Shown piece after piece: positions 1 to 32,000 of a DNA stretch of 32,000 nucleotides. How positions within the stretch are numbered: the first letter of the stretch is position 1; every line of letters starts with the position of its first letter. The stretch spans positions 1,080,001 through 1,112,000 of the forward strand of contig OY759724.1 of NCBI GenBank assembly GCA_963662715.1, given 5' to 3'. Source of the stretch: Candidatus Omnitrophota bacterium. Its GTDB lineage: Bacteria > Omnitrophota > Gorgyraeia > Zapsychrales > JANLHA01. The translations under genes were made by a program, and so were the position numbers. The notes beneath the pieces are model-generated. The model made no database searches, was not told the origin of the DNA, and saw only the letters and a program-made list of their open reading frames with translations.

Positions 1-3000
1 ACTGTAAGGATTTTTCAAGATAGGCCTCGATTAAGAAATCCTCCTTATCGGCATCGCTCCTGTGCCGGGAGAGATGGAGCTGTTCCCGGGCCAGCATTTC
101 ATAAATCTTAGCCGCACTTAAAAGCACGTCCATTCTCTGCGGATAAAGCGCCACAGCCCGGTCAATATATATCTGACTCCGGGTCCACAATTTCTCCCGT
201 GTATCAGGATCAGTTTCCTGACCTGCCAGGTTTGAGTATAAAAGGGCCAAAGCGCAATGCGCGAGCCCCAGGAGAGGATCTTTATCAACCGCGCGAAGTA
301 AATAAGATTCTCTTTGTTTCACGCTGTCGCAACTGGCAGCCCTGTTGAAGTCAAGAAGCGCCGGGAAAGATACTCCGGCCCATCGGGACCAGGGAAGGCG
401 TTCCAACTGTTCGGAAGACATAAAGATAATCTTTTGGCTCCGCTGATCCTCACCGATAACGGCAATCATAAGACTGTCATAGGATTTCTTAAAGTCACGG
501 TTCATAAGATCGAGGGTCAAAATACGATCTTCGTCCAGCCCGACAATAACGATAACATGCCATGTTTCATGATATCTATGCTCCATCGCGTTCACCGGCA
601 CAACCCTGGCTTCAAATCCGCTTTCCCGGGCTATTTCGTGATAAATAACAGAAAAGACCAGACAGTTGGCCATATTTAGTTTCATAAAGACTTCGATATC
701 TCCCTTGGCATTTCTGGTCGAAGGAACCGGGAAAACATTAAACTGCAAAATGTCAAACCAGAATCGGGCGATATCATTGAGGAACAAGGTTGCTTTTTCA
801 TCGTCCTCCATTTCTTGGACACGGGTTCTGATTCTTCGGGAAATATCATTTAAAGTTAAATTTTTAAACTGCCCGGAAAGAATCTCAGGGGAGTCCGAAG
901 ACATGAGTTCAGGAATAACGGCCCGGATATTGTCCGGCACAACGTCGGCAAATGTCCGGTAACGAAGAAGCCATAACGGCAGACGCTGATGAACGGCCTC
1001 AAGCAATTCTGTCCTGTGATATTCGTCCAGCACCGGAGAAGATCCAGGAATAAAACCAGCCGCTGCCACCGGTGCTGCCATAAGGATGCTTTTTTCAATT
1101 TCCACGGCGGCAATTTTATCCGTCAGAACGTTAAAGGCATTCAAAGGAACAACACTTTCGTTCCTGGTGGATAACCGCACATCTTTCAGTTGTTTGTGCC
1201 AGAATCCCCCGGAGTTGGCCGTCATGTTGCTTATAATGCACGTTCTGCAATCAGCGTCGGCCAGCATCCGGACAAACGTTCTCAGCAGATTTGTCCCGTA
1301 ACGGGAACCCCGCCCGTGTGCATCCCGGGCGATAACAATGTAAAATAACTTGCCCTGCTTATCGCCTGTGTGGACATAATAGGTCAGCTGCCCGACAACT
1401 TTCCCGCCCCGGGCCATGATAAGGATATCCTGCACAAAGTCATCAGCCAAAAGCCCGATACCATAATCCAGCGGCGGCTCAACATCTCCTTCGTGCAATC
1501 GGTATTCTCTGGGGAAGGAACTTTTGCCGTTATTTCCTAATGCTTGATATAGAGATAAAACATGGATATCGTCATCTCTTCTTGTTGATAAAATAAACTT
1601 CCCGTATAATCTGGCGGCGTCACTTAAAAGCCTGATGTTCGCAAATTCGGAAAACCGGTATTCCTCATCCAGCGACAATACCTTGCTGATGAATTGAGAA
1701 TCACTAAAACAGCTATTTCTGTCGACCTGAACGACGGCATCGAATGCCCGCCCTTTCACCCCTGTCCCTTCCTCTGAAGCAAGAATTCGCATTAATACCT
1801 CACCGACACCCTGACCGAATGAAGAGGCCGTCTGAGCCAAGGATTCCAGTGTCTGAAGCTTTTCAGAAAAATATAATTCTTCCCACCTCGTTTTGATCTG
1901 ATAGACAATCGGCTCCTCCTTCCCCTTCGCAGCGTCTTTTGTCACCGGGGAAGAATGATATTCTGCTGACATTCCAGCCATTGAGGACATATCCTGGTCG
2001 CCGGATATGTCCTGTTTCACCGGTGAACTGGAAGATGTCCCCCCTTCTTCCTCCGGGGAGGTCTCTTTGAGTTTTTCCTTATTGACATTCAAGAAATCCC
2101 ATAGCGGCTGATACATTTCATATATTTTCAGCAATCCGTCTATCAGCCCCAGCAGATAATAATAGTACGCTCCGTTCGCCTCACGCTGGTTCACCATCTC
2201 CAAAAGCTCTGGCTCTTCATCTATAAAGTAAAGACTTCTTTGCAAATCCTCATCTCCCTTAAAAAGGTTGTCGGATAAATAGTGCATGACATCACCGCGG
2301 AAATGTCCGTTCTGAGCTTCATGGTAGGAGAAAGATTCGATGCCCAGCAAATCAGGGCTGATCATTGCAAATAAGTCACAAAGATCCTGTCGGAAACCGC
2401 GCAACCCGCGGCGGTTTTCGCGGTCTGCCATCTGGAGAGACCGGCCGTGTTGATCCCGCCAGATAAAATAATTATCACGCTCGAGACTGTCTTGAATAAA
2501 ACTCGGGGAAATATGAGACGTCAGCGGCTGGACTGTTCCCATCGTATAGAGTAAAGGATATAAGATGTAATTATGAACACCGTTTCGAACAAGTGTCCCC
2601 GGATGCGTAAACGTCAGCGTCTTTCTCCCGGGCAGAAAGCGGATCAAAGGCTGGTTGGACATCAGGCCGACAACCTGTCCCGAATGTATATCCAGCAAAG
2701 GAGCTCCGGAATCACCCAAATACATATCAGACATGTCCGCAATCACCTGTTCTTCGTCCTTGCCCGGGATGCTCCTTGTTCCGATAACCTGACCTTCTTC
2801 AATAGCCGGTACGCCCTGGACAAAACGCTTTCCGGAAATGAGAACAACGCGCTTGCCGATAGAGCTTTTTTGGATTTTTAAAACTCCCAGTCTTTCATGA
2901 TTTAAAGAAGACTTCGAGAGACGGATAACCGCCACATCGTTGAGAGTATTGATCCGATTAGCTTCCGGCTCCCAGACTCTCTCTACACTGTCCCTGTTGG

Positions 3001-6000
3001 TCATAATATGACCGTAAACCTCCCGGCCGGAAGGCAAAACCACCTTAACGGTTTTCTTGGAGACAACCCCGTTATTTCTATCCGTCCACTCTGTATACAA
3101 GCCATGTTTGCTGGTAAACGCATAATAATTATACGGGTCCTCATCAACGACAAAACCGGAAAGCCCGTAGTTAACATTGGCCAATGAACCTAAACGGATA
3201 ACAGCTGATTGACCTTCCCTAAGAGTCTTTTCTCCTTCTTTACTCCATTCATCCTGCTTTAATAAAGACGGGGCGCGATCCCTGTTAAAAGCACTTAACA
3301 CCGCCGAAGAAACACGCGTACCAAAATCCGCGTCCTGGTGGGACGATTGAGGCCCGTCCTGCAAATGAATCTTTCCTGAAACCTCCTGGTCGACCGGGAG
3401 GAAAAACGCTGTCTTTCCAGCATGCCGCTCCCGGGAGTGAAATTCACTCACCGGAGAGCTGGCGCCCTTCAATAATCCCGCAACATCGTGTGACGATATG
3501 CCAACGCCCGTAACCCCGGCCTTCATCAATTCAAACGCCATACGGGAAAGCGCCCGCATGAGAATGAGCCGGTCATGCTGCCAGTCCTCCGGGATATTTG
3601 CCGTAGCCCGTTTAGCCGCCTCCAGTGTCTGACGGGCCTCGGGCAGTCCGTACATAAGTTCGATCTTGGCCGCACGGATCCAAAAGAGCGCTACTGTCCT
3701 GAGACGGTAACTGCTGACATAACCGTCTCTTACCGGATCGACCATTTCTTTGGCCTTCGCAAGGTGTTCTTTGCCGTCCTTATGTCTTCCTTCCGCAAAA
3801 ACGATCTCGGCAAAGTCAAGATGCGCTTCGTCAAACTCGAAAGCCCTCGGAGGAGCTATATCCAAGAAGGCCATAGCCTGCTCAAAAGTCTGCGCGGCCG
3901 ATTCAAGACCATGCTTCTTCTCAAACCGGTAGATCTCAAGAAGCCCCTTGAAGATATCTTCCTTATGCAAAGCCGTATCGTGATACAAATAGCTCAACTG
4001 ACGTTTGGCCTTCTCAAGAAAGGCGCGGCTTCTCTCTGTGTCCTTTGAGACGGTTATCTCCGCCATTTCAACCAGCGTCCTGATCTGAAGGAAATAATTG
4101 TAGCCCTGCTTCAAAACCTCTTCCGCCTGCTCATAATGTCCGCTCAGTGTTTCCATAAGCGCAAAAAGCCTTGACGACTCGGCGCGCTGCTGGGCTTCCA
4201 GAAGATCGATCATATCGTGCCTCTCCGCGGCGCACTGGGCAAGCGTCATGGTTTGAAAAGCCGTGGGCATCCCTAAATGCCATTTGACAAGGGCGACTTC
4301 GGCCAGGGCGCACGGCCGCTCCAGCATAGATGTTTTGGCAATAGCCATCGCCGCTTCTTCGGCCTCCTGCAATAAGCATTCCGCATTCGGCATATTGCCG
4401 TCAAAGTCATACCGTTGCTTGGCGATCCTGGCTAATGTCCTGGCAAGATGATAAAGATTCCGGTTTTGCACTTTTCTGGAAAACGTGTTTAATATCCGTA
4501 TGGTCTTGATAGCCTCTTCATACTCGCCTAGTTCTGTCAGGAATTCAGCAATTTCGGCAATGGCTTCCGGAGAGTCCGCCTCCCGGGCTTCTTCTTCTAT
4601 ACGGGAAAATGTTTTAGACAAGGCCAGCCCGGCTTCAGGCGAAATCACGACCAGAGCAGCCGGCTCTGTATCAGCGGCGGGTTTTGCAATAAGCAAACGG
4701 TAATTCCTGTTGCCCGTTCTTTCTACATCCGGGTTATAAGGATCAAACTTGTAGGATATCCAACTCTGCGATCCGTCAGCAAAAACGACAAGAAACTTAT
4801 AATCTATTTGATGCTCCTGAATAACAACGCTTAACTGCCAGAGGCCATCTTGTTCAACCATCTTAAATTCTTCGTTATCTTCATCGTTCAACCATCGGTT
4901 AAAACTCCCGCCCAGGAACACAGATTGGATTTCCTCGTGTCGTCCCCCTTGCGGTTTAAAAACAAAGGTCACTTGTGTCCCGCCGTCTTCCAGGATTTCA
5001 CAAGCAGGATAGGCGCCTTCTTCGGGCAGGCTCTCGGAAACCGGGAATATGAAATCTCCGTTATTGGCCCACATCCTGGCTTCTGCGAACAAAGGATCAT
5101 CCAATCTCATTCCGTGAGGAACGGAAAAGAGGGTCATCCCGATCTGATCATCGTTAAAGAACACTGTTCTGGCCTTTATCACAGCTGTCAATTCGTAGAA
5201 CATGTAGCAGAAACTTGAAAAAACACTTCCCCGGACACCGGCCTTTTGCGCCTTGGCCGGGATCGCCCGCCAGTCGGACGGATGATTAACCGGACCGACC
5301 CAGAAATAAAAATCAAGGTCATGGACAGGAGTCTTGTCATAAAGATGAGCCAGATATACACCCGAGTTCAAAACAGAGGCGTTGTCGCCACGGCGTACAA
5401 CCGGCGGCTCCTCACGGTCATCGGCATCCCAGGTCTGGAAATACATAAGATTGTTATTCTTATATCTTAAAAGCGTACCGGCACGAAGTACGACCTCCCG
5501 GCTTCTGCCCCAGGCCCGGGCATAACCCTCTTCATAGGCTTCCAGCATGCGATCAATGGCAGAATCTTTCAGTTCTTCCCCGCCGAATTTCAATTCCGCC
5601 CAGAGAGCAATGCGCAAAGACCTAAATTGCTCTAAACGATCATACAATGAAGCCTGATAACTGTGGGAGAGATCCGTGAACCGGACAGAGGGCTTTCCGT
5701 CGTCGTAAGAGATTTCAAAAATTTCGGGATAGATATTGCCCGTGGAATAGTCTATATGTTCCCGGCAAAGATCCTTAAGACGCAATCCTTTTCTGTGTTC
5801 TTTGCCCAGGGCGAACCCTAAGGCTTCCAGCTCCTTATTTTGTATTACCGGAGAACTCGTATTCTTTTTCTTTGTGTCCTCCCGGGAACGCAGTTGGGAG
5901 ATTTTTGTCCGGGGCATGGGGGTATCTTCTGTTGCGGTATTCCGAAGCTGCCGCCGCTGTCTTGCGCGCTGAGACAATGCTTTTATAAAATTTACCGTTC

Positions 6001-9000
6001 TGACCATAAAAAGACATATATCGCCGAGGGAAGACAAAGTCTCCGCGGCATACTTTCTCAGTTCCGGCCACATATCTTCTGCTGTGATTTTTTCAGAAAA
6101 ACAATCTTTAGTCAGCCGGGAGGTTTTTATGAGCATACGCAATATAGACATCTCATTCCGGATGACAATTTGCCTCAGGCTGGCGATATCCACTGGATCA
6201 ATCAAGCCGTTTGACTCAAAAAGTTCTGTCCCCATCCATTCTCCGTGCTTTCTTATGTGCCGTCTGAAACGGATTTTATTGGACGCTGTTAATTTAATTA
6301 AAACATCCGGTTTCACGGACAATTGGGCCAATGCGGCCGGCGCCTCCGTGCCGTCAATTATGACGACAGGACGCGTCAGGCGGGCATAGACCATAAGCCG
6401 GGCCAATTCCCGAACCATCGCCTGTTCTGAGGTTTCTCCTTCACGGCGCACGGCCTTCCTCTTTATCGCATCTATATTTAAAACCTTTATTTCCTGCGGC
6501 GTGTAGGATGCCAGGCCGATAGTCTTGATCATCTCGGCAAACATTGTTTTTCCGGTGCTGACACGGCCGGTAATCACAACAAGCGCTCTGTCTTTTATTT
6601 GGGACAAAACCTTATTTACGGAAAAATATCCTTCGAATACATTCCCGTTTTCAATCCTTTCTGCTTGTTTATGAACAGGAGAGCTGACCGGGTTGTTCTC
6701 GGAAGGACTCCTGGCCCTGCCGTCATTCCGGAGAGTAAAGAACCGGCTTATTCTGTTGCTCATTTTTTCTCGAGAGGCGGTGTCCCTCTCACCTAAAGCC
6801 GGCTTTCCGGTTTTCCTCTGCTGTTTTTGATCTTTTTCCCGTATAGGAGAACTCTGGCTTAAAGAGGCAGGGCCCTTTTCCTGCTCATTCGCCCAAATAT
6901 GGAATTGGGAATACTCAAAATCCGGGATTTCTTGAAGAACCCGTTTCTTATCTTTTAACGTTCCTTTAATAATATCGATAACAGTTCTGCTCTTTTTCTT
7001 TTTATCGGCCCCAACCCGAGTAGGAATCCGTATCCGCATCAACAAATCATAATCATGGATCAACTTGGTCCCCTGGACACAAAGGCTTTCCAATCTCTGA
7101 GATTTTATTTCCGCAAAATGATTCAATAACGGCTGGAACAAATCTTCTATAGGATCCAACTGCTCTATTTCAATTCCCGGATGCTTCCGCCATAAAGCCA
7201 GCAGAAGGGCCTCTAATTGGTTTAAATCTTTTCCTGTCTTGACCGCTATGTTTAATGGTAAATCTTTTGTTCCTTTTTCCGTACGCCAAACTCGGGAAGG
7301 AGCCTTGATATCAGGGATAGACATTAAAATCTTCCGGATGTCCTGCGGGGTCGTCTGATGCCCTGGCGATTCCCGGACGTCCAAGGCTATTCTATATACC
7401 TGCTTTGAAAAACCGGAAGTCTTAACGGATATTCTCTTAACAACGAATTTTAAAATTTGCATGGCCCTCAGCACGGCCAATAAACGTCCCGGCCTTGCCG
7501 CAGAGAATGATATGTTGATGGAATAATGACCTCTCCGGCTTTTCTCTTCATTGACAGTTAAATCCAAATTACGATTTTTCAATCTAGCGGCCGATTGCCT
7601 TAATTCCTTCAGGAGAATCTGACGGGTTCCGATCAATTGAACAAAACGGTCAAAGTCATCCGTGCATTCCTGCAACGTTCCCCTTGACAATGAATATGAT
7701 ATCCGCAGTAATTCTTCCTGCCGCAGCTGCTGTTCTGCGGAAGACAACGCCTCCACGCTGCCAGCCTGCAGCAAATCAACCAGCTGTTCCTGCCCCAAAG
7801 AGAAAGCATAACGCTTCATATCATCCCGGTCTATCACCCCTTGCCAGCAGGCTAAATATAATTCAAACTTATCTTTTAAATGTAGCCTTTCGGCCAAAGC
7901 GGACGAAAACCGGGAGAAACCGTAAGCATGGGTAATCCCGGCTTGTGCCAACAACTGCCGTTCTCCTTCTCTGCTGAGCTGCGCACGGGCTTTTCTTTCT
8001 AATCCCCAGACAGAGACGTAAAGTCTGGCGCGCCGGGTTTGCATCTTACATTCAGGAACATCAGGCTTCGCGGCTGCCGTGCCTCCCGAAGGCAACAAAA
8101 GCACATCCCCGTCTTTAATCTCATCCAGCATTTCCATCTTTTTAACGACTTTCAATGACGGGATAATCTCATCAACCTTAATCCGGACCTTAAATGTTCC
8201 GCAATAGATGCCCTTGTAAAGGCGGTCTATCTTTCGATGAGCGGCCACATCAAGAGCAATAGCCCCTTCCGGCAGACTGAGCGGGACATAATCATATTGA
8301 TCTTTACCCACCTGCTTAGCGACCAATACCGTAACGGACTTTTGGGCTCCGTAAAGATGCTGTTTGCGGATATTCGTCAACGTAGTGATGTAATCATATT
8401 CAAAATGCTGGGTGAGCCGGATATGGTTGAAAAGATCCAGGGCCTGTTTTGCCAAAGCCGGCTCATCTTTCCGCATGGAATAAACCGAATGTTTAGCGGT
8501 CCCCTGCCGGTATATTTTATAATTCTCTTCGCTGATAATAATAATTTCGATATACCGGCGCTCTTCTTCTTTTTCATATTCAGACTCCCCGAACAGAATC
8601 TGATAAGCTTCATACTTACCGCCCGTTTGCCTGGCCCGGTAAAATTTCTTTAACGGTCTGGAGACATGCTGCCATTCCGGCATGACAAACGGCAAATTCA
8701 GCAACACCGTCAACACGATGTGAATATCCTCCTCCCCTTTTACAACAAACATGCCTCCCCAAATATCACAGATCGGGTCCGTACGGCCGTCGGCCTGGTA
8801 CCGGTCTTCTTTACGGCTGTAGGAATAGGTGCTCTTAAAACGAACAGCATTTTGAGTTTTGGCCATAAAATCAGCCATATATTCCGGGATTCTCCCCGCA
8901 GGGATAAACTGTCCCGCAACTTTTTCTATCTGGCCGTGAAGGTAACCGTTAATATCCGACCATAAATCCCTGAGAGCTGTTTCCGCCGCCCTTCTGCTTG

Positions 9001-12000
9001 TAAACCGGTATTTCTGAAGCATCCGTTGATTAACAGTATTGTATCTCTCTTTGTCTGCCGTCTGTAAGACCTTGGAACGTATAACAGCAGCAATATGCGT
9101 TTGTCCGAAATAATTCGCCAGGAAAGCGTCCACATGACAGGCTTTCAGGCTCAAATACTGCAGATGCTCTTGCTGTTCTTGAGATAAAGTTTTTAACCCA
9201 TGATAATATTTCAATATTTCAATAATACGAGCCCACCGTAAAAACAATACTGGAGAATATTTATGGAGATCATCCTGTTTCAGGAAAAACTTAATATATT
9301 CAGGAACATATTCTTTGTCGGTGATGACCCCTCTCGGCATGGGAGGATCGTAAGGAACATTCATCCATTTGCGATAATGTGTCAACCATTCCAAAACAAG
9401 CTCTCCTTCTTCCCGGCCAAAAGTTTTTCTTATCGCCTCCTTATGTTTCCTCGTTAAAGAATCAGAATCAGCTAATAATATCCATGCCGCCCCGACCACC
9501 AACGGGGGAACAGTCCAGCCCCGGAGCCGGTAGACCATGCCTTTAGAGACAGATACATCGGCAGAAGACAGAAGATGTTCCTGCTGAAAATCCACGGCCA
9601 ATGAATGCCCTTGCTGACTCATCCAGTCATATCCTTTTTCCCTCACCGGGCTGTTCACACAGGTATTCTCTTCCCGACTATTTTCATTTCCCGCAAGGGT
9701 CTTAACCGGTGAGCTGCTGTTTGTATCGGCCGGACCCACGTTCAGCCGCTTTAGGGCCGCTTCAATATGCTTTGGCTGAAAGACCTTGACAGCCGGGTAT
9801 ATTTTCTGAAGAAGCCCGCCGACCCTGGCCCAGTCGGAAAGATCCCGTAAATATGACCGCATGTCGGACAATCCGGCCGGCTCCAATCTTCTTAAAGCAC
9901 ATAACCTCAGGGGCCGGTCAATATTGGCCTCAGCAAGAACCTGTAGTATATCTTCACGGCTGCGGGCCAACCTCAATCCCTGCTCCTGCAAAGCACCAAA
10001 AATCCAGGAAACCATCAGATCGCCCTCGGCAATACGAATATCCTTAACGATACACCCGGTTTTCTGCCAAAGACGGATCAGCTGAATAGCCAACTCTTCT
10101 GATATAAAATCATAAAGAGGTTCCAGCGCCGTAATGGGAAGGCCTCCTTCTAACAGGCCCCAGAAACATGCGGCATCATTCTCCACGGGATCTGCTTCTC
10201 CTCTGGAGTGGACGAAAGCCTGGCTCAGATCAAACAGGCTTTTGCCAAGGTATAAACCTTCATAACCCTCAAGATATTCGGAAAGATAAACAGGATACGT
10301 GCGTGTCTGTTTATTGAAAGTTCCCCGGACATGAGCGAAAGACAAAGGTGCCGGAAAAATATCCGTGTGCGTGTTGACCGCCTGCAGGTTCTTAAATTCT
10401 GACGGCACGCTCAACACGGCATTCTTTTCTTCAAGCCAATGGTTGTCAACGGTCATGATCCAACGGACCATCTGATTTTTCATATATACTTCCACGCTGA
10501 ATATTCCGGCTGATCCCGGCTTCTCCGGTTCACTGCTCTTGCCGGATAACAGCGGGCGGACATTTATTAGTTTAATATCTGACAAATAATATGATCCCGG
10601 GAGAACCTCAATGGCCCGCTCAAGCAGGTCCGTTTGAGTGAAGGCATTTTGTATCAGTTCCTTATATAACGCCAGCGTATGGGCCATAAAATATTCTATC
10701 TGCTCCAGACTCATGATTTGATCAAAAGGACGGTTATAATAGGCAAACGCCTCCAAGGCTCTCGTATCAATCCGAACGTTCACCGGAGAACTAGACACAA
10801 GCATATTTTGGAGATGTCTTTTTGCAATAATGACTTCAACAACCAGTCCTTTATCGTCGCCCATTCTTTGCGTACGGTCAAAAGGAGTCACAACAGCGCC
10901 GATGCGGTAGGCATGCGTTAACATGATGGCGTTCCCTTCTCCCCGTCCGCCAAAAAACGGATAGGGGCAGGCATTCTTTTCGTCTGTCTTGAAAGCTGCG
11001 TTAAAGGAAGCCCCGTTGGAAATAAGCCGCAGGAGGATATCCCGGCCTTGTTCTTCCACATAGAAATCCACTCTCAAAGGCCGGTCATATGTTCCCGATT
11101 CATAAACCCGCTGTAAATATAAATCCATCATATTCTCAACCGTATGAGCCAGTACCTGCTCCAAAGAAGCGACAAAGGGACGATATAGTACCAAATCAAC
11201 TTTATCCCGGGAACTGCCGATCAAAGCAAATAATGTGTCGAGCAGCGGAACGGTCACATTTTGTTTAAACAGTTCAAGAGAAATCCTGTAGACCAGCTCC
11301 TGTTTCGCGTCGGAGTTCTTGCTGCGGACGATAGGCAGCAATTCCTGCAAATCTTCGTATGACAGTTCCAGACGACATAGTCTTGCTGCAGACGAACCTT
11401 CCCGGTTGACCGGGCTGCTGGAAGGATTATTTTTCTTAAGCGTTTCCCGTTTATTGATATTAAGAGACGAGCCGTTCTCTGATGACGCATTTACGCTCAG
11501 GGACTCTTTTGTCCGCCGGAACAACTCATCGACCGCACCCGGGGCAGACGGCTCAACGCCTTTAAGAAAACGGATGGACCGGACAAGATAGGCCGCCCAT
11601 TTCTCTGATAATTCTTCCGGATCATGATCGGTAAACCGGACCTTGGTACATTTAAAGAAATCATCCTCAAATACTCTTTCAGCAAGATCCTGATCAACGA
11701 CCCGGACAATAAATTCGTCTAACACTTTTTCATAATCACGCAGTTTTCGTCCTGCCAGATATTCAGATTCGAGCAGTGACCGAGTGGAAGATAACGACGT
11801 AAAATAGATCAAGGCATTAACGAGCAATTTAGCGCCGTTGACCACATCATTGCGCACTATTGCAAAAGGATACGGCGGGACCCTCCGGGGCAGGGAAGGA
11901 TGTCCTACTCCGGGCTTGAGCTTTTGCGGGTCATAAACATTACGGCGGAGAAATTCCGCTAACCGTTCTTCCTGTTCTTTTTCCGTGAAGGACGCCTGCT

Positions 12001-15000
12001 TGGTAATGAGGATACGGGAAAGATCCGCACCTTTAGAAAAATCACGCTGCACAACAGGGTGCTCCTCCACGGTTCTCCTCGGGACAAGGATCTGAACGCC
12101 GAGCTTGGCATGGAAATCGTCATTGGCCGACTCAAACAGGTAATAATGAGATCCAAAAATTTCCCTGGAGACCAGGTCCGAAAGAACGGTCATCGTTCCT
12201 CCGATGCCCTGATAGCCTTTGGAATCAGGATAGAACAATCCGGCATTGCGGTAACGGACCTGCACCCAGAGGGCCGGGGCTATGGCAAATACATTATGAC
12301 CAACGCTCCATTGCCCCGAACGATGTTCTGCCTCGGCAGACGCAAGACTTTCCCGGCGGATTTCCGGATATGTTTTCATAAGGTCTTCATCGCTGCAAGA
12401 ACTCTCATCCAGGAATGTCACGAGACCCCGCTCTGTTTCGGTCGTGAAGGTCTCTTTTTCGTCCGTTACGATAATCCGGTCGGCTCTTCCCACAAACTGA
12501 TCCTGCTCCGCGTCATGGCTGATATCAAAAACATCAATAACAAACGCTCTATAAGGCTGAAAGCCTAATTTTTCCGGGCCAAATTTGGGCAAAGCCGCCG
12601 TCGTCCCTGTCCGAAGCCGGAACACCAATTTATGTTCCTCATCCACCCGGTACACAGCGTGGCCCCGTGTTAAGAATCCCTCTCCGTCAAATCTTTTCCT
12701 GCCCTGCCCCTTAATAGGATCTTCCGCGTTTCCAGTGACAGGCGAACTGGCGGGGTTCCGGATGAAATACACATCCGTTTCCAAGCGCCGAACATCCATG
12801 CGGGCTTGGCCGATCTTCGCCCCAGGCCGATAGGCTCCCGCCGATTTAAAGGTTTCCATAATAATGTCAACGTTATTTAAACCTCCCGAATGCAGCCAGC
12901 GGACAGGCTGCCAGACAAGGGCCTGTCCGCCCGGGTTCAAGACAAGAGGTAAGGCCCGGGCAAAACGTCTCAGGGTCCGGCCGTTCGCATCTCCGTCCCA
13001 GAGGGAATGACCGTGTTTCAGTCCATCGGATTCCGACACGTTCAGATCCAATTGCTGCATGTTCCACAAGACAAAATCAAACCTCCGATCCTGGAATCTT
13101 AAACGGCCGTCAGGAGTCATAATATTGTCTCCGATGACAGCCTCAAGCCCGAAACCGTTGTTATTCGCCACCGTGCGCACATTCGCCACTTCCATAGGGT
13201 TCAGGCCTATCGCATAAATGATCTCGCGTGTTTTGCGGGAAACAGCCCAGGCATCAATTCCGCTGCCCGGACCGACCACCAGCACCCGGCTCCACGGCTG
13301 AATGGGCAGCTGTTCAATCAAAGCGTGATAATACCGCATATCTGTTTCAAAAACCACTCTGGCCCCCGGAGTGTAAACAGTCGGTGCGACCGGAAGGAAT
13401 GTTCTATGGATAAACCGTTTCTCCGGACGGGACATCCACCGCCGGACGTACGTCCTTTCGAATTCCTGCCAGTTCTTCTTAAAGAGAAGGTCAGGCATTT
13501 CTTCGGACACCCGCCAACGGATATTTCCGGGGGTGGTTTCCATCAAAGCAAAGACATACGGGGAGCAGATAAATTTGGATGCATACCCCTGGCTGACGTC
13601 CATCGCTCCCTGGTAATTTTCCTCGGCATATTCTTCAATAATCTTCTGGTCATAACCGCGTCCGGCGATAGACTGATGCCAGGCAAAAAGTCCTTCAAGA
13701 TCATCAAGCCGCGGCACCGGGATATTGAAATGACTCAAGTTGAAATAATTCCATGATTTTAAAACAGACGCGAAATCTTGCCCTGTCCGGGATATTTGTC
13801 CTTTGACTTTCCGGGTCATAGCAGGAAAGACGGCAATCAGCTGATCATTGTTGTTAAAAATCAGATCAAAATCTGTTAAGTCCTCTCCGTTGACATGGCC
13901 CAAGTGATGCTGCAGGACATCTAACCCGACCGGCGCCCGGCTCGTATCTTTCCTTCGCGAGATACGGATTCTCTGGATTCTCGCTCCGAATTTTCGTTCG
14001 CTCCACATAATCTTATAAGCCCTAGCTCCCGGGGACGCGTTCAGGCCAAGGACGTTCATTATCTCTGCTGTAAGGGTTGTTTTGGCGTCCGCCTGGATGA
14101 CGGGGGAGCTGTTCCCGCTTAGAGAAGTGCGCGCGCTTGAACGCGGAGCTGTCTTTTCTATGATTTCCTCAACAAGGCTTTCCCAGATATAGATACGATC
14201 TTTATCGAGGACTCTGTTTAATCTTCTTTCATTGAGCCATTCCACAAACATAGAATCAAACACATGTTCCTCCAAATCCGTACGGCCCCGGTCGCCGGAC
14301 TGAAAAGCATCCATGACCCGGCTAATCTGCGCTATAGACCGTGTAACCGCCCGGGCACCATACCGGTGCATGATCCAGTCCAGCGTAGAACAATATCGGC
14401 CATGCACATCCTCATAACGCTCCACCCGAATCCTGTCCCGATAATTTTCGTCAAACTGCCCGAAGGTCGGATCAATCCCTAACACCGGAATAGTCTGATA
14501 ATAAAAGACAATCACATAATGTGTTTTGAATTTGTCCCGAAAAATCATCCTTTCCAGGACAAAAGACGTCTCTTGCCTGTCGCCGAACCGCACTTCTAAT
14601 ATTTGTGCAAGAACCTGCCCCAGGATATAACCGAATTCCCGGCAGAGATGATCCCCTTTGCTCCGCCATTCCGGCAGGCCTTGTTTTATAACCTGCCAGA
14701 TCTCTCTCTCATATAATCCGAGATAACCGTGTATCCCTGTCTTTAGACGGCTGAAATGCTCATTATCGACCAGATCCAAATCATAGGTGACCGGGCTGGA
14801 GGAGACAATTTCTTTCCCGGGAGATTGTCTCTCTGAAACTTTTTGGACCGGACTGGATGCTTCAGGATCATCATTCCTGTTTTCAAAAGATTCCATTTCT
14901 TTCAAAATACGCATATCATATTCATGAACCTTATGCATAAGCAGTTGATGAAGCTGCAAAAATTTCATGTCCATCCCCGGGAGAGGAATCACAGGCAAGA

Positions 15001-18000
15001 ACATCAAAGCCCCTAAAATCTGGCTGAATCGGGCCGGGCCTTTAATCCTGATCCGCTCGAAAAGATCATTTATTATTTCTTCTTCCGGGACGTCCGGGGT
15101 AAAAACAAAACAGGCGGCAAGATACAAACTTATCGCCTGGCTCATTCCGGGGGTTATCTCCAAGGAACTCGTCAGCCGCGACCTTAGGTTTTCCTGTATC
15201 CCGCTTGCCTTGATCTGTCCTCCGTTTATCAAAATCTTTTCGTAAGCCAATAACTGAATAAAAGTATAAAGGCTTCTTAAGAAAGCTTCCGATCTGGCCC
15301 GGCCCTCCGGCGTAGATGTCTCAACGGTCCAGTCGACCTGGAAGATCAAAGCATCAATGATAAAATCGATATTGTACTGCGGATGAATCATGTAAAGCTC
15401 TATTAAGGCTTTAAGGTCGCCGCGCCTTAACTGCTCCCCGATAATCCTTGGGGCGATCAGGGGTTCCAGTTCAGAAAAGGCTTCGCCGATATCCCATCTC
15501 AACCGATTCAGCTTGGGGATCGCCTTTGATTCAAGCATTAAAGCTTCTATGATGTCTCTGATCCTGTTGATGCCTTTTTTAACATCCTCCATGATGTCAG
15601 ACAGCTTTTCGTTTCCTAGTATCTCCTGAACAGCCTGCTTGGAAATCCCATTGCTCAGCATCTCTCCCGGTAAGTTCCGTTCGGATCTATAGAGCTCAAA
15701 CAGACCGTCCAGGGCATTATAAACAGACCAGAATATAACAAAGGCGTTCACATGTTCAGGCAATCTCTCTTCCGGCCATTGATACTGGCTGATAACCGAT
15801 GTGCGGAGGAACGCTTCCAAAAGCATCGACCGGTCTCCGGCATATTCCATGGCTTGTTGCGGACGCACCCGATACAAGGAATAATCAATGACCCAGCCTC
15901 TTTGGGAGGCTTTGGATCCGGTAATCGTTGCCCCGGCATAAGGATCGACAAAACGGTAAGGATTAAATTTCAACTTCTCCGCTTTCCCTTGCCCGAGGGC
16001 CCATGTCGTCAGTTCACAGCACGAGTTGATTGTATTCATAAGTTTTCTCGCCGTATCAACGGCCGGGTGAATAAGAATCAGGGTCGCGTTTAAGTTCATG
16101 CCGGCTCCGAGGATGATGCGCGCGGCATTCTTATTGGTCGCGGCCCCTCCCCGCATTTTCTTATCCATATCTTTTAGCACGTCATCGTCATAAGATTCAT
16201 GCCCCATCAGCACCATGCCCATACGTAAATCTCTATAAAGAATTTCCGCCAACTCTGGATGACGGTCAATGTTATCCGACCGCATTAATGCGAAAGTAAC
16301 GATTCCGGATTCCTGGAACTCCCCGTTCTCCCGGGCGAGAGCGGCCAGTTCCCTGTTCCTTTCCGGCCGAAGGTTGAAGTTATCGTCATTAAAGAATATG
16401 GCGCCTAAACGCGGAGCAAAATTCCTTATGATATTCAGCAACACCCTCATACCGTCTTCCGCCGGCAAGAGTGAAATCTTCGGTTTAATGCCCAAGACCC
16501 CCAAGGCTTGCGTCTCTTCCGCCGTAAGGTTCCGATAAGCATCCGGAAGCTGGTTGGTCGATGAACAGAAGTCACAGCCCATCGGGCATTCTGTCTCAAA
16601 ATAAACCCTCACGGTTCTGACGAATTTGTCATGGCCGGTGGCTTCCAAATGCTCCAATCCGTAATAATTTTCAATATACTGCCAATATTCTTCGTAAGGG
16701 ACATTGATCGAATCATGCATCAAGGTGACAAGTCGTAAATCATCCAGCTGATAGTAAATGACGCCCCTGGCTTCCTGCACGGCCCCGGATTCACTCCGGG
16801 TAAAGACGCCTCTTATCCGGGCAAAATCACGAATACGATTTTCTGACCGCCGGAGAGCCAGCGCCATTTCAAGCATAGGATACTCGCCCCATCCCGAGAT
16901 GACGGCGTCAACGGGCGCCTCCCGGATCAGCTTCTGACGGTTGAATTGCGCGCCCTGTCCTCCGGCGATAATAACCGTATCAGGCGACAGATTCTTAATC
17001 TTGAGCAACTGTTTAAGATCTTGCGGCAACGTTTGATCAAGCATACTGAACCCGATCATATCGTAATGGTTCTCCGTGACTATCTGCTCCAGATCATGGC
17101 GGCCTTGCAGTATTCTTAAACTGGCATCATAGACGTCGACTTCAAAACCAAAAACTTTGAGGAATGAAGCGATACGATACAGTCCGAAAGGCGGCGCCAG
17201 GAACTGTCCGGGCCGTAACTGCGGATTCGTCGGCCCGACCAAAAGAATTCTCGGCAACCCGGACAACGGAAGGCTATCATTAAAACATAAGCCTTTACCG
17301 GACGCCAGCCGGTCAAGGCGCCCGATTATAACCGCTTTACTTATGTTCAGGAAAGATAGCCCGCCCAGGACAGGATGCGCCACCAGACGTTTAATATGGT
17401 CTTTCGTCGGATCACCAAGACTTCGCGCCTCTTCTGTAAGCTGTAAGACATGTCTCTCTTCTTTCTGATCAACAAACGGCTGGTCAACGCTGAGCAGTTT
17501 AATATAGAGATACCGGGCGGGAGTTGACAAATAATTAAAACGGCTTTTCAGAGTTATTTCATCCAGCGCTCTAAACAGCTGCGCTTTTTCGTCACGGGTC
17601 ATACGCGCAAGATAAAGGTCAATCTCATCCCGCTGCAGCACGGATCCGGTGCCGGACCTTAATGTCCCCGTGGCATCTAAAGATATCGCGCCCGATCTGA
17701 CTCTGTCATTGACACGCTTTACGAATTCCGGAGATTCTGCCGGGGAAACGGCAATGTCCTGATACAGGGCTTTTACCTCCTCGGTCAAAGCGGCCCGGGA
17801 AGAATTCTTGTTTAAATATGCCGGTTCGAAAACAATGAGCCTCAATTCAAATATCTCGATGGCCGCGGCAACCTCTTTCCCTAAGAACCTGGAGCCGGCG
17901 GCAGGTCTGCGGGCAAAATACAGCCCTTCCGACGTCAACAATAAATTATAGCTCATATCATGCGCATGAGCTTCCTGAATAGCCTGAGACAGCCATCGTG

Positions 18001-21000
18001 ACGTTTCGGAAGCGTGTCCCTGTATTTTCAGATTCTCCGACGGCCATGCCGGGACATGAGAGATCCTCAGGCCTGTTCCCTGGTATAGCGTATTCTGACG
18101 TTGCCCTGCCATCTGGACGGCCTTTTTCTGCCTGCCATAATACCCCTGAAAATGCAGGTGTCTCTGGGAGTTCCCGGCATTATCAGCATTAAAATAAATA
18201 TTGAAATGCGGAAGTCGCTGCTGGATTTCGAGAATATCTTCCATATCCTCCCTCGTTATTTCCTGGAAGCGATGGATCAGTCTGCCGGCATGATCCAGAG
18301 GCACAATAACAATATGGAACTGTTCATAAGCGATCCTGTTGGTCCATATTTCCCACTGCCGTCCGCTGTTCAGCCGCATCGTAACAAGTTTTTGTCTGTC
18401 CCTGACGGCAGAATCACATAACGGGCACTTTACCTGCCGGGCCTGTTTTTCCCGTTCCGTTTTCTTCGTTTCTTTCGTTCGCTCCTCGTGATAACGCAAA
18501 GCAAACCTCAGCCCTCCGGCCTTAAGTTTTCTCTGCTGGAATTCCGAAGGCATAACTTCGATCAAGCCCCTGGATCTTCTCTCCTCCCACGCCCGGAGAA
18601 GGGCTCTCTCTTCTTCATTCATGATCAGATTCGCATAATAATACCCGAGGACATACGCTATCCGGTTCATCACATTCTTAAGGAATCTCCCGGCAGTCCT
18701 TTTACGAACCGGGCTGCTGACCGACGGCGCCCGGGCCGTCCTGCTGCTGTCCATCATCACCGGGCTGTTGGCAACAGAATCCCGGGTCCTGGCTTCCGGC
18801 TGAATCATGTCCGTGGAGTAGGCAGAAGCCCCCGCCGAGCCGGCAGAACTTTCTTCCTGGCTCTGTGGCTGTGCCGGTGATTTATATCCCCGATCAGCAA
18901 AATATTGCACAAAAACGGCCTCCCCGGCTTTGGCAAGAACATCAAGGAATGTGACAAAGCGGTCAGTTTGATCTTCATAAGTGAGGAGCTGATCAATAGG
19001 AAAGATATGAATATAAAGCACAAATTTCCCGCGTTCTTTTCTTAGCCGCATCCAGGAATCTTCTGTCCTGCTAAAATCGGATGTCACCTTCACAGAAAAG
19101 CTCTCAACCGGAAGCTTTGCGATACGGACTGTTATCTGTTCATATAATTTTTGCAACGCGTCTGTCTGAGACGGGGATAAAGGTCCGTTATCCCTGGCTT
19201 TCCAGACAGGCTGGCCGCCTGTAAAATCCAGTTCCCCGTATAAAGGATTGTCCCGGTATTTCTGTTCATAGATTCTTTTGGTCTCGTTAAAAGGCTTGAA
19301 CATAAACAAACGGTCGTCTTCCTTCGCTGTTTCCGGGGCCTCTTTGCTGACCTCATTTTTGATAATTTCAAAATGGAGGGCACCAAAACCAACAACGATC
19401 GGCACTTGAGGCTCCTGCGCCTGGACCGCCAAAACAGACCGCGCCATGGCGACACTTCTTGCGTCATTGATTTCGTCAAGCCTCGACAAAGTTATTCCGT
19501 TGATGTTATACATAAGTTTCCGGGCCGCTTCTCTTAACTCAGGGGAATCCAGTCCGACAATCTCGATATTCCGGTGGGACATATCATTGTCCATATCGAA
19601 ATAGATGTAATTCACCGGCAGATAGAATAAGAGAAACACTTCTTTTGCTGTTGCCGCAGGTCTCCGGACATTCTTTCTCTTCATAATACGTAAAATGGAA
19701 TTGTACCGCTCTTTGGCCAGTATGGTGGACCTGACCCATTCTGTAGTATCAAATTCATTCCCGTAAATCACTTTCGGATATTGTGCGGATAAGGCCTTAA
19801 CCTGCTCAACAATCTGTTTGTAACGGTTAATGACAGGACGGTAAGAAGCCAAAAGCCTGTTAACTCTTGCCTGGTATACTTCATCAGAAACATTGGCATT
19901 CAGCAGCTGCTTCATCATAATCTGGGTGAACCATAAATCAGTATGTTCATAGCCCCTTAAATAAACCGTTCCGATCCGGGCGTCAGGGTTAACATCCATT
20001 GCCTCTCTTAACTCAACAACAGCCTTTTCAACAGACCTGAGATATTGAACTTCATCATGATGTTGCTTGATGCTTTGAACAAAGGAAGCACAGCCCGACA
20101 AGAAAACGAGCTGCGGAAGGAGGATAAAAAAGATTAAAATCATCCGGAATATTCCGGGGGCCCGGGCGCCGTTGATACGGAACATTTTGGCCATACGCTT
20201 AATTTTTCGGACGAACCAGGTTTCTCTTTTAGAGGCCTCCGGCGGCCGGATAGGAGATCGGCGATCTGGGCGTACGGAATGAACTCCGGCCCGCCAGTGA
20301 CCGGCAGACTCATCCTGCCATATCCCCGCATCATCTGGATGGGTCTGCGGAGCAGAAGGATTGACCGGGGAGCTTGCCTGATTGGAGTCATCAGCTTTGT
20401 GGTTACGTTGTATTTCGGCCAAGGCCTTTTCCAGGGTCTCTTCAATAGCCGGCGGGTCATAAGAAATCACCCTCTTGAGTTTTTCAACCGAGAAAACCCT
20501 TCCTGTTCCGACGTCAGGCTGTGTCATGCCTTGTTCTTCCCGGGACAGAAGGTTGGCCTTCCGGCCTAGACGTGATTCCAGGAAAGAAAGCAGTTCCTGC
20601 AAAGAATATTTCGTTCCGGTCCCGACATTAAAGACCTCGGACAAATCCAGGTTTTGCTCCTGGGCCCAGAGCACAAGCCGGACCATGGCCTCCGCGGCAT
20701 CATCAACATAAATAAAATTGTAAGTGTCCGACGGGTTGGAAACAGTGATCGGCAGGCCCCGCAAGAGATTGACCGTAAACTTGCTGAAAACATCCAAAGG
20801 ATAAACTTCATGATGATGTGAGAAAAATTTGGGAATCGTGTTCGATAACCGGGCAATAATATACGGGCCGCCATATCTCTGGACAATCTTTTCCCCCCAG
20901 TATTTGCTTAAATCATAGGAACTCTCCGCCGGCTCAGCAGCCACCGTCTCGTTGATATAAACGCCGGGCTGTCTTCCATAAACACGCACGCTTGAGACAT

Positions 21001-24000
21001 AAAGAACGAGCGGCTGCTTTTGCCGTTCTTCCCGATATCCTTCCAGAGCACGAAGCAGGCTGTAAAGACCCAGCATGTTGACCTCCAAACTATCGAGTTT
21101 CTTTTCACGGGTTTTAACAATATCGGAAAGCCAGATAATGGCGTCCGGCTCCGAATCAAAGACCGCGTCCCTCACCTGCTGATCGTTTCTGACGTCAAGT
21201 TTGACAACTTTCGTTTTGAGGCCTTCTTGCGTCCCGTTAAAACCGGAGATTCCCGATAAACCTGTGACGATGATCTCCCGGACCTGCGGCATCAGTTCGC
21301 TGATTTTTCTATACAACGATCTTCCGATAAAACCGGTTCCCCCGATCAGCAGGACTTTTTTGACCGGGTGAACTTTTGACGGTGCCGGTTCCGTTATTTT
21401 TTCACGCTCTCCTAATAACGGGGCCTCGGTCAAAAATTCCAAAAATTTTCTCGCAAGCTGCGTTTGAACCTCATAACCGCAGCGGGCATAAAGTTCAATC
21501 ATCCTGCCCGTTCCCGCCGCCAAAGCCTGGCGGCCTTTCAGCGTCCGCATCGCAGCCGGGCTCATCATCTGACCTATTCTCTGAGGAAACTGCGCTGTTG
21601 ACACGACGTCTTTCATTGAAGCCTGCAGGGACTCTTTATCCTCCTGATACCATGTCCATAAGAATTCCATGAACTCATTGATACGAAACGCCCAGGGGGA
21701 ACAAACCTGGCAATGCCGATCAATTCGCGGATAAGTTTTAAGGAAACTCTGCCAGAGATTTCTTCCTATGACATCAGGATCAACGCCTTGCACAAAATTA
21801 TATAAACTTCCCCCGCCGGAGTACCCGCGATGATCGCACGGGTACATTCGCCCGTTGGGGGCAATAACGCCCGTAAACAGCATGGCCCAGCATTTCTTGG
21901 CTTGGCTCACAAACGGCTTTTGTTCGTGACGGCCGATCCTTTCCATATCATCTGTTCCATGCATGGCAACAACGGAATACTTGTGGTTCGAAAAGCGTTG
22001 AGAAACATCAAACAAGGCTTCCAGGTCACGGAAATGAGAGTTGAGAACTTCCGCGGTCATTAACCCGGTTATATCGAATTTAAACCGCAAAGAATCAACT
22101 CCCAGCTCCTGCATATCGGAGGCCATAGTCAGGATTTCATGAAAATTCTTCCCGGAAATGACAAAGCCCACGTTGATCATGGTGGAGAGCTGCTGCAACC
22201 TTTTCAGGCTGACGAGATCCGCCATGTCGGCCACTATGCCCTGATAATCTAATTTCTGGTTTCTTTTAAGCTTGCGGAAGGTTTCTTCGGAAGCGGCATC
22301 AAGGCTGACATGGACATAATCCAATAAATGCAACACGTCCTTGATTCTGTGCAGTCCCAGCCCGTTCGAGAAAACACCTTTTCTTATAGAAGACGGCAGG
22401 TTCCGAATAAGGGCAGGGATCCTGCGGCCGAAGCTGCCCTCCAGGGGCTCGCCGAACAATCCTGATAATTTGACCAATTTGAGTGCACCGTGATAATGCA
22501 ACTCCTGCACCACGGAAGTATAAATATCAAAAAGCCGGTCACTGATAGAATGATATTCTTTCTGGGTCTGTCTGATTTCCGGTAAAGACAATATCCGCTT
22601 TCCGATACAATGTTCACACCCCATCGAGCAATAAGGGCTCTGGATCTCTAACTCCGTCAATACGTGAGCATATTCGCCTCTTTCCAACGCTTCGAATACC
22701 TGAATGATGGACTCATGCTGTTCAAGCAGGAAATCAAACTCATAGGTAAAAGGAATGCTTCCTTTGCTGAGGTAATCGTAAAGCCGCCGTTCAAATTTCT
22801 TTCTGGCCGCTATTCTTCCTAAATGATTTGACTCGTCTATCGGGGATGAGGCCGGCCCCCTATGATCCTCTATAGATTCTTGATCCTCTGCGTGCTGCCT
22901 TACGGAACTGCTTACGGCCTGAGCGAGCTTCCGGACATCTCTGTCGGATGAAAAATCCCGGGCAAATCTTCTGAATCTCTCTATGCTGCCCTCGGCATGG
23001 ACAAGCTGCCCGGGATAATCAAAAATATTCATCGGAGCATAAGGATGCCTGAAGACAAACCGATAATTCATTTCTTCCAAGAACCGCAAACGCAGTATTT
23101 CTATAATGGCTCGTATCTCTTCCAGGCTGAGTTTATTCCGGACGGTCTCGTTATAGGACCGAACCATGACTTCCAGTTTGTCCCGCCCGTACGGAAGCGG
23201 AGCGGCGATATCATCCCGTCCCAATATTAGATTATTAAACTCGAGCACGCGGATATCCGTCACAGCCATGGCGAAATCTATTATCGCAATAACATGTCCA
23301 TAAACGTTGAAGATGAAATTCCCGACATGCAGGTCATTATGAACCGGAGATTCCGGGAGTCCTTCGGCAGAATAATTGCGGCTGAAAAGCTCGGTCTGCT
23401 TCATGATGAAAGGCTTATACGTAAAGAATAGTTTCTGTCCTGCTTTACTGACCGGGGAATCCCTCTCTATGCCGTGGAAAGCTCTTAAAGATTTCTCCAC
23501 TTCACTAAAAATCTGTTTTCGTGATTTATAGCGCCGTACGCCTTCCGGCTTAAATCCGAACAATACATTATTTATGTGAGCGGCGCTTCTGGCCGTGGCC
23601 TGAAAATCTTCTAAACGGGCATCCTCAAGACGGATCTTTTTCCCGTCTCCCATAAATTCTTCCAGGATATAACGCGCCCCGTCACATTCAACGATATAGT
23701 TCAAGGCCGTATCCTCTGCCGTTCCGGAGACCCGGTAAAGTTCCGGCACGGGCAGCCCGGCACGGTGCAATTCTTTCATAACAGAAACAATAAACCGGGC
23801 CCTTGTCACAGGATCCTGTATCCTTCTTAAGACCTTTTCTTCCTCTTGCGTGATAATCAATACCGGAGGATGCGTGCTTCCGATGCCTCCTGTCAACACC
23901 TTGCTCCCGGCTTTCCCGATTCCGTAATACTTCCTCACAAGCGCTACGGCTTGATCCTGCCCCTGTTCCACCGGCGAACTCGTTATCGGGCTTGGGCCGG

Positions 24001-27000
24001 ATGTCGTTTCATCAGACAGGCTGACCGCCTGGGCGAAGATGTTTTGCTCCTGCTCGCTTAATTCAAAGCTCTTGCCCGGGAGCCACTGGGACAAAAATCG
24101 TGCTTTCCTTAAATGAAGCTGCGCCTGCAAAATGTGCTCGGTAAGACTGCGGAACAAATTGCTTTCAGCCGGCTCATCCTGCTCCAACCCCTCCGCATAT
24201 CGGCTCACAAAAGCGGCCTGGTAAAAAATGGTCCAATACAGGTCCGGATGTCTTTGAACAACATGATACCGGGTGTTCCGGCGGAACTCATTAAAGGTCT
24301 GGCGGAAGGCCTCGGCCCGGCTCATCCCCTCTCCGGTTAAATGACTCGTGACAAAACGCTGGCGGTAATCCTCCATGAAGCGGTTTAATGTTATGGCAAC
24401 GATAACCTTATTTTTCAGGAATTCAAACGCCTCTTGAATTTTATTATGGTCTTGTTGAGTCTTATAAAGTTTGGCCAGCAACGGCTGAACATGTTTCCGG
24501 AAGACAAGAGCTAACACTCCATAATCCGGTTCGGACGGATCAAGATACGCCGGATGCTCAGGATTCAGGAAATCCTGCTCCAGAATCATGCGCGGGAGTT
24601 TATACTGTCTGTACCGCAATGGTTGCAATGCTTTAAAAACCCGGGTCTTAAGGGCATTCTGCCGCCGGCTCACTTCCTGGCGTAACCGGTAAACTCTTGC
24701 ATGATTAAGACCCCGGACAATAGCCCGGCTTTCTTGAATCCTGAGTTCAAGGATCTGTTTTGTGACTTCAAATAATCCCCGGAGTTTAATAAACGCATGA
24801 GGACCTTCATCTAACAGTTGTAAGCTGTGCGTAAGAATGATACGGGCCAGTAATTTTTCTTCTACGAGAACATTTTGCAGTCTGTTTAACTGTTCTAAAA
24901 TAAGCGCCCGGACCCTGTTTGTGTCTTCATGAATGATATCCATCAGACGGTCGAGCAGATGCCTCAGTTCATAAATCCATCTTATTTCATCCAGTTCAGA
25001 ATCAACCATATGATCAACAGCCCGGAAAGCGTCCCATAAACTAGCATAAGTCAAATCACCATAAGTTTTCACGGCTGAAGCATTCCATTGACCGGCTTTT
25101 TCGAACCGCTGTCCGCGCAAATGATATAAGCCGTCTTGCTCTCTTCTTAACCGTTGTGGCGGGGTATGGCGTTCCTGCCGTAAGCGTCGGCTAAGATGGG
25201 TTTCTTTAATTTTATGCAGGGCTATTAATGTAGATGTCATAATCATATTAACGGCCGGCTCGTTATAAACAGCAAGCAAGGCCTGGACGTGATCAAACCG
25301 CTGCAATAAACCTTTCGGCAGGTTCATATCTGCAAAGAATCGAAGCTTGAGCTGAATGTCTTCAGCCACGTCAGCGAGTTCTGCCCGGAAGGGAGTTTCG
25401 TCTGATGCGGCTTTACGCTTTATAGTCAAAATGTAAATACGGAAATTCCAATCAGCGACTTGCAGCGTGACGTCCCCTAAAGCGGCTCGATACTCGAGAC
25501 GGAATTGCTTAAATTGTCTTGAAGCGGCTTTAGAAGCAGATGGGGCTTTCTGATTAAGGTCAATATGAGATATTGTGCGGTCAATAATATAAGAAGGATA
25601 CGCGAGTTTCTTTAATATGTTTCTTAAAATGATCCGGCGTGACCGGGTCCATTGCTCTGATCGCGAAACGGCCCGCTGATAAATTTGAGCTCTCAGGGCC
25701 TGAACATCTTTGGCGGGGGAGAGATCAAGGTCATTTACAAACAGTTCAACTTGTTCTTTTATCTTTTCCGGCGGGCCGTGAATCTTCCCGGACTCCTGCA
25801 GATATTCATAAACAGAGATACGATAGAGAATGTCTTCCAGATTCTTAAACCCTTGCGTAATGTACGGCTCTTCTTTATACCGGGGATGACTGTAACGCTG
25901 CCCGGCCCACCTCATGGATTGCGCGCTGATCGCATGTACAGGGCTGGGCGCCGCTATCGGGGACGCGGACTTCGGCGCGGCTTTGCCCGATTCTTTGGAA
26001 ACCGGCGAGCTGGCGGTATCGTCTGAATTTTCTGACCGTACTTCGTCCCACAATTGTTTAAGCAAATCCCTGTCCGATCTTGATATTTGCTTATAATGTG
26101 CACCCTCTTGATGGAATATATCGTTTAGCGCAGCGGCAAAATCAGCAGCAGGGTTTTTCCGTAGATAATAGCGAATAACATTTTTGAAAGCTTTGCTTCG
26201 TGCCAGCGAACCTAGCTCTCTCTCATACATCTCTCCCTTCTTATTTAATAATAAGGCGTCCAGCTGCCCTTGTTCCCATAGACGACGATACGTGAGTTCA
26301 TAAACTAAACTTAGCTCGATCATTAACTCTGTCTGATCTCTATTAATCACAATTTCATATGTTTTGTCTGCCTTAATCACAGAAAGGGCAAGAGTACGGT
26401 CGGCGCCAAAGGTAGCTCTTGGGAATCCGGCAAAGAAACTATGAGGCAGGGCTATAATCTTTATCTGACCTGCTTTTTCTTCGCTAAAGCCAAAGAAACT
26501 TCTGACTTGTGGGGCGATTTCATTTAAGTTGTGACGAGCTGCTCCTTGGATATGTGTATTAATATAGCTTTTCACCTGGCGCGCTGCAGAATGCTCAATA
26601 TGCGCGCACCCGCCACAGAAGATGAATACTGCAGCAACGATAATAACAAATGGCGGGCTGTGAATGAACCGGGCAATATACCTCCCCAAGCCCGCCATTG
26701 CGCCGGCTGTCCTGTCGATTCTAATCCGCTCGGGTGACTGAACGCCCTTACATGAGGCGGAAATGTTAAAGTTCTTGTTCACCGGAGAACTGGATAAATC
26801 TTTATCCAAGGATGTCCTTGATGAACCGGCCTGCCTCCCTTTATTCAAGGACATGTTAAACCGCTCTTCAAGCATTCTATTCAGTATGGGGTCTTCCAGC
26901 ATGACTCTTATTTTAGCCGCATCGCTGTACACATTGTTTAATCCGGGTTCAACATTTTGACTGAAAGGAGCGGTCATTTTCAGAAGATCTTCAACCGGAG

Positions 27001-30000
27001 CTTCCCTGTTAAGCACAAAAGAAACAAACGGGTTTCTATTTACGGCATCAACTATCGACGTTAAATCCTGATGCTGTATGTTCGCCAAATCAAAGAACTC
27101 GAAAAAGTGACTGTCTATATTAACGGCACCGCCGGGATAAATATCCAAATGATCCCTTGCCGTACTGAGCCTGCTCCCCCTCTCATGGATATCCTCATCA
27201 TACTCCTGCGCATAAAGTTCCGCGCTCAGGTGCCTTGCTTCACCGATAAAACTCAGTAGCCCCCGGCGCACATGCGGCAACCTTAATCCTTTACTTGATA
27301 ATATGTCCTTAAGCTGAATATAGGAAGGATCTTGCCGGACAAAATAATCAAAAACGCTTAACGCGAGCGTAATTTCAAAATGATAGGTATTTTTAACGGC
27401 TTCAATAATGTTGACGATATTACCGATGGGGATGACCGGCTTTCCTGTAGGCCCTTTTTGGCTGAAGACAAACTGATTGACGCTTAGCTGGATAATCAGA
27501 TCTTTATCCCCTGAGCACAGCAAAAGATCCCTTAAAACATTTCTGGTTATCTGCGGTGTTTTTGCCCAGAAACCATTTGTTGCCAGGGTTACGACATTCG
27601 CGTCCACGTGCCTAAGCAACATACGGACCAAATCAGGTTTAAGGAAGGGTTCTCCGCCGGTAATGCCCAAATGACTTATCCCGCCGAAAGTGTTGATCCT
27701 TTCGATAAGCAACATCGCTTCCTCCCTGCTCATCGAAGGCAGCCGTTTAACCCAGTTCGGCCAATAGCAATGCGCACACCGCAAGAGGCACCGAAGAGTG
27801 ACATATACATCCAACGATTTTATGACCGGTGAGCCGGCACGTTTCACTGCCTTTGCAGGGCCGGCCATATATTCTATTGGGCTTGAAGAAGAAGTCTTGG
27901 TTTCTTTTTCTCTGGATTCTTCTCTGGAAGCCAATCTATCACCTGCAATGATTGAAAGTGCCCCTGCTAACAGCGGGCCGGTCACGCCTAAAAATGTTTC
28001 TGCTTTATACAAGCCGTTTGCTTCCCGGCTGTGCATCCTTAATAATTCCCAGACTGTCTGGTCAATGTCCTTGCCGTACAATTGTTCTTCTTTGGCAAGC
28101 CAAACTTCTACGGCCCCTCCCCTGGTCTTTACCACACAAATAGCGCCTATCAGATGAGAATACGCGGCCAAAGGAGTCTTAACTTCTATTATTTCTCCAA
28201 CTTTGAATCTTCGCTTTGCTCTCTCGTTTATTATTTCTCCGACATACGGTCTGGCCATTAAAACAAATATCTTCTCTTTACCAAGAAATGTCTGAGCCGT
28301 ATGTTCAGGCCACATATTGAAAGCCATAATCTCACGGCACACCGTATCAGGATAGGCATTCCAGTTAACAAAAAGTCTCGGGATAATTTTACTTGCCCAT
28401 GCGCCCGGTTTTGTTGCCCCTTTCTGTTTCTTCAATTCAACTTTTCCTTCTGCAATAGCATTTACAGCGCTGACCAAAAGCCCGGCTGACAGAGGCGCAA
28501 GTTTCTCCGTAAGCGTGAAACAGGATTCCGTCAGACTTACTTCTACACCTTTCAATCTTGCAACAACCTCTCCGGTATCCCATCCTTCTTGTATCCTGTG
28601 GATAGTTATGCCTGTCTGTCTTAACCCGAATAAAACAGCGGCATGAACGGGTAAACCACCCCGCAATTGCGGCAACATCGAAGCATGAACATTAATAAAA
28701 TCGAATTTAAATGTTTGGGTAATTTTTCCTGTAATCTTATCGGGCCAAACACAAGTTACGCCAAGGTCCGCGTTTACTGTTTGTAAATATTCAATTAACT
28801 CATCGCTCTTTTCATCAACAAATACTTCGGTCCCATTTTCTTTTGCAATCTTAATGATTTCTTCACTTTCTCTCTTTGTGATTACGCTTACAACTTTAAA
28901 ATTTGCTCCTCTATCCGCAAGCAAAGACTGAAGCGATAAACGGCCAAACAGTGTCCCTTCGCTGAAAAAGACAATATTGAGCCTGCCGTAAGGTTTGGCG
29001 TAACCGGGGTATTCTTTTACCAATCCGGGAACCGGGTTACGAACTGCGGTCAAAAATCTTCCGAAATCAAACTTCTTCATCGGGCTGGAGGCCTTGCCCT
29101 CCGCATTCCTGATAGCGTCCTCAGAAACCGGAGAACTGAGACTATCCTGAGGCAAATTATTTCTTTTTGCCCATTGTTTTATTAAACTTTTCTCTGTATG
29201 TATGGGCAAATTAATAATAAAGACCGTCCCAAAATTTTTCCTGCTTTCTATTCTGAGTTTACCCTCCAGGAAATTCACGACATTCTGAATCTTCGGCAGA
29301 CCGAATCCGAACCCGGATATATTGAACACGCCGGGTTCCGAACTGGTAAACCCAACCAAAAATGCCTTGTCCAGGGCCTCCGCCGACATCCCTATCCCAT
29401 TATCGATTAGCCTCATCACAATTCCGTCTTCTTTTACATAAAGAACACATTCTATACGAAGCGGGATACCGGGCCTTCGGAACCAGATAGCATTCTTAAC
29501 AACTTCATTGCAAACCAGGTCAAACATTCCTGGCTGAGTAAAGAGTTCGGGGACTTCTGTTTTCTTCTCAACTTGGTTAAATGATACGGGCAGCCCTTCG
29601 GACCATAACGCGATGTACTCTGCAATGACCGCGTTCATTTTTTCTTCAAGAGAAACATTGTGTCGCAATATTCCGTAAGGCCTGCCGTTCATAAGCTCAT
29701 TCGCGTGCTCTAACAGCCAGATAATAAAATAGTGAATATCGAACATCTCTTTTAAGATAACCTGCACCTCGTTGCTTGTTCTGCTTTCTCTGCTAAAAGT
29801 CTCCGGGTTAGATATCAACATCCAGAAATCACTTAAACGCTTGTTTTCATCTTCTCTGGAGAAACCGGTGGAATGTCTGGGGAATCGTCTTTTGAAAATC
29901 TTTCCGTATTTGGCAAATGGGTAACTGAACTGTTCGCATAAACCGTTCCCGCTATGCTTATCCAGCTCCTTTAACAAGACATTAAGCCTTGTTACATTGT

Positions 30001-32000
30001 CAAAACATACGCCGCGCACCTTAGCGGAAAATTCTTTTCTGAAAGATTTCCCTTCCTCTTCCATAGTCCTGTTAAAGGCACCGGCGACCGCCGCAAATGT
30101 ACTCATGTTAGACTCCAGAGGAATGCTCCAGCTGCCGATTTCAAGCCGCCCAAACCTTCTAAATTTTTGATTGCTTTGTTTTGCGCCTCCCTTTACTCTG
30201 GGTTCCCCCACCGGCGAACTGGTATTATCTGTTTTACTTAACCTTGCCGCTTCGGGTTGGATAATGCCTAAGGCCACCAGTTTTTCATAAAGGGCCTTTT
30301 CCTGAATGCCCAAAGCTTCGGCAAGCTGCCCTCTCGACAGAACTTGATGGTTCGCCTCAATGAACCGCAATTCCTCCTTCTTCCTCTGAATCTCAGCCGT
30401 GGTTTTTCCAAGATCAACAGCCAGTTGGGCTTCATCCTCTTCCCTTCGCCTTGAGAGTTCTGCCTCTTCCTGATTCTGCCATTTATGCAGTTCGATATCC
30501 TCGTTAATCAATCTTCTCATATATCTGCGGTCGGCTTTATGTTGTCCGCTGTCCTCCCATCCGTATGCGGCATAGATGCCCTCAAGACCTTTCTCAAAAT
30601 AAATATCAGCGATCACTCGAAAGCCCTCCAGCATATTCTCGATGATCGCCACCGGCTTCTTAAAATGAACAGCCAGAGCCTTTGCATCCTGGGCTCCATT
30701 GGCCACAAACAGACGCCACAACAGTTTTCTTTCTTCCCGGCTCCACCGGGTATATTCAAACCAGGTCAGCCTCATCTTGATTGCACTCGTGTTCCATTCG
30801 AGATCACCGGCCAAAGTGGCATTATTCAATTCCGCATAATGGTTTCTGATATAAGCTAATTTTTCGAGCTGCTGCTTGGTTGTTTCAACATCCTTCCTGA
30901 TCTGAGCAGCTAACTTTTCTGTCTGCTCGGGCGCGGGCATCTCGCCATACGGCAGACTCTCTTTAATCCACTGAATCAATATTTTCTCCTTGGCAGGGTC
31001 CCATTTTCGCCTTCCCTGAGGACCGGCTTTCCTGACCTGCGGGGCAGGGGCGGCAGCACTATGAGGGAGTTCTCCTTCCTGGACTCCGGCGGTATCTTCT
31101 GGTTCTGATGGCGATAAAGCTTCTGCTTTCGACGGGATATCCGGACAAATTTCTGTAGGAACAATATTATTGAGGACAAGACCGGTGATGTCCAGATAAT
31201 CTTCCCCGTAAAATTCATTGATAGAAGACATCCGGGAAAAGAGAACATATCCGTGCCAATTCACGGACACGACCTGCTGCCGGGACTGATTGAAAATATA
31301 AAACGTCCCTTTCGAGCCGTACCGGTAAAAATATTTATTTGCGGCCTGTTGCCCTTCGGCCTCTCTTTCGTTGATGGTTTCTTTGATCTTCTTTTCGTGT
31401 GCACGTGGATCACGCTGCCTATCAATCTTAAAGTCCCTTTCTCCCCGCAAAACGGCCACGATATCCCGGCTTAACCCCGCGTTAATCTTTCCGGCCCCGA
31501 TCTTATCCGCCGCGCCAAGAACATGAGCGGCAAAACCTTCCTCCGAAAATTCCAGAATACGCATCACGTCACCCAGAGGCCCAACGACAACAACTAAAAA
31601 TCTTTGGCCCTTTTCCAAATAAAAATGTTTATAAAACCGCGTCGCACCGCTTCTGTCCTGATAACGGCTCCCCCGGAAAACTTTCCCTTCCCTTAAAACA
31701 TGGGCAATATTGGAAATCACTTCTTCTTCATTAACAATCCTTCTTGCCTGAATATCTGCCCCGAAATACGTATCCCCGGTTCTGGCATGATTATTCACAA
31801 GCATTTCGCCAACCCGCTGCCATCCAAAAGGCCGTTTCCCGCGGTAAGAGGGGTACCCCTGGAATAAGACACAGACGTCAGGGACAACAACTTCCCTTCC
31901 TCTGTGTCGGAAGATCAGCTCCAAGCCTTGCCTTTCCACAACCGCAAGCGGCAGGAACCATCCGCTCTGAATCTCCCGGGTTAAACCGACCGCCTTTATC
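1..32000 (-). CDS. Internal fragment of one giant multidomain ORF (at least 10,666 codons; neither start nor stop codon lies in the window)
   Basis: The minus-strand frame with codon first bases at 31999, 31996 ... 4 was translated by hand end to end. It gives protein-like sequence with no in-frame TAA/TAG/TGA. All recognised motifs share this one frame: three CxxxCxxC, GDSGAP, GGTGFIG/YxxxK, Walker A, HLHFQ, VLVVGPGSG and 20 SSPV. I checked each anchor coordinate as equal to 1 mod 3. The supplied ORF track has no entry in this frame but has entries in the other five, as expected if the ORF is open at both window edges. Confidence 0.9.
2..330 (-). other. TPR-like helical repeats (C-terminal-most part of the ORF in this window)
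   Basis: Translation: ...LLRAVDKDPLLGLAHCALALLYSNLAGQETDPDTREKLWTRSQIYIDRAVALYPQRMDVLLSAAKIYEMLAREQ... This is a helix-hairpin pattern directly after a transglutaminase-like core, a SirB1/YchA-type arrangement. Confidence 0.4.
470..700 (-). other. Transglutaminase-like (papain-fold) Cys-His-Asp core
   Basis: Translation: MANCLVFSVIYHEIARESGFEARVV...ETWHVIVIVGLDEDRILTLDLMN. The Cys codon is at 662-664, His at 557-559 and Asp at 509-511, in the canonical order and spacing. Confidence 0.45.
1185..1440 (-). other. GNAT-family N-acetyltransferase domain
   Basis: Translation: DILIMARGGKVVGQLTYYVHTGDKQGKLFYIVIARDAHGRGSRYGTNLLRTFVRML. An acetyl-CoA binding motif A-like R-G-x-G-x-x-G-x-x-L lies at 1283-1330. 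Confidence 0.6.
2645..3205 (-). other. Trypsin-fold (PA clan, S1/Trypsin_2-like) serine protease domain with complete catalytic triad
   Basis: His lies in FTSKHGLY (codon 3104-3106), Asp in LNDVAVIRL (2936-2938) and Ser in MYLGDSGAPLLD (2708-2710). They occur in the canonical H-D-S order and spacing, followed by GQVVGLMS. Confidence 0.8.
3515..4570 (-). other. TPR-like / all-helical repeat region
   Basis: About 350 aa of amphipathic helix pairs, for example EAIAEIAEFLTELGEYEEAIKTIRIL, GHYEQAEEVLKQGYNYFLQI, SRAFLEKAKRQLSYLY and GKEHLAKAKEMVDP. Confidence 0.55.
4728..4975 (-). other. CBM48/AMPK-beta-type (E-set) carbohydrate-binding-like beta-sandwich
   Basis: Translation: VTFVFKPQGGRHEEIQSVFLGGSFNRWLNDEDNEEFKMVEQDGLWQLSVVIQEHQIDYKFLVVFADGSQSWISYKFDPYNP. 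It matches the V-F-x-W...V-x-L-x-G-S-F-N-x-W...G-x-W...Y-K-F pattern. Confidence 0.55.
6200..6590 (-). other. P-loop NTPase / small-molecule kinase-like domain
   Basis: Walker A motif LVVITGRVSTGKTMFAEMI at 6542-6571, followed by a hydrophobic strand VVIIDGTE (Walker B-like). Confidence 0.65.
7300..7530 (-). other. ACT-like domain (C-terminal part of an RSH-type module)
   Basis: Translation: HYSINISFSAARPGRLLAVLRAMQILKFVVKRISVKTSGFSKQVYRIALDVRESPGHQTTPQDIRKIL. This is a beta-alpha-beta-beta-alpha-beta pattern, positioned as in RelA/SpoT C-termini. Confidence 0.4.
8095..8290 (-). other. TGS domain
   Basis: Translation: DYVPLSLPEGAIALDVAAHRKIDRLYKGIYCGTFKVRIKVDEI...LDEIKDGDVLLL. It matches the TGS pattern (P-x-G-[AS]-T/I-x-x-D-x-A ... 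G-x-x-V ... L-x-D-G-D). Confidence 0.5.
8460..8860 (-). other. RelA/SpoT-like (RSH) nucleotide pyrophosphokinase domain, partly degenerate
   Basis: VRFKSTYSYSRKE gives an exact R-x-K-x-x-x-S-x-x-x-K (8807-8842). CDIWGGMFVV corresponds to D-x-x-G-x-R with Arg replaced by Met (Asp codon 8765-8767). RYIEIIIISEENY stands in place of EIQIRT (8525-8548). GTAKHSVYSMRK stands in place of G-x-AAHW-x-YK. Confidence 0.5.
10800..11200 (-). other. Possible degenerate GHKL-type ATPase-like module
   Basis: Translation: VLAHTVENMMDLY...DILLRLISNGASF...FFGGRGEGNAIM...GLVVEVIIAK. It loosely follows the N-box, G1, G2 and final-strand order. The call is weak. Confidence 0.25.
12890..13345 (-). other. Class I SAM-dependent methyltransferase domain
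   Basis: Motif I RVLVVGPGSGIDAW at 13253-13285, an acidic/loop motif II region EIIYAIGLN, and a motif IV-like FDFVLWNMQ. Confidence 0.65.
14460..14655 (-). other. Small Cys-His-Asp (transglutaminase/papain-like) core within a 226-aa SSPV-delimited module
   Basis: Translation: GDHLCREFGYILGQVLAQIL...KTHYVIVFYYQTIPVLGIDPTFGQF. The Cys codon is at 14642-14644, His at 14519-14521 and Asp at 14471-14473. Confidence 0.35.
15990..17255 (-). other. Class B (cobalamin-binding domain plus radical SAM) enzyme module
   Basis: The N-terminal part is B12-binding-like: RILLVGPTNP...PPFGLYRIASFLKVFGFEVDVYDA...DMIGFSML...VIIAGGQGAQF (about 16830-17255). It is followed by VRVYFETECPMGCDFCSS, with CxxxCxxC at 16565-16588. 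Confidence 0.75.
17890..18430 (-). other. HIT-superfamily (GalT / Ap4A-phosphorylase / GDP-hexose-phosphorylase branch) nucleotidyltransferase-like domain
   Basis: KCPLCD at 18413-18427, then FHIVIVPLDH, then NAGNSQRHLHFQGYY with the HxHxQ signature at 18143-18160. Confidence 0.55.
19360..19990 (-). other. Possible Tiki/TraB/ChaN-like domain (tentative)
   Basis: A C-terminal PIVVGFGALHFEIIKNE (19367-19402) resembles the VVGxxHL motif of this superfamily. An upstream GTVYLRGYEH could be the N-terminal motif. The call is weak. Confidence 0.2.
20084..20194 (-). other. Internal lipoprotein-signal-peptide-like segment (Met, basic n-region, hydrophobic core, lipobox L-S-G-C)
   Basis: Translation: MAKMFRINGARAPGIFRMILIFFILLPQLVFLSGCAS. 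The in-frame ATG is at 20194-20192 and the Cys codon at 20092-20090. The reading frame is open upstream, so this is not a demonstrable gene start. Confidence 0.55.
20400..21360 (-). other. Extended-SDR NAD(P)-dependent epimerase/dehydratase domain
   Basis: Rossmann motif KVLLIGGTGFIGRS (GGTGFIG at 21323-21343). Catalytic S...YDLSK has Tyr at 20915-20917 and Lys at 20903-20905. Also IYVDDAAEAM. Confidence 0.85.
21670..22670 (-). other. Radical SAM domain 2 with Cys-rich C-terminal extension (SPASM/twitch-like)
   Basis: ELEIQSPYCSMGCEHCIG has CxxxCxxC at 22607-22630. Also LSGLFGEPL. Downstream cysteines lie in KKCWAMLF...GRMYPCDH...HCQVCSPW. Confidence 0.75.
23040..23950 (-). other. APH / choline-kinase / homoserine-kinase-II-type phosphotransferase domain
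   Basis: Catalytic loop VHNDLHVGNFIF at 23315-23341, followed by VIAIIDFAMA (the Mg-binding D-F equivalent). The N-lobe-like part is YILEEFMGDG. Confidence 0.7.
26606..26698 (-). other. Internal signal-peptide/TM-like hydrophobic segment with Cys-rich end
   Basis: Translation: MAGLGRYIARFIHSPPFVIIVAAVFIFCGGCAH. The in-frame ATG is at 26698-26696. It lies 27 codons after the SSPV at 26780-26791. Confidence 0.45.
27008..27814 (-). other. Radical SAM domain 1
   Basis: LDVYVTLRCLLRCAHCYW has CxxxCxxC at 27767-27790. HLGITGGEPFL is a GGE SAM-binding motif. Confidence 0.8.
28030..28984 (-). other. Formyltransferase (Fmt/ArnA-N-like; N- and C-terminal subdomains)
   Basis: NIVFFSEGTLFGRLSLQSL, then FDFINVHASMLPQLRGGLPVHAAVLFG (about 28670-28693), then TGITIHRIQEGWDTGEVV, and a following beta-barrel-like C-terminal subdomain. 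Confidence 0.8.
29200..29550 (-). other. GHKL / histidine-kinase-type ATPase domain (HATPase_c)
   Basis: N-box DLVCNEVVKNAI (about 29490-29512), G1 LIDNGIGMS (about 29389-29406), G2 SGFGFGLPKI, and GTVFIINLP. Confidence 0.75.
30362..31009 (-). other. Three tandem SANT/Myb-like tryptophan repeats followed by an HTH-like segment
   Basis: The three repeats are RKWDPAKEKILIQWIKE..., TRWSREERKLLWRLFVANGAQDAKALAVHFKKPVAIIENML and HKWQNQEEAELSRRREEDEAQLAVDLGKTTAEIQRKKEEL. They are followed by SRGQLAEALGIQEKALYEKL. Confidence 0.4.

Follow-up and report, generated by a model that had tools for sequence, protein, structure and literature searches.

The stop codons in all six reading frames of the window, that is, the whole 32-kb stretch of DNA analysed, were counted. 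The minus-strand frame (31999..2) comprised 10,666 sense codons with 0 stops, whereas the remaining five frames held 314-678 stops each and had longest open runs of 106-217 codons. Given the stop frequencies of the other frames, the log10 P for so long an open run was -138 to -304. The original prediction of a single frame open across the whole window by something other than chance was thus confirmed. Since neither a start nor a stop boundary of the gene was found within the 32-kb window, the gene must be longer than 32 kb and extends past the window, as had been proposed. GC1 > GC3 > GC2 was seen in 21 of 21 modules (Table 1) and the GC skew was steadily negative along the window, which together indicate a uniform coding signal. 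No tandem repeats were found in the window, and an all-versus-all BLAST of the modules returned one weak match, between two HATPase-like modules (2 and 14). A short junction motif was the sole notable recurrent DNA; the other small repeat families resembled chance matches. The protein is therefore non-repetitive, in agreement with the earlier claim, and the frame looks like intact coding sequence along its full length. Neither tRNAs nor Rfam families were found in the window, and megablast of the window against phages and plasmids gave no match. An exact-DNA search of genome and metagenome contig collections likewise returned no copy of the window.

The frame was divided by the junction motif, SSP[V/I], into approximately 21 protein-sized modules of 209-1,287 aa (Table 1), 12 with recognisable enzyme or binding domains and nine unannotated. 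Pfam and NCBIfam searches recovered approximately 18 domain instances, which fall into about 15 families; several scored under the curated cut-offs, and nine modules had no match. Thus, although 21 motif-delimited modules can be counted, the predicted number of at least 20 unrelated domains was overstated. Radical SAM reached the top Pfam copy number of 3, and no family dominated. The PADLOC defence-system scan of the window gave generic radical-SAM (viperin-like) similarity only. On motif inspection, the catalytic signatures were intact in every recognisable enzyme; they comprised three CxxxCxxC, HxSLLPxxRG, HxDxxxxN, GxxGxxG with YxxxK, Walker A, the S1 H/D/S triad, and the transglutaminase Cys and His. 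In extent, the module matches correspond to whole enzyme domains, so that one ORF comprises several autonomous protein units. The gene is very probably a multi-enzyme giant protein gene, amounting to an operon fused into a single reading frame.

Table 1. Modules of the giant ORF in the window, in the order of translation.
Feature	Residues (aa)	Position (nt)	Strand	Content	Basis	Closing motif (nt)
Giant ORF		2..31999	-	internal fragment, 10,666 codons, open at both ends	stop counts, codon-position GC	
Module 1	1-597	30209..31999	-	no known domain; N-terminus cut by window end	no Pfam match	SSPV 30209-30220
Module 2	598-958	29126..30208	-	HATPase_c (GHKL ATPase)	PF02518 E 1.1e-12; DNGIGM box	SSPV 29126-29137
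Module 3	959-1375	27875..29125	-	formyltransferase N- and C-terminal domains	PF00551 E 1e-19; PF02911; HASMLPQLRGG	SSPI 27875-27886
Module 4	1376-1740	26780..27874	-	17-aa spacer ending in degenerate GSPV (aa 1389), then radical SAM enzyme	PF04055 E 4e-9; CLLRCAHC	SSPV 26780-26791
Module 5	1741-2000	26000..26779	-	TM-like segment, aa 1783-1801	no Pfam match; Kyte-Doolittle 19-residue average 2.31	SSPV 26000-26011
Module 6	2001-2677	23969..25999	-	helical region	no significant family	SPITSSPV (23969-23980)
Module 7	2678-3054	22838..23968	-	APH-type small-molecule kinase	PF01636 E 1.4e-11; HNDLHVGN	SSPI 22838-22849
Module 8	3055-3879	20363..22837	-	radical SAM (part resembling P0004) + NAD-dependent epimerase/dehydratase	PF01370 E 1e-25; radical SAM weak; CSMGCEHC, GGTGFIG, YDLSK	SSPV 20363-20374
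Module 9	3880-4431	18707..20362	-	unannotated; internal lipoprotein-type signal peptide		doublet NSPV 18758-18769 + SSPV 18707-18718
Module 10	4432-5718	14846..18706	-	DUF4922/HIT-like + B12-binding radical SAM + ~400-aa tail	PF16269; PF02310 E 3e-13; PF04055; CPMGCDFC, HLHFQ	SSPV 14846-14857
Module 11	5719-5967	14099..14845	-	19-aa spacer (second SSPV 14789-14800), then 230-aa unannotated domain		SSPV 14099-14110
Module 12 (M12)	5968-6421	12737..14098	-	N-terminal domain + class I SAM-methyltransferase (HemK-like)		SSPV 12737-12748
Module 13	6422-6864	11408..12736	-	no family		SSPV 11408-11419
Module 14	6865-7073	10781..11407	-	HATPase-like	E 1e-3 to module 2 (weak)	SSPV 10781-10792
Module 15	7074-7452	9644..10780	-	unannotated		doublet SSPV 9704-9715 + NSPV 9644-9655
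Module 16	7453-8386	6842..9643	-	RelA/SpoT-like nucleotidyltransferase region (weak)	PF04607 E 0.0019, under cut-off	SSPI 6842-6853
Module 17	8387-8718	5846..6841	-	56-aa spacer (SSPV 6674-6685), then P-loop NTPase or kinase	weak KTI12, DnaB_C and nSTAND3 matches; Walker A GRVSTGKT	SSPV 5846-5857
Module 18	8719-9517	3449..5845	-	unannotated + TPR-like helical region	TPR_19 E 6e-5	SSPV 3449-3460
Module 19	9518-10019	1943..3448	-	trypsin-like (clan PA, Trypsin_2) serine peptidase + helical tail		doublet SSPV 2018-2029 + SSPV 1943-1954
Module 20	10020-10323	1031..1942	-	GNAT acetyltransferase	PF00583 E 1e-4; RGSRYGT	SSPV 1031-1042
Module 21	10324-10666	2..1030	-	transglutaminase-core (papain-like Cys/His) + TPR; cut by window end	PF01841 E 7e-4; MANCLVF, ETWHVIV	

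Bacterial genes as long as 30-440 kb are by now on record. In Omnitrophota, giant genes encoding more than 30,000 aa have been reported (West-Roberts et al. 2023, 10.1101/2023.11.21.568195), and a class of 'multi-enzyme metabolic cluster' giants, the longest of 147,155 aa, has been defined as class 1 (10.64898/2026.06.07.730766). Like the Omnitrophota class 1 giants, the window ORF has at least 10,000 aa and many Pfam families with none dominant, and it is a sequence singleton, as are 80% of the proteins of at least 10,000 aa (10.64898/2026.06.07.730766). It also shares the vocabulary of class 1, namely HATPase_c, methyltransferase, GNAT and radical SAM (all four listed for that class in 10.64898/2026.06.07.730766) together with kinases, HIT-like and TPR domains. 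The window gene very probably belongs to this known multi-enzyme giant class, not to a new one; the idea of an unusual, unrecognised class did not stand, multi-enzyme Omnitrophota giants having already been described in the 2023 and 2026 preprints. Class 1 giants are reported to be mostly membrane-anchored (10.64898/2026.06.07.730766); the window protein, whose true N-terminus lies outside the window, has only two strong hydrophobic segments in its visible 10,666 aa (aa 1783-1801 and aa 3953-3971). As in NRPS and PKS systems, a very large bacterial ORF encodes many catalytic domains; however, there was no PP-binding carrier, condensation, adenylation, KS or AT domain and no repeated module logic. 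The tandem arrays of one domain type that mark repetitive adhesin, RTX and Ig-like giants were likewise absent. The gene had thus been rightly set apart from NRPS/PKS, adhesin and RTX genes, whose defining domains and repeats are missing from the window.

The junction motif was then quantified. SSP[VI], more fully [AST]-S-S-P-[VI], occurred in 23 copies versus 0.27 expected, with a maximum of 3 in 500 shuffles, and the enrichment of SSPV had a Poisson p of 6e-37; the four-residue motif noticed at the outset is therefore real. When [S/N]SP[V/I] was counted, there were 25 sites, all in linkers and none (0/25) inside a Pfam envelope. The linkers between the modules were polar and disorder-like, each with one or two copies of the motif, and the motif flanks had fewer hydrophobic residues (z = -8.7) and more disorder-promoting residues (z = +6.9). 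Doublets of the motif stood 15-56 aa apart. In modules 8 and 10, adjacent domains were fused with no motif between them. The motif is the most informative feature of the window and looks new. The texts of 10.1101/2023.11.21.568195 and 10.64898/2026.06.07.730766 contain no recurrent junction motifs, linkers or polyprotein processing for multi-enzyme giants.

Relatives of the window showed at most 32% identity, mainly through M12, and were giant ORFs in Omnitrophota, FCPU426, Elusimicrobia and Planctomycetia MAGs; half-protein homology searches retrieved 4 remote giant relatives only. Residues 344-566 of module 1 had 29% identity to an Omnitrophota giant ORF in locus L018. M12 was the only module widely common to other giants, with 26-32% identity to 17 loci. 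The MAGs with M12 homologues were labelled Omnitrophota, FCPU426, Elusimicrobia, Planctomycetia and Verrucomicrobiia, and a metagenome scan with the M12 alignment yielded 2 loci only. M12 was HemK2/MTQ2-like (32 bits, under the cut-off), and its model (pLDDT 57) matched the generic class I methyltransferase fold only in a fold search. No synteny, that is, no shared module order, was found between the window and its relatives. The M12 homologue of locus L017 is a stand-alone gene of 520 aa. M12 is bounded by SSPV on both sides in the window, preceded by SSPL in the relative P0002, and flanked on both sides by SRLA in P0003; equivalent module boundaries thus carry other motifs in the relatives. 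P0002 carried 17 copies of SSP (p = 1e-15), P0003 carried 9 copies of ARLA (p = 1e-9) and 12 GARLA-type ([GS]ARLA) motifs, and L020 carried 11 copies of PAM (p = 3e-10). In P0002 and P0003, the Pfam domains fell between consecutive motifs. No enriched motif was found in most of the other M12-containing giants.

Both AGY and TCN serine codons were used at both Ser positions of the motif. There was a codon bias at the junctions (AGY at Ser position 0, p = 5e-5; CCG, p = 0.004), which would allow for some contribution from the nucleotide level or from shared ancestry. The motif of P0002 had the reverse codon-class order and the motif codons of P0003 followed the background; therefore, selection acts on the peptide. 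A DNA-level recombination site was largely rejected as a reading of the motif, the serine codon classes being variable in the window and reversed in P0002.

On the favoured reading, one common factor would recognise the motif at all junctions. This would most likely be a processing protease, which may be module 19 of the same ORF, the Cys/His domain of module 21, or an enzyme encoded elsewhere. The giant product would then be a polyprotein from which cuts at the motifs yield the single enzymes together with one lipoprotein-like module that is exported. Made in equal amounts, the modules would subsequently be released, like picornavirus or potyvirus polyproteins or MARTX effectors. For the full statement of a bacterial polyprotein cut at SSP[V/I], mechanism included, we estimate a probability of roughly 45%. 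A broader proposal is put forward a little more tentatively: a cellular polyprotein strategy in which some uncultivated bacteria encode whole enzyme sets in an ORF of more than 30 kb, the product of which is cut at lineage-specific, co-evolving motifs into at least 20 enzymes, one or more exported lipoproteins and short spacer peptides; SSP[V/I] in the window and SSPx, [G/S]ARLA and PAM in the relatives would be its co-evolving junction motifs.

Module 19 is a candidate for the processing protease, judged by its Trypsin_2 match (PF13365, E 1.4e-10, model positions 2-144 of 144) and by the triad His9632, Asp9688 and Ser9764 in the motifs TSKHG, DVAVIRL and GDSGAP. A sequence search found no relatives of module 19 in the PDB, and among 1.84 billion representatives there were 2 matches, one spurious repeat protein and one match to a 68-aa fragment. 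Its single-sequence AlphaFold model (pLDDT 33) was unusable. The transglutaminase-core Cys/His domain of module 21 is an alternative candidate, again from sequence. P0003, which appears complete at 3,924 aa, has motifs but no recognisable protease; therefore, such giants cannot all be self-processing.

Module 9 keeps a Met and a lipoprotein-type signal peptide (MAKMFRINGARAPGIFRMILIFFILLPQLVFLSGCAS; aa ~3935-3972; lipobox LSGC at 20084-20101), the hydrophobic segment of which (aa 3953-3971) had a Kyte-Doolittle average of 2.37. No TM segment was found downstream of this signal peptide in the visible protein. Therefore, an uncleaved exported chain would put the radical SAM, B12, GNAT, kinase and methyltransferase modules outside the cytoplasm. 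Since the signal peptide begins ~55 aa past the junction, it would not be strictly N-terminal after cleavage.

Comparable arrangements are known. Like the polyproteins of viruses (picornavirus 3C, potyvirus NIa, flavivirus NS3), the window has one ORF with unrelated units, an in-ORF clan-PA protease, a short junction motif differing by lineage, and short spacers between some sites. However, it is cellular and at least 10 times longer, its modules are metabolic or tailoring units, not replication units, and its cleavage is putative; module 19 had no detectable specific relationship to the viral 3C or NS3 enzymes. MARTX toxins carry unrelated effector domains in one ORF, with unstructured linkers that are cut by an internal protease at a short motif. 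The window shares with them the unrelated enzymatic domains in one ORF, the disorder-like linkers and the short motif. However, no Peptidase_C80 and no RTX or glycine-rich repeats were found in the window, beyond which both ends of the gene lie; its content looks biosynthetic or cytoplasmic, not toxin-like, and it exceeds the largest MARTX more than twofold in size. The IgA1 protease of Neisseria and Haemophilus (family S6, clan PA) cleaves beside proline in Ser/Pro-rich linkers and autoprocesses its own multi-part precursor at a number of similar sites. By analogy only, it may serve as a precedent for a trypsin fold that recognises S-P type motifs; it has an autotransporter beta-barrel, and module 19 shows no sequence relationship to it.

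Cleavage of giant proteins has been raised before, with the cleavage points stated as lacking (10.1101/2023.11.21.568195). If the polyprotein reading is true, the junction motifs would provide bacterial giant proteins with their first predicted cleavage map. Such giants would then be bacterial counterparts of viral polyproteins, allowing fixed-stoichiometry expression of a pathway from one ORF, and the motif could be used to split giants for structure prediction and annotation and to search metaproteomes for diagnostic peptide termini. Even if it is not a cleavage site, the motif would represent a short linear motif system that is new and particular to giant proteins. For one subclass, the window gives a concrete, testable answer to whether the products of giant genes stay one chain or are cut up.

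The product may instead be a tethered mega-enzyme that is never cleaved, with SSP[VI] as a linker short linear motif of another role. The motif could be a target of proline-directed Ser phosphorylation or glycosylation, maybe by kinase-like modules of the same protein; alternatively, a scaffold or chaperone might dock there, or the motif might act as a hinge. S-P is a classic shape of a kinase target, and APH-type and P-loop kinase-like modules are present; the motif sits in disorder-like linkers, and the spacing of the doublets would suit bivalent binding. P0003, with its motifs and no protease, also fits a tethered chain, and such giants have been treated as single membrane-associated proteins (10.64898/2026.06.07.730766). 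However, a simple hinge needs no 25 copies of one exact 4-mer under peptide-level selection, and the internal lipoprotein signal peptide, which no stop-transfer segment follows, is at odds with the later modules, whose cofactors call for the cytoplasm. Moreover, no benefit is apparent in translating and folding unrelated enzymes as one chain of more than 10,000 aa without ever setting them free. We consider an uncleaved chain rather unlikely.

Separation of a fused operon at the ribosome, by internal initiation after the junctions or by a 2A-like 'stop-go' at S-S-P-V, is very improbable. The modules do resemble former stand-alone genes (module 9 with its Met and signal peptide; M12, which is separate in L017), the motif contains Pro, a poor substrate for peptidyl transfer, and its mild codon bias could reflect an mRNA or tRNA effect. 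However, a Shine-Dalgarno-like sequence with a start codon within 60 aa after a junction was found 14 times versus 8.8 expected, many modules had no Met for 80-148 residues, and no systematic RBS with a start codon was found after the junctions; internal initiation is thus not supported. For stop-go, 2A-type skipping needs ~18 residues, whereas 4-5 are conserved here, and it is not known to work on bacterial ribosomes. That the motif changes between lineages (GARLA, PAM) is more easily explained by an enzyme co-evolving with it than by a ribosome effect common to all. An artefact, either an assembly chimera joined at shared junction sequence or a decaying locus, is hardly credible. The junctions do have a short DNA identity in common, seen in the recurrent family D1 (17/18 nt identical), but the longest exact DNA common to distinct junctions was 15 nt, under the usual k-mers of assemblers, and codon-position GC and GC skew were uniform. 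Decay is ruled out by the absence of stops from 10,666 codons together with the intact catalytic motifs of each recognisable enzyme. Furthermore, comparable ORFs, open over whole loci of 10-21 kb, occur in MAGs and metagenome contigs of independent origin.

The six-frame translation of the window confirmed the giant open frame of the original prediction. The minus-strand frame from 31999 to 2 runs through 10,666 sense codons without a stop, whereas the other five frames have 314 to 678 stops each and longest open runs of 106 to 217 codons; at those stop frequencies, a frame would stay open this long by chance with a probability of at most 10^-138. Since neither a start nor a stop codon boundary lies inside the window, the gene must be longer than 32 kb. 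The GC skew of the window is negative throughout and steady, and GC1 > GC3 > GC2 was found in all 21 modules (the stretches of the protein between junction sites), consistent with a single continuous minus-strand coding region. The translation has an ordinary amino-acid composition and, as had been claimed, is non-repetitive: no tandem repeat was found within the window, and the all-against-all BLAST of protein parts gave one weak match only, between two HATPase-like regions. The window also contains no tRNA and no Rfam family.

The domains called from Pfam and NCBIfam are listed in the table. Nine of the approximately 21 modules had no family match in either collection, so the claim of at least 20 unrelated domains was overstated. 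All catalytic signatures are intact, namely CxxxCxxC (three times), HxSLLPxxRG, HxDxxxxN, GxxGxxG with YxxxK, Walker A, the protease triad His9632/Asp9688/Ser9764, and the transglutaminase Cys and His; functional constraint therefore acts along the whole gene. The giant multi-enzyme gene is real. The defining domains of NRPS/PKS and of adhesin/RTX proteins are absent from the window, as anticipated, and so are those of MARTX toxin; the window protein belongs to none of these types. The PADLOC scan of the window returned generic radical-SAM similarity and nothing else.

Features of the window protein (residue numbers follow the minus-strand translation)
Feature	Window position	Residues	Strand	Basis or remark
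TM-like segment	26597-26653	1783-1801	minus	hydrophobicity; without canonical lipobox
Lipoprotein signal peptide, module 9	20084-20197	~3935-3972	minus	MAKMFRINGARAPGIFRMILIFFILLPQLVFLSGCAS, lipobox LSGC
Doublet junction	18707-18769		minus	two motif copies
Doublet junction	14789-14857		minus	two motif copies
Module 12 (M12)	12737-14098	5968-6421	minus	N-terminal domain + HemK-like class I methyltransferase; WNMQ/WNMP replaces NPPY
Doublet junction	9644-9715		minus	two motif copies
Doublet junction	1943-2029		minus	two motif copies
HATPase_c			minus	Pfam/NCBIfam
Formyltransferase N- and C-terminal domains			minus	Pfam/NCBIfam
Radical SAM (3), one with B12-binding domain			minus	Pfam/NCBIfam
APH-type kinase			minus	Pfam/NCBIfam
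NAD-dependent epimerase/dehydratase			minus	Pfam/NCBIfam
DUF4922 (HIT-like)			minus	Pfam/NCBIfam
HemK-like class I methyltransferase (of module 12, above)			minus	Pfam/NCBIfam
RelA/SpoT-like region			minus	Pfam/NCBIfam, weak match
P-loop NTPase			minus	Pfam/NCBIfam
TPR repeats			minus	Pfam/NCBIfam
Trypsin_2 serine peptidase			minus	Pfam/NCBIfam
GNAT acetyltransferase			minus	Pfam/NCBIfam
Transglutaminase-core domain			minus	Pfam/NCBIfam

The key feature of the window protein is its junction motif, and the four-residue motif noticed originally was borne out. There are 23 copies of SSP[VI], where 0.27 would be expected and 500 shuffles gave at most 3, and SSPV alone gives a Poisson p of 6e-37. 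Together with two NSPV copies, there are 25 junction sites with the consensus [A/S/T]-S-S-P-[V/I], none of which falls within a Pfam envelope. In the 30-residue flanks of the motif, hydrophobic residues are depleted (fraction 0.20 vs 0.35, z = -8.7) and disorder-promoting ones enriched (z = +6.9). Between the sites lie about 21 modules of 209 to 1,287 aa and spacers of 17 to 56 aa. Moreover, five degenerate copies (GSPV, ASPI, SSPM, SSSV, and SSAV) each lie 15 to 50 residues from a strict site; therefore, doublets with copies 15 to 56 aa apart make up about half of the junction regions. Doublets, if cut twice, would release spacer peptides, mostly of 15 to 25 aa, for which a RiPP-like peptide-precursor role is conceivable given the several radical SAM modules.

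At both Ser positions of the motif, AGY and TCN codons are used, and the Pro and Val codons also vary. The longest exact DNA common to two distinct junctions is 15 nt. Both results show that it is the peptide that is conserved and not a DNA site. The window motif prefers AGY-TCN-CCG-GTG: the first Ser is AGY in 17/23 (background 0.32, p = 5e-5), CCG is used in 20/25 (background 0.50, p = 0.004), and the GTG bias at Val has a p of 0.016. In the related giant P0002, CCG is likewise enriched in the motif (47% vs 16%) and the two serines again tend to come from differing codon classes, in the reversed order TCN-AGY. The motif codons of another giant, P0003, match background usage. Reversed order in the one and background codons in the other again suggest that, within each lineage, selection acts on the peptide.

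The genome, metagenome, phage and plasmid collections searched contained no copy of the window. Against 5.8 billion proteins, both protein halves together yielded four relatives at E < 1e-5, all very large themselves (3,924-7,673 aa), and three of the four have only M12 in common with the window (26-31% identity). A search with an M12 alignment retrieved 17 loci, some of them metagenomic and the others in MAGs with the labels Omnitrophota, FCPU426, Elusimicrobia, Planctomycetia, and Verrucomicrobiia. The M12 frame was open over the entire fetched 10-21 kb in five loci, and in others the ORF was 1,400-6,900 aa. In a Verrucomicrobiia MAG (L017, 9698-11260), the homologue of M12 is encoded by a separate, stand-alone gene of 520 aa and carries a lipoprotein signal peptide. 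The only other segments in common were 220 aa of module 1 (with locus L018) and a radical SAM region (with the giant P0004), and module order was not conserved between the window and its relatives. These giant proteins are mosaics. M12 is the sole module recurring among giant ORFs of several candidate phyla; L011 carries four copies, and L004 and L015 two each.

Some of these giants have motifs of their own. P0002 contains 17 SSP copies against 1.0 expected (p = 1e-15), in linkers of the GASSPV and SSSPI type, and P0003 contains 12 copies of [A/S]RLA, seven of them GARLA (ARLA p = 1e-9); the recognisable domains of both fall between successive motifs. PAM occurs 11 times in L020 (0.7 expected, p = 3e-10), SR[LM]A five times in L015, and a weaker SSS-type enrichment was seen in L018 and P0006. 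In the window, SSPV borders M12 at either end; in P0002, SSPL precedes it; and in P0003, it lies between two SRLA copies. Most remaining M12-bearing giants are without such a motif, which is thus a feature of a subset. The giant ORF of L020 (Ga0209726_10000023, a 306 kb contig) is open over all 21 kb and nearly without Pfam matches, a pseudouridine synthase domain being the only one; its [V]PAM motif, encoded CCGGCGATG or CCCGCCATG, is spaced in the manner of junctions and is not preceded by an SD-like sequence.

The 10,666 aa contain just two strongly hydrophobic segments. The one in module 9, a lipoprotein-like module, is a canonical signal peptide with a K/R-rich n-region, an h-region (hydrophobic aa 3953-3971) and a lipobox. 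More than 3,900 residues of the visible ORF precede it, it lies about 55 aa past an SSPV junction, and the 6,700 residues after it contain no other hydrophobic segment.

The same peptide of four to five residues in 25 linkers, replaced by another at the corresponding module boundaries of other lineages, is expected of a recognition site co-evolving with one factor, and a processing protease would be the likeliest such factor. On the preferred reading, the giant product would be a polyprotein which is cut at the junction motifs into separate modules, a mechanism to which we assign a probability of about 0.45. A protease is favoured because a trypsin-like peptidase of clan PA, its triad complete, and a papain-like transglutaminase-core domain are encoded in the ORF itself, and because the modules are autonomous protein units, M12 standing alone in L017. 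Furthermore, in an uncut chain the export of module 9 would pull the later enzymes, which are radical SAM, B12-, SAM-, acetyl-CoA- and ATP-dependent, from the cytoplasm. Viral polyproteins and MARTX effector release are precedents for cutting the product of one ORF into units, and in IgA1-protease precursors a clan-PA protease cleaves beside proline; by analogy, these may speak for a protease here.

However, the module 19 protease is a sequence orphan, the apparently complete P0003 has motifs and no recognisable protease, and some window domains are fused with the motif absent between them. These observations count against a protease, and the enzyme may instead stay tethered and uncleaved, with SSPV as a modification or docking motif; we consider this possible but less likely than the polyprotein, the module 9 export argument standing against it. 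Separation of modules at the ribosome level is improbable. An SD with a start codon within 60 aa past a junction was found 14 times vs 8.8 expected, and many modules have no Met for 80-148 residues, so internal translation initiation was not supported. It is most improbable that the ORF is an artefact, the DNA shared by junctions being too short for assembler mis-joins.

Omnitrophota giant genes were reported in 2023, in a preprint which proposes cleavage of the giants and says that information on cleavage points is lacking (10.1101/2023.11.21.568195). A 2026 preprint describes the same Pfam vocabulary as in the window protein, and 80% of its clusters of proteins of at least 10,000 aa are singletons; its text does not mention polyprotein, cleavage, linker, junction, motif, or disorder (10.64898/2026.06.07.730766). 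Therefore, the window adds a new member, a sequence orphan, to a kind of giant protein described recently, and is not a new class. The literature searched contained nothing relevant on SSPV cleavage or a bacterial polyprotein, and as far as it shows, the motif-delimited architecture is undescribed. The junction motif is of added interest because it turns the question whether bacterial giant proteins are processed into a directly testable prediction with mapped sites.

Several relatives have further features. P0006 (L021, GCA_042562555.1, a 2.3 kb contig) is a fragment of a multi-module ORF with two LOG-like (Lysine_decarbox) regions. A 68-aa stretch of it matches the N-terminal part of the window protease module at 44% identity and stops past the His region; after this stretch come VSSS linkers and the beginning of a radical SAM domain. 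No segment of the window has a closer relative in sequence than this fragment. P0002 (L002, GCA_042576685.1) is labelled 'Thermoproteota archaeon' by NCBI; its 13.7 kb contig is probably mis-binned, because it consists of this ORF alone and all relatives of its M12 come from bacterial MAGs. The 7,673-aa P0001 (L001, GCA_964604705.1) has a long near-exact internal duplication (GLASVVDRKLQATGWAQAHPFYY... twice) and multi-TM segments, and its neighbours are ordinary chromosomal genes, with Fic, DUF3800, and helicase genes adjoining. Directly downstream of the P0003 giant lies a class I release factor gene (L003 12003-12998, PCRF and RF-1 domains); the M12 near the P0003 C-terminus resembles HemK/PrmC, the release-factor methyltransferase, and this neighbourhood may be a coincidence.

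Follow-up and report, generated by a model that had tools for sequence, protein, structure and literature searches.

Multi-enzyme giant proteins of Omnitrophota have been described in two preprints (West-Roberts et al. 2023; Nielsen and Lui 2026). In this literature, the giant class is defined by a length of at least 10,000 aa and by many distinct Pfams, none of which dominates. Is such a protein a single chain or many products? For Omnitrophota proteins of 10,000-150,000 aa, this is an explicit open question. West-Roberts et al. suspect that the giants are cleaved at points that are unknown, and the missing cleavage points kept them from splitting the giants for structure prediction (10.1101/2023.11.21.568195). 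The peptidases that they propose for other giants are of the C39 and S8 types (10.1101/2023.11.21.568195). Neither of the two preprints reports a junction motif.

The window analysed here is a stretch of 32,000 nt, and a single open reading frame (ORF) on its minus strand runs through it.

2..31999 (-): giant ORF, 10,666 codons, open at both window ends, zero stops in frame, about 14 distinct Pfam families tiled along it

Each of the other frames contains 314-678 stops, compared with 0 in the frame of the giant ORF. The gene is longer than 32 kb; its true ends lie beyond the window, and its N-terminus is outside. Like the 'multi-enzyme metabolic cluster' giants of Omnitrophota, the ORF exceeds 10 kaa and encodes many distinct Pfams with none dominating. 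The families HATPase_c, methyltransferase, GNAT, and radical SAM occur in both, and, like 80% of those giants, this sequence is an orphan. It differs from them in having very few TM-like segments (only three hydrophobic segments, all weak, in 10,666 aa), whereas TM helices or a signal peptide are present in 94% of the giants catalogued so far. It also carries a trypsin-fold candidate protease instead of the proposed C39 and S8 peptidases.

The chain consists of about twenty unrelated enzymes fused together. A formyltransferase is fused with a viperin-like radical SAM domain, and DUF4922 occurs with a radical SAM domain that is B12-dependent. The other modules include HATPase_c, a HemK-like methyltransferase, a P-loop NTPase, TPR repeats, GNAT, a transglutaminase-like domain, and about ten modules without an assigned fold. 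One segment is made up of an APH-like kinase, a radical SAM domain, and an NDP-sugar epimerase/dehydratase. The only additions from scans with NCBIfam, PADLOC, and relaxed Pfam were the HemK-like methyltransferase and the viperin-like similarity, and blastp among segments of the ORF found no similarity and no module paralogy.

As in viral polyproteins (picornavirus 3C, nidovirus 3CLpro, sobemovirus and astrovirus serine proteases), many unrelated modules lie in one ORF, an embedded protease is bracketed by candidate sites, and a short non-prime-side consensus, here the tetrapeptide SSPV, recurs at module boundaries. In contrast to the viral systems, the source here is cellular (probably Omnitrophota), the modules are enzymes of metabolism and not replication or capsid proteins, the predicted P1 residue is Val, Ile, or Met, and cleavage is a prediction. 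Viral chymotrypsin-fold proteases have Gln or Glu at P1. No sequence relationship to viral proteases was detectable, and phage and viral contigs gave no match. Engineered 'fuse-and-cleave' polyproteins, in which nif genes are joined by TEV protease sites (PMC6130400), share with this locus the placing of pathway enzymes at fixed stoichiometry in one ORF, with a site-specific protease (here putative) for a repeated linker motif. Those constructs are synthetic, with a heterologous protease and site, whereas the arrangement here is apparently natural and its codons diverge from site to site. An earlier note on this DNA knew of no described system that uses the SSPV motif, and the literature searches agree.

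Recurrence and placement of the SSPV motif

The giant ORF contains 20 exact SSPV tetrapeptides. These and six variants (NSPV twice, SSPI three times, GSPV once) had been listed in the earlier note, and every one was recovered at its coordinates. SSPM, ASPI, PSPV, and PSPI, one each, extend that list, so that 20 SSPV plus about 10 variants lie in linkers.

30209..30220 (-): SSPV, aa 594, junction of a no-domain module and the HATPase_c module
29126..29137 (-): SSPV, aa 955, after HATPase_c (21 aa) and ahead of the formyltransferase
29078..29089 (-): SSPM, aa 971, tandem with the aa 955 site, 16 aa downstream
27875..27886 (-): SSPI, aa 1372, between Formyl_trans_C and the viperin-like radical SAM domain
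27824..27835 (-): GSPV, aa 1389, tandem with the aa 1372 site, 17 aa downstream
26780..26791 (-): SSPV, aa 1737
26000..26011 (-): SSPV, aa 1997
25955..25966 (-): ASPI, aa 2012, shares a linker with the aa 1997 site
25937..25948 (-): PSPV, aa 2018, shares a linker with the aa 1997 site
23984..23995 (-): PSPI, aa 2669, 5 aa ahead of SSPV-2674
23969..23980 (-): SSPV, aa 2674
22838..22849 (-): SSPI, aa 3051, between the APH-like kinase domain and a radical SAM domain
20363..20374 (-): SSPV, aa 3876, at the end point of free-standing epimerases/dehydratases
18758..18769 (-): NSPV, aa 4411, 17 aa ahead of SSPV-4428; AAC codon, one nucleotide off AGC
18707..18718 (-): SSPV, aa 4428, DUF4922 begins 58 aa downstream
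14846..14857 (-): SSPV, aa 5715, first of a tandem pair with a spacing of 19 aa
14789..14800 (-): SSPV, aa 5734, second of the tandem pair with aa 5715
14099..14110 (-): SSPV, aa 5964, ahead of the HemK-like methyltransferase module
12737..12748 (-): SSPV, aa 6418
11408..11419 (-): SSPV, aa 6861
10781..10792 (-): SSPV, aa 7070, outside polar linkers (one of two such)
9704..9715 (-): SSPV, aa 7429
9644..9655 (-): NSPV, aa 7449, 20 aa past SSPV-7429
6842..6853 (-): SSPI, aa 8383, shares a long linker with SSPV-8439
6674..6685 (-): SSPV, aa 8439, the P-loop NTPase module begins about 20 aa downstream
5846..5857 (-): SSPV, aa 8715
3449..3460 (-): SSPV, aa 9514, N-terminal boundary of the protease module
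2018..2029 (-): SSPV, aa 9991, C-terminal boundary of the protease module; first of a tandem pair with a spacing of 25 aa
1943..1954 (-): SSPV, aa 10016, start of the GNAT-like module
1031..1042 (-): SSPV, aa 10320, stop codon of the homologue P0002 at the equivalent position

The composition of the ORF predicts 0.13 copies of SSPV. An exhaustive count against shuffled controls (mean 0.135 and maximum 3 in 2000 shuffles) bears out the earlier claim that the motif is not due to chance. SSPV is the most frequent tetrapeptide; the runner-up has 7 copies and overlaps SSPV. The other 11 orderings of S, S, P, and V have 0-4 copies each, nine of them 0-1, and the higher ones, SPVS (4) and VSSP (2), are of a kind able to overlap SSPV sites. 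Could the motif be a compositional artefact of Ser/Pro-rich linkers? The linker composition gives an expectation of 0.023 SSPV per 1000 aa, and the linker Pro content is just 4.5%. A chance origin is refuted within the window, and a compositional one is left with next to no probability. The residue that follows SSP (n=24) is V in 20 cases, I in three, and M in one, and nothing else. Information is limited to the four motif residues. The preceding residue is small, the following residue is unconstrained (G, S, N, E, R, Q, T, I, K, H, L), and no conserved basic residue was found near the motif among the sites.

Eighteen of the 20 SSPV lie in regions of top-10% disorder propensity (permutation p < 5e-5), and junction-centred scans found no Pfam domain that spans any site. 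The polar linker context described earlier holds for these 18, but the sites at aa 7070 and 10320 have a hydrophobic context, which is counted against a cleavage reading. That the motif marks nearly every module junction was too strong a statement. A motif is carried by 18 of the 37 top-disorder regions, the radical-SAM/epimerase junction near aa 3545 is without one, and the presence of several domain junctions without the motif is also counted against cleavage. Intervals between sites had been put at about 200-1300 aa, with one or two recognisable domains in each. Nineteen intervals do exceed 200 aa, but two are just 19 and 25 aa, and about half of the 19 have no Pfam domain while one has three. 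Tandem sites 15-25 aa apart occur at about seven junctions. These pairs were judged not significant because, by a rough estimate, sites placed in about 37 short linkers pair this often by chance.

Some sites lie close to the ends of known proteins. The C-termini of solved epimerases/dehydratases project to 0-15 aa ahead of SSPV-3876. In P0002, which is 47% identical, the stop is located 30 aa past a conserved AFNV block, and in the window the V of SSPV-10320 is located 31 aa past it. As judged from sequence alignment, two sites coincide with natural C-termini of free-standing homologues. HATPase_c, which is normally the C-terminal end of histidine kinases, ends 21 aa before SSPV-955. The enrichment, the linker location, the lack of a spanning domain, and the natural termini of homologues support the proposal of the earlier note that SSPV is a functional junction signal at the protein level. 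The absence of blastp similarity between flanking modules indicates that the motif has been kept independently at each junction.

Does the motif act as protein or as nucleic acid? The earlier note had argued from the differing codons for conservation of the protein and against a DNA repeat, and this stands in part. No DNA conservation was found outside the 12 nt of the motif. Within them, the first two positions of every codon are fixed, and the third codon positions 6 and 12 are randomised. Because the flanking DNA is unconserved and the modules are not paralogous, a DNA repeat was rejected, as was duplication of a linker cassette. However, codon choice is not free. Ser1 is encoded by AGY in 16 of the 20 SSPV, compared with 33% overall (p = 2e-5), and Pro by CCG in 17 of the 20, compared with 52% overall (p = 0.002), and codon context explains neither bias. 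Room is thereby left for a nucleic-acid-level or historical component. At its extreme, the motif would be a 12-nt element, AGYTCNCCGGTN, that is a scar of gene fusion or acts on mRNA or DNA, with the peptide incidental. The two codon biases favour such an element, as does the pattern AG[TC]TC.CCGGT, which is matched by 11/20 copies (11/11 in frame). We nevertheless regard it as very unlikely. In addition to the random wobble positions and unconserved flanks, both Ser codon families are used (Ser1 is TCN in four copies and Ser2 is AGY in four), and CCGG is absent from three copies and occurs 351 times in the window. Furthermore, the codons of the N and G variants at Ser1 differ from AGC by one nucleotide, and the AGY bias may arise from this mutational neighbourhood of tolerated residues.

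Candidate peptidases and proposed polyprotein processing

Among the functions suggested earlier, proteolytic processing has the best support: the chain contains a complete serine-protease module with SSPV on both sides. The case for phosphorylation, glycosylation, or docking is weaker.

2018..3448 (-): protease module, aa 9518-9994, SSPV at each end
2663..3160 (-): Trypsin_2 (PF13365), aa 9614-9779, Pfam E = 1.2e-10, 42.7 bits against a cut-off of 27.6, profile 2-144 of 144
530..742 (-): transglutaminase-core-like (papain-fold) domain in the last module, Pfam E = 6.8e-4, 20.3 against 23 bits, below the curated cut-off

The predicted catalytic triad of the protease is formed by H9632 (TSKHG), D9688 (NDVAVIRL), and S9764 (GDSGAP), which lie in canonical motifs aligned to Der p 3. 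Substrates of the S1 family carry their information in P4-P1, on the non-prime side, followed by an unconstrained residue, and Ala-Ala-Pro-Val is the classical elastase substrate. SSPV has the same small-small-Pro-Val arrangement at P4-P1 as substrates of elastase and alpha-lytic protease, a resemblance of substrates only. The module resembles HtrA/DegP in its Pfam family and catalytic motifs, and HtrA-type Trypsin_2 proteases prefer Val at P1, then Ile or Leu, with a loose P1' preference (PMC6509562), which fits SSP[V/I/M]. Unlike HtrA/DegP, it has no PDZ domain at E <= 0.01, nor at E <= 0.5 in its C-terminal 201 aa, and D9758 occupies the trypsin-189 position in a gapless local alignment. 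HtrA enzymes, moreover, degrade unfolded proteins and do not cut at a defined tetrapeptide. Asp189 of trypsin dictates Arg or Lys at P1, and D9758 therefore argues against Val at P1. An AlphaFold single-sequence model of the protease module was unusable (pLDDT 31). PDB sequence searches with the protease gave no match or only a marginal trypsin-motif match, and a word-indexed protein search with the module gave no match even at E <= 10.

With confidence a little better than even, we infer cleavage, the bond, and the enzyme as follows: the ORF is a self-processing polyprotein that is cut at SSP[V/I/M] by the embedded trypsin-fold protease, probably after the aliphatic residue. In other words, an operon's worth of enzymes would be translated as a single chain whose exposed polar linkers display SSP[V>I>M]. 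The embedded serine protease (aa 9614-9779) would read this motif as P4-P1, cut after the aliphatic residue, and free itself along with about 20 further products, all with ...SSPV-COOH as their C-terminus. In two of the products, a hydrophobic segment resembling a signal anchor would then lie near the new N-terminus.

26621..26677 (-): hydrophobic segment, aa 1775-1793, FVIIVAAVFIFCGGC, 38 aa after SSPV-1737
20105..20161 (-): hydrophobic segment, aa 3947-3965, 71 aa after SSPV-3876, with a basic stretch ahead

The segment at aa 1775-1793 could be a signal anchor or a lipoprotein-like signal that is N-proximal only once the chain is cleaved, and the one at aa 3947-3965 is a possible signal anchor. 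A C-terminal S-P-V after cleavage would fit a class I PDZ ligand ([S/T]-X-hydrophobic-COOH), but scans of the whole window yielded no PDZ domain and this role was set aside.

Several other routes to separate products were rejected. Shine-Dalgarno-plus-start signals are not enriched after junctions (11/20 compared with 8.9 at random), so separate translation of the modules from internal starts is not indicated. Signal peptidase I disallows Val at -1 and was discarded as the cutter. Skipping of the 2A type, inteins, and other autoprocessing domains were rejected because the linkers are short and otherwise unconserved.

Which enzyme would cut the sites? It is conceivable, if improbable, that they are cleaved by another peptidase, namely the transglutaminase-core module or a protease encoded elsewhere, and that Trypsin_2 has a different substrate. 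The transglutaminase-core-like domain of the last module is a second candidate processing peptidase, and its Cys is aligned with a Cys in the Omnitrophota homologue P0003. The poor fit of the trypsin-189-equivalent Asp to Val at P1 also favours another enzyme, as does the proposal of C39 and S8 peptidases for other giants by West-Roberts et al. On the other hand, the Pfam match of the transglutaminase core is under the curated cut-off, S1/HtrA-type proteases typically recognise a short motif on the non-prime side whose last residue is a beta-branched aliphatic one, and the module that the sites bracket is the serine protease.

Another possibility is that SSPV is uncut and serves the intact chain as a linker-embedded recognition element, whether for phosphorylation at Ser-Pro, as a sequon for O-glycosylation, or as a short linear motif on which TPR or another module docks. 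Disordered linkers are the typical home of short linear motifs, and the chain includes an APH-like kinase module and TPR repeats. S-P is present in the linkers; the only kinase-like domain in the window is an APH-family fragment, and no CMGC-type kinase was found. The strict V/I/M after Pro followed by no constraint does not correspond to any known bacterial kinase or glycosylation sequon. The modules are of the cytoplasmic type (radical SAM, NDP-sugar enzymes), which argues against periplasmic O-glycosylation. An uncut motif would also leave unexplained the coincidence of sites with natural protein termini and the bracketed protease, and we consider it unlikely.

Relatives and a possible junction code

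All searches together returned five proteins, two of which are Candidatus Omnitrophota MAG proteins with 22% and 39% identity. A word-indexed protein search with the N-terminal 5000 aa returned P0001 only, and one with the C-terminal 5000 aa at a strict 1e-10 gave no match. Searches of viral, genome, and metagenome contigs with the single protein and with alignment A1 found no related loci, and tblastn against plasmids and phages gave no match. P0001 is a complete 5727-aa multi-radical-SAM protein from a Logan contig and has no recurrent tetrapeptide, indicating that the motif is not a general property of giant enzyme fusions. No homologue with conserved SSPV was found, which is counted against a cleavage reading; the three distant relative fragments contain no exact SSPV. 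The aligned upstream linker of P0002 is without it. Two Omnitrophota fragments display a looser SS[S/P]-hydrophobic linker motif, a pattern that was defined post hoc, and at locus L002 lipobox-like signals follow linkers.

A tentative and rather doubtful generalization is that the giant multi-enzyme ORFs of Omnitrophota are operon equivalents with a 'junction code'. An in-chain protease would cut them at SS[S/P]-aliphatic sites specific to the lineage (here strict SSPV), after which some modules would present signal or lipoprotein signal peptides of their own and be exported. If true, cellular giant polyproteins would for the first time have a defined cleavage grammar, and giant genes would become divisible in silico into real products.

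For the window itself, self-processing by the embedded protease yields a specific prediction: a four-residue site, about 30 predicted positions, and a named candidate enzyme with a predicted catalytic serine. If the prediction is true, giant genes could be annotated by rule, and synthetic 'fuse-and-cleave' designs might gain a compact pair of protease and site. It would also mean that a cellular organism expresses a whole enzyme set by the viral polyprotein strategy.

SSPV abundance and codon use

The giant ORF was found to run through the minus strand (offset 1) for 10,666 codons without a stop, versus 314-678 stops in each other frame of a six-frame scan. It is open past both window ends, which makes the encoded chain more than 10,666 aa long. 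The G+C content of the window is 43-52%, and plus-strand GC skew is negative throughout. Only two plus-strand ORFs exceed 150 aa (3575-4048 and 12059-12568), and both are antisense to the giant frame.

The tetrapeptide Ser-Ser-Pro-Val (SSPV) is strongly non-random in this frame. All 20 exact copies listed in an earlier note were verified in the window, and the six near variants that it listed (NSPV, SSPI, and GSPV) were all found in place. ORF composition predicts 0.13 copies, and across 2000 shuffled controls the count averaged 0.135 and never exceeded 3, which bears out the claim that the motif does not arise by chance. SSPV is by a wide margin the most frequent tetrapeptide of the ORF; the next two, ASSP and SSSP (7 each), both overlap it. 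The tripeptides SPV and SSP are over-represented 12-14 times, and all others 3.8 times or less. The residue after SSP (n = 24) is V in 20 cases, I in 3, M in 1, and nothing else. Of the 11 alternative orders of these four residues, nine occur 0-1 times, and the remaining two (SPVS, 4; VSSP, 2) are of a kind able to overlap an SSPV site. The 1000 residues flanking the sites are 9.8% Ser and 4.5% Pro, a composition that predicts 0.023 SSPV per 1000 aa. Therefore, Ser- and Pro-rich linkers are insufficient to account for the count.

Is the motif conserved as protein or as DNA? DNA conservation is limited to the 12 nt of the motif. Within them, first and second codon positions are fixed, columns 6 and 12, both third positions, are randomised, and the AGY and TCN serine codon families are each used at both Ser1 and Ser2. 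These features support conservation at the protein level, as opposed to a DNA repeat, but codon choice is not free. The Ser1 codon is AGY in 16 of 20 sites versus 33% overall (p = 2e-5), and the Pro codon is CCG in 17 of 20 versus 52% overall (p = 0.002); neighbouring-codon context accounts for neither bias. The Ser1 variants N (AAC) and G (GGC) are each one nucleotide from AGC, and the AGY bias may in part reflect this mutational proximity of the residues tolerated there. Modules flanking the sites have no detectable similarity to one another, and a duplicated cassette is therefore ruled out as the carrier of the motif.

Placement of sites along the chain

The flanks of the sites are polar, in keeping with the linker context described for them. 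Eighteen of the 20 sites lie in or beside regions in the top 10% of disorder propensity (motif residues excluded; permutation p < 5e-5), the two outside being those that start at aa 7070 and 10320. Of the 37 regions of this kind, however, only 18 have the motif. The chain was split at SSPV sites, and each piece was searched against Pfam and NCBIfam. About ten pieces had no domain match in these libraries.

Pieces of the chain with domain matches (minus strand, aa positions)
594-954: HATPase_c
955-1736: Formyl_trans_N and C, viperin-like radical SAM domain
2674-3875: APH-like kinase, radical SAM, NAD-dependent epimerase/dehydratase
4428-5714: DUF4922 (Ap4A-phosphorylase-like), B12-binding radical SAM
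5964-6417: HemK-like methyltransferase (weak)
7429-8438: RelA/SpoT-like (weak)
8439-8714: P-loop NTPase (weak)
8715-9513: TPR
9514-9990: Trypsin_2
9991-10319: GNAT
10320 to window end: transglutaminase-core (weak), TPR

Since splitting at the sites could mask spanning domains, a 404-aa window centred on each site was rescanned; in none did a domain envelope cross residues 201-204. Variants also separate domains: SSPI-1372 and GSPV-1389 (named by start aa) divide the formyltransferase from its radical SAM domain, and SSPI-3051 falls between the kinase-like domain and a radical SAM domain. Near aa 3545, where a radical SAM domain meets the epimerase, the motif is absent, so that its assignment to nearly every module junction was too strong.

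In aa 955-1736 (26792-29137), formyltransferase N and C domains are fused to a radical SAM domain whose best match in a defence library is prokaryotic viperin (pVip, E = 9e-7). The formyltransferase and the downstream epimerase/dehydratase are reminiscent of ArnA-like NDP-sugar chemistry. Together with nucleotidyl-/phospho-transferase-like domains, several radical SAM enzymes, a methyltransferase, and GNAT, these domains suggest nucleotide-sugar or nucleotide modification.

At seven or so junctions the motif or a variant of it is present two or three times, at a spacing of 15-25 aa. Cutting at both members of a tandem pair would set short spacer peptides free. The pairing is probably not significant because the sites are confined to short linkers.

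Junctions with multiple copies (minus-strand frame, window coordinates)
14789-14857
1943-2029
18707-18769
9644-9715
27824-27886
25937-26011
29078-29137

Three independent sequence pointers suggest that SSPV sites fall at real protein ends. Residue 2-17 of solved epimerases/dehydratases aligns at ~aa 3545, and their projected C-termini fall 0-15 aa before SSPV-3876. The HATPase_c match ends 21 aa before SSPV-955, and HATPase_c is usually the final domain of histidine kinases. The third pointer is the nearest relative detected (P0002), which is 47% identical to the GNAT-like module and is the 3' end of an ORF open upstream. It stops 30 aa past a conserved AFNV block; the window has the V of SSPV-10320 at 31 aa past this block, and its chain then runs on into the next module.

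Relatives and the linker pattern

The giant ORF is a sequence orphan. Searches of viral, GTDB-representative, and JGI metagenome contigs, plasmids, and phages returned no related loci, and when the last 1200 aa were searched exhaustively with HMMER, 3 of 1.84 billion proteins matched. A 19,703-nt Logan contig (SRR22387926) encodes, at 461-17644, a complete protein of 5727 aa (P0001) that starts with a signal-like segment. This protein has at least three radical SAM/B12-binding units, is an unrelated giant enzyme fusion, and contains no recurrent tetrapeptide.

Exact SSPV is not kept in relatives and is absent from the aligned upstream linker of P0002. Two of the three HMMER matches, P0003 and P0004, are fragmentary proteins with a Candidatus Omnitrophota MAG annotation. 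Their linkers, and those of the ORF after P0003, carry SS[S/P]-hydrophobic tetrapeptides such as SSPF, SSPL, SSSI, SSSV, SSSL, and SSSM. There are 2-4 per fragment versus 0.1-0.3 expected, although the pattern was set post hoc and the probabilities are optimistic.

The P0003 locus (MAG GCA_043821045.1, contig JBDRDG010000106.1, 1-6612) consists of a 782-aa ORF end, 3 nt, and an ORF of >1420 aa. Lipoprotein-type signal peptides (lipobox-like FTGC or MTSC) are found inside both ORFs, each after a Ser-rich SS[S/P]-hydrophobic linker; several linkers are followed within ~15-25 aa by mid-chain signals (...VFTGC, ...IFTGC, ...FMTSC). These would be meaningful as N-terminal signals only if an upstream cut were made. 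The window has signal-anchor-like hydrophobic segments at 26621-26677 (38 aa after SSPV-1737) and 20105-20161 (71 aa after SSPV-3876). The former ends in FCGGC and resembles the lipobox-like signals of the P0003 locus.

Giant proteins of Omnitrophota are the subject of two preprints (West-Roberts et al. 2023, 10.1101/2023.11.21.568195; Nielsen and Lui 2026). One defines a 'multi-enzyme metabolic cluster' class with HATPase_c, methyltransferase, GNAT, and radical SAM domains, 80% of whose members are sequence singletons. Both are silent on junction motifs and trypsin-fold proteases, and a full-text literature search found nothing relevant on SSPV as a polyprotein or cleavage-site motif. Taken with the annotated relatives, the domain set and orphan status make an Omnitrophota origin of the giant ORF likely.

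The embedded protease and a proposed processing model

SSPV flanks a protease module (aa 9518-9994) at both ends. Its Trypsin_2 match covers the whole profile and scores above the Pfam cut-off, and the catalytic motifs TSKH(9632)G, ND(9688)VAVIRL, and GDS(9764)GAP align with those of a trypsin-family structure. HtrA-type enzymes of the same Pfam family prefer Val, then Ile or Leu, at P1 and accept almost any P1' residue (PMC6509562). This preference agrees with the window motif, which ends in V, I, or M before an unconstrained residue. Small-small-Pro-Val is, moreover, the classical elastase substrate pattern. Two points count against this match: D9758 aligns gaplessly to Asp189 of trypsin, which sets Arg/Lys specificity, and the surroundings of the motif have no conserved basic residue. 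The module has no detectable PDZ domain and no sequence homologue in PDB or a 5.8-billion-protein set, and its single-sequence AlphaFold model is unusable (pLDDT 31). Given these points, the pairing of this protease with SSPV is only inferred. The last module offers a second candidate cutter in its transglutaminase-core (papain-fold) domain, which has a Cys shared with an Omnitrophota homologue.

In P0004 (MAG GCA_042562555.1), conservation of the protease is limited to its N-terminal portion and ends at the catalytic His (residues 610-701, 39% identity); a Ser-rich stretch and then, directly, a radical SAM domain follow. It may be a truncated or degenerate protease within another giant ORF.

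How would the motif work? The earlier proposal of a functional junction signal fares best as a proteolytic one, the best-supported of the readings weighed. The motif, its location, and the presence of the protease module are established; cleavage, the bond cut, and the cutting enzyme are inferred. The giant chain would be translated whole; internal Shine-Dalgarno-plus-start signals are not enriched after junctions. Exposed linkers would then offer SSP[V/I/M], and the embedded serine protease would cut after the aliphatic residue, initially around itself and then in trans, to yield ~20 products in fixed stoichiometry. That the sites are cleaved by some protease is likely; that the embedded one cuts them has slightly better than even odds. 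Such processing would apply the known principle of polyprotein processing to a cellular multi-enzyme giant gene, and the reading makes a question on giant bacterial proteins accessible to bench work.

Follow-up and report, generated by a model that had tools for sequence, protein, structure and literature searches.

Does a giant bacterial open reading frame (ORF), in which an intact trypsin-like protease lies between recurring Ser-Ser-Pro-Val (SSPV) peptides, encode a polyprotein that is cut into its component enzymes at these peptides, and is the embedded protease the enzyme that cuts it? An earlier note on this DNA had proposed such a self-processing polyprotein. Polyprotein-like cutting at SSPV and its variant SSPI (SSP[V/I]) is the most likely reading of the evidence presented here.

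The giant ORF

The window, i.e., the whole 32-kb stretch of DNA analysed, was subjected to a six-frame stop count. Minus-strand frame 2 contains no stop over at least 10,666 codons, whereas each of the other five frames contains 314-678. A single ORF (2..31999, minus strand, like all features below) is therefore open at both window ends. Family profile matches in this frame reveal at least 14 different enzyme families that tile the ORF, including HATPase_c, GNAT, radical SAM, methyltransferase, kinase and peptidase. The window ORF amounts to about 20 different enzymes with SSPV in between, and the protease module is one among about 22 unrelated modules. The ORFs most closely related to the window ORF all come from Candidatus Omnitrophota MAGs, and all are giant or large and multi-enzyme. 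Poorly conserved in sequence and with few transmembrane segments, the window ORF resembles the Omnitrophota 'multi-enzyme metabolic cluster' class, whose members likewise exceed 10,000 residues and combine many enzyme families. It is highly improbable that the ORF is an artefact of mis-assembly or untranslated DNA, which would leave protease and motif biologically meaningless: such a stop-free frame beside five stop-ridden ones is beyond chance, the enzyme families all match in that same frame, orthologous modules with the same architecture occur in many independent Omnitrophota assemblies, and peptides were reported from a 39,678-aa Omnitrophota ORF (PMC10066038).

The embedded protease

The protease module spans 2018..3460 (aa 9514-9994), including the two SSPV motifs said to bound it, both of which are indeed present, at 3449..3460 (aa 9514, N-terminal boundary) and 2018..2029 (aa 9991, C-terminal boundary). 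The latter is the first of a pair, the second copy lying 25 aa further on (aa 10016, 1943..1954). Residues 9614-9779 (2663..3160) match the PA-clan serine peptidase family Trypsin_2 (PF13365; E = 1.4e-10) over profile positions 2-144 of 144, and their score of 42.5 bits exceeds the curated Pfam cut-off of 27.6 bits. The complete catalytic triad announced in the earlier note was recovered codon for codon, with His9632 in TSKHG (3104..3106), Asp9688 in NDVAVIRL (2936..2938) and Ser9764 in GDSGAP (2708..2710), the last being the sole occurrence of G[DN]SG[GAS] in the window ORF. The two papain/transglutaminase-like Cys-His-Asp cores put forward as possible partners fared less well. One (aa 10421-10490, 530..739) bears a weak, sub-threshold likeness to Transglut_core (PF01841; E = 0.0016, 19.1 bits against a cut-off of 23), and the other (aa 5783-5847, 14459..14653) returned no Pfam or NCBIfam match.

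The module shares the Trypsin_2 Pfam neighbourhood with the HtrA/DegP/DegQ/DegS proteases (S1C) and locally resembles them at the catalytic Asp and Ser: in a weak PDB alignment with DegQ/peptidase Do, NDVAVIRL stands opposite DIALLQ and GDSGAPLL opposite GNSGGALL. Unlike HtrA enzymes, it has no PDZ domain in its C-terminal, non-protease half (aa 9800-9990, 2030..2602), which bears a weak likeness to an insect allergen repeat; its His and Asp are 56 residues apart, compared with about 30 in HtrA, and no significant pairwise similarity to solved HtrA structures was found (best E = 0.22; nothing with the core alone). HtrA enzymes prefer Val or Ile at P1, and DegS cuts RseA after Val148, a preference that by analogy would fit cutting after SSP[V/I]. 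The sequence also contains an Asp six residues N-terminal of Ser9764, which, should it be the counterpart of trypsin position 189, would favour Arg or Lys over SSPV. Among 1.84 billion representative proteins, searched exhaustively with HMMER, a single homologue of the protease part was found, P0007. This is a remnant that keeps the His motif (as TSRHG), lacks Asp and Ser, and continues with a junction and a radical-SAM module.

The junction peptide

SSPV occurs 20 times in the window ORF where 0.129 copies would be expected (Poisson p about 6e-37), and SSPI three times where 0.12 would be. None of these 23 sites falls inside a Pfam-matched stretch; they always lie in hydrophilic linkers outside recognised domains, the polarity of their flanks (15 residues on either side) being 0.674, compared with 0.551 +- 0.018 at random positions. 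Besides the copies located elsewhere in this text, SSPV is found at aa 594 (30209..30220), 955 (29126..29137), 1997 (26000..26011), 4428 (18707..18718), 5715 (14846..14857), 5734 (14789..14800), 5964 (14099..14110), 6418 (12737..12748), 6861 (11408..11419), 7070 (10781..10792), 7429 (9704..9715), 8439 (6674..6685), 8715 (5846..5857) and 10320 (1031..1042), and SSPI at aa 1372 (27875..27886) and 8383 (6842..6853). Near-cognate peptides accompany three of them, namely GSPV at aa 1389 (27824..27835), 17 aa past SSPI 1372; NSPV at aa 4411 (18758..18769), 17 aa ahead of SSPV 4428; and NSPV at aa 7449 (9644..9655), 20 aa past SSPV 7429. The codons used at motif sites differ, including AGY versus TCN for Ser, and the DNA consensus of the motif occurs 11 times, in frame only, which indicates that selection acts on the peptide. 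BLASTP among the window modules detected no similar pair, and tandem repeats are absent, so the motif did not spread by module duplication.

Comparison with related ORFs was anchored on the APH/phosphotransferase module (aa 2678-3051, 22847..23968), the only window module with clear orthologues in relatives. In the window it is flanked by SSPV upstream (aa 2674, 23969..23980) and SSPI downstream (aa 3051, 22838..22849). The same alignment positions carry SSPI and SSPS in P0002, RSEMR in P0004, P0005, L008 and L010, RSEVR in L004, and GTRL in L011. Each is heavily over-represented within the ORF that carries it (RSEVR six times against 0.01 expected, GTRL ten times against 0.19), and L010 contains 16 copies of RSExR. 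A motif that is fixed in position and differs between lineages (SSPx, RSExR, GTRL) is a real, lineage-specific junction motif. In viral polyproteins, cleavage sites that co-evolve with their protease change in a concerted, lineage-specific manner at fixed positions, and the pattern observed here resembles theirs. L007, closely related and similar in G+C content, showed no recurring junction motif. No description of the motif was found in the searched literature, and term searches through the full text of the two giant-ORF preprints brought up neither a junction motif nor a linker motif.

No protease domain was detected in the complete RSExR-junction ORFs P0005 (2872 aa), L004 (4414 aa) and L008 (3208 aa). 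If junctions are cut, an in-ORF protease is thus not generally required. This is one of several grounds for supposing that processing at SSP[V/I] is the work of another enzyme, and that the Trypsin_2 module travels as cargo, a further member of the enzyme set whose own targets lie elsewhere, for instance among prey or envelope proteins. The module is itself unconserved, its sole homologue is truncated, the Asp ahead of Ser9764 suggests that basic residues might be preferred, and peptidases embedded in Omnitrophota giants may have other substrates (West-Roberts et al.). Candidates for the other enzyme would be a protease encoded elsewhere in the genome, a Cys-His-Asp module, or signal peptidase II at lipobox sites. 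However, the sequenced flanks of related loci (up to 10 kb) contain no recurring protease gene that could be such an outside candidate, the Cys-His-Asp modules have sub-threshold family support at best, and motif and protease, both peculiar to this lineage, have the look of a matched pair. We therefore consider the involvement of another enzyme rather unlikely.

Scaffold or precursor

Further evidence comes from what follows the junctions. Lipoprotein-type signal peptides occur 8-85 residues after junctions, at aa 1778 and 3954 of the window ORF and at aa 1029 of P0002. Past SSPV 3876 (20363..20374), an internal signal peptide of this type (20087..20194; MAKMFRINGARAPGIFRMILIFFILLPQLVFLSG then C; hydropathy 2.4) has its first Met after 56 aa, its hydrophobic core after 74 aa, and a canonical L-S-G-C lipobox. 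Past SSPV 1737 (26780..26791), a signal-peptide-like hydrophobic segment followed by Cys-Gly-Gly-Cys (26609..26698; hydropathy 2.3) has its first Met after 27 aa and its core after 37 aa. Many modules, the protease module included, have no Met within 80-148 residues after their junction, so internal initiation cannot produce them.

These features bear on the possibility that the protein is never cut, and instead functions as a single membrane-tethered multi-enzyme scaffold whose protease attacks external substrates. SSP[V/I], RSExR and GTRL would then be non-proteolytic linear motifs, which could serve Ser/Thr phosphorylation or glycosylation, docking of partners or chaperones, or as hinges. 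A Ser or Thr does occur in every version of the motif, and all related ORFs, a set that was found through the APH module itself, include this kinase-like module. Published descriptions present such products as giant proteins of the membrane, rich in transmembrane helices, L007 manages without the motif, and P0002, in which a second membrane helix follows the signal peptide, has a topology that works without cleavage. In the window ORF, by contrast, we infer that an uncut protein would hold its APH kinase, radical-SAM and NAD-epimerase modules, located between the two hydrophobic segments, outside the cytoplasm and away from ATP, SAM and NAD. Moreover, the canonical lipobox in mid-chain implies that signal peptidase II cuts at this point, if nowhere else, and a passive linker has no need of an invariant tetrapeptide that is swapped wholesale between lineages. 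An uncut scaffold is accordingly a serious contender, yet an unlikely one.

The conserved position and changing sequence of the motif, the signal peptides that follow junctions and the modules devoid of a start together make proteolytic release a reasonable reading. Modules would be joined by hydrophilic linkers bearing an invariant Ser-Ser-Pro-Val/Ile, and the precursor would be cut there into separate proteins, in the manner of a polyprotein. Tentatively, and with slightly less than even confidence, we regard SSP[V/I] as this lineage's junction signal for cutting and the embedded protease as the obvious candidate within the ORF. While we infer the cleavage site from the motif, the Trypsin_2 module as the cutting enzyme and the choice of bond, maybe after the aliphatic Val or Ile that HtrA-type enzymes prefer, are speculative. 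The proposal of a self-processing polyprotein hence stands in part: the intact protease, the enriched and peptide-selected motif and the comparative data agree with it, but a link between protease and SSPV is absent, complete RSExR ORFs show no detectable protease and the sole homologue is truncated.

PA-clan chymotrypsin-fold proteases such as picornavirus 3C, potyvirus NIa, flavivirus NS3 and coronavirus 3CL process viral polyproteins. The window ORF resembles these in combining many unrelated modules, a PA-clan protease and a short linker motif that varies by lineage within one ORF. It differs in belonging to a cellular genome, in being 3-10 times longer and in encoding metabolic-enzyme modules; cleavage is proposed here from sequence, and the protease has no sequence relationship to the viral ones, its sole family match being Trypsin_2. 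The earlier suggestion that such a strategy would be novel for a cellular genome was too strong, since cleavage by embedded peptidases had already been proposed in Omnitrophota and bacterial polyproteins are known. MARTX toxins of Vibrio, several thousand residues long, are multi-effector polyproteins in which an embedded protease cuts inter-module linkers (PMC6315884, PMC2900308), and similarly unite unrelated modules and a protease in one bacterial protein. They are secreted, carry RTX repeats and, unlike the window ORF with its Trypsin_2 protease, rely on a C80 cysteine protease domain, which cuts after Leu once host inositol hexakisphosphate has activated it; a Pfam-type profile search detected no MARTX domain in the window ORF.

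For Omnitrophota giant proteins, cleavage by embedded C39 and S8 peptidases has been proposed (bioRxiv 10.1101/2023.11.21.568195), and the giant-ORF papers that name these peptidases state the cleavage points as unknown (bioRxiv 10.1101/2023.11.21.568195; 10.64898/2026.06.07.730766; PMC10066038). The window ORF departs from these published giants in having a PA-clan Trypsin_2 peptidase and a defined junction peptide with lineage-specific versions at homologous positions. Its SSPV sites are concrete candidate points at which a giant protein would be cut into pieces.

The giant ORF and its junction motif

The window is occupied by a single minus-strand ORF of 10,666 codons, which contains no stop and is open at both ends in the six-frame translation; the G+C content of the window is ~48% throughout. 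With at least 10,000 residues and a wide range of Pfam families without a dominant one, it falls within the definition of giant multi-enzyme ORFs. Pfam and NCBIfam matches comprise a HATPase_c module, formyltransferase N- and C-terminal domains, three radical-SAM domains (one with a B12-binding domain), an APH-type phosphotransferase (window 22847-23968, minus strand; hereafter the APH module), an NAD-dependent epimerase, DUF4922 and a HemK-like methyltransferase. Weaker family matches were obtained for RelA/SpoT-like, P-loop NTPase-like, TPR, GNAT and transglutaminase-core domains, and about half of the modules have no match in Pfam or NCBIfam. The protease module (aa 9514-9994; window 2018-3460, minus strand) is one small part of this giant gene, whose architecture resembles that of a polyprotein in combining several distinct functional modules and an embedded protease domain in one ORF. 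The two additional Cys-His-Asp cores that the earlier note had enlisted as possible proteases fared poorly: one scored E = 0.0016, short of the Pfam threshold, and no family matched the other.

The modules are joined by linkers that carry a short recurring peptide. SSPV is present in 20 copies, where composition predicts 0.129 (Poisson p about 6e-37), and SSPI in three, which brings SSP[VI] to 23 sites in the window ORF; six near-cognate [NGAP]SP[VI] sites are found near canonical ones. None of the 23 sites lies inside a Pfam-matched stretch. Their flanks (±15 residues) have a polarity of 0.674 vs 0.551 ± 0.018 at random positions and a mean hydropathy of -1.0 vs -0.35 ± 0.11, with no conservation of the flanking residues themselves. 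Codons differ at all four positions of the motif, including AGY vs TCN for serine, and the 11 occurrences of the DNA consensus AGYTCNCCGGT are all in the frame of the ORF and nowhere else. This synonymous variation, together with the confinement of the consensus to the frame, argues for selection on the peptide instead of on DNA or RNA; a DNA- or RNA-level signal was rejected on these grounds and because no Rfam family matched in the window. Spread of the motif by module duplication was likewise rejected, since the SSPV-delimited modules have no pairwise resemblance (BLASTP, all vs each other) and the window contains no tandem repeats. A residual codon bias persists, with AGY for the first serine at 17/23 sites (background 33%, p = 7e-5) and CCG for proline at 18/23 (p = 0.009). 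Descent from N/G/S codons, as suggested by the near-cognates NSPV and GSPV, is one possible source of this bias, and a translational effect another.

Junctions also occur as pairs 17-26 residues apart (aa 1372/1389, 4411/4428, 5715/5734, 7429/7449 and 9991/10016; e.g., window 1943-2029), and such pairs exist both in the SSPV version of the window and in the RSExR version of the related loci L010 and L008. The excess of tandem pairs is not significant over 5-60 residues (p = 0.08). If both members of a pair were cut, short spacer peptides would be left. The methyltransferase module (window 12737-14146, aa 5952-6421) starts right at SSPV 5964 and resembles, at 29-31% identity, a unit present three times in P0008, a high-G+C membrane protein of 5348 aa in which each unit opens with AAAPLLEALELSDP[ED]RIPGA. 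P0008 was the only homologue retrieved for aa 5735-10666 and is uninformative on SSPV.

The embedded protease module

Residues 9614-9779 match Pfam Trypsin_2 (PF13365; E = 1.4e-10, 42.5 bits, curated cut-off 27.6) over profile positions 2-144 of 144. The catalytic triad follows the His-Asp-Ser order within the usual local motifs, i.e., H9632 in TSKHG, D9688 in NDVAVIRL and S9764 in GDSGAP. In the translated frame, the triad is located exactly where the earlier note had placed it, at 3104-3106 (His9632), 2936-2938 (Asp9688) and 2708-2710 (Ser9764), and so are the bounding SSPV sites at 3449-3460 and 2018-2029. The closest PDB matches, peptidase Do (E = 0.22) and DegQ (E = 0.65), are statistically insignificant; in these local alignments NDVAVIRL stands opposite DIALLQ and GDSGAPLL opposite GNSGGALL. 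The 188-residue protease core alone has no PDB match at E <= 10, and a single-sequence AlphaFold model of the protease has a mean pLDDT of 32.8. Membership in the HtrA/DegP family (S1C) was rejected, as Pfam detected no PDZ domain in aa 9515-10019 and similarity to characterized HtrA proteases is not significant. Judged from its sequence, the protease domain is a PA-clan serine peptidase that is divergent yet complete and falls outside the HtrA family proper. An aspartate, Asp9758, lies six residues upstream of the catalytic serine; if it is equivalent to Asp189 of trypsin, it would point to basic residues as the preferred substrate instead of SSPV.

Relatives of the module are scarce. A word-indexed search found no homologue among 5.8 billion proteins, the genome-contig and metagenome-contig collections yielded no related locus, and an exhaustive HMMER search of 1.84 billion representative proteins returned two matches only, P0006 and P0007. 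P0006, an insect allergen-repeat protein, matches the non-protease C-terminal half of the module. This half (window 2104-2416, aa 9862-9966) shows weak similarity to PF06757, the insect allergen repeat, in a match to a repetitive 1713-aa protein (E = 2e-13 summed over 8 repeats); the likeness is probably a resemblance between helical domains without functional weight. P0007 is a multi-module fragment with 39% identity (BLASTP) over the first ~90 aligned residues, including the His motif, and 44% identity over its best HMMER stretch. The homologous part of the protease domain (P0007 aa 610-701; window 3047-3301, aa 9567-9652) runs after the His motif straight into a serine-rich junction followed by a radical-SAM module, with neither Asp nor Ser. 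The nearest relative of the protease is thus a decayed remnant, suggesting decay and replacement of modules within these ORFs. P0007 is arranged as two LOG/lysine-decarboxylase-like modules, the protease remnant and the radical-SAM module, and its own junctions are serine-rich (VSSS).

Junction peptides among related ORFs

A search with aa 2675-5737 recovered five proteins, all of which match the APH module only, with 32-47% identity. Four are partial Candidatus Omnitrophota/Omnitrophica ORFs that fill their contigs; for the fifth, P0005, an identical protein is encoded on a 317-kb contig. Scans with the APH-module alignment (A1) added ten loci, three of them assigned to Omnitrophota MAGs. Every homologue that carries a taxonomic name thus belongs to Candidatus Omnitrophota/Omnitrophica, and an Omnitrophota genome is the most probable origin of the window. 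Recurring short peptides were counted in each related ORF, with expected numbers given here in parentheses. P0002/L003 carries seven copies of SSP[A/I/S], and SSP itself eight times (0.49). RSExR occurs six times in both P0004/L005 and P0005/L001, including three RSEMR in each (0.001), eight times in L004, including six RSEVR (0.01), and three, six and 16 times in L006, L008 and L010, respectively. L011 has ten GTRL (0.19), and P0001 has six [LI][GA]SN (0.23) and three SNxG[VI]FSL. No recurring junction peptide was detected in P0003 or L007, the latter showing that such ORFs can exist without a strict motif.

In the APH alignment, these lineage-specific peptides share positions, ~10-15 residues before the conserved start and shortly past the end of the module (window 22838-23980). 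Because different peptides occupy shared positions, the junction signal is conserved in position and its sequence replaced between lineages; this replacement is concerted over all junctions of an ORF. The codons of RSEMR vary too. Protease sites in viral polyproteins are concerted, lineage-specific motifs in flexible linkers, and the junction motifs, which behave in the same manner, may by analogy be cut.

Beyond the junctions, the order APH ... DUF4922 - B12-binding - radical SAM is common to the window (14789-18718 and 22847-23968) and to the 3208-aa RSEMR-type ORF of L008. Similarity between these two ORFs at the BLASTP level is confined to the APH module, and the shared Pfam order hints at a conserved core pathway. 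Directly upstream of the 4414-aa ORF of L004, positions 840-7063 encode a TonB-dependent receptor, TonB, a periplasmic binding protein, FecCD, an ABC ATPase and a corrinoid adenosyltransferase. These genes form a cobalamin-uptake set, and B12-binding radical-SAM modules are carried by the gene-family members of the window and L008.

Possible cleavage, its candidate enzyme and implications

In many modules, that of the protease among them, the first 80-148 residues past the junction contain no in-frame Met, so internal initiation could not give rise to them. Translation starts downstream of junctions were rejected accordingly: the first in-frame Met can be as far as 148 residues away, and Shine-Dalgarno-like sequences are rare. 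The window protein contains two strongly hydrophobic segments only, located 74 and 37 residues past SSPV junctions and resembling lipoprotein signal peptides, the first with LVFLSG|C and a canonical L-S-G-C lipobox (window 20087-20194, minus strand) and the other ending in FIFCGGC (window 26609-26698, minus strand). The ~2,150 residues between them include an ATP-dependent kinase, a radical-SAM domain and an NAD-dependent epimerase. If the protein remained uncut, these cytoplasmic-type enzymes would be expected across the membrane from the cytoplasm. The same arrangement is found in P0002, 8 residues past SSPI (LPGC lipobox); in L010, a hydrophobic helix lies 85 residues past RSEMR. We tentatively favor, at somewhat short of an even chance, the reading of SSP[V/I] as proteolytic processing sites with the Trypsin_2 module as the candidate enzyme within the ORF; this and the following weights are rounded estimates.

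That the motif is non-proteolytic and the protein an uncut scaffold has a rather low probability. A second membrane helix ends the exported segment of P0002, whose topology works without cleavage, and L007 lacks a motif; the placement of the enzymes between the two hydrophobic segments of the window protein speaks for cutting. Processing by another enzyme is unlikely. Several observations speak against a link between the embedded protease and the motif. No protease domain was detectable in the complete RSExR-type ORFs P0005 (2872 aa), L004 (4414 aa) and L008 (3208 aa) or in the partial ORFs L006, L010, L011 and L007, and the sequenced flanks of related loci (up to 10 kb) contain no conserved protease gene. 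These comparative sequence data do not link the embedded protease to SSP[VI], and the P0007 remnant, the motif-less L007, the topology of P0002 and Asp9758 were all counted against such a link. The other five frames of the window contain 314-678 stops each in the six-frame translation, and an artefactual ORF is very improbable. The protease and junctions described in the earlier note are real features of the sequence, and its interpretation as a self-processing polyprotein is supported in part only.

Giant ORFs are well documented in Omnitrophota; one class, the "multi-enzyme metabolic cluster", has HATPase_c, GNAT, radical SAM and methyltransferase among its typical domains (PMC10066038; bioRxiv 10.64898/2026.06.07.730766), and the window ORF shares the architecture of these giants. 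From C39 and S8 peptidase domains, West-Roberts et al. proposed autocatalytic cleavage of Omnitrophota giants, while considering that the embedded peptidases might instead have other substrates; in that 2023 preprint, the cleavage points were not known, which blocked further analysis (bioRxiv 10.1101/2023.11.21.568195). Among bacteria, giant multi-module proteins cleaved by a protease domain of their own are also known in the MARTX toxins (PMC6315884, PMC2900308), from which the window ORF differs in having neither RTX repeats nor a C80 cysteine protease domain (Pfam, all 10,666 residues). Given this earlier proposal and the MARTX precedent, the earlier note went too far in calling a polyprotein strategy novel for a cellular genome. 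Two features are new: the embedded peptidase is of PA-clan type and, more importantly, the junctions carry a defined peptide whose sequence differs by lineage while its position is homologous. No description of this junction signal was found in the available Omnitrophota papers, and a term search of two giant-ORF preprints yielded no junction or linker motif. With its conserved short motif at inter-module junctions, the window ORF resembles viral-type polyproteins.

At stake is whether Omnitrophota giants, which reach about 147,000 residues, are single molecules or many cut proteins. A defined junction peptide turns the cleavage question into specific predictions: the invariant tetrapeptide at each module boundary of the window ORF, and the equally recurrent peptides at matching positions in related lineages, provide exact candidate sites for semi-specific peptide searches in existing metaproteomes, and allow giant ORFs to be split into units for structure prediction and substrates to be designed for the embedded protease. 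A broader proposal, which we regard as doubtful, is that Omnitrophota multi-enzyme giants are true cellular polyproteins. Each lineage would have its own short version of the cleavage site (SSP[V/I], RSExR, GTRL and others) co-evolving with a dedicated protease, which in the lineage of the window would be the embedded Trypsin_2 module, and one translation product would yield the enzymes of an entire operon together with some exported lipoproteins. Confirmation of cleavage would provide mutually independent protease/site pairs of possible use in synthetic biology, and would establish polyprotein expression of bacterial metabolic pathways. The broader proposal, if true, would mean that a bacterium, free-living or episymbiotic, uses an expression strategy like that of viruses.

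Follow-up and report, generated by a model that had tools for sequence, protein, structure and literature searches.

An internal 32-kb piece of a giant bacterial gene strings together many unrelated enzyme types and carries a recurrent SSP[V/I] tetrapeptide between them

The locus raises the question of what a bacterium might do with a run of enzymes, normally encoded by separate genes, that appear here as one polypeptide. A sequence-only reading had described a single frame of about 16 kb (12890-28984) and proposed that it may encode a complete modification pathway of the small-molecule or sugar-nucleotide tailoring type, possibly directed at a cell-envelope glycan or at the protein itself. 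Here we analyse the whole stretch of 32,000 nucleotides (the window), asking how far the frame extends, which enzymes it holds, whether they form one pathway, and how so long a chain may be put to use.

A single open frame across the window

All six frames of the window were scanned. One minus-strand frame has 0 stops in 10,666 codons, compared with 314-678 in the other five, and residue i of this frame begins at window position 31999-3(i-1). The window is thus an internal piece of a single giant bacterial gene, which must exceed 10,666 codons, and the earlier figure of 16 kb, while right about the single frame, was an understatement. Codon-position GC is uniform over the entire length (GC1>GC3>GC2), no internal repeats were found in the frame or in the DNA of the window, and an Rfam search of the window gave no match. 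The protein contains 0.6% Cys, and about 70% of its residues match no profile. Profile searches and direct motif reading nevertheless identified twelve different domains, catalytic or binding, whose motifs are intact (Table 1), so that the gene strings together many unrelated enzyme types in one polypeptide. All of the domains listed previously were recovered in this frame, with their catalytic signatures intact (Fmt triad, APH, SDR, HIT, methyltransferase motif I).

Two Omnitrophota preprints already report giant multi-enzyme ORFs of this kind, in which HATPase_c, Radical_SAM, methyltransferase, GNAT, HIT, kinase and peptidase domains occur, and membership of this group is the best explanation for the present gene. 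There are differences: the described giants typically have SecA-like, HEAT and glycosyltransferase domains, which the window lacks, and hydrophobic segments are sparser here than reported for them (for giants of at least 10,000 aa the median is 16 TM helices). No giant homologue emerged from an exhaustive search. Cleavage has been proposed for the described giants, without known cleavage points.

Table 1. Features of the giant frame, in order from its N-terminal side
Feature	Window position	Strand	Residues	Module, motif or remark
Uninterrupted ORF	2-31999	-		Internal slice of a larger gene, both window ends open
23 in-frame S-S-P-[V/I] sites, 12 nt each	1031-30220 (first 30209-30220, last 1031-1042)	-	First residues, sites 1-12: 594, 955, 1372, 1737, 1997, 2674, 3051, 3876, 4428, 5715, 5734, 5964; sites 13-23: 6418, 6861, 7070, 7429, 8383, 8439, 8715, 9514, 9991, 10016, 10320
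HATPase_c (histidine-kinase/HSP90-like ATPase)	29189-29518	-	828-937	Module 598-954
Fmt/ArnA-like two-domain formyltransferase	28091-28981	-	1007-1303	Module 959-1371
Radical SAM module 1, EpeE/YydG-like	26858-27823	-	1393-1714	CLLRCAHC at 27767-27790
Lipoprotein-signal-like segment 1	26606-26698	-	1768-1798	MAGLGRYIARFIHSPPFVIIVAAVFIFCGGC, then AH
APH-fold CotS-like kinase	23090-23863	-	2713-2970	Module 2678-3050
Radical SAM module 2	21470-22633	-	3123-3510	CSMGCEHC at 22607-22630; shares module 3055-3875 with the SDR
Extended SDR (NAD-dependent epimerase/dehydratase family)	20453-21358	-	3548-3849
Lipoprotein-signal-like segment 2	20090-20203	-	3933-3970	MAKMFRINGARAPGIFRMILIFFILLPQLVFLSGC, then AS
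DUF4922 GalT/Ap4A-phosphorylase-like HIT	17975-18544	-	4486-4675	CPLC, HLHFQG; shares module 4432-5714 with the class B enzyme
Class B (cobalamin-dependent) radical SAM enzyme	15998-17197	-		CPMGCDFC at 16565-16588
B12-binding domain of the class B enzyme	16868-17197	-	4935-5044	Followed by radical SAM core, 5138-5334
Class I SAM methyltransferase, HemK2/MTQ2-like	12905-13321	-	6227-6365	Module 5968-6417
RelA_SpoT-like, weak call	8471-8842	-	7720-7843
P-loop NTPase, weak call	5858-6673	-		Module 8443-8714; Walker A GRVSTGKT
CBM48-like, weak call	4721-4972	-	9010-9093
TPR, weak call	4346-4585	-	9139-9218
Trypsin_2 (S1, HtrA-like) serine peptidase	2663-3160	-	9614-9779	Module 9518-9990
GNAT acetyltransferase	1232-1432	-	10190-10256	Module 10020-10319
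Transglut_core (papain-like Cys), weak call	530-742	-	10420-10490

The enzyme modules and the pathway question

The formyltransferase, kinase, HIT and GNAT domains lie where they had been read from the letters (28030-28984, 23040-23950, 17890-18430 and 1185-1440, respectively). The formyltransferase matches Formyl_trans_N (E 9.8e-20) and Formyl_trans_C (E 8.8e-4), reaches 100 bits against TIGR00460 (cutoff 201.5), and has an Asn/His/Asp triad that aligns with residues 108/110/146 of E. coli Fmt. It is followed by a weaker hydrophobic segment (residues 1333-1354, window 27938-28003). The kinase matches Pfam APH (E 1.3e-11) and TIGR02906 CotS (E 8.5e-12), with HNDLHVGN and IDF motifs. The HIT domain matches DUF4922 (E 1.2e-8), Ap4A_phos_N (0.02) and the GalT family NF003630 (about 1e-3), and the GNAT domain exceeds the Acetyltransf_1 cutoff (E 1.1e-4, 22.9 bits against 20.7).

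Two other assignments need qualification. The supposed epimerase/dehydratase at 20400-21360 is indeed an extended SDR (Epimerase E 9.6e-26, GDP_Man_Dehyd E 4.8e-18), with GGTGFIG and YDLSK, but it lacks the Asp-Glu of 4,6-dehydratases, having SSVRVYG in place of S-T-D-E-V-Y-G; its matches to GalE (2e-16) and RmlB (3e-15) in NCBIfam are both far below cutoff. The methyltransferase placed at 12890-13345 is HemK2-like (TIGR00537, E 6.3e-9; 35.8 bits, cutoff 87) and has GPGSG as motif I, but motif IV is NMQQ rather than NPPY; this is an NCBIfam match only, the Pfam search having detected no methyltransferase domain here.

Exactly three CX3CX2C motifs occur in the giant protein, at the same coordinates as the three radical SAM motifs reported before. 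Radical SAM 1 is closest, both in sequence and in predicted fold, to the peptide epimerase EpeE/YydG. It matches TIGR04078 rSAM_yydG (E 1.3e-12, 257 of 309 positions covered) and, as a sequence profile against the PDB, YydG (1.8e-13); its AlphaFold2 model (pLDDT 76.8) has EpeE as best Foldseek match (E 4e-11, TM 0.67-0.71), the runner-up being viperin (8e-5). The module contains 4 Cys in total, of which one lies outside CX3CX2C and none of that kind is conserved in the family alignment; therefore, unlike EpeE, it lacks the auxiliary-cluster ligands and the H-donor Cys. Radical SAM 2 matches TIGR04317 W_rSAM_matur (1e-10 to 3e-17) and only weakly Pfam Radical_SAM (17.8 bits), with no sequence neighbour in the PDB. 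The Cys-rich extension ascribed to it amounts to 4-5 C-terminal Cys (3370, 3388, 3430, 3433, 3507), and the SPASM profile search gave no match. The third enzyme is of class B, as had been proposed: it has a B12-binding domain (E 3.3e-13; 50 bits, cutoff 32.1) and a radical SAM core, and the enzyme matches the P-methyltransferase-like family NF038361 (1.3e-15), as well as BchE, HpnR and PhpK, all below cutoff, and RiPP C-methyltransferases (4.7e-7).

It is worth adding that HATPase_c, Trypsin_2 and Transglut_core had been overlooked. HATPase_c (Pfam E 1e-12, 48.9 bits) shows N, G1 (DNGIGM) and G2 (GFGFGL) boxes, with no clear H-box upstream. Trypsin_2 (E 1.2e-10; 42.7 bits, cutoff 27.6) has His, Asp and GDSGAP; it has no significant neighbour in the PDB, the faint best being 'peptidase Do' (E 1.7). 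Transglut_core (6.7e-4; 20.4 bits, cutoff 23) has Cys10446 within ANCLVF. The P-loop NTPase, RelA_SpoT-like, CBM48-like and TPR calls have E values of 0.004-0.08.

Could the enzymes at 12890-28984 together make up a single coherent pathway for tailoring NDP-sugars or glycans? The order would be an anomeric kinase, the HIT nucleotidyltransferase and the SDR, followed by formylation and C-/O-methylation. This logic is possible at the level of families: anomeric sugar kinases of the APH fold exist, B12 radical SAM C-methyltransferases work on sugars in aminoglycoside pathways, and the window has a GalT-like HIT domain with HxHxQ, an SDR best matched by GalE and RmlB, and an Fmt/ArnA-like formyltransferase. 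One distant protein, P0119, is a 1585-aa fusion of a ROK kinase with a formyltransferase and an APH domain, its gene adjoining one for a DegT aminotransferase, and a sugar-metabolism module has been reported for Omnitrophota giants (Omnitrophota preprint). However, no domain attains a curated equivalog cutoff, all NCBIfam matches being far below, and profile and motif searches of the window found no glycosyltransferase, no 4,6-dehydratase signature and no sugar aminotransferase to supply the amine that a sugar N-formyltransferase requires. Moreover, while the SDR, HIT domain and formyltransferase have sugar-type nearest relatives, those of radical SAM 1, the maturase-like radical SAM 2, the CotS-like kinase and the methyltransferase (nearest to a protein-Gln methyltransferase) are of peptide or protein type, as are the GNAT, transglutaminase-like and trypsin-like modules. 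Of the complete pathway proposed earlier, the fused multi-enzyme gene stands; a single coherent pathway is not supported by these relationships, and we regard it as improbable. The enzymes may also act on the protein itself, which that reading had suggested as an alternative.

A recurrent tetrapeptide between the modules

The tetrapeptide SSPV occurs 20 times in the frame against 0.13 expected and SSPI a further 3 times, the two together being expected about 0.25 times; V or I follows SSP in 23 of 24 occurrences. No site falls within a domain envelope (P about 0.001), and the sequence flanking the sites is much more hydrophilic than that at random positions (0/20,000 resamples), the linkers that carry them being rich in S/P/D/N/K. 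They split the chain into at least 24 segments. Four of these are short spacers, and 20 are protein-sized modules (205-1283 aa, median near 360 aa) that resemble ordinary proteins in length and hold a single enzyme, a pair of enzymes or a domain that cannot be recognised. Stand-alone relatives are known for some modules: formyltransferases are found as ordinary proteins of about 310 aa, and P0001 is a stand-alone radical SAM protein of 407 aa. Because of these two features the fusion looks like an operon, in keeping with the earlier remark that normally separate genes are joined here. The only clear relative, the 239-aa fragment P0003 (47% identity), has a transmembrane segment at the place matching the weaker hydrophobic segment after the formyltransferase, and stops ahead of the expected SSP[V/I] site.

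The codons at the sites vary synonymously, with Ser encoded by both AGY and TCN, which indicates that selection acts on the peptide. A DNA-level origin, in which the 12-nt motif marks places of recombination or insertion, or the locus an assembly chimera or untranslated relic, might draw on the codon bias above background at the sites (first Ser AGY in 17/23, Pro CCG in 18/23). However, the conserved nucleotides are exactly the non-synonymous ones, the motif is nearly absent from the other two coding-strand frames (0 and 1) and the opposite strand (2), and DNA repeats are lacking, while 32 kb without a stop, uniform coding statistics and intact catalytic motifs make a relic impossible. An artefact of any of these kinds is hardly credible.

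The tetrapeptide ends in the residue type, Val or Ile, that YydG epimerises, and one could imagine RiPP-like self-modification, with the radical SAM, methyltransferase, GNAT and formyltransferase modules tailoring the giant protein's own peptide segments, for example by epimerisation of the Val/Ile of SSP[V/I] by radical SAM 1. The profile and fold of this module, the RiPP-type and maturase matches of the other two radical SAM enzymes, and the protease-type modules in the chain are all in its favour. However, radical SAM 1 lacks the EpeE Cys residues noted above, every RiPP-family match is far below cutoff, and the search for a precursor-recognition (RRE) domain gave no match, making this very unlikely.

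The presence of the same tetrapeptide in each linker suggests that the giant protein has fixed points at which it is cut or marked. Such punctuation appears not to have been described before.

Signal-like segments and possible processing of the chain

Only two segments of the frame exceed a Kyte-Doolittle hydropathy of 2.3, and both look like internal lipoprotein signal peptides, ending G-C-A. Segment 1 runs 31 aa from a Met to the Cys and ends G-C, with a non-canonical lipobox (C-G-G-C). Segment 2, the strongest hydrophobic stretch in the frame, has a canonical L-S-G-C lipobox and is the sole match to the PS00013 core, where 0.43 are expected by chance; its Met codons are not closely preceded by an SD-like motif. 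Each starts 30-60 aa past an SSPV site, and its lipobox Cys follows that site by 58-91 aa (the segments lying within about 30-95 aa). Signal-like segments just past SSP[V/I] sites likewise appear to be undescribed.

Alternatively, SSP[V/I] could be a modification or docking site in an uncut mega-enzyme or scaffold, an intact membrane-tethered assembly whose linkers are marked by O-glycosylation, phosphorylation by the APH/CotS-like kinase or Pro/Val modification, or dock to a partner such as the TPR segments. The motif is conserved at the peptide level in S/P/D/N/K-rich linkers, where bacterial O-glycosylation and phosphorylation often occur, and the same chain has a kinase, sugar-nucleotide-type enzymes and TPR segments; SSPV, however, fits no bacterial glycosylation sequon known to us. 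Topology predictions, presented in the preprint as predictions only, treat Omnitrophota giants as intact membrane-anchored chains. Against this, an uncut chain leaves unexplained both the protein-sized modules and the two lipoprotein-type signals in the same orientation mid-chain, with cofactor-dependent cytoplasmic enzymes on either side, and we consider it rather unlikely.

The reading that we tentatively favour, with a confidence that stops a little short of even, is that the giant chain is a polyprotein, cleaved at the SSP[V/I] sites or close to them; a trypsin-like module is part of the same chain. Two consecutive N-in/C-out signals would be incompatible in one uncut chain, and export past a signal would place Fe-S, SAM, NAD and ATP enzymes outside the cell, two difficulties that cutting in the linkers would remove. 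The cutter would be the trypsin/HtrA-like module or another protease; DegP/HtrA-type proteases favour Val or Ile at P1. Against processing, it should be noted that after a cut at SSPV about 40-70 aa would still separate the signal h-regions from the new N-terminus, which is long for Sec or lipoprotein signals. If the chain is a polyprotein, cutting would free separate cytoplasmic enzymes (formyltransferase, three radical SAM enzymes, kinase, SDR, HIT, methyltransferase and GNAT), together with two products beginning with lipoprotein-type signals that would be exported and lipid-anchored. The enzyme set is best seen as a toolbox of group-transfer and radical enzymes that are expressed together, in which sugar-nucleotide-type and peptide-type modules are mixed.

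The giant frame and its domains

The minus-strand frame running over window positions 2-31999 contains no stop among its 10,666 codons on six-frame translation, and the remaining five frames carry 314-678 stops each. Since stops make up about 4.7% of codons in those frames, it is impossible that so long an open run arose by chance. The codon-position pattern GC1>GC3>GC2 is even from one end of the window to the other, and in its amino-acid composition the product resembles an ordinary globular protein, cysteine making up just 0.6%. The whole window is an internal piece of one gene, the start and end of which lie beyond it. Residues are numbered along the frame so that the codon of residue i begins at window position 31999-3(i-1). 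The sequence-only reading had described a single frame of about 16 kb; the single frame is real, but its length was understated, the entire window being open. Besides the giant frame, just two ORFs reach 150 aa, at 3575-4048 and 12059-12568 on the plus strand; both are antisense to the frame and most likely spurious. Three candidate identities could be rejected: a repeat adhesin (self-BLAST and a repeat search of the whole frame found no tandem or dispersed repeats), an NRPS/PKS megasynthase (such domains are absent) and embedded RNA genes (the window has no Rfam match).

Profile searches place at least 12 distinct enzyme families along the frame, with no dominant repeat. They recovered all of the domains that the sequence-only reading had named, where it had placed them, and its three CX3CX2C motifs lie exactly at 27767-27790, 22607-22630 and 16565-16588 and are the only three in the frame. 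It had also considered that catalytic residues might be missing; on direct reading the signatures are intact. GGE motifs are found in both non-B12 radical SAM domains, and the NVH...DTG of the formyltransferase aligns to N108, H110 and D146 of E. coli Fmt. The Formyl_trans_C score is slightly below its cutoff (19.9 against 21.1 bits), the PDB alignments of the formyltransferase start no earlier than residue 53 of Fmt, and on visual inspection a shorter KRESEE stretch takes the place of the tRNA-recognition loop 1. The B12 enzyme matches PF02310 with 50 bits (cutoff 32.1) and has CPMGCDFC about 95 aa downstream; its sequence, an N-terminal B12-binding domain followed by a CX3CX2C core, points to a class B radical SAM enzyme, the Radical_SAM profile giving 23 bits on this core, which is under the cutoff.

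About 70% of residues have no match in Pfam, NCBIfam, PHROGs, PADLOC or PDB sequences, and searches of these dark regions (Pfam with E up to 1, and the other four collections) gave weak hints only. The AlphaFold2 single-sequence model of aa 3971-4427 has a pLDDT of 39 and no usable fold.

Features of the giant frame. "Additional" marks features that the sequence-only reading had not listed.
Feature	Residues (aa)	Window position	Strand	Basis or remark
HATPase_c	828-937	29189-29518	-	additional
Fmt/ArnA-type formyltransferase	1007-1303		-	Formyl_trans_N 1e-19 and weak C-domain
Radical SAM 1	1393-1714		-	CX3CX2C, YydG-type profile
Lipoprotein-signal-like segment 1: MAGLGRYIARFIHSPPFVIIVAAVFIFCGGC, followed by AH	1768-1798	26606-26698	-	Cys1798, variant C-G-G-C
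APH-fold kinase	2713-2970		-	HNDLHVGN and IDF
Radical SAM 2	3123-3510		-	CX3CX2C, GGE
Extended SDR	3548-3849		-	Epimerase 1e-25; GGTGFIG and YDLSK
Lipoprotein-signal-like segment 2: MAKMFRINGARAPGIFRMILIFFILLPQLVFLSGC, followed by AS	3933-3970	20090-20203	-	Cys3970, canonical L-S-G-C
DUF4922, GalT/Ap4A-phosphorylase-like HIT	4486-4675		-	CPLC and HLHFQG
B12-binding domain and radical SAM core	4935-5334		-	CPMGCDFC
HemK2-like methyltransferase	6227-6365		-	NCBIfam only; GPGSG
Weak RelA/SpoT-like signal		8471-8842	-	additional
Weak Walker-A P-loop module		5858-6673	-	additional
Weak CBM48-like signal		4721-4972	-	additional
Weak TPR signal		4346-4585	-	additional
Trypsin_2 serine peptidase	9614-9779	2663-3160	-	GDSGAP; additional
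GNAT	10190-10256		-	profile match
Weak transglutaminase-core domain	10420-10490	530-742	-	additional
SSP[V/I] sites, 23, 12 nt each		1031-30220	-	tetrapeptide search
SSP[V/I] example sites		29126-29137, 26780-26791, 23969-23980, 20363-20374	-	tetrapeptide search
SSP[V/I] example sites		18707-18718, 12737-12748, 3449-3460, 1031-1042	-	tetrapeptide search
SSP[V/I] site, then SSPM	955, 971	29078-29137	-	site listing
Paired SSP[V/I] sites enclosing short spacer	5715/5734	14789-14857	-	site listing
Paired SSP[V/I] sites enclosing short spacer	8383/8439	6674-6853	-	site listing
Paired SSP[V/I] sites enclosing short spacer	9991/10016	1943-2029	-	site listing

The linker tag and the internal lipoprotein-type signals

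No other tetrapeptide in the frame comes close to the over-representation of SSPV, which occurs 20 times against 0.13 expected from composition. SSPI adds 3 more, so that Val or Ile follows SSP in 23 of 24 cases, the remaining one being SSPM; in 165 unrelated proteins, SSP[V/I] occurs 6 times per 55,547 aa. Every linker between domains carries the tag; all 23 sites lie outside the domain envelopes (P ~0.001), and their flanks are far more hydrophilic than random positions (0/20,000 resamples). Typically, a site lies 16-25 aa past the end of the preceding domain and 20-100 aa ahead of the next. The sites bound segments of 357, 413, 361, 256, 673, 373, 821, 548, 1283, 226, 450, 439, 205, 355, 950, 272, 795, 473 and 300 aa, with a median of about 360 aa; four further pieces are short spacers, 15-52 aa long. 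Every recognised enzyme has a segment to itself, except that radical SAM 2 shares one with the SDR, and the HIT domain shares another with the B12 radical SAM enzyme. The paired arrangement of some sites resembles small spacer products or redundant sites.

The codons of the tag vary synonymously, serine being encoded by both AGY and TCN, and the conserved nucleotides are precisely the non-synonymous ones. DNA able to encode the motif occurs 23 times in the frame; the two remaining frames of the coding strand have 0 and 1 such stretches, and the opposite strand has 2. The varied synonymous codons and the restriction to one frame together indicate a signal at the peptide level, and a DNA repeat was rejected as the origin of the motif. 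Some codon bias is present, the first Ser being AGY in 17/23 sites (background ~33%) and Pro being CCG in 18/23 (background 52%), which could reflect either shared ancestry among the linkers or some secondary constraint at the nucleotide or translation level. The codon before the tag also tends to end in CC. Given this bias on one side and the frame and strand counts on the other, we consider it most improbable that the long ORF is an artefact or that the tag acts at the DNA level.

Strong hydrophobicity is confined to two segments in the 10,666 aa, and in each of them a basic stretch and an h-region precede G-C-A. They were compared with the lipoprotein rule of PROSITE PS00013/PS51257, which asks for a basic n-region, an h-region and the lipobox [LVI][ASTVI][GAS]C, and the segment ending at Cys3970 is the sole match in the frame to the PS00013 core. 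Each segment starts 30-60 aa after an SSPV, its lipobox Cys lying 58-91 aa past that SSPV and 31-32 aa from an internal Met. A lipoprotein signal would have its Cys about 15-35 residues from the start of the protein, and in the frame as it stands both segments are internal; the hydrophobic stretches of the frame comprise these two strong and a few weak ones, and the N-terminus is outside the window. Separate genes made by internal initiation were set aside as unsupported: the Met codons of the signal peptides are not preceded by any SD-like sequence, and combinations of SD and start codon are no more frequent after SSP[V/I] sites than expected (8 observed, 6.9 expected).

Within a single uncut chain, two N-in/C-out signals in a row cannot be reconciled topologically, and export of everything downstream would place radical SAM, NAD and ATP enzymes outside the cytoplasm. 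This bears on the proposal that the chain is an uncut scaffold, in which SSP[V/I] serves as a site of modification or docking. The hydrophilic linker position of the tag suits such a site, while the two signals speak for a divided chain, and we regard the scaffold as rather unlikely, though it is the strongest of the alternatives.

Enzyme repertoire and relatives

According to the sequence-only reading, the enzymes may form one complete modification pathway. A fused, operon-like set of enzymes is real, but a single pathway is unproven. The subfamily assignment proposed with that claim was carried out, and no module reaches any curated family cutoff in NCBIfam. For the sugar enzymes, the best scores against the cutoffs (in bits) are GalE 59.7/262, RmlB 56/365, ArnA 61/777 and GalT 18/769; for other families they are Fmt 100/201.5 (the equivalog TIGR00460), YydG 47.8/300 and the Sden_1168 P-methyltransferase 57/575.

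A coherent NDP-sugar pathway finds some footing in the DUF4922 HIT nucleotidyl-transfer domain and the extended SDR, both present with their catalytic motifs. As in ArnA, an Fmt/ArnA-type C-domain formyltransferase and an extended SDR share one chain, and as in NDP-sugar tailoring clusters a GalT-like HIT nucleotidyl-transfer domain is nearby. Unlike in ArnA, the two enzymes are separate modules about 2,200 aa apart, and the ArnA match is weak (5e-17). A sugar pathway would call for 4,6-dehydratase, aminotransferase and glycosyltransferase enzymes. In the SDR, SSVRVYG occupies the position of the dehydratase STDEVYG, the Asp-Glu signature being absent, and the window, unlike the NDP-sugar clusters, has neither an aminotransferase nor a glycosyltransferase, since the Aminotran, DegT and Glycos_transf profiles match nowhere in it. 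A coherent pathway of this kind, which is compatible with processing of the chain, therefore seems improbable.

Nearest neighbours of the other modules are CotS-type kinases (NCBIfam profiles) for the kinase, protein-Gln methyltransferases for the methyltransferase, yet with NMQQ replacing NPPY, Fe-S 'maturases' for radical SAM 2, and P- and C-methyltransferases for the B12 radical SAM enzyme. As judged from these sequence affinities, the set mixes modules of sugar-nucleotide type with modules of peptide or protein type. It is worth adding that a distant protein, P0119 (locus L009, 10001-14758, 1585 aa, Logan SRR6487839), fuses a ROK-type kinase, a formyltransferase and an APH-like kinase, and is a smaller analogue of the formyltransferase and kinase combination of the window. 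Its gene is directly downstream of a DegT-type aminotransferase gene, which is a mild point for the sugar logic.

Radical SAM 1 was modelled with AlphaFold2 on a four-sequence alignment of the module with P0001, P0002 and P0005, which are its only clear relatives (26-35% identity). The model has a pLDDT of 76.8, and its top Foldseek matches are EpeE/YydG structures (E 4e-11, TM ~0.7), followed by viperin (8e-5). Sequence profiles agree, with 1.8e-13 for YydG in the PDB and 1.3e-12 for TIGR04078. By sequence profile and predicted fold, EpeE/YydG (PDB 8ai1-8ai6; TIGR04078) is the closest relative, and CX3CX2C, GGE and NGFW are common to both, although in the structural alignment they are only 16-18% identical and the score of radical SAM 1 is far below the TIGR04078 cutoff. 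A defence viperin identity was rejected, the pVip matches spanning the generic radical SAM core only.

EpeE/YydG enzymes have cysteines for an auxiliary Fe-S cluster and a catalytic Cys that donates hydrogen. In radical SAM 1, Cys1495 is the sole Cys beyond the CX3CX2C triad, and the four-sequence family alignment contains no further invariant Cys, so that the auxiliary-cluster and donor-Cys features of EpeE are absent. A RiPP-like self-modification, in which the EpeE-like enzyme epimerises the Val or Ile of the tag, draws on this kinship and on the residue that follows SSP; with those features lacking, we think it very improbable.

The three relatives of radical SAM 1 (P0005, L007 9951-12845; P0002, L003 10001-12151; P0001, L008 10001-11224) are stand-alone or medium-sized proteins that form a small EpeE/YydG-allied family with no conserved Cys past the cluster triad. 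P0005 and P0002 have signal or lipoprotein-like N-termini, which is odd among radical SAM enzymes. These relatives and P0119 share no genomic neighbourhood.

No giant or multi-module homologue was found in an exhaustive HMMER search with aa 800-1999 against 1.84 billion representatives. The closest and only clear relative of the giant ORF, P0003, is a 239-aa fragment with 47% identity over the formyltransferase C-domain, encoded on BARV01035041.1 (L002, 718 bp, GCA_001682535.1), which we take to be from a marine-sediment metagenome. It covers the end of the formyltransferase and, directly after the C-domain, a transmembrane segment, matched in the window by a weaker hydrophobic stretch (27938-28003), and it probably derives from a related giant gene. 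A word-index protein search, seemingly too coarse here, found no homologues of 5000-aa and 701-aa queries, and with the radical SAM 1 family profile it returned only generic radical SAM proteins and failed to recover the known relatives. The genome contig scan gave one unrelated formyltransferase (27% identical), the viral contig scan and phage megablast no match, and of two metagenome scans the first gave nothing and the second three low-GC loci of ordinary kind, none with a long ORF.

The window fits the known kind of Omnitrophota giant in length, tiling and repertoire. West-Roberts et al. 2023 (10.1101/2023.11.21.568195) described the Omnitrophota 'Archaeovorins', giant multi-enzyme ORFs whose commonest domains include HATPase_c, Radical_SAM, methyltransferases and peptidases; they proposed cleavage, and stated that the cleavage points are not known. 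Nielsen & Lui 2026 (10.64898/2026.06.07.730766) placed in Omnitrophota a class 1 of 'multi-enzyme metabolic clusters', containing methyltransferase, HATPase_c, GNAT, radical SAM, HIT and kinase, and reported that for proteins of at least 10,000 aa, 80% of clusters are sequence singletons. The frame in the window likewise exceeds 10,000 aa in one ORF and is tiled by varied enzyme Pfams of which none dominates, with an overlapping repertoire (HATPase_c, Radical_SAM, methyltransferase, GNAT, HIT, kinases and peptidases); it too is mostly dark matter, most such proteins being sequence singletons. Within the window, from which the gene continues at both ends, it differs in having no SecA-like, HEAT, glycosyltransferase, NUDIX, C39 or S8 domain, the first four being typical of Archaeovorins, and in having far fewer hydrophobic segments, the published median being 16 TM helices for Omnitrophota giants of at least 10,000 aa. 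Recurrent linker motifs and lipoprotein signals go unmentioned in both preprints, and one of the two suppresses internal signal-peptide calls by design. A multi-enzyme giant gene is therefore already known from these preprints; as far as the searchable literature goes, the linker tag and the internal lipoprotein signals are undescribed, and we found there no report of SSPV as a linker tag in this sense nor any description of a punctuated bacterial polyprotein.

The polyvalent proteins of phages and conjugative elements, reportedly treated by Iyer et al. in 2017, are said sometimes to contain peptidases that would process them. The window resembles them as a very long chain of many unrelated enzymatic domains, peptidase included, and differs in its domain repertoire and in having no DNA-directed domains (methylases, helicases, primases, ParB). 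In the window, PHROG matches are essentially nil and PADLOC gives nothing meaningful; a phage polyvalent protein was rejected on the PHROG result.

A possible polyprotein

The most economical reading is a polyprotein cut at or beside SSP[V/I], to which we give somewhat less than an even chance, the cleavage itself being wholly inferred. Such cleavage would yield free cytoplasmic enzymes, and the same cuts would yield two exported lipoproteins. One candidate protease is the embedded Trypsin_2 module, which is HtrA-like; HtrA-like proteases favour Val or Ile at P1. What marks a polyprotein type, a conserved junction motif between protein-sized units together with an embedded protease-type module, is found here. 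The fuller proposal, put forward tentatively, is a bacterial polyprotein with a punctuation code, in which SSP[V/I] would be the processing signal, the giant gene would replace an operon, some two dozen enzymes and two lipoproteins would be released, and the embedded trypsin-like module may make the cuts.

The polyproteins of viruses, with the picornavirus 3C, potyvirus NIa and flavivirus NS3 proteases, are similar in having one ORF, protein-sized units and a short junction motif, and a trypsin/chymotrypsin-fold protease likewise lies within the window's own chain. The likeness is one of possible working and not of descent, and in the window cleavage is only proposed. Unlike the viral genes, this gene is cellular and of bacterial type, because it has lipobox signals and bacterial enzyme families; nor does the window hold any viral hallmark protein, and its unannotated regions gave essentially nothing in PHROG scans.

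Bacterial giant proteins, from 10,000 aa to over 100,000 aa long, may work as intact chains or be cut into products. The diverse enzyme content of the window alone accords with published reports on such giants. The window adds a concrete, testable candidate, with 23 linker tags dividing the chain between enzymes and internal lipoprotein signals that are sensible only if the chain is divided. If processing were not confirmed, SSP[V/I] would remain an unusually strict linker signal needing explanation. If the proposal is true, giant ORFs would become computationally parsable into functional units, the presence of cytoplasmic cofactor enzymes and exported parts within one gene would be explained, and a virus-like polyprotein strategy would be present in a cellular genome. 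Were the same or analogous tags to mark other giant genes as well, bacterial giant proteins would gain the cleavage map that they have lacked.

Follow-up and report, generated by a model that had tools for sequence, protein, structure and literature searches.

A lipoprotein-type signal deep inside a giant Omnitrophota reading frame, probably captured with its gene and possibly active only after polyprotein cleavage

Some 4,000 codons into a giant open reading frame (ORF) of Candidatus Omnitrophota, a gene-sized module (module 9) is headed by a complete lipoprotein-type signal. Sequence comparison lends good support to an origin of this module by capture of a whole pre-protein gene, and the explanation that we tentatively favour is that the inherited export signal would work only after cleavage of the giant product as a polyprotein. 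The window (the whole 32-kb stretch of DNA that was analysed) holds this ORF alone, without lgt and lspA genes, and comes, judged by its translation, from the interior of an Omnitrophota giant ORF in which gene-sized modules stand head-to-tail. No stop codon interrupts its frame from 31999 down to 2, whereas each of the other five frames contains 314-678. As in the Omnitrophota giant multi-enzyme ORFs, more than 10,000 codons are tiled by varied enzyme domains: Pfam and NCBIfam profiles delimit about 21 unrelated modules, mostly cytoplasmic-type enzymes, which match about 15 different families. The modules flanking module 9 are HATPase_c, formyltransferase, radical SAM, APH kinase, NAD epimerase, B12-radical SAM and GNAT. 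Intragenic duplication was rejected because no internal paralogous modules were found within the giant ORF. The ORF and the features of module 9 are as follows, with residues numbered from 0 in the giant-ORF frame.

2..31999, minus strand: uninterrupted reading frame of 10,666 codons, open at both window ends
20363..20374, minus strand: SSPV before module 9 (residues 3875-3878)
20195..20362, minus strand: polar, Pro/Arg-rich linker from SSPV to Met, 56 residues with 7 Pro and 8 Arg, no Pfam match
20194..20084, minus strand: signal MAKMFRINGARAPGIFRMILIFFILLPQLVFLSGCAS (residues 3935-3971)
20144..20194, minus strand: n-region MAKMFRINGARAPGIFR, with in-frame Met codons at 20194 and 20185
20102..20143, minus strand: h-region MILIFFILLPQLVF, Kyte-Doolittle means 2.79 (15-residue) and 2.37 (19-residue)
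20090..20101, minus strand: lipobox L-S-G-C (residues 3966-3969), with Cys3969 at 20092-20090 and Ala-Ser next
18719..20092, minus strand: mature part of module 9, with the homologue-shared domain at about 19322-20017, followed by a C-terminal half without matches and a tail rich in Ser and Ala
18707..18718, minus strand: following SSPV (residues 4427-4430), which bounds module 9 on its C-terminal side

The sequence-only reading of this DNA had described an in-frame Met, a basic n-region, a hydrophobic h-region and L-S-G-C at 20194-20084, all of which are borne out by the translation. It was also right that 56 codons lie between the SSPV (20374-20363) and the Met (the count is exact), that this linker is rich in Pro and Arg (7 and 8 of its 56 residues) and that no stop lies upstream, the frame having none in its 10,666 codons. 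The segment resembles SPase II signal peptides (Lgt, LspA, Lnt) in its basic n-region, its h-region, its L-S-G-C and its small residue at -1, the h-region being uncharged and within the range of about 7-22 residues that such signals have. The lipobox pattern [LVI][ASTVI][GAS]C has two matches in the giant ORF, and only the L-S-G-C of module 9 follows a signal-like hydrophobic core; the same signal is also the only PS51257-type core ({DERK}(6)-[LIVMFWSTAG](2)-[LIVMFYSTAGCQ]-[AGS]-C) in the ORF. Its h-region is one of the two strongest hydrophobic stretches of the giant ORF, and the net charge is +8 over the 25 residues before the core and 0 over the 25 after, so insertion with the N-terminus in and the C-terminus out (N-in/C-out) is expected. 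Cys3969 is the sole Cys of the 552-residue module. The difference lies in position: SPase II signal peptides are N-terminal, whereas this one is preceded by at least 3,934 in-frame, stop-free codons. The PROSITE PS51257 rule places the Cys at 15-35 and a Lys or Arg within the first 7 residues; as the ORF is translated, Cys3969 falls outside the range of about 15-35 from the start, and a cut at SSPV would leave it about 91 residues from the new N-terminus rather than the usual 15-35.

Counted from Met3935 or Met3938, Cys3969 sits at position 35 or 32, which fits that rule, and the bases before the ATG are A-rich; both points speak for internal initiation at one of these Mets, by which the giant mRNA would yield a separate, conventional pre-lipoprotein. 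The sequence-only reading had listed this among its options, and we consider it very unlikely. That reading had itself seen no Shine-Dalgarno-like sequence, and GGAG, GAGG and AGGA are indeed absent from the 30 nt before the ATGs at 20194 and 20185, whereas motifs of the GAGG/GGAG type accompany three of five real starts on the relatives' contigs. The coding strand has no promoter-like site, and RNA stability at the Mets is ordinary, falling at the 70th, 44th and 39th percentiles (229 in-frame Mets scored). Moreover, chance alone would put a Met in this place in about one case out of three, and the stop would still be missing, with translation running into module 10. Explanations at the mRNA level were rejected more broadly, there being no Rfam families or tRNAs in the 32-kb window and no coding-strand promoter or meaningful terminator near the module 9 signal.

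Evidence for the origin of module 9 comes from its relatives. An exhaustive HMMER search of 1.84 billion representative proteins returned a single family (P0001; E 2e-23, 33% identity), which is a free-standing gene of 367 aa with its own start and a stop upstream. It is found at full length in four sequence variants in JGI, NCBI and ENA assemblies, and on one contig (L001) it starts at 439, where the preceding gene ends at 414. Identity between the mature domain of module 9 and its nearest relative is about 26-33%, and BLASTP and MAFFT alignments show that IG[TS]..G..H.D, ND.R..MAR and P.VVG.GA.H.E are conserved in both. The N-terminus of the homologue, RRSILVIVLAG[SA]LTCTTCA, is likewise a basic, hydrophobic and Cys-bearing segment, and the distance from the core to the first conserved motif is about 40 residues in both proteins. 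Capture of the whole pre-protein gene is therefore well supported, as the only homologue is a free-standing gene with its own signal at the same spacing, and the proposal of the sequence-only reading that an independent gene had been captured by fusion agrees with this. The comparison with homologues that it had called for came out in part: Met, basic residues and hydrophobic core are present in the homologue, but a canonical lipobox is not, Thr standing at -1, so lipidation is not a conserved trait of the family. Module 9 is not a fresh import, since its GC and GC3 are typical of the giant ORF and equal those of the rest of it; recent horizontal import was thus rejected. No relatives of module 9 were returned by word-indexed protein searches, with the single sequence or a two-sequence profile, or by a scan of genome contigs, and no orthologue inside another giant ORF was found by protein searches, genome-contig scan or exhaustive HMMER. 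A 36-mer from the signal region had no exact match in the genome, metagenome or viral contigs. Because the signal heads a gene-sized module that has a free-standing exported relative, the giant seems to be built of captured whole genes.

The domain that module 9 shares with its homologue is possibly TraB/GumN/ChaN-like. Members of the TraB/PrgY/GumN/ChaN (Tiki) superfamily (PF01963) are typically extracytoplasmic, and ChaN is a lipoprotein. The likeness consists of the G-x-G-A-x-H motif of the homologue and a top Foldseek match to ChaN, neither at a significant level. PF01963 scores 21.5 bits against P0001, below the cut-off of 26.8, with the match lying over the C-terminal G-x-G-A-x-H motif, and it has no match to module 9 even at E up to 10. 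In hhalign the same motif comes to lie opposite that of PrgY (non-significant E 0.14), and the Foldseek match to ChaN (non-significant E 0.11) was obtained with a poor AlphaFold2 model of module 9 (pLDDT 46.6). The family is marked by G-x-x-H near the N-terminus and G-A-x-H near the C-terminus, in a ChaN/Tiki-like fold; the patterns IGT..G..H.D and VVG.GA.H are common to module 9 and P0001, and a PDB profile search with module 9 returned nothing relevant. Since the Pfam, hhalign and Foldseek matches are all non-significant, the assignment is a lead only.

The signal of module 9 has a counterpart elsewhere in the ORF.

26606..26698, minus strand: second signal-like segment MAGLGRYIARFIHSPPFVIIVAAVFIFCGGC, which heads module 5 and ends in G-G-C, a near-lipobox

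Its layout is the same as that of module 9, namely SSPV, polar linker, Met, basic residues, hydrophobic run and a terminal motif, here G-G-C. Counted from the first residue of the SSPV at 26791-26780, the Met comes 31 residues later, with 27 codons separating motif and Met, and the Kyte-Doolittle means are 2.82 (15-residue) and 2.31 (19-residue). The hydrophobic run, about 15 residues, falls short of the length that a stable transmembrane helix needs. RNA stability at this Met is at the 16th percentile of the 229 in-frame Mets scored.

A further reading is that the module 9 segment is simply a hydrophobic stretch of a domain core that happens to precede Ser-Gly-Cys. As a statistical argument the bare lipobox core is weak: shuffling the residues yields 0.43 PS51257-type cores per ORF against the one observed, and a core with Met and a basic residue occurs 0.13 times per shuffle, with at least one match in 11% of shuffles. 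The Met ahead of the signal is not significant either, since a Met frequency of 2.1% gives a chance of some 35% that one lies within about 20 residues. Chance is nevertheless a most improbable explanation in our assessment. The segment is proximal to a linker and outside any domain core, it lines up with the N-terminal signal that the free-standing homologue carries, a second signal-like instance occurs in the same ORF, and Cys3969 is unique within the module. Taken jointly, hydrophobicity, charge bias, unique Cys, second case and homologue signal are not chance-like.

The modules of the giant ORF are joined by a short recurrent motif, as are gene-sized units in polyproteins. SSP[VI] occurs 23 times, and the 20 observed copies of SSPV compare with 0.13 expected. 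These sites fall in polar linkers between Pfam domains, and the linkers that bear them and join the modules are disordered. SSP[VI] is spelled with varying codons, which places its conservation at the level of the peptide. Also in keeping with polyproteins, the same ORF encodes a protease with an intact predicted active site.

2030..3460, minus strand: trypsin-like serine peptidase module, Pfam Trypsin_2 at E 1.2e-10, above the cut-off

The triad is complete, with His in TSKHG, Asp in NDVAVIRL and Ser9763 in GDSGAP (2716-2699), and the module is a candidate for the processing protease. Speculatively, an HtrA-like preference for Val or Ile at P1 would suit a cut directly after SSPV. PDB sequence searches with the protease module and with module 5 returned nothing significant, and a search of the published literature on the SSPV motif or on Omnitrophota polyproteins gave nothing usable.

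The same junctions are present in other Omnitrophota giants. A 4,681-aa query had as its only database relatives two partial proteins from Candidatus Omnitrophota, 3,108 and 5,763 aa long, and it is module 6 that establishes the kinship, at 60% and 31% identity. In both relatives this module has SSP[VI] on both sides and different neighbours, as a separable unit would. SSPV occurs six times in one of the relatives (0.039 expected) and seven times in the other (0.064 expected), and in one relative a polytopic membrane module is bounded exactly by SSPT and SSPV. A three-sequence profile of module 6 found no further giant relatives in metagenome or viral contigs. The window ORF resembles the "multi-enzyme metabolic cluster" class of published Omnitrophota giant ORFs (10.1101/2023.11.21.568195; 10.64898/2026.06.07.730766; PMC10066038) in being stop-free over more than 10 kaa. 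Shared with these giants are also the HATPase_c, GNAT, radical SAM, methyltransferase and peptidase domains and the scattered hydrophobic helices. The window ORF has both an SSPV junction motif and an internal lipoprotein-type signal, whereas the papers on the published giants report neither. Cleavage points are stated there to be unknown (West-Roberts et al. 2023, 10.1101/2023.11.21.568195; 10.64898/2026.06.07.730766; Seymour et al. 2023, PMC10066038), and one of these papers deliberately recodes signal-peptide calls within the chain as "outside", treating them as artefacts of chunking.

From these features we infer linker cleavage, export and lipidation of module 9, in the following sequence. 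The giant product would be cut in its linkers, at or near SSPV, with the trypsin-like module of the same ORF as the candidate enzyme. Freed in this way and still carrying a long N-terminal extension, module 9 would be targeted to Sec in the N-in/C-out orientation by its hydrophobic core. Lgt would then lipidate Cys3969 and LspA would cut between Gly3968 and Cys3969, the outcome being a lipid-anchored protein of the periplasm or the outer membrane. The Ala at +2 would presumably direct Lol sorting to the outer membrane, if the E. coli +2 rule is assumed to hold. In a variant of this scheme the chain would still be whole when LspA itself released the N-terminal side, in the way that signal peptidase acts at internal signals in other polyproteins, and another protease would be needed just for C-terminal release at the SSPV at 18718-18707. 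The argument for a cut chain comes from the neighbours of module 9. ATP, SAM, NAD(P) and acetyl-CoA are absent from the periplasm, and the 6,700 residues after the signal contain no hydrophobic segment. Since the neighbouring enzymes need these cofactors and no later helix follows, an exported module 9 would leave its neighbours able to work only if the chain is cut. A function of the signal after processing, one of the options of the sequence-only reading, is plausible, and it is the sole reading that would keep the neighbouring enzymes in a workable compartment.

The sequence-only reading had also proposed a transmembrane pass that switches the topology of the giant protein. The segment would then be uncleaved, an ordinary transmembrane helix or a signal-anchor by which the uncut giant is fixed to the inner membrane, and its lipobox would be incidental. 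The apolar run after Arg3951 (MILIFFILLPQLVFLSGCASFV) has 22 residues, which is a bilayer-spanning length, and published surveys of giants count many predicted transmembrane helices (42 for a protein of 39,678 aa and 147 for one of 147,155 aa) and read them as membrane anchoring. We regard such an anchor as rather unlikely here. In the N-in/C-out orientation it would put 6,700 residues outside, including the B12-radical SAM, methyltransferase, GNAT and NTPase modules, and the other candidate helices (residues 1334, 1783 and 2894) leave cofactor-dependent enzymes outside in any combination. A topology switch of the uncut chain is disfavoured on these grounds, every combination of helices exposing cytoplasmic-type enzymes outside the membrane. 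An anchor also leaves unexplained the Gly-Cys ends of both segments and the unique Cys of module 9, and in the other strong segment the apolar stretch is limited to about 15 residues.

Another reading is that of a dead relic: the signal would have arrived with the captured gene and have no role any more, the segment staying in the cytoplasm or being tolerated in an uncut protein. In its favour, the gene-capture origin is well supported; the lipobox pattern by itself is not rare under shuffling, and the module 9 orthologues that would show conservation were not found. We judge loss of function unlikely all the same, for SRP/Sec would engage a strongly hydrophobic core with a +8 flank, and selection should act against such a segment if it had no use. 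Every element of the signal is intact despite an identity of about 26-33% and a fully ameliorated codon composition, and a second module keeps an equivalent layout.

The favoured reading, in which the signal would act once the polyprotein is cleaved, has parallels among known systems. Polyproteins of the Flaviviridae are processed by the signal peptidase of the host together with NS3, a chymotrypsin-like protease of the virus, and in Bradyrhizobium japonicum the cytochrome b/c1 precursor FbcH is split at a signal peptide within the chain. The giant ORF is like them in encoding several predicted products in one frame, with an internal N-in/C-out signal before the part to be exported, a trypsin-fold serine protease in the same ORF and a short recurrent junction motif. 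It differs in being cellular rather than viral and an order of magnitude larger, and in having a signal of the SPase II type; and whereas those polyproteins are processed, cleavage of the giant product is a prediction.

The central question about the Omnitrophota giants is whether they are one working chain or many cut proteins. A complete and correctly oriented signal amid cytoplasmic-type enzymes means that either the chain is cut or the signal is dead. Together with the same-ORF protease, the SSPV motif predicts new N-termini in the SSPV linkers and a triacylated Cys3969 peptide beginning CASFVQSIK. The transmembrane helices counted in giants may in part be inherited signal peptides, calls of a kind that one pipeline discards. 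In its widest form, which we put forward as a doubtful though real possibility, the Omnitrophota multi-enzyme giants would be polyproteins in the true sense, but of cells, each made as a single chain from dozens to hundreds of captured genes and cut at SSP[VI] linkers by proteases within the chain, with the products sorted by their own signals, lipoprotein signals included, and with many of the "TM helices" being signal peptides of internal modules. If this is true, the giants would express genes and sort proteins in a way of which viruses have so far provided the only cases known at scale.

Translation of the minus strand from 20194 to 20084 (ATG GCC AAA ATG TTC ... TCG GGC TGT GCT TCC) gives MAKMFRINGARAPGIFRMILIFFILLPQLVFLSGCAS, which upholds the sequence-only reading that a lipoprotein-type signal lies deep inside the giant ORF. 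Its accompanying observations also held: no stop lies upstream, with 0 stops in the 10,666 codons of the minus frame from 31999 down to 2 (the other five frames have 314-678 each); exactly 56 codons, a polar linker with 7 Pro and 8 Arg, separate the SSPV at 20374-20363 from the Met; and neither ATG (20194, 20185) is preceded by a Shine-Dalgarno (SD) motif of the GGAG/GAGG type. The signal core is among the two strongest hydrophobic stretches of the ORF (Kyte-Doolittle 15-residue mean 2.79), its flanking charge (+8 on the N-side, 0 on the C-side) has the orientation of a signal peptide, and the lipobox Cys3969 is the sole Cys of the 552-residue module 9. PS51257-type cores occur 0.43 times per residue-shuffled ORF, and 0.13 times if the pattern must also include a Met and a basic residue; the in-frame Met is not significant. 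The lipobox pattern by itself is weak evidence and the strength comes from the combined features; we consider a chance resemblance extremely unlikely. N-terminal position is a defining property of lipoprotein signal peptides that this segment lacks, and therefore we do not count it as a proven one; it may nevertheless act like one. A perfect 14-bp palindrome, CCGGAATATTCCGG, lies at 20144-20157 in the coding sequence of the n-region, directly before the ATG of Met3952; a terminator scan picked it up, at background frequency only, and it is probably incidental.

Word-indexed protein searches returned no relatives of module 9. An exhaustive HMMER scan covering 1.84 billion representatives gave one match, P0001 (E 2e-23, 33% identity), and no orthologue inside another giant was found. 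P0001 is free-standing on its own contig (439-1542), with the upstream gene ending at 414 and the next starting from 1841, and four full-length 367-aa variants, drawn from JGI, NCBI and ENA assemblies, fall in its 90% cluster. Its N-terminus, MPRFHPREHADPAAIAPNSEKGRQPPSASRRSILVIVLAGSLTCTTCAMT, has a basic stretch, a hydrophobic stretch and then a Cys, and about 40 residues separate the end of the hydrophobic core from the first conserved motif (IG[TS]..G..H.D) in both proteins. From this N-terminal signal at matching spacing it follows that module 9 is a complete pre-protein within the giant ORF, its signal included. The earlier proposal of a captured independent gene is well supported as regards origin: a stand-alone homologue with such a segment exists, although its segment is no canonical lipobox, with Thr at -1. 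The GC (0.484) and GC3 (0.518) of module 9 equal those of the ORF remainder, which rules out a recent import.

The giant ORF is missing from the ORF-tool listing because it is open at both window ends. Cut at its 23 SSP[VI] motifs (2-31999, minus strand; e.g., 30220, 29137, 26791, 20374, 18718, 14857 and 3460), it yields about 21 gene-sized modules with unrelated matches in Pfam and NCBIfam: HATPase_c, formyltransferase, radical SAM, an APH-type kinase, a weak radical-SAM match alongside NAD-dependent epimerase, DUF4922 together with B12-binding radical SAM, a HemK-like methyltransferase, a weak RelA/SpoT-like match, a P-loop NTPase, TPR, Trypsin_2, GNAT and a transglutaminase-like core. Module-versus-module comparison across the window found no paralogues. 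The ORF is no repetitive adhesin, and it fits the Omnitrophota giants classed as "multi-enzyme metabolic cluster". The transglutaminase-like (cysteine protease fold) match is weak (E 6.8e-4, below cut-off) and lies with TPR in the last window module (2-1042, minus strand), a possible second peptidase-type module of the same ORF. The SSP[VI] motifs sit in polar, low-complexity linkers separating domains. SSPV occurs 20 times in the window ORF against 0.13 expected from composition, and its codons vary between copies, thus indicating a peptide-level motif. Across the SSP[VI] copies a codon pattern AGY-TCN-CCG-GTN is seen, with AGY for the first Ser in 17/23 (background 0.33, p about 7e-5) and CCG for Pro in 18/23 (background 0.52).

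A 4,681-residue query matched two proteins only, P0002 and P0003, which are partial giants of Candidatus Omnitrophota MAGs. SSPV is enriched in these too (6 copies versus 0.039 expected and 7 versus 0.064 expected). Despite this, the AGY bias is not present in them; it may reflect linkers of common descent within the window ORF or a nucleotide-level constraint. Only one part of the window is common to the other giants:

23936-25936, minus strand (about 5530-7533 in L002, the contig of P0002; about 14395-16128 in L003, that of P0003): module 6, approximately 670 residues, function unassigned

Module 6 is 60% identical in P0002 and 31% in P0003, and is flanked by SSP[VI] on both sides in 3/3 proteins, with differing neighbouring modules. 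In P0003, a compact polytopic membrane module (residues about 4320-4565) has SSPT and SSPV as its exact borders. Both observations indicate that modules behave as shuffled cassettes. There are also five copies in P0003 of a longer linker sequence, GTVLKP(R/F)..EVSP...SSP[VAL]. The apparent C-terminal end of P0002 (9323) abuts an N run, a scaffold gap (L002 9324-9423), so the real stop may lie elsewhere; past the gap come ordinary genes, mutL and mutS. No further lipoprotein-type signal was found in 8.9 kaa of retrieved related giant sequence. The literature examined on Omnitrophota giants (10.1101/2023.11.21.568195; 10.64898/2026.06.07.730766; PMC10066038) mentions neither the SSPV junction motif nor internal lipoprotein signals, and one published pipeline explicitly recasts signal-peptide calls at internal positions as artefacts.

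The other strongest hydrophobic segment of the ORF has the same layout as the module 9 signal:

26698-26606, minus strand (residues 1767-1797): second signal-like segment, MAGLGRYIARFIHSPPFVIIVAAVFIFCGGC, heading module 5

The Met of this segment comes 31 residues after the SSPV at 26791-26780 begins, and basic residues are followed by a hydrophobic run of about 15 residues, fewer than a typical TM helix needs, and then by G-G-C, a near-lipobox. The domain of about 200 residues after it had no match in Pfam, NCBIfam or PDB. Cys makes up 0.65% of ORF residues, and among only three or four helix-like segments a [G]-C end on two is improbable by chance, at roughly 1e-3 to 1e-4 by our estimate.

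A TM pass switching the topology of the uncut giant had been another suggestion. ATP, SAM, NAD(P) and acetyl-CoA are missing from the periplasm, and N-in/C-out insertion of the uncut chain would leave 6,700 downstream residues outside, including the B12-radical SAM, methyltransferase, NTPase and GNAT modules, with no later helix to return the chain across the membrane. If the segment instead paired with the residue-1783 helix, the APH kinase and radical-SAM/NAD-epimerase modules would lie outside, and marginal helix candidates at 1334 and 2894 are no remedy, the latter being the catalytic core of the kinase. Every helix pairing considered leaves outside enzymes that require one of these cofactors, which argues against the topology switch and makes an uncleaved membrane anchor unlikely. 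Internal translation initiation is very unlikely: an SD-like motif, present at 3/5 genuine starts on the relatives' contigs, is absent before the signal ATGs, the coding strand has no promoter-like site near the signal, and RNA stability local to the Met codons is ordinary. Searches of the window for RNA families and tRNAs gave no hits.

On the argument that an uncut TM pass is impossible and internal initiation unsupported, two options are left: a dead signal, or a cut chain with module 9 exported. We judge the dead relic somewhat less likely even than the uncleaved anchor, and tentatively favour an inherited lipoprotein-type export signal, functional after or by polyprotein processing, with the cleavage, export and lipidation that we infer. 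The giant chain would be cut and module 9 alone exported, which fits the junction motif, the cassette-like modules and a trypsin-like module with an intact triad:

2030-3460, minus strand: trypsin-like serine peptidase module (Pfam Trypsin_2, E 1.2e-10)

Its triad is complete, with His (TSKHG), Asp (NDVAVIRL) and Ser (GDSGAP, 2716-2699); a PDB sequence search found no relative. This module is a candidate cis-encoded processing protease, and V/I at the fourth SSP[VI] position would, we speculate, suit an HtrA-like P1 preference.

The processing-dependent signal proposed for module 9 would resemble the internal signals of Flaviviridae polyproteins and of the Bradyrhizobium FbcH cytochrome b/c1 precursor, which act via processing. 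There are precedents for giant ORFs in Omnitrophota, for lipoprotein signals and for signals internal to polyproteins; new is a canonical SPase-II-type signal that lies within a cellular giant ORF and is linked both to a stand-alone homologue and to a recurrent junction motif. As an unproven lead, the mature domain of module 9 may be distantly related to TraB/GumN/ChaN: the PF01963 score of P0001 is 21.5 bits, below cut-off, hhalign aligns the G.GA.H motif with its PrgY counterpart (E 0.14), and the top Foldseek match is ChaN (E 0.11, on a module 9 model of pLDDT 46.6). Such kinship, if true, would suit an extracytoplasmic location.

Follow-up and report, generated by a model that had tools for sequence, protein, structure and literature searches.

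The question raised by this locus is why a segment that resembles an export signal (26606-26698) should lie deep inside a giant open reading frame (ORF), soon after a Ser-Ser-Pro-Val (SSPV) motif that recurs along the same protein. The window, that is, the whole stretch of 32,000 nucleotides that was analysed, is spanned by this giant ORF on the minus strand (2-31999), on which all the features described below are also located. Six-frame translation gave a single stop-free frame of 10,666 codons that runs off both window ends, against 314-678 stops in each of the other five frames. We suggest, with a probability of roughly 0.4, that the segment (residues 1768-1798) would be a real export signal used after a polyprotein is cut at its SSP[V/I] linkers.

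A multi-enzyme reading frame with a repeated junction motif

The domain matches indicate that the giant ORF is a predicted multi-enzyme protein. They include HATPase, formyltransferase, three radical-SAM, APH/CotS kinase, SDR epimerase, DUF4922, B12-binding, methyltransferase, Trypsin_2, GNAT-like and transglutaminase-like modules, so that a frame of at least 10,000 residues is tiled by many distinct Pfam families, none of which dominates. No internal paralogy was found within the giant ORF, and the possibility that the two signal-bearing modules, 5 and 9, are paralogues was rejected by their comparison. The codon usage of these two modules was indistinguishable from that of the remaining ORF. 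It suggested that they are long-resident parts of the protein, and a recent foreign insertion was ruled out on the same ground.

The giant ORF contains 24 junction motifs (20 SSPV, 3 SSPI and 1 SSPM), and the 20 copies of SSPV compare with 0.13 expected. The SSPV codons vary synonymously among the junctions, indicating selection on the motif as a peptide. A repeat or recombination scar at the nucleotide level was considered and rejected, since only the stretch encoding S-S-P-V-N recurs and its codons vary. All 24 junctions lie outside the Pfam envelopes (P about 0.017), and hydrophobic residues make up 16% of their flanks, compared with 35% of the whole ORF. These data support the view that the SSP[V/I/M] junctions behave as inter-domain linkers, and from its sequence the junction set is the putative signature of a site recognised as a peptide. 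SSPV could nevertheless have some other role, for instance as a Ser-Pro site on which a prolyl isomerase or a kinase acts. Literature searches on SSPV as a cleavage motif and on internal lipoprotein signals in bacterial polyproteins returned nothing relevant.

Two features by which a polyprotein may be recognised, a short peptide motif recurring at inter-domain junctions and an embedded protease with intact catalytic residues, are both present in the giant ORF. The protease is a Trypsin_2 (chymotrypsin-fold) serine protease module at 2663-3160. It covers the full profile with E=1.1e-9 and 39.6 bits against a cutoff of 27.6, and all three residues of the triad, His9632, Asp9688 and Ser9764 (GDSGAP), are present in canonical order; no close solved relative of the module was found. 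We regard this module as a candidate processing enzyme. The HtrA protease DegP of E. coli has a strong preference for Val, Ala, Thr or Ile at P1 (PMC3195437), which a cut at SSP[V/I]↓ would fit.

Anatomy of the two hydrophobic segments

The segment at 26606-26698 belongs to module 5, which is delimited by one SSPV junction at 26780-26791 (residues 1737-1740) and closed by the next at 26000-26011 (residues 1997-2000). Residues 1768-1798 read MAGLGRYIARFIHSPPFVIIVAAVFIFCGGC and are followed by AH. The Met, the two Arg, the hydrophobic core and the Cys-containing end that an earlier note on this DNA had described are thus present in the translation, which also confirmed its distance of 27 codons from the SSPV junction to Met1768. 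This distance is occupied by a polar spacer, NKNFNISASCKGVQSPERIRIDRTAGA (26699-26779). The n-region, Met1768-Pro1783 (MAGLGRYIARFIHSPP, 26651-26698), has two Arg, no acidic residue and a Pro-Pro helix cap. The h-region, Phe1784-Phe1794 (FVIIVAAVFIF, 26618-26650), is an 11-residue uniformly hydrophobic core, and together with CGGC it makes 15 residues with a mean Kyte-Doolittle (KD) value of 2.82. The c-region, Cys1795-Gly-Gly-Cys1798-Ala-His (26600-26617), may be read as a lipobox-like GG↓C or as a signal peptidase I site, G-C-A↓H. This anatomy supports the prediction of a Sec-type signal peptide with its n-, h- and c-regions.

From about residue 1801 to 1996 (26012-26599), the putative mature portion of module 5 is an orphan that lacks Cys and matches no recognisable family. 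No homologue of module 5 emerged when 1.84 billion representative proteins were searched exhaustively with HMMER, and a word-indexed protein search gave none for modules 5, 9 and 8, the threshold used for module 8 (1e-10) being probably too strict. Neither back-translated scans of genome, metagenome and viral contigs nor tblastn against plasmids found relatives, and modules 5 and 9 had no credible match in Pfam, NCBIfam, PHROGs, PADLOC or PDB sequences. Marker genes were absent from the window. Single-sequence AlphaFold2 models reached a pLDDT of 43.7 (module 5) and 39.4 (module 9), values too low for judging whether the segments are buried.

The companion segment in module 9, Met3936-Cys3970 (MAKMFRINGARAPGIFRMILIFFILLPQLVFLSGC, 20090-20194), has the canonical lipobox L-S-G-C. 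It begins 56 residues past the SSPV junction at 20363-20374 (residues 3876-3879) and its hydrophobic core 73 residues past the same junction, while the core of module 5 begins 43 residues past its own. Both segments are therefore found near the start of an SSPV-delimited module and outside any recognised domain, in agreement with the earlier note. Its count of two hydrophobic segments was also borne out when the whole giant ORF was scanned with a 19-residue KD window: only two peaks exceed 2.0 (residues 3953-3971 at 2.37 and residues 1783-1801 at 2.31), and the third-ranked peak, 1.81, is located within the kinase core. The flanking charges on the N-side and C-side are +2/+1 for segment 1768-1798 and +4/0 for the companion; the positive side is N-terminal in both, from which an N-in/C-out orientation is predicted for each. 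A simple Hessa-scale sum over 19 residues gave +1.55 kcal/mol for segment 1768-1798, and the sum for the companion was +0.2 kcal/mol. These sums suggest cores on the short side for a stable helix in the membrane, as is typical in signal peptides.

The PS00013-type rule for lipoprotein signals asks for Lys or Arg in the first 7 residues, a Cys 15-35 residues after Met, and the lipobox {DERK}(6)-[LIVMFWSTAG](2)-[LIVMFYSTAGCQ]-[AGS]-C. Segment 1768-1798 has the spacing of this rule, with Arg at position 6 and Cys1798 at position 31. The strict lipobox is missed only by Cys1795 at -3, and the segment passes if Cys is allowed there, while the companion passes strict PS00013 at Cys3970 (LSGC). Segment 1768-1798 also has what Sec/SPase I cleavage calls for, namely small residues at -3/-1 (G-C-A↓H) after a core of 11-15 residues. 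A Tat signal was rejected, as the n-region (GRYIARF) lacks the Arg-Arg pair of the motif S/T-R-R-x-F-L-K. Compared with bacterial Sec/SPase II lipoprotein signals, the segment shares the Met, the basic n-region, the short uncharged h-region, small-small-Cys and Ala at +2, and the companion agrees in its classical LSGC and in a Cys 32-35 residues after a Met. The segment differs in that its Cys at -3 (F-C-G-G-C) falls outside the classical lipobox. It also differs in position: lipoprotein signals are N-terminal, whereas Met1768 sits 1,767 residues inside the giant ORF, and an N-terminal location would require proteolytic release or the initiation of translation at an internal site.

In an ORF of such length, hydrophobicity by itself is unexceptional, as 40% of residue shuffles contained at least one 19-residue window with KD of at least 2.3 and 10% contained at least two. 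What is exceptional is the combination of charge, core and [AGS]-Cys in one compound pattern. We defined this pattern after the data had been seen, as a net charge of at least +2 and a Met within 20 residues upstream, together with a 14-residue core of mean KD at least 2 and a relaxed PS00013 lipobox ending in [AGS]-C. So defined, it occurs exactly twice in the giant ORF (Cys1798 and Cys3970), whereas a shuffle contained 0.001 on average and none of 3,000 shuffles had two. Cys is rare in the giant ORF (0.65%), and the chance of finding [GAS]-C within 5 residues of both cores was about 4e-5.

Cutting, anchoring, relic or internal start

The cofactor-dependent enzymes between the two segments (20621-23863) are an APH/CotS-type kinase (residues 2713-2925), a radical SAM module with CX3CX2C (about residues 3121-3343) and an NAD epimerase/dehydratase (residues 3549-3793). 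Since both segments are predicted to be N-in, they cannot be successive passes of one chain, and an uncut chain could not satisfy two N-in signals with about 2,150 residues of such enzymes between them. The suggestion of the earlier note that the intervening stretch could lie on the opposite side of the membrane from its neighbours is disfavoured for these reasons.

We propose that the giant ORF would be translated as one chain, and that its polar linkers with [A/S/T]-S-S-P-[V/I] would then be cut, probably by the embedded chymotrypsin-fold protease acting after an aliphatic residue. The released module 5 (residues 1741-2000), with its signal near the free N-terminus, would be exported via Sec, and either Cys1798 would be lipidated with a signal peptidase II cut or signal peptidase I would cut after Ala1799. 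Module 9 would take the same route with its canonical lipobox, and the enzyme modules would remain in the cytoplasm. If module 5 were exported without release at residue 1997, folded cytoplasmic enzymes would be dragged into the translocon. The idea of the earlier note that the modules are separate exported proteins can be kept for only 2 of the approximately 21 modules; the remaining ones are enzymes of cytoplasmic type that lack an export-type signal. Several points count against the proposed cutting and export. The 43 (module 5) and 73 (module 9) residues ahead of the cores are long for a Sec signal, and the lipobox of module 5 is non-canonical, with Cys at -3. Moreover, strongly hydrophobic cores are usually engaged by SRP while translation is under way, an event that would come ahead of any post-translational cut.

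Alternatively, the giant protein may stay intact, its rare hydrophobic segments tethering a mainly cytoplasmic chain to the inner membrane. This reading, which we consider unlikely but worth serious attention, matches the current view of Omnitrophota giant proteins, in which the dominant 'TM-only' class is read as membrane-anchored with cytoplasmic domains and proteins of at least 10,000 residues have an average of 22 predicted membrane helices amid enzyme domains (bioRxiv 10.64898/2026.06.07.730766). A KD of 2.3 over 19 residues is also at the level of a membrane helix, and an anchor dispenses with the cleavage at SSPV that we infer. However, an N-in/C-out pass needs a return, and the only other segment is 2,150 residues away and also N-in, so that the kinase, the radical-SAM enzyme and the NAD epimerase would end up outside the cell. 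The cores have just 11-15 residues, both end in [GS]-G-C-A, for which an anchor has no need, and the hydrophobic segments make up about 0.35% of residues as against about 2% reported for Omnitrophota giants. A rather improbable reading is that the giant ORF took in lipoprotein genes of an ancestral operon by in-frame fusion, and that their signals and former start Met stayed in place without directing export. Both segments do start with 'MA' where a former initiator Met is expected, the module boundaries match domain boundaries, and the lipobox of segment 1768-1798 is degenerate at -3, as decay predicts. The matching codon usage nevertheless implies that any fusion is not recent, and an unused segment that engages SRP/Sec should be harmful and erode, yet two rare Cys and a canonical LSGC have been retained. 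In addition, most of the other modules keep no Met near their start, which indicates that vestigial gene starts are not a general feature of this protein.

It is improbable that Met1768 is the internal translation start of a separate product, although the ATG heads the signal and is preceded by an AGGA. The distance that the earlier note gave for this AGGA, about 11 nt before the ATG, is correct (it lies at 26710-26713, within the spacer), but as evidence of a start site it carries no weight, being at background level: 26% of 229 in-frame Met codons show anti-SD pairing equal to or better than that of Met1768, and the Met of the companion segment has essentially none. An internal ribosome-binding site before Met1768 was rejected on this basis. 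Promoter-like sites were not enriched, and no promoter, terminator or RNA element was found at the locus of the segment. As the window contains no downstream stop codon, such a product would still exceed 8,900 residues and would need proteolysis anyway. Hardly any weight is left for a segment that is buried in the core of a soluble, globular domain, or for a hydrophobic run that arose by chance in so long a protein. Two windows of KD at least 2.3 do arise in 10% of shuffles, and the third-ranked KD peak is indeed a buried kinase strand. In contrast, the compound charge, core and [AGS]-Cys pattern is about 1,000 times rarer by chance than observed, and the run is uniformly hydrophobic rather than amphipathic and sits at a module start, in a polar region beside a linker.

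Relation to known systems and meaning for giant genes

The multi-enzyme giants of Omnitrophota resemble the giant ORF in exceeding 10,000 residues, in their many divergent enzyme domains (HATPase, methyltransferase, GNAT, radical SAM, kinases and peptidases) and in their scattered hydrophobic segments, of which the ORF described here has a density about six times lower. It has been reported that the sequences of these giants are mostly unique, that cleavage is suspected and that implausible topologies occur, and a repeated junction motif is described in neither of the two studies (bioRxiv 10.64898/2026.06.07.730766, 10.1101/2023.11.21.568195). In one of them, internal signal-peptide calls were suppressed as sequence-chunking artefacts (bioRxiv 10.64898/2026.06.07.730766). 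Pipelines that discard such calls in giant proteins may lose real information.

Two better-known systems offer partial parallels. In the polyproteins of Flaviviridae (for example at the capsid-prM junction), a cytosolic site for the viral protease is followed by an internal signal peptide, which is cut by the membrane signal peptidase on the far side. In outline, module 5 is arranged alike, with a junction motif, then a spacer, a signal and a small-residue cleavage site. In the flaviviral polyproteins, stop-transfer helices bring the chain back to the cytosol, whereas no such helix was seen in the giant ORF. Their setting is also viral and eukaryotic (ER, signal peptidase complex), in contrast to the bacterial-style lipobox and the metabolic enzymes found here. 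MARTX toxins carry a cysteine protease that is activated in the host cytosol, cuts after Leu and releases the toxin effectors. They too are large bacterial proteins of unrelated modules with linkers cut by an embedded protease, for which the giant ORF has a candidate only. It differs from MARTX in having a serine protease as this candidate, SSP[V/I] as the motif, enzymes of biosynthetic type and two modules that bear export signals.

Whether bacterial giant ORFs yield a single protein or many has been stated as an open question, with no cleavage points known (bioRxiv 10.1101/2023.11.21.568195). Two complete signals of the same orientation, separated by enzymes that require the cytoplasm, provide a topological argument for cutting, and cutting of the giant protein into separate products would best account for the placement of the internal signals. 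As the signals lie just after a conserved junction motif, the question of cutting becomes specific and testable. More tentatively still, the giant ORF may represent a true cellular polyprotein, in which a bacterial biosynthetic 'operon' would be made as a single chain exceeding 10,000 residues, a serine protease would cut about two dozen SSP[V/I] sites, and internal lipoprotein signals would route two products to the envelope. If true, a cell would here be using a virus-like strategy of expression, and SSP[V/I] would be the first concrete cleavage-site motif for bacterial giant genes.

Signal-like segments in the giant reading frame

One minus-strand frame of the window contained no stop codon in its 10,666 codons, against 314–678 in each of the other five, and it extends past both window ends. 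The segment under review (26606-26698, minus strand), MAGLGRYIARFIHSPPFVIIVAAVFIFCGGC, covers residues 1768-1798 of this frame and is followed by Ala-His. The sequence described in the earlier note was found in the window translation, as were the SSPV (residues 1737-1740; 26780-26791, minus strand) 27 codons before its Met and an AGGA 11 nt 5' of its ATG. The hydrophobic cores of this segment and of a companion (Met3936-Cys3970; 20090-20194, minus strand) both end in G-C-A. L-S-G-C in the companion satisfies the classical lipobox rule. In the segment under review a single position, Cys at -3, departs from that rule, and with its G-C-A before the following H the segment also matches a signal peptidase I site. 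This anatomy suggests that, as a sequence element, it would work like a bacterial lipoprotein or Sec signal peptide in kind, its internal position and the Cys at -3 placing it outside the strict lipoprotein/Sec signal class.

Over the whole ORF, only two Kyte-Doolittle peaks exceeded 2.0 (19-residue window), at residues 3953-3971 (2.37) and 1783-1801 (2.31); the third, 1.81, was a buried strand in the kinase core. Residue shuffles reached 2.3 once or more in 40% of cases and twice in 10%, and hydrophobicity by itself is without significance in an ORF this long. The combination of features, unlike hydrophobicity, is significant: a net-positive n-region with Met, then a short core free of charge with [AGS]-Cys immediately behind it. 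This pattern, set post hoc after inspection of the data, has exactly two occurrences in the ORF (Cys1798 and Cys3970); shuffles averaged 0.001, and none of 3,000 held two. Cys makes up only 0.65% of the ORF residues. The segment observation is real and non-random. The AGGA had also been taken as a ribosome-binding hint and proved uninformative, since 26% of the 229 in-frame Met codons show anti-Shine-Dalgarno pairing as good or better and the companion's Met shows essentially none.

Module 5 (residues 1741-2000), which holds the segment, had no relatives in a word-indexed search of 5.8 billion proteins, among 1.84 billion representatives searched exhaustively with HMMER, in plasmids or in genome, metagenome and viral collections scanned by back-translation, which lacked the window's own sequence, and no credible matches in Pfam, NCBIfam, PHROGs, PADLOC or PDB. 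Module 9, near whose start the companion lies, is likewise an orphan in protein, plasmid, family-library and PDB searches. With other modules as queries, the genome, metagenome and viral scans found nothing; for every module tried, word-indexed searches and six public contig-collection scans gave no close relative. Single-sequence AlphaFold2 pLDDT (43.7 for module 5, 39.4 for module 9) was too low to judge burial. The mature part of module 9 (18707-20089, minus strand) carries the motifs GYEH ... DARSVAMARSVL ... VVGFGALHF, which we find reminiscent of the TraB/GumN/ChaN/Tiki superfamily signature GxxH / R..MA / GxxH, the members of this superfamily being often extracytoplasmic; hmmscan, PDB search and AlphaFold gave this assignment no support.

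Orientation of the segments

The core starts 43 residues past a junction in the segment under review and 73 in the companion. Flanking charge (N-side +2 and C-side +1; N-side +4 and C-side 0 in the companion) orients both as N-in/C-out by the positive-inside rule. Successive passes of a single chain have to point in opposite directions, and therefore these are not two such passes. The 2,150 residues between them hold a kinase, a radical-SAM enzyme with a CX3CX2C cluster motif and an NAD-dependent epimerase, and such enzymes need ATP, S-adenosylmethionine, reductant and NAD, supplied in the cytoplasm. Both cores are only 11–15 residues long, and this length and the Hessa-scale sums over 19 residues (+0.2 and +1.6 kcal/mol, simple sums) fit a signal peptide, not a membrane helix. 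Because of this orientation, these enzymes and these core lengths, the placement of the intervening enzymes on the opposite side of the membrane, as previously proposed, is the least likely outcome and probably wrong. What stood of the earlier proposal was a signal-like segment near a module start and modules that are probably separate proteins; the ribosome-binding hint was wrong, and the inverted topology probably so. The anatomy of the segments argues that the chain does not stay intact.

Modules, junctions and a candidate protease

Pfam and NCBIfam tiled the ORF (minus strand) with unrelated, very divergent enzyme domains: a histidine-kinase-type ATPase, an fmt/ArnA-like formyltransferase (module 3; 27875-29077), three radical-SAM domains, one of them B12-binding, an APH/CotS-type kinase, an NAD epimerase/dehydratase, DUF4922, a methyltransferase, and GNAT-like and transglutaminase-like regions. 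All NCBIfam matches were far under the family cut-offs (e.g., fmt, 100 bits vs 201), and module-versus-module comparison found no paralogy. At 0.39, the GC3 of module 3 is lower than in most other modules (about 0.5), and its codon-usage distance lies about 2.5 SD over the block null; this could point to a different history.

Between the modules lie 24 minus-strand junctions across the whole window, 20 SSPV (0.13 expected), 3 SSPI and 1 SSPM, for example at 30209-30220, 29126-29137, 26780-26791, 26000-26011, 23969-23980, 20363-20374 and 18707-18718. Their codons take many synonymous combinations, so the motif is selected as peptide and not as DNA; no longer nucleotide repeat was found at the junctions. 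Within 12 residues on either side the hydrophobic fraction is 16%, compared with 35% overall, and all 24 lie outside Pfam envelopes (P about 0.017), which together mark them as exposed inter-domain linkers sharing a recognition motif, with a consensus of roughly [A/S/T]-S-S-P-[V/I]-x-[K/E/Q]. SSP[V/I/M] is a candidate for processing or recognition sites between modules. Four very short minus-strand peptides with a junction on both sides, of 16 (residues 959-974; 29078-29125), 19 (5719-5737; 14789-14845), 56 (8387-8442; 6674-6841) and 25 residues (9995-10019; 1943-2017), resemble the spacer peptides of viral polyproteins. At the radical-SAM/epimerase boundary inside module 8 (about 21362-21373, minus strand; residues 3543-3546), VHPV and no SSPV directly precedes a typical epimerase N-terminus, KKVLLIGGTGFIG; either a degenerate junction or a genuine two-domain product could account for this. 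Gly/Ala-rich, weakly hydrophobic stretches, TFLGVTGPLLAGALSIIAG (residues 1335-1353; 27941-27997) and SILMAAPVAAAGFIPG (residues 10304-10319; 1043-1090), lie just 5' of junctions, their hydrophobicity under membrane-helix level. The SSPV could also serve a purpose other than cleavage, for example by offering a Ser-Pro target to a prolyl isomerase; conservation of a parvulin-type isomerase beside Omnitrophota giant genes has been reported (bioRxiv 10.1101/2023.11.21.568195).

A Trypsin_2 protease module (2663-3160, minus strand; residues about 9614-9779) scored over the Pfam gathering threshold along the full profile, with an intact triad in canonical order (His9632, Asp9688, Ser9764 in GDSGAP). 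SSPV junctions lie on both sides of this module too, and no solved relative was found by sequence. It is a candidate for the built-in processing enzyme. At P1 the HtrA protease DegP of E. coli shows a strong preference for Val, Ala, Thr or Ile (PMC3195437), from which we infer that an aliphatic P1 in SSP[V/I] would be plausible for a trypsin-like fold.

Proposed processing of the chain and its alternatives

Our tentative reading from these sequence features, with a probability of about 0.4, is that the ORF encodes a polyprotein whose linkers would be cut at SSP[V/I]. Most products would be cytoplasmic enzymes; released modules 5 and 9 would carry their signals near a free N-terminus, enter Sec export and be lipidated and/or cleaved. 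A giant protein that stays whole and uses the segments as membrane anchors, the current reading of Omnitrophota giant proteins (bioRxiv 10.64898/2026.06.07.730766), is unlikely, being at odds with the same orientation of both segments and leaving the G-C-A endings unexplained. The segments might instead be non-functional relics of fused lipoprotein genes, as their 'MA' starts and the degenerate -3 position would allow, but codon usage is homogeneous between modules 5/9 and the rest and the rare Cys residues are kept, and we consider this quite unlikely. Internal translation from the segment's Met is without support and very unlikely; since the window has no stop after that Met, the resulting product would still depend on proteolysis. 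A buried core or chance hydrophobic run is highly improbable.

The nearest analogue of the arrangement known to us is the flavivirus capsid-prM junction, with a protease site, spacer, internal signal and signal-peptidase site; unlike it, the window ORF has no stop-transfer helices. The ORF matches the 'multi-enzyme metabolic cluster' class of Omnitrophota giant proteins, but its hydrophobic segments are about six times sparser than theirs (bioRxiv 10.64898/2026.06.07.730766). That work suppressed internal signal-peptide calls as chunking artefacts, another described giant-protein cleavage as an open question with unknown cleavage points (bioRxiv 10.1101/2023.11.21.568195), and neither mentions a junction motif. 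The finding offers a testable case for a bacterial giant gene whose product is processed as a polyprotein.
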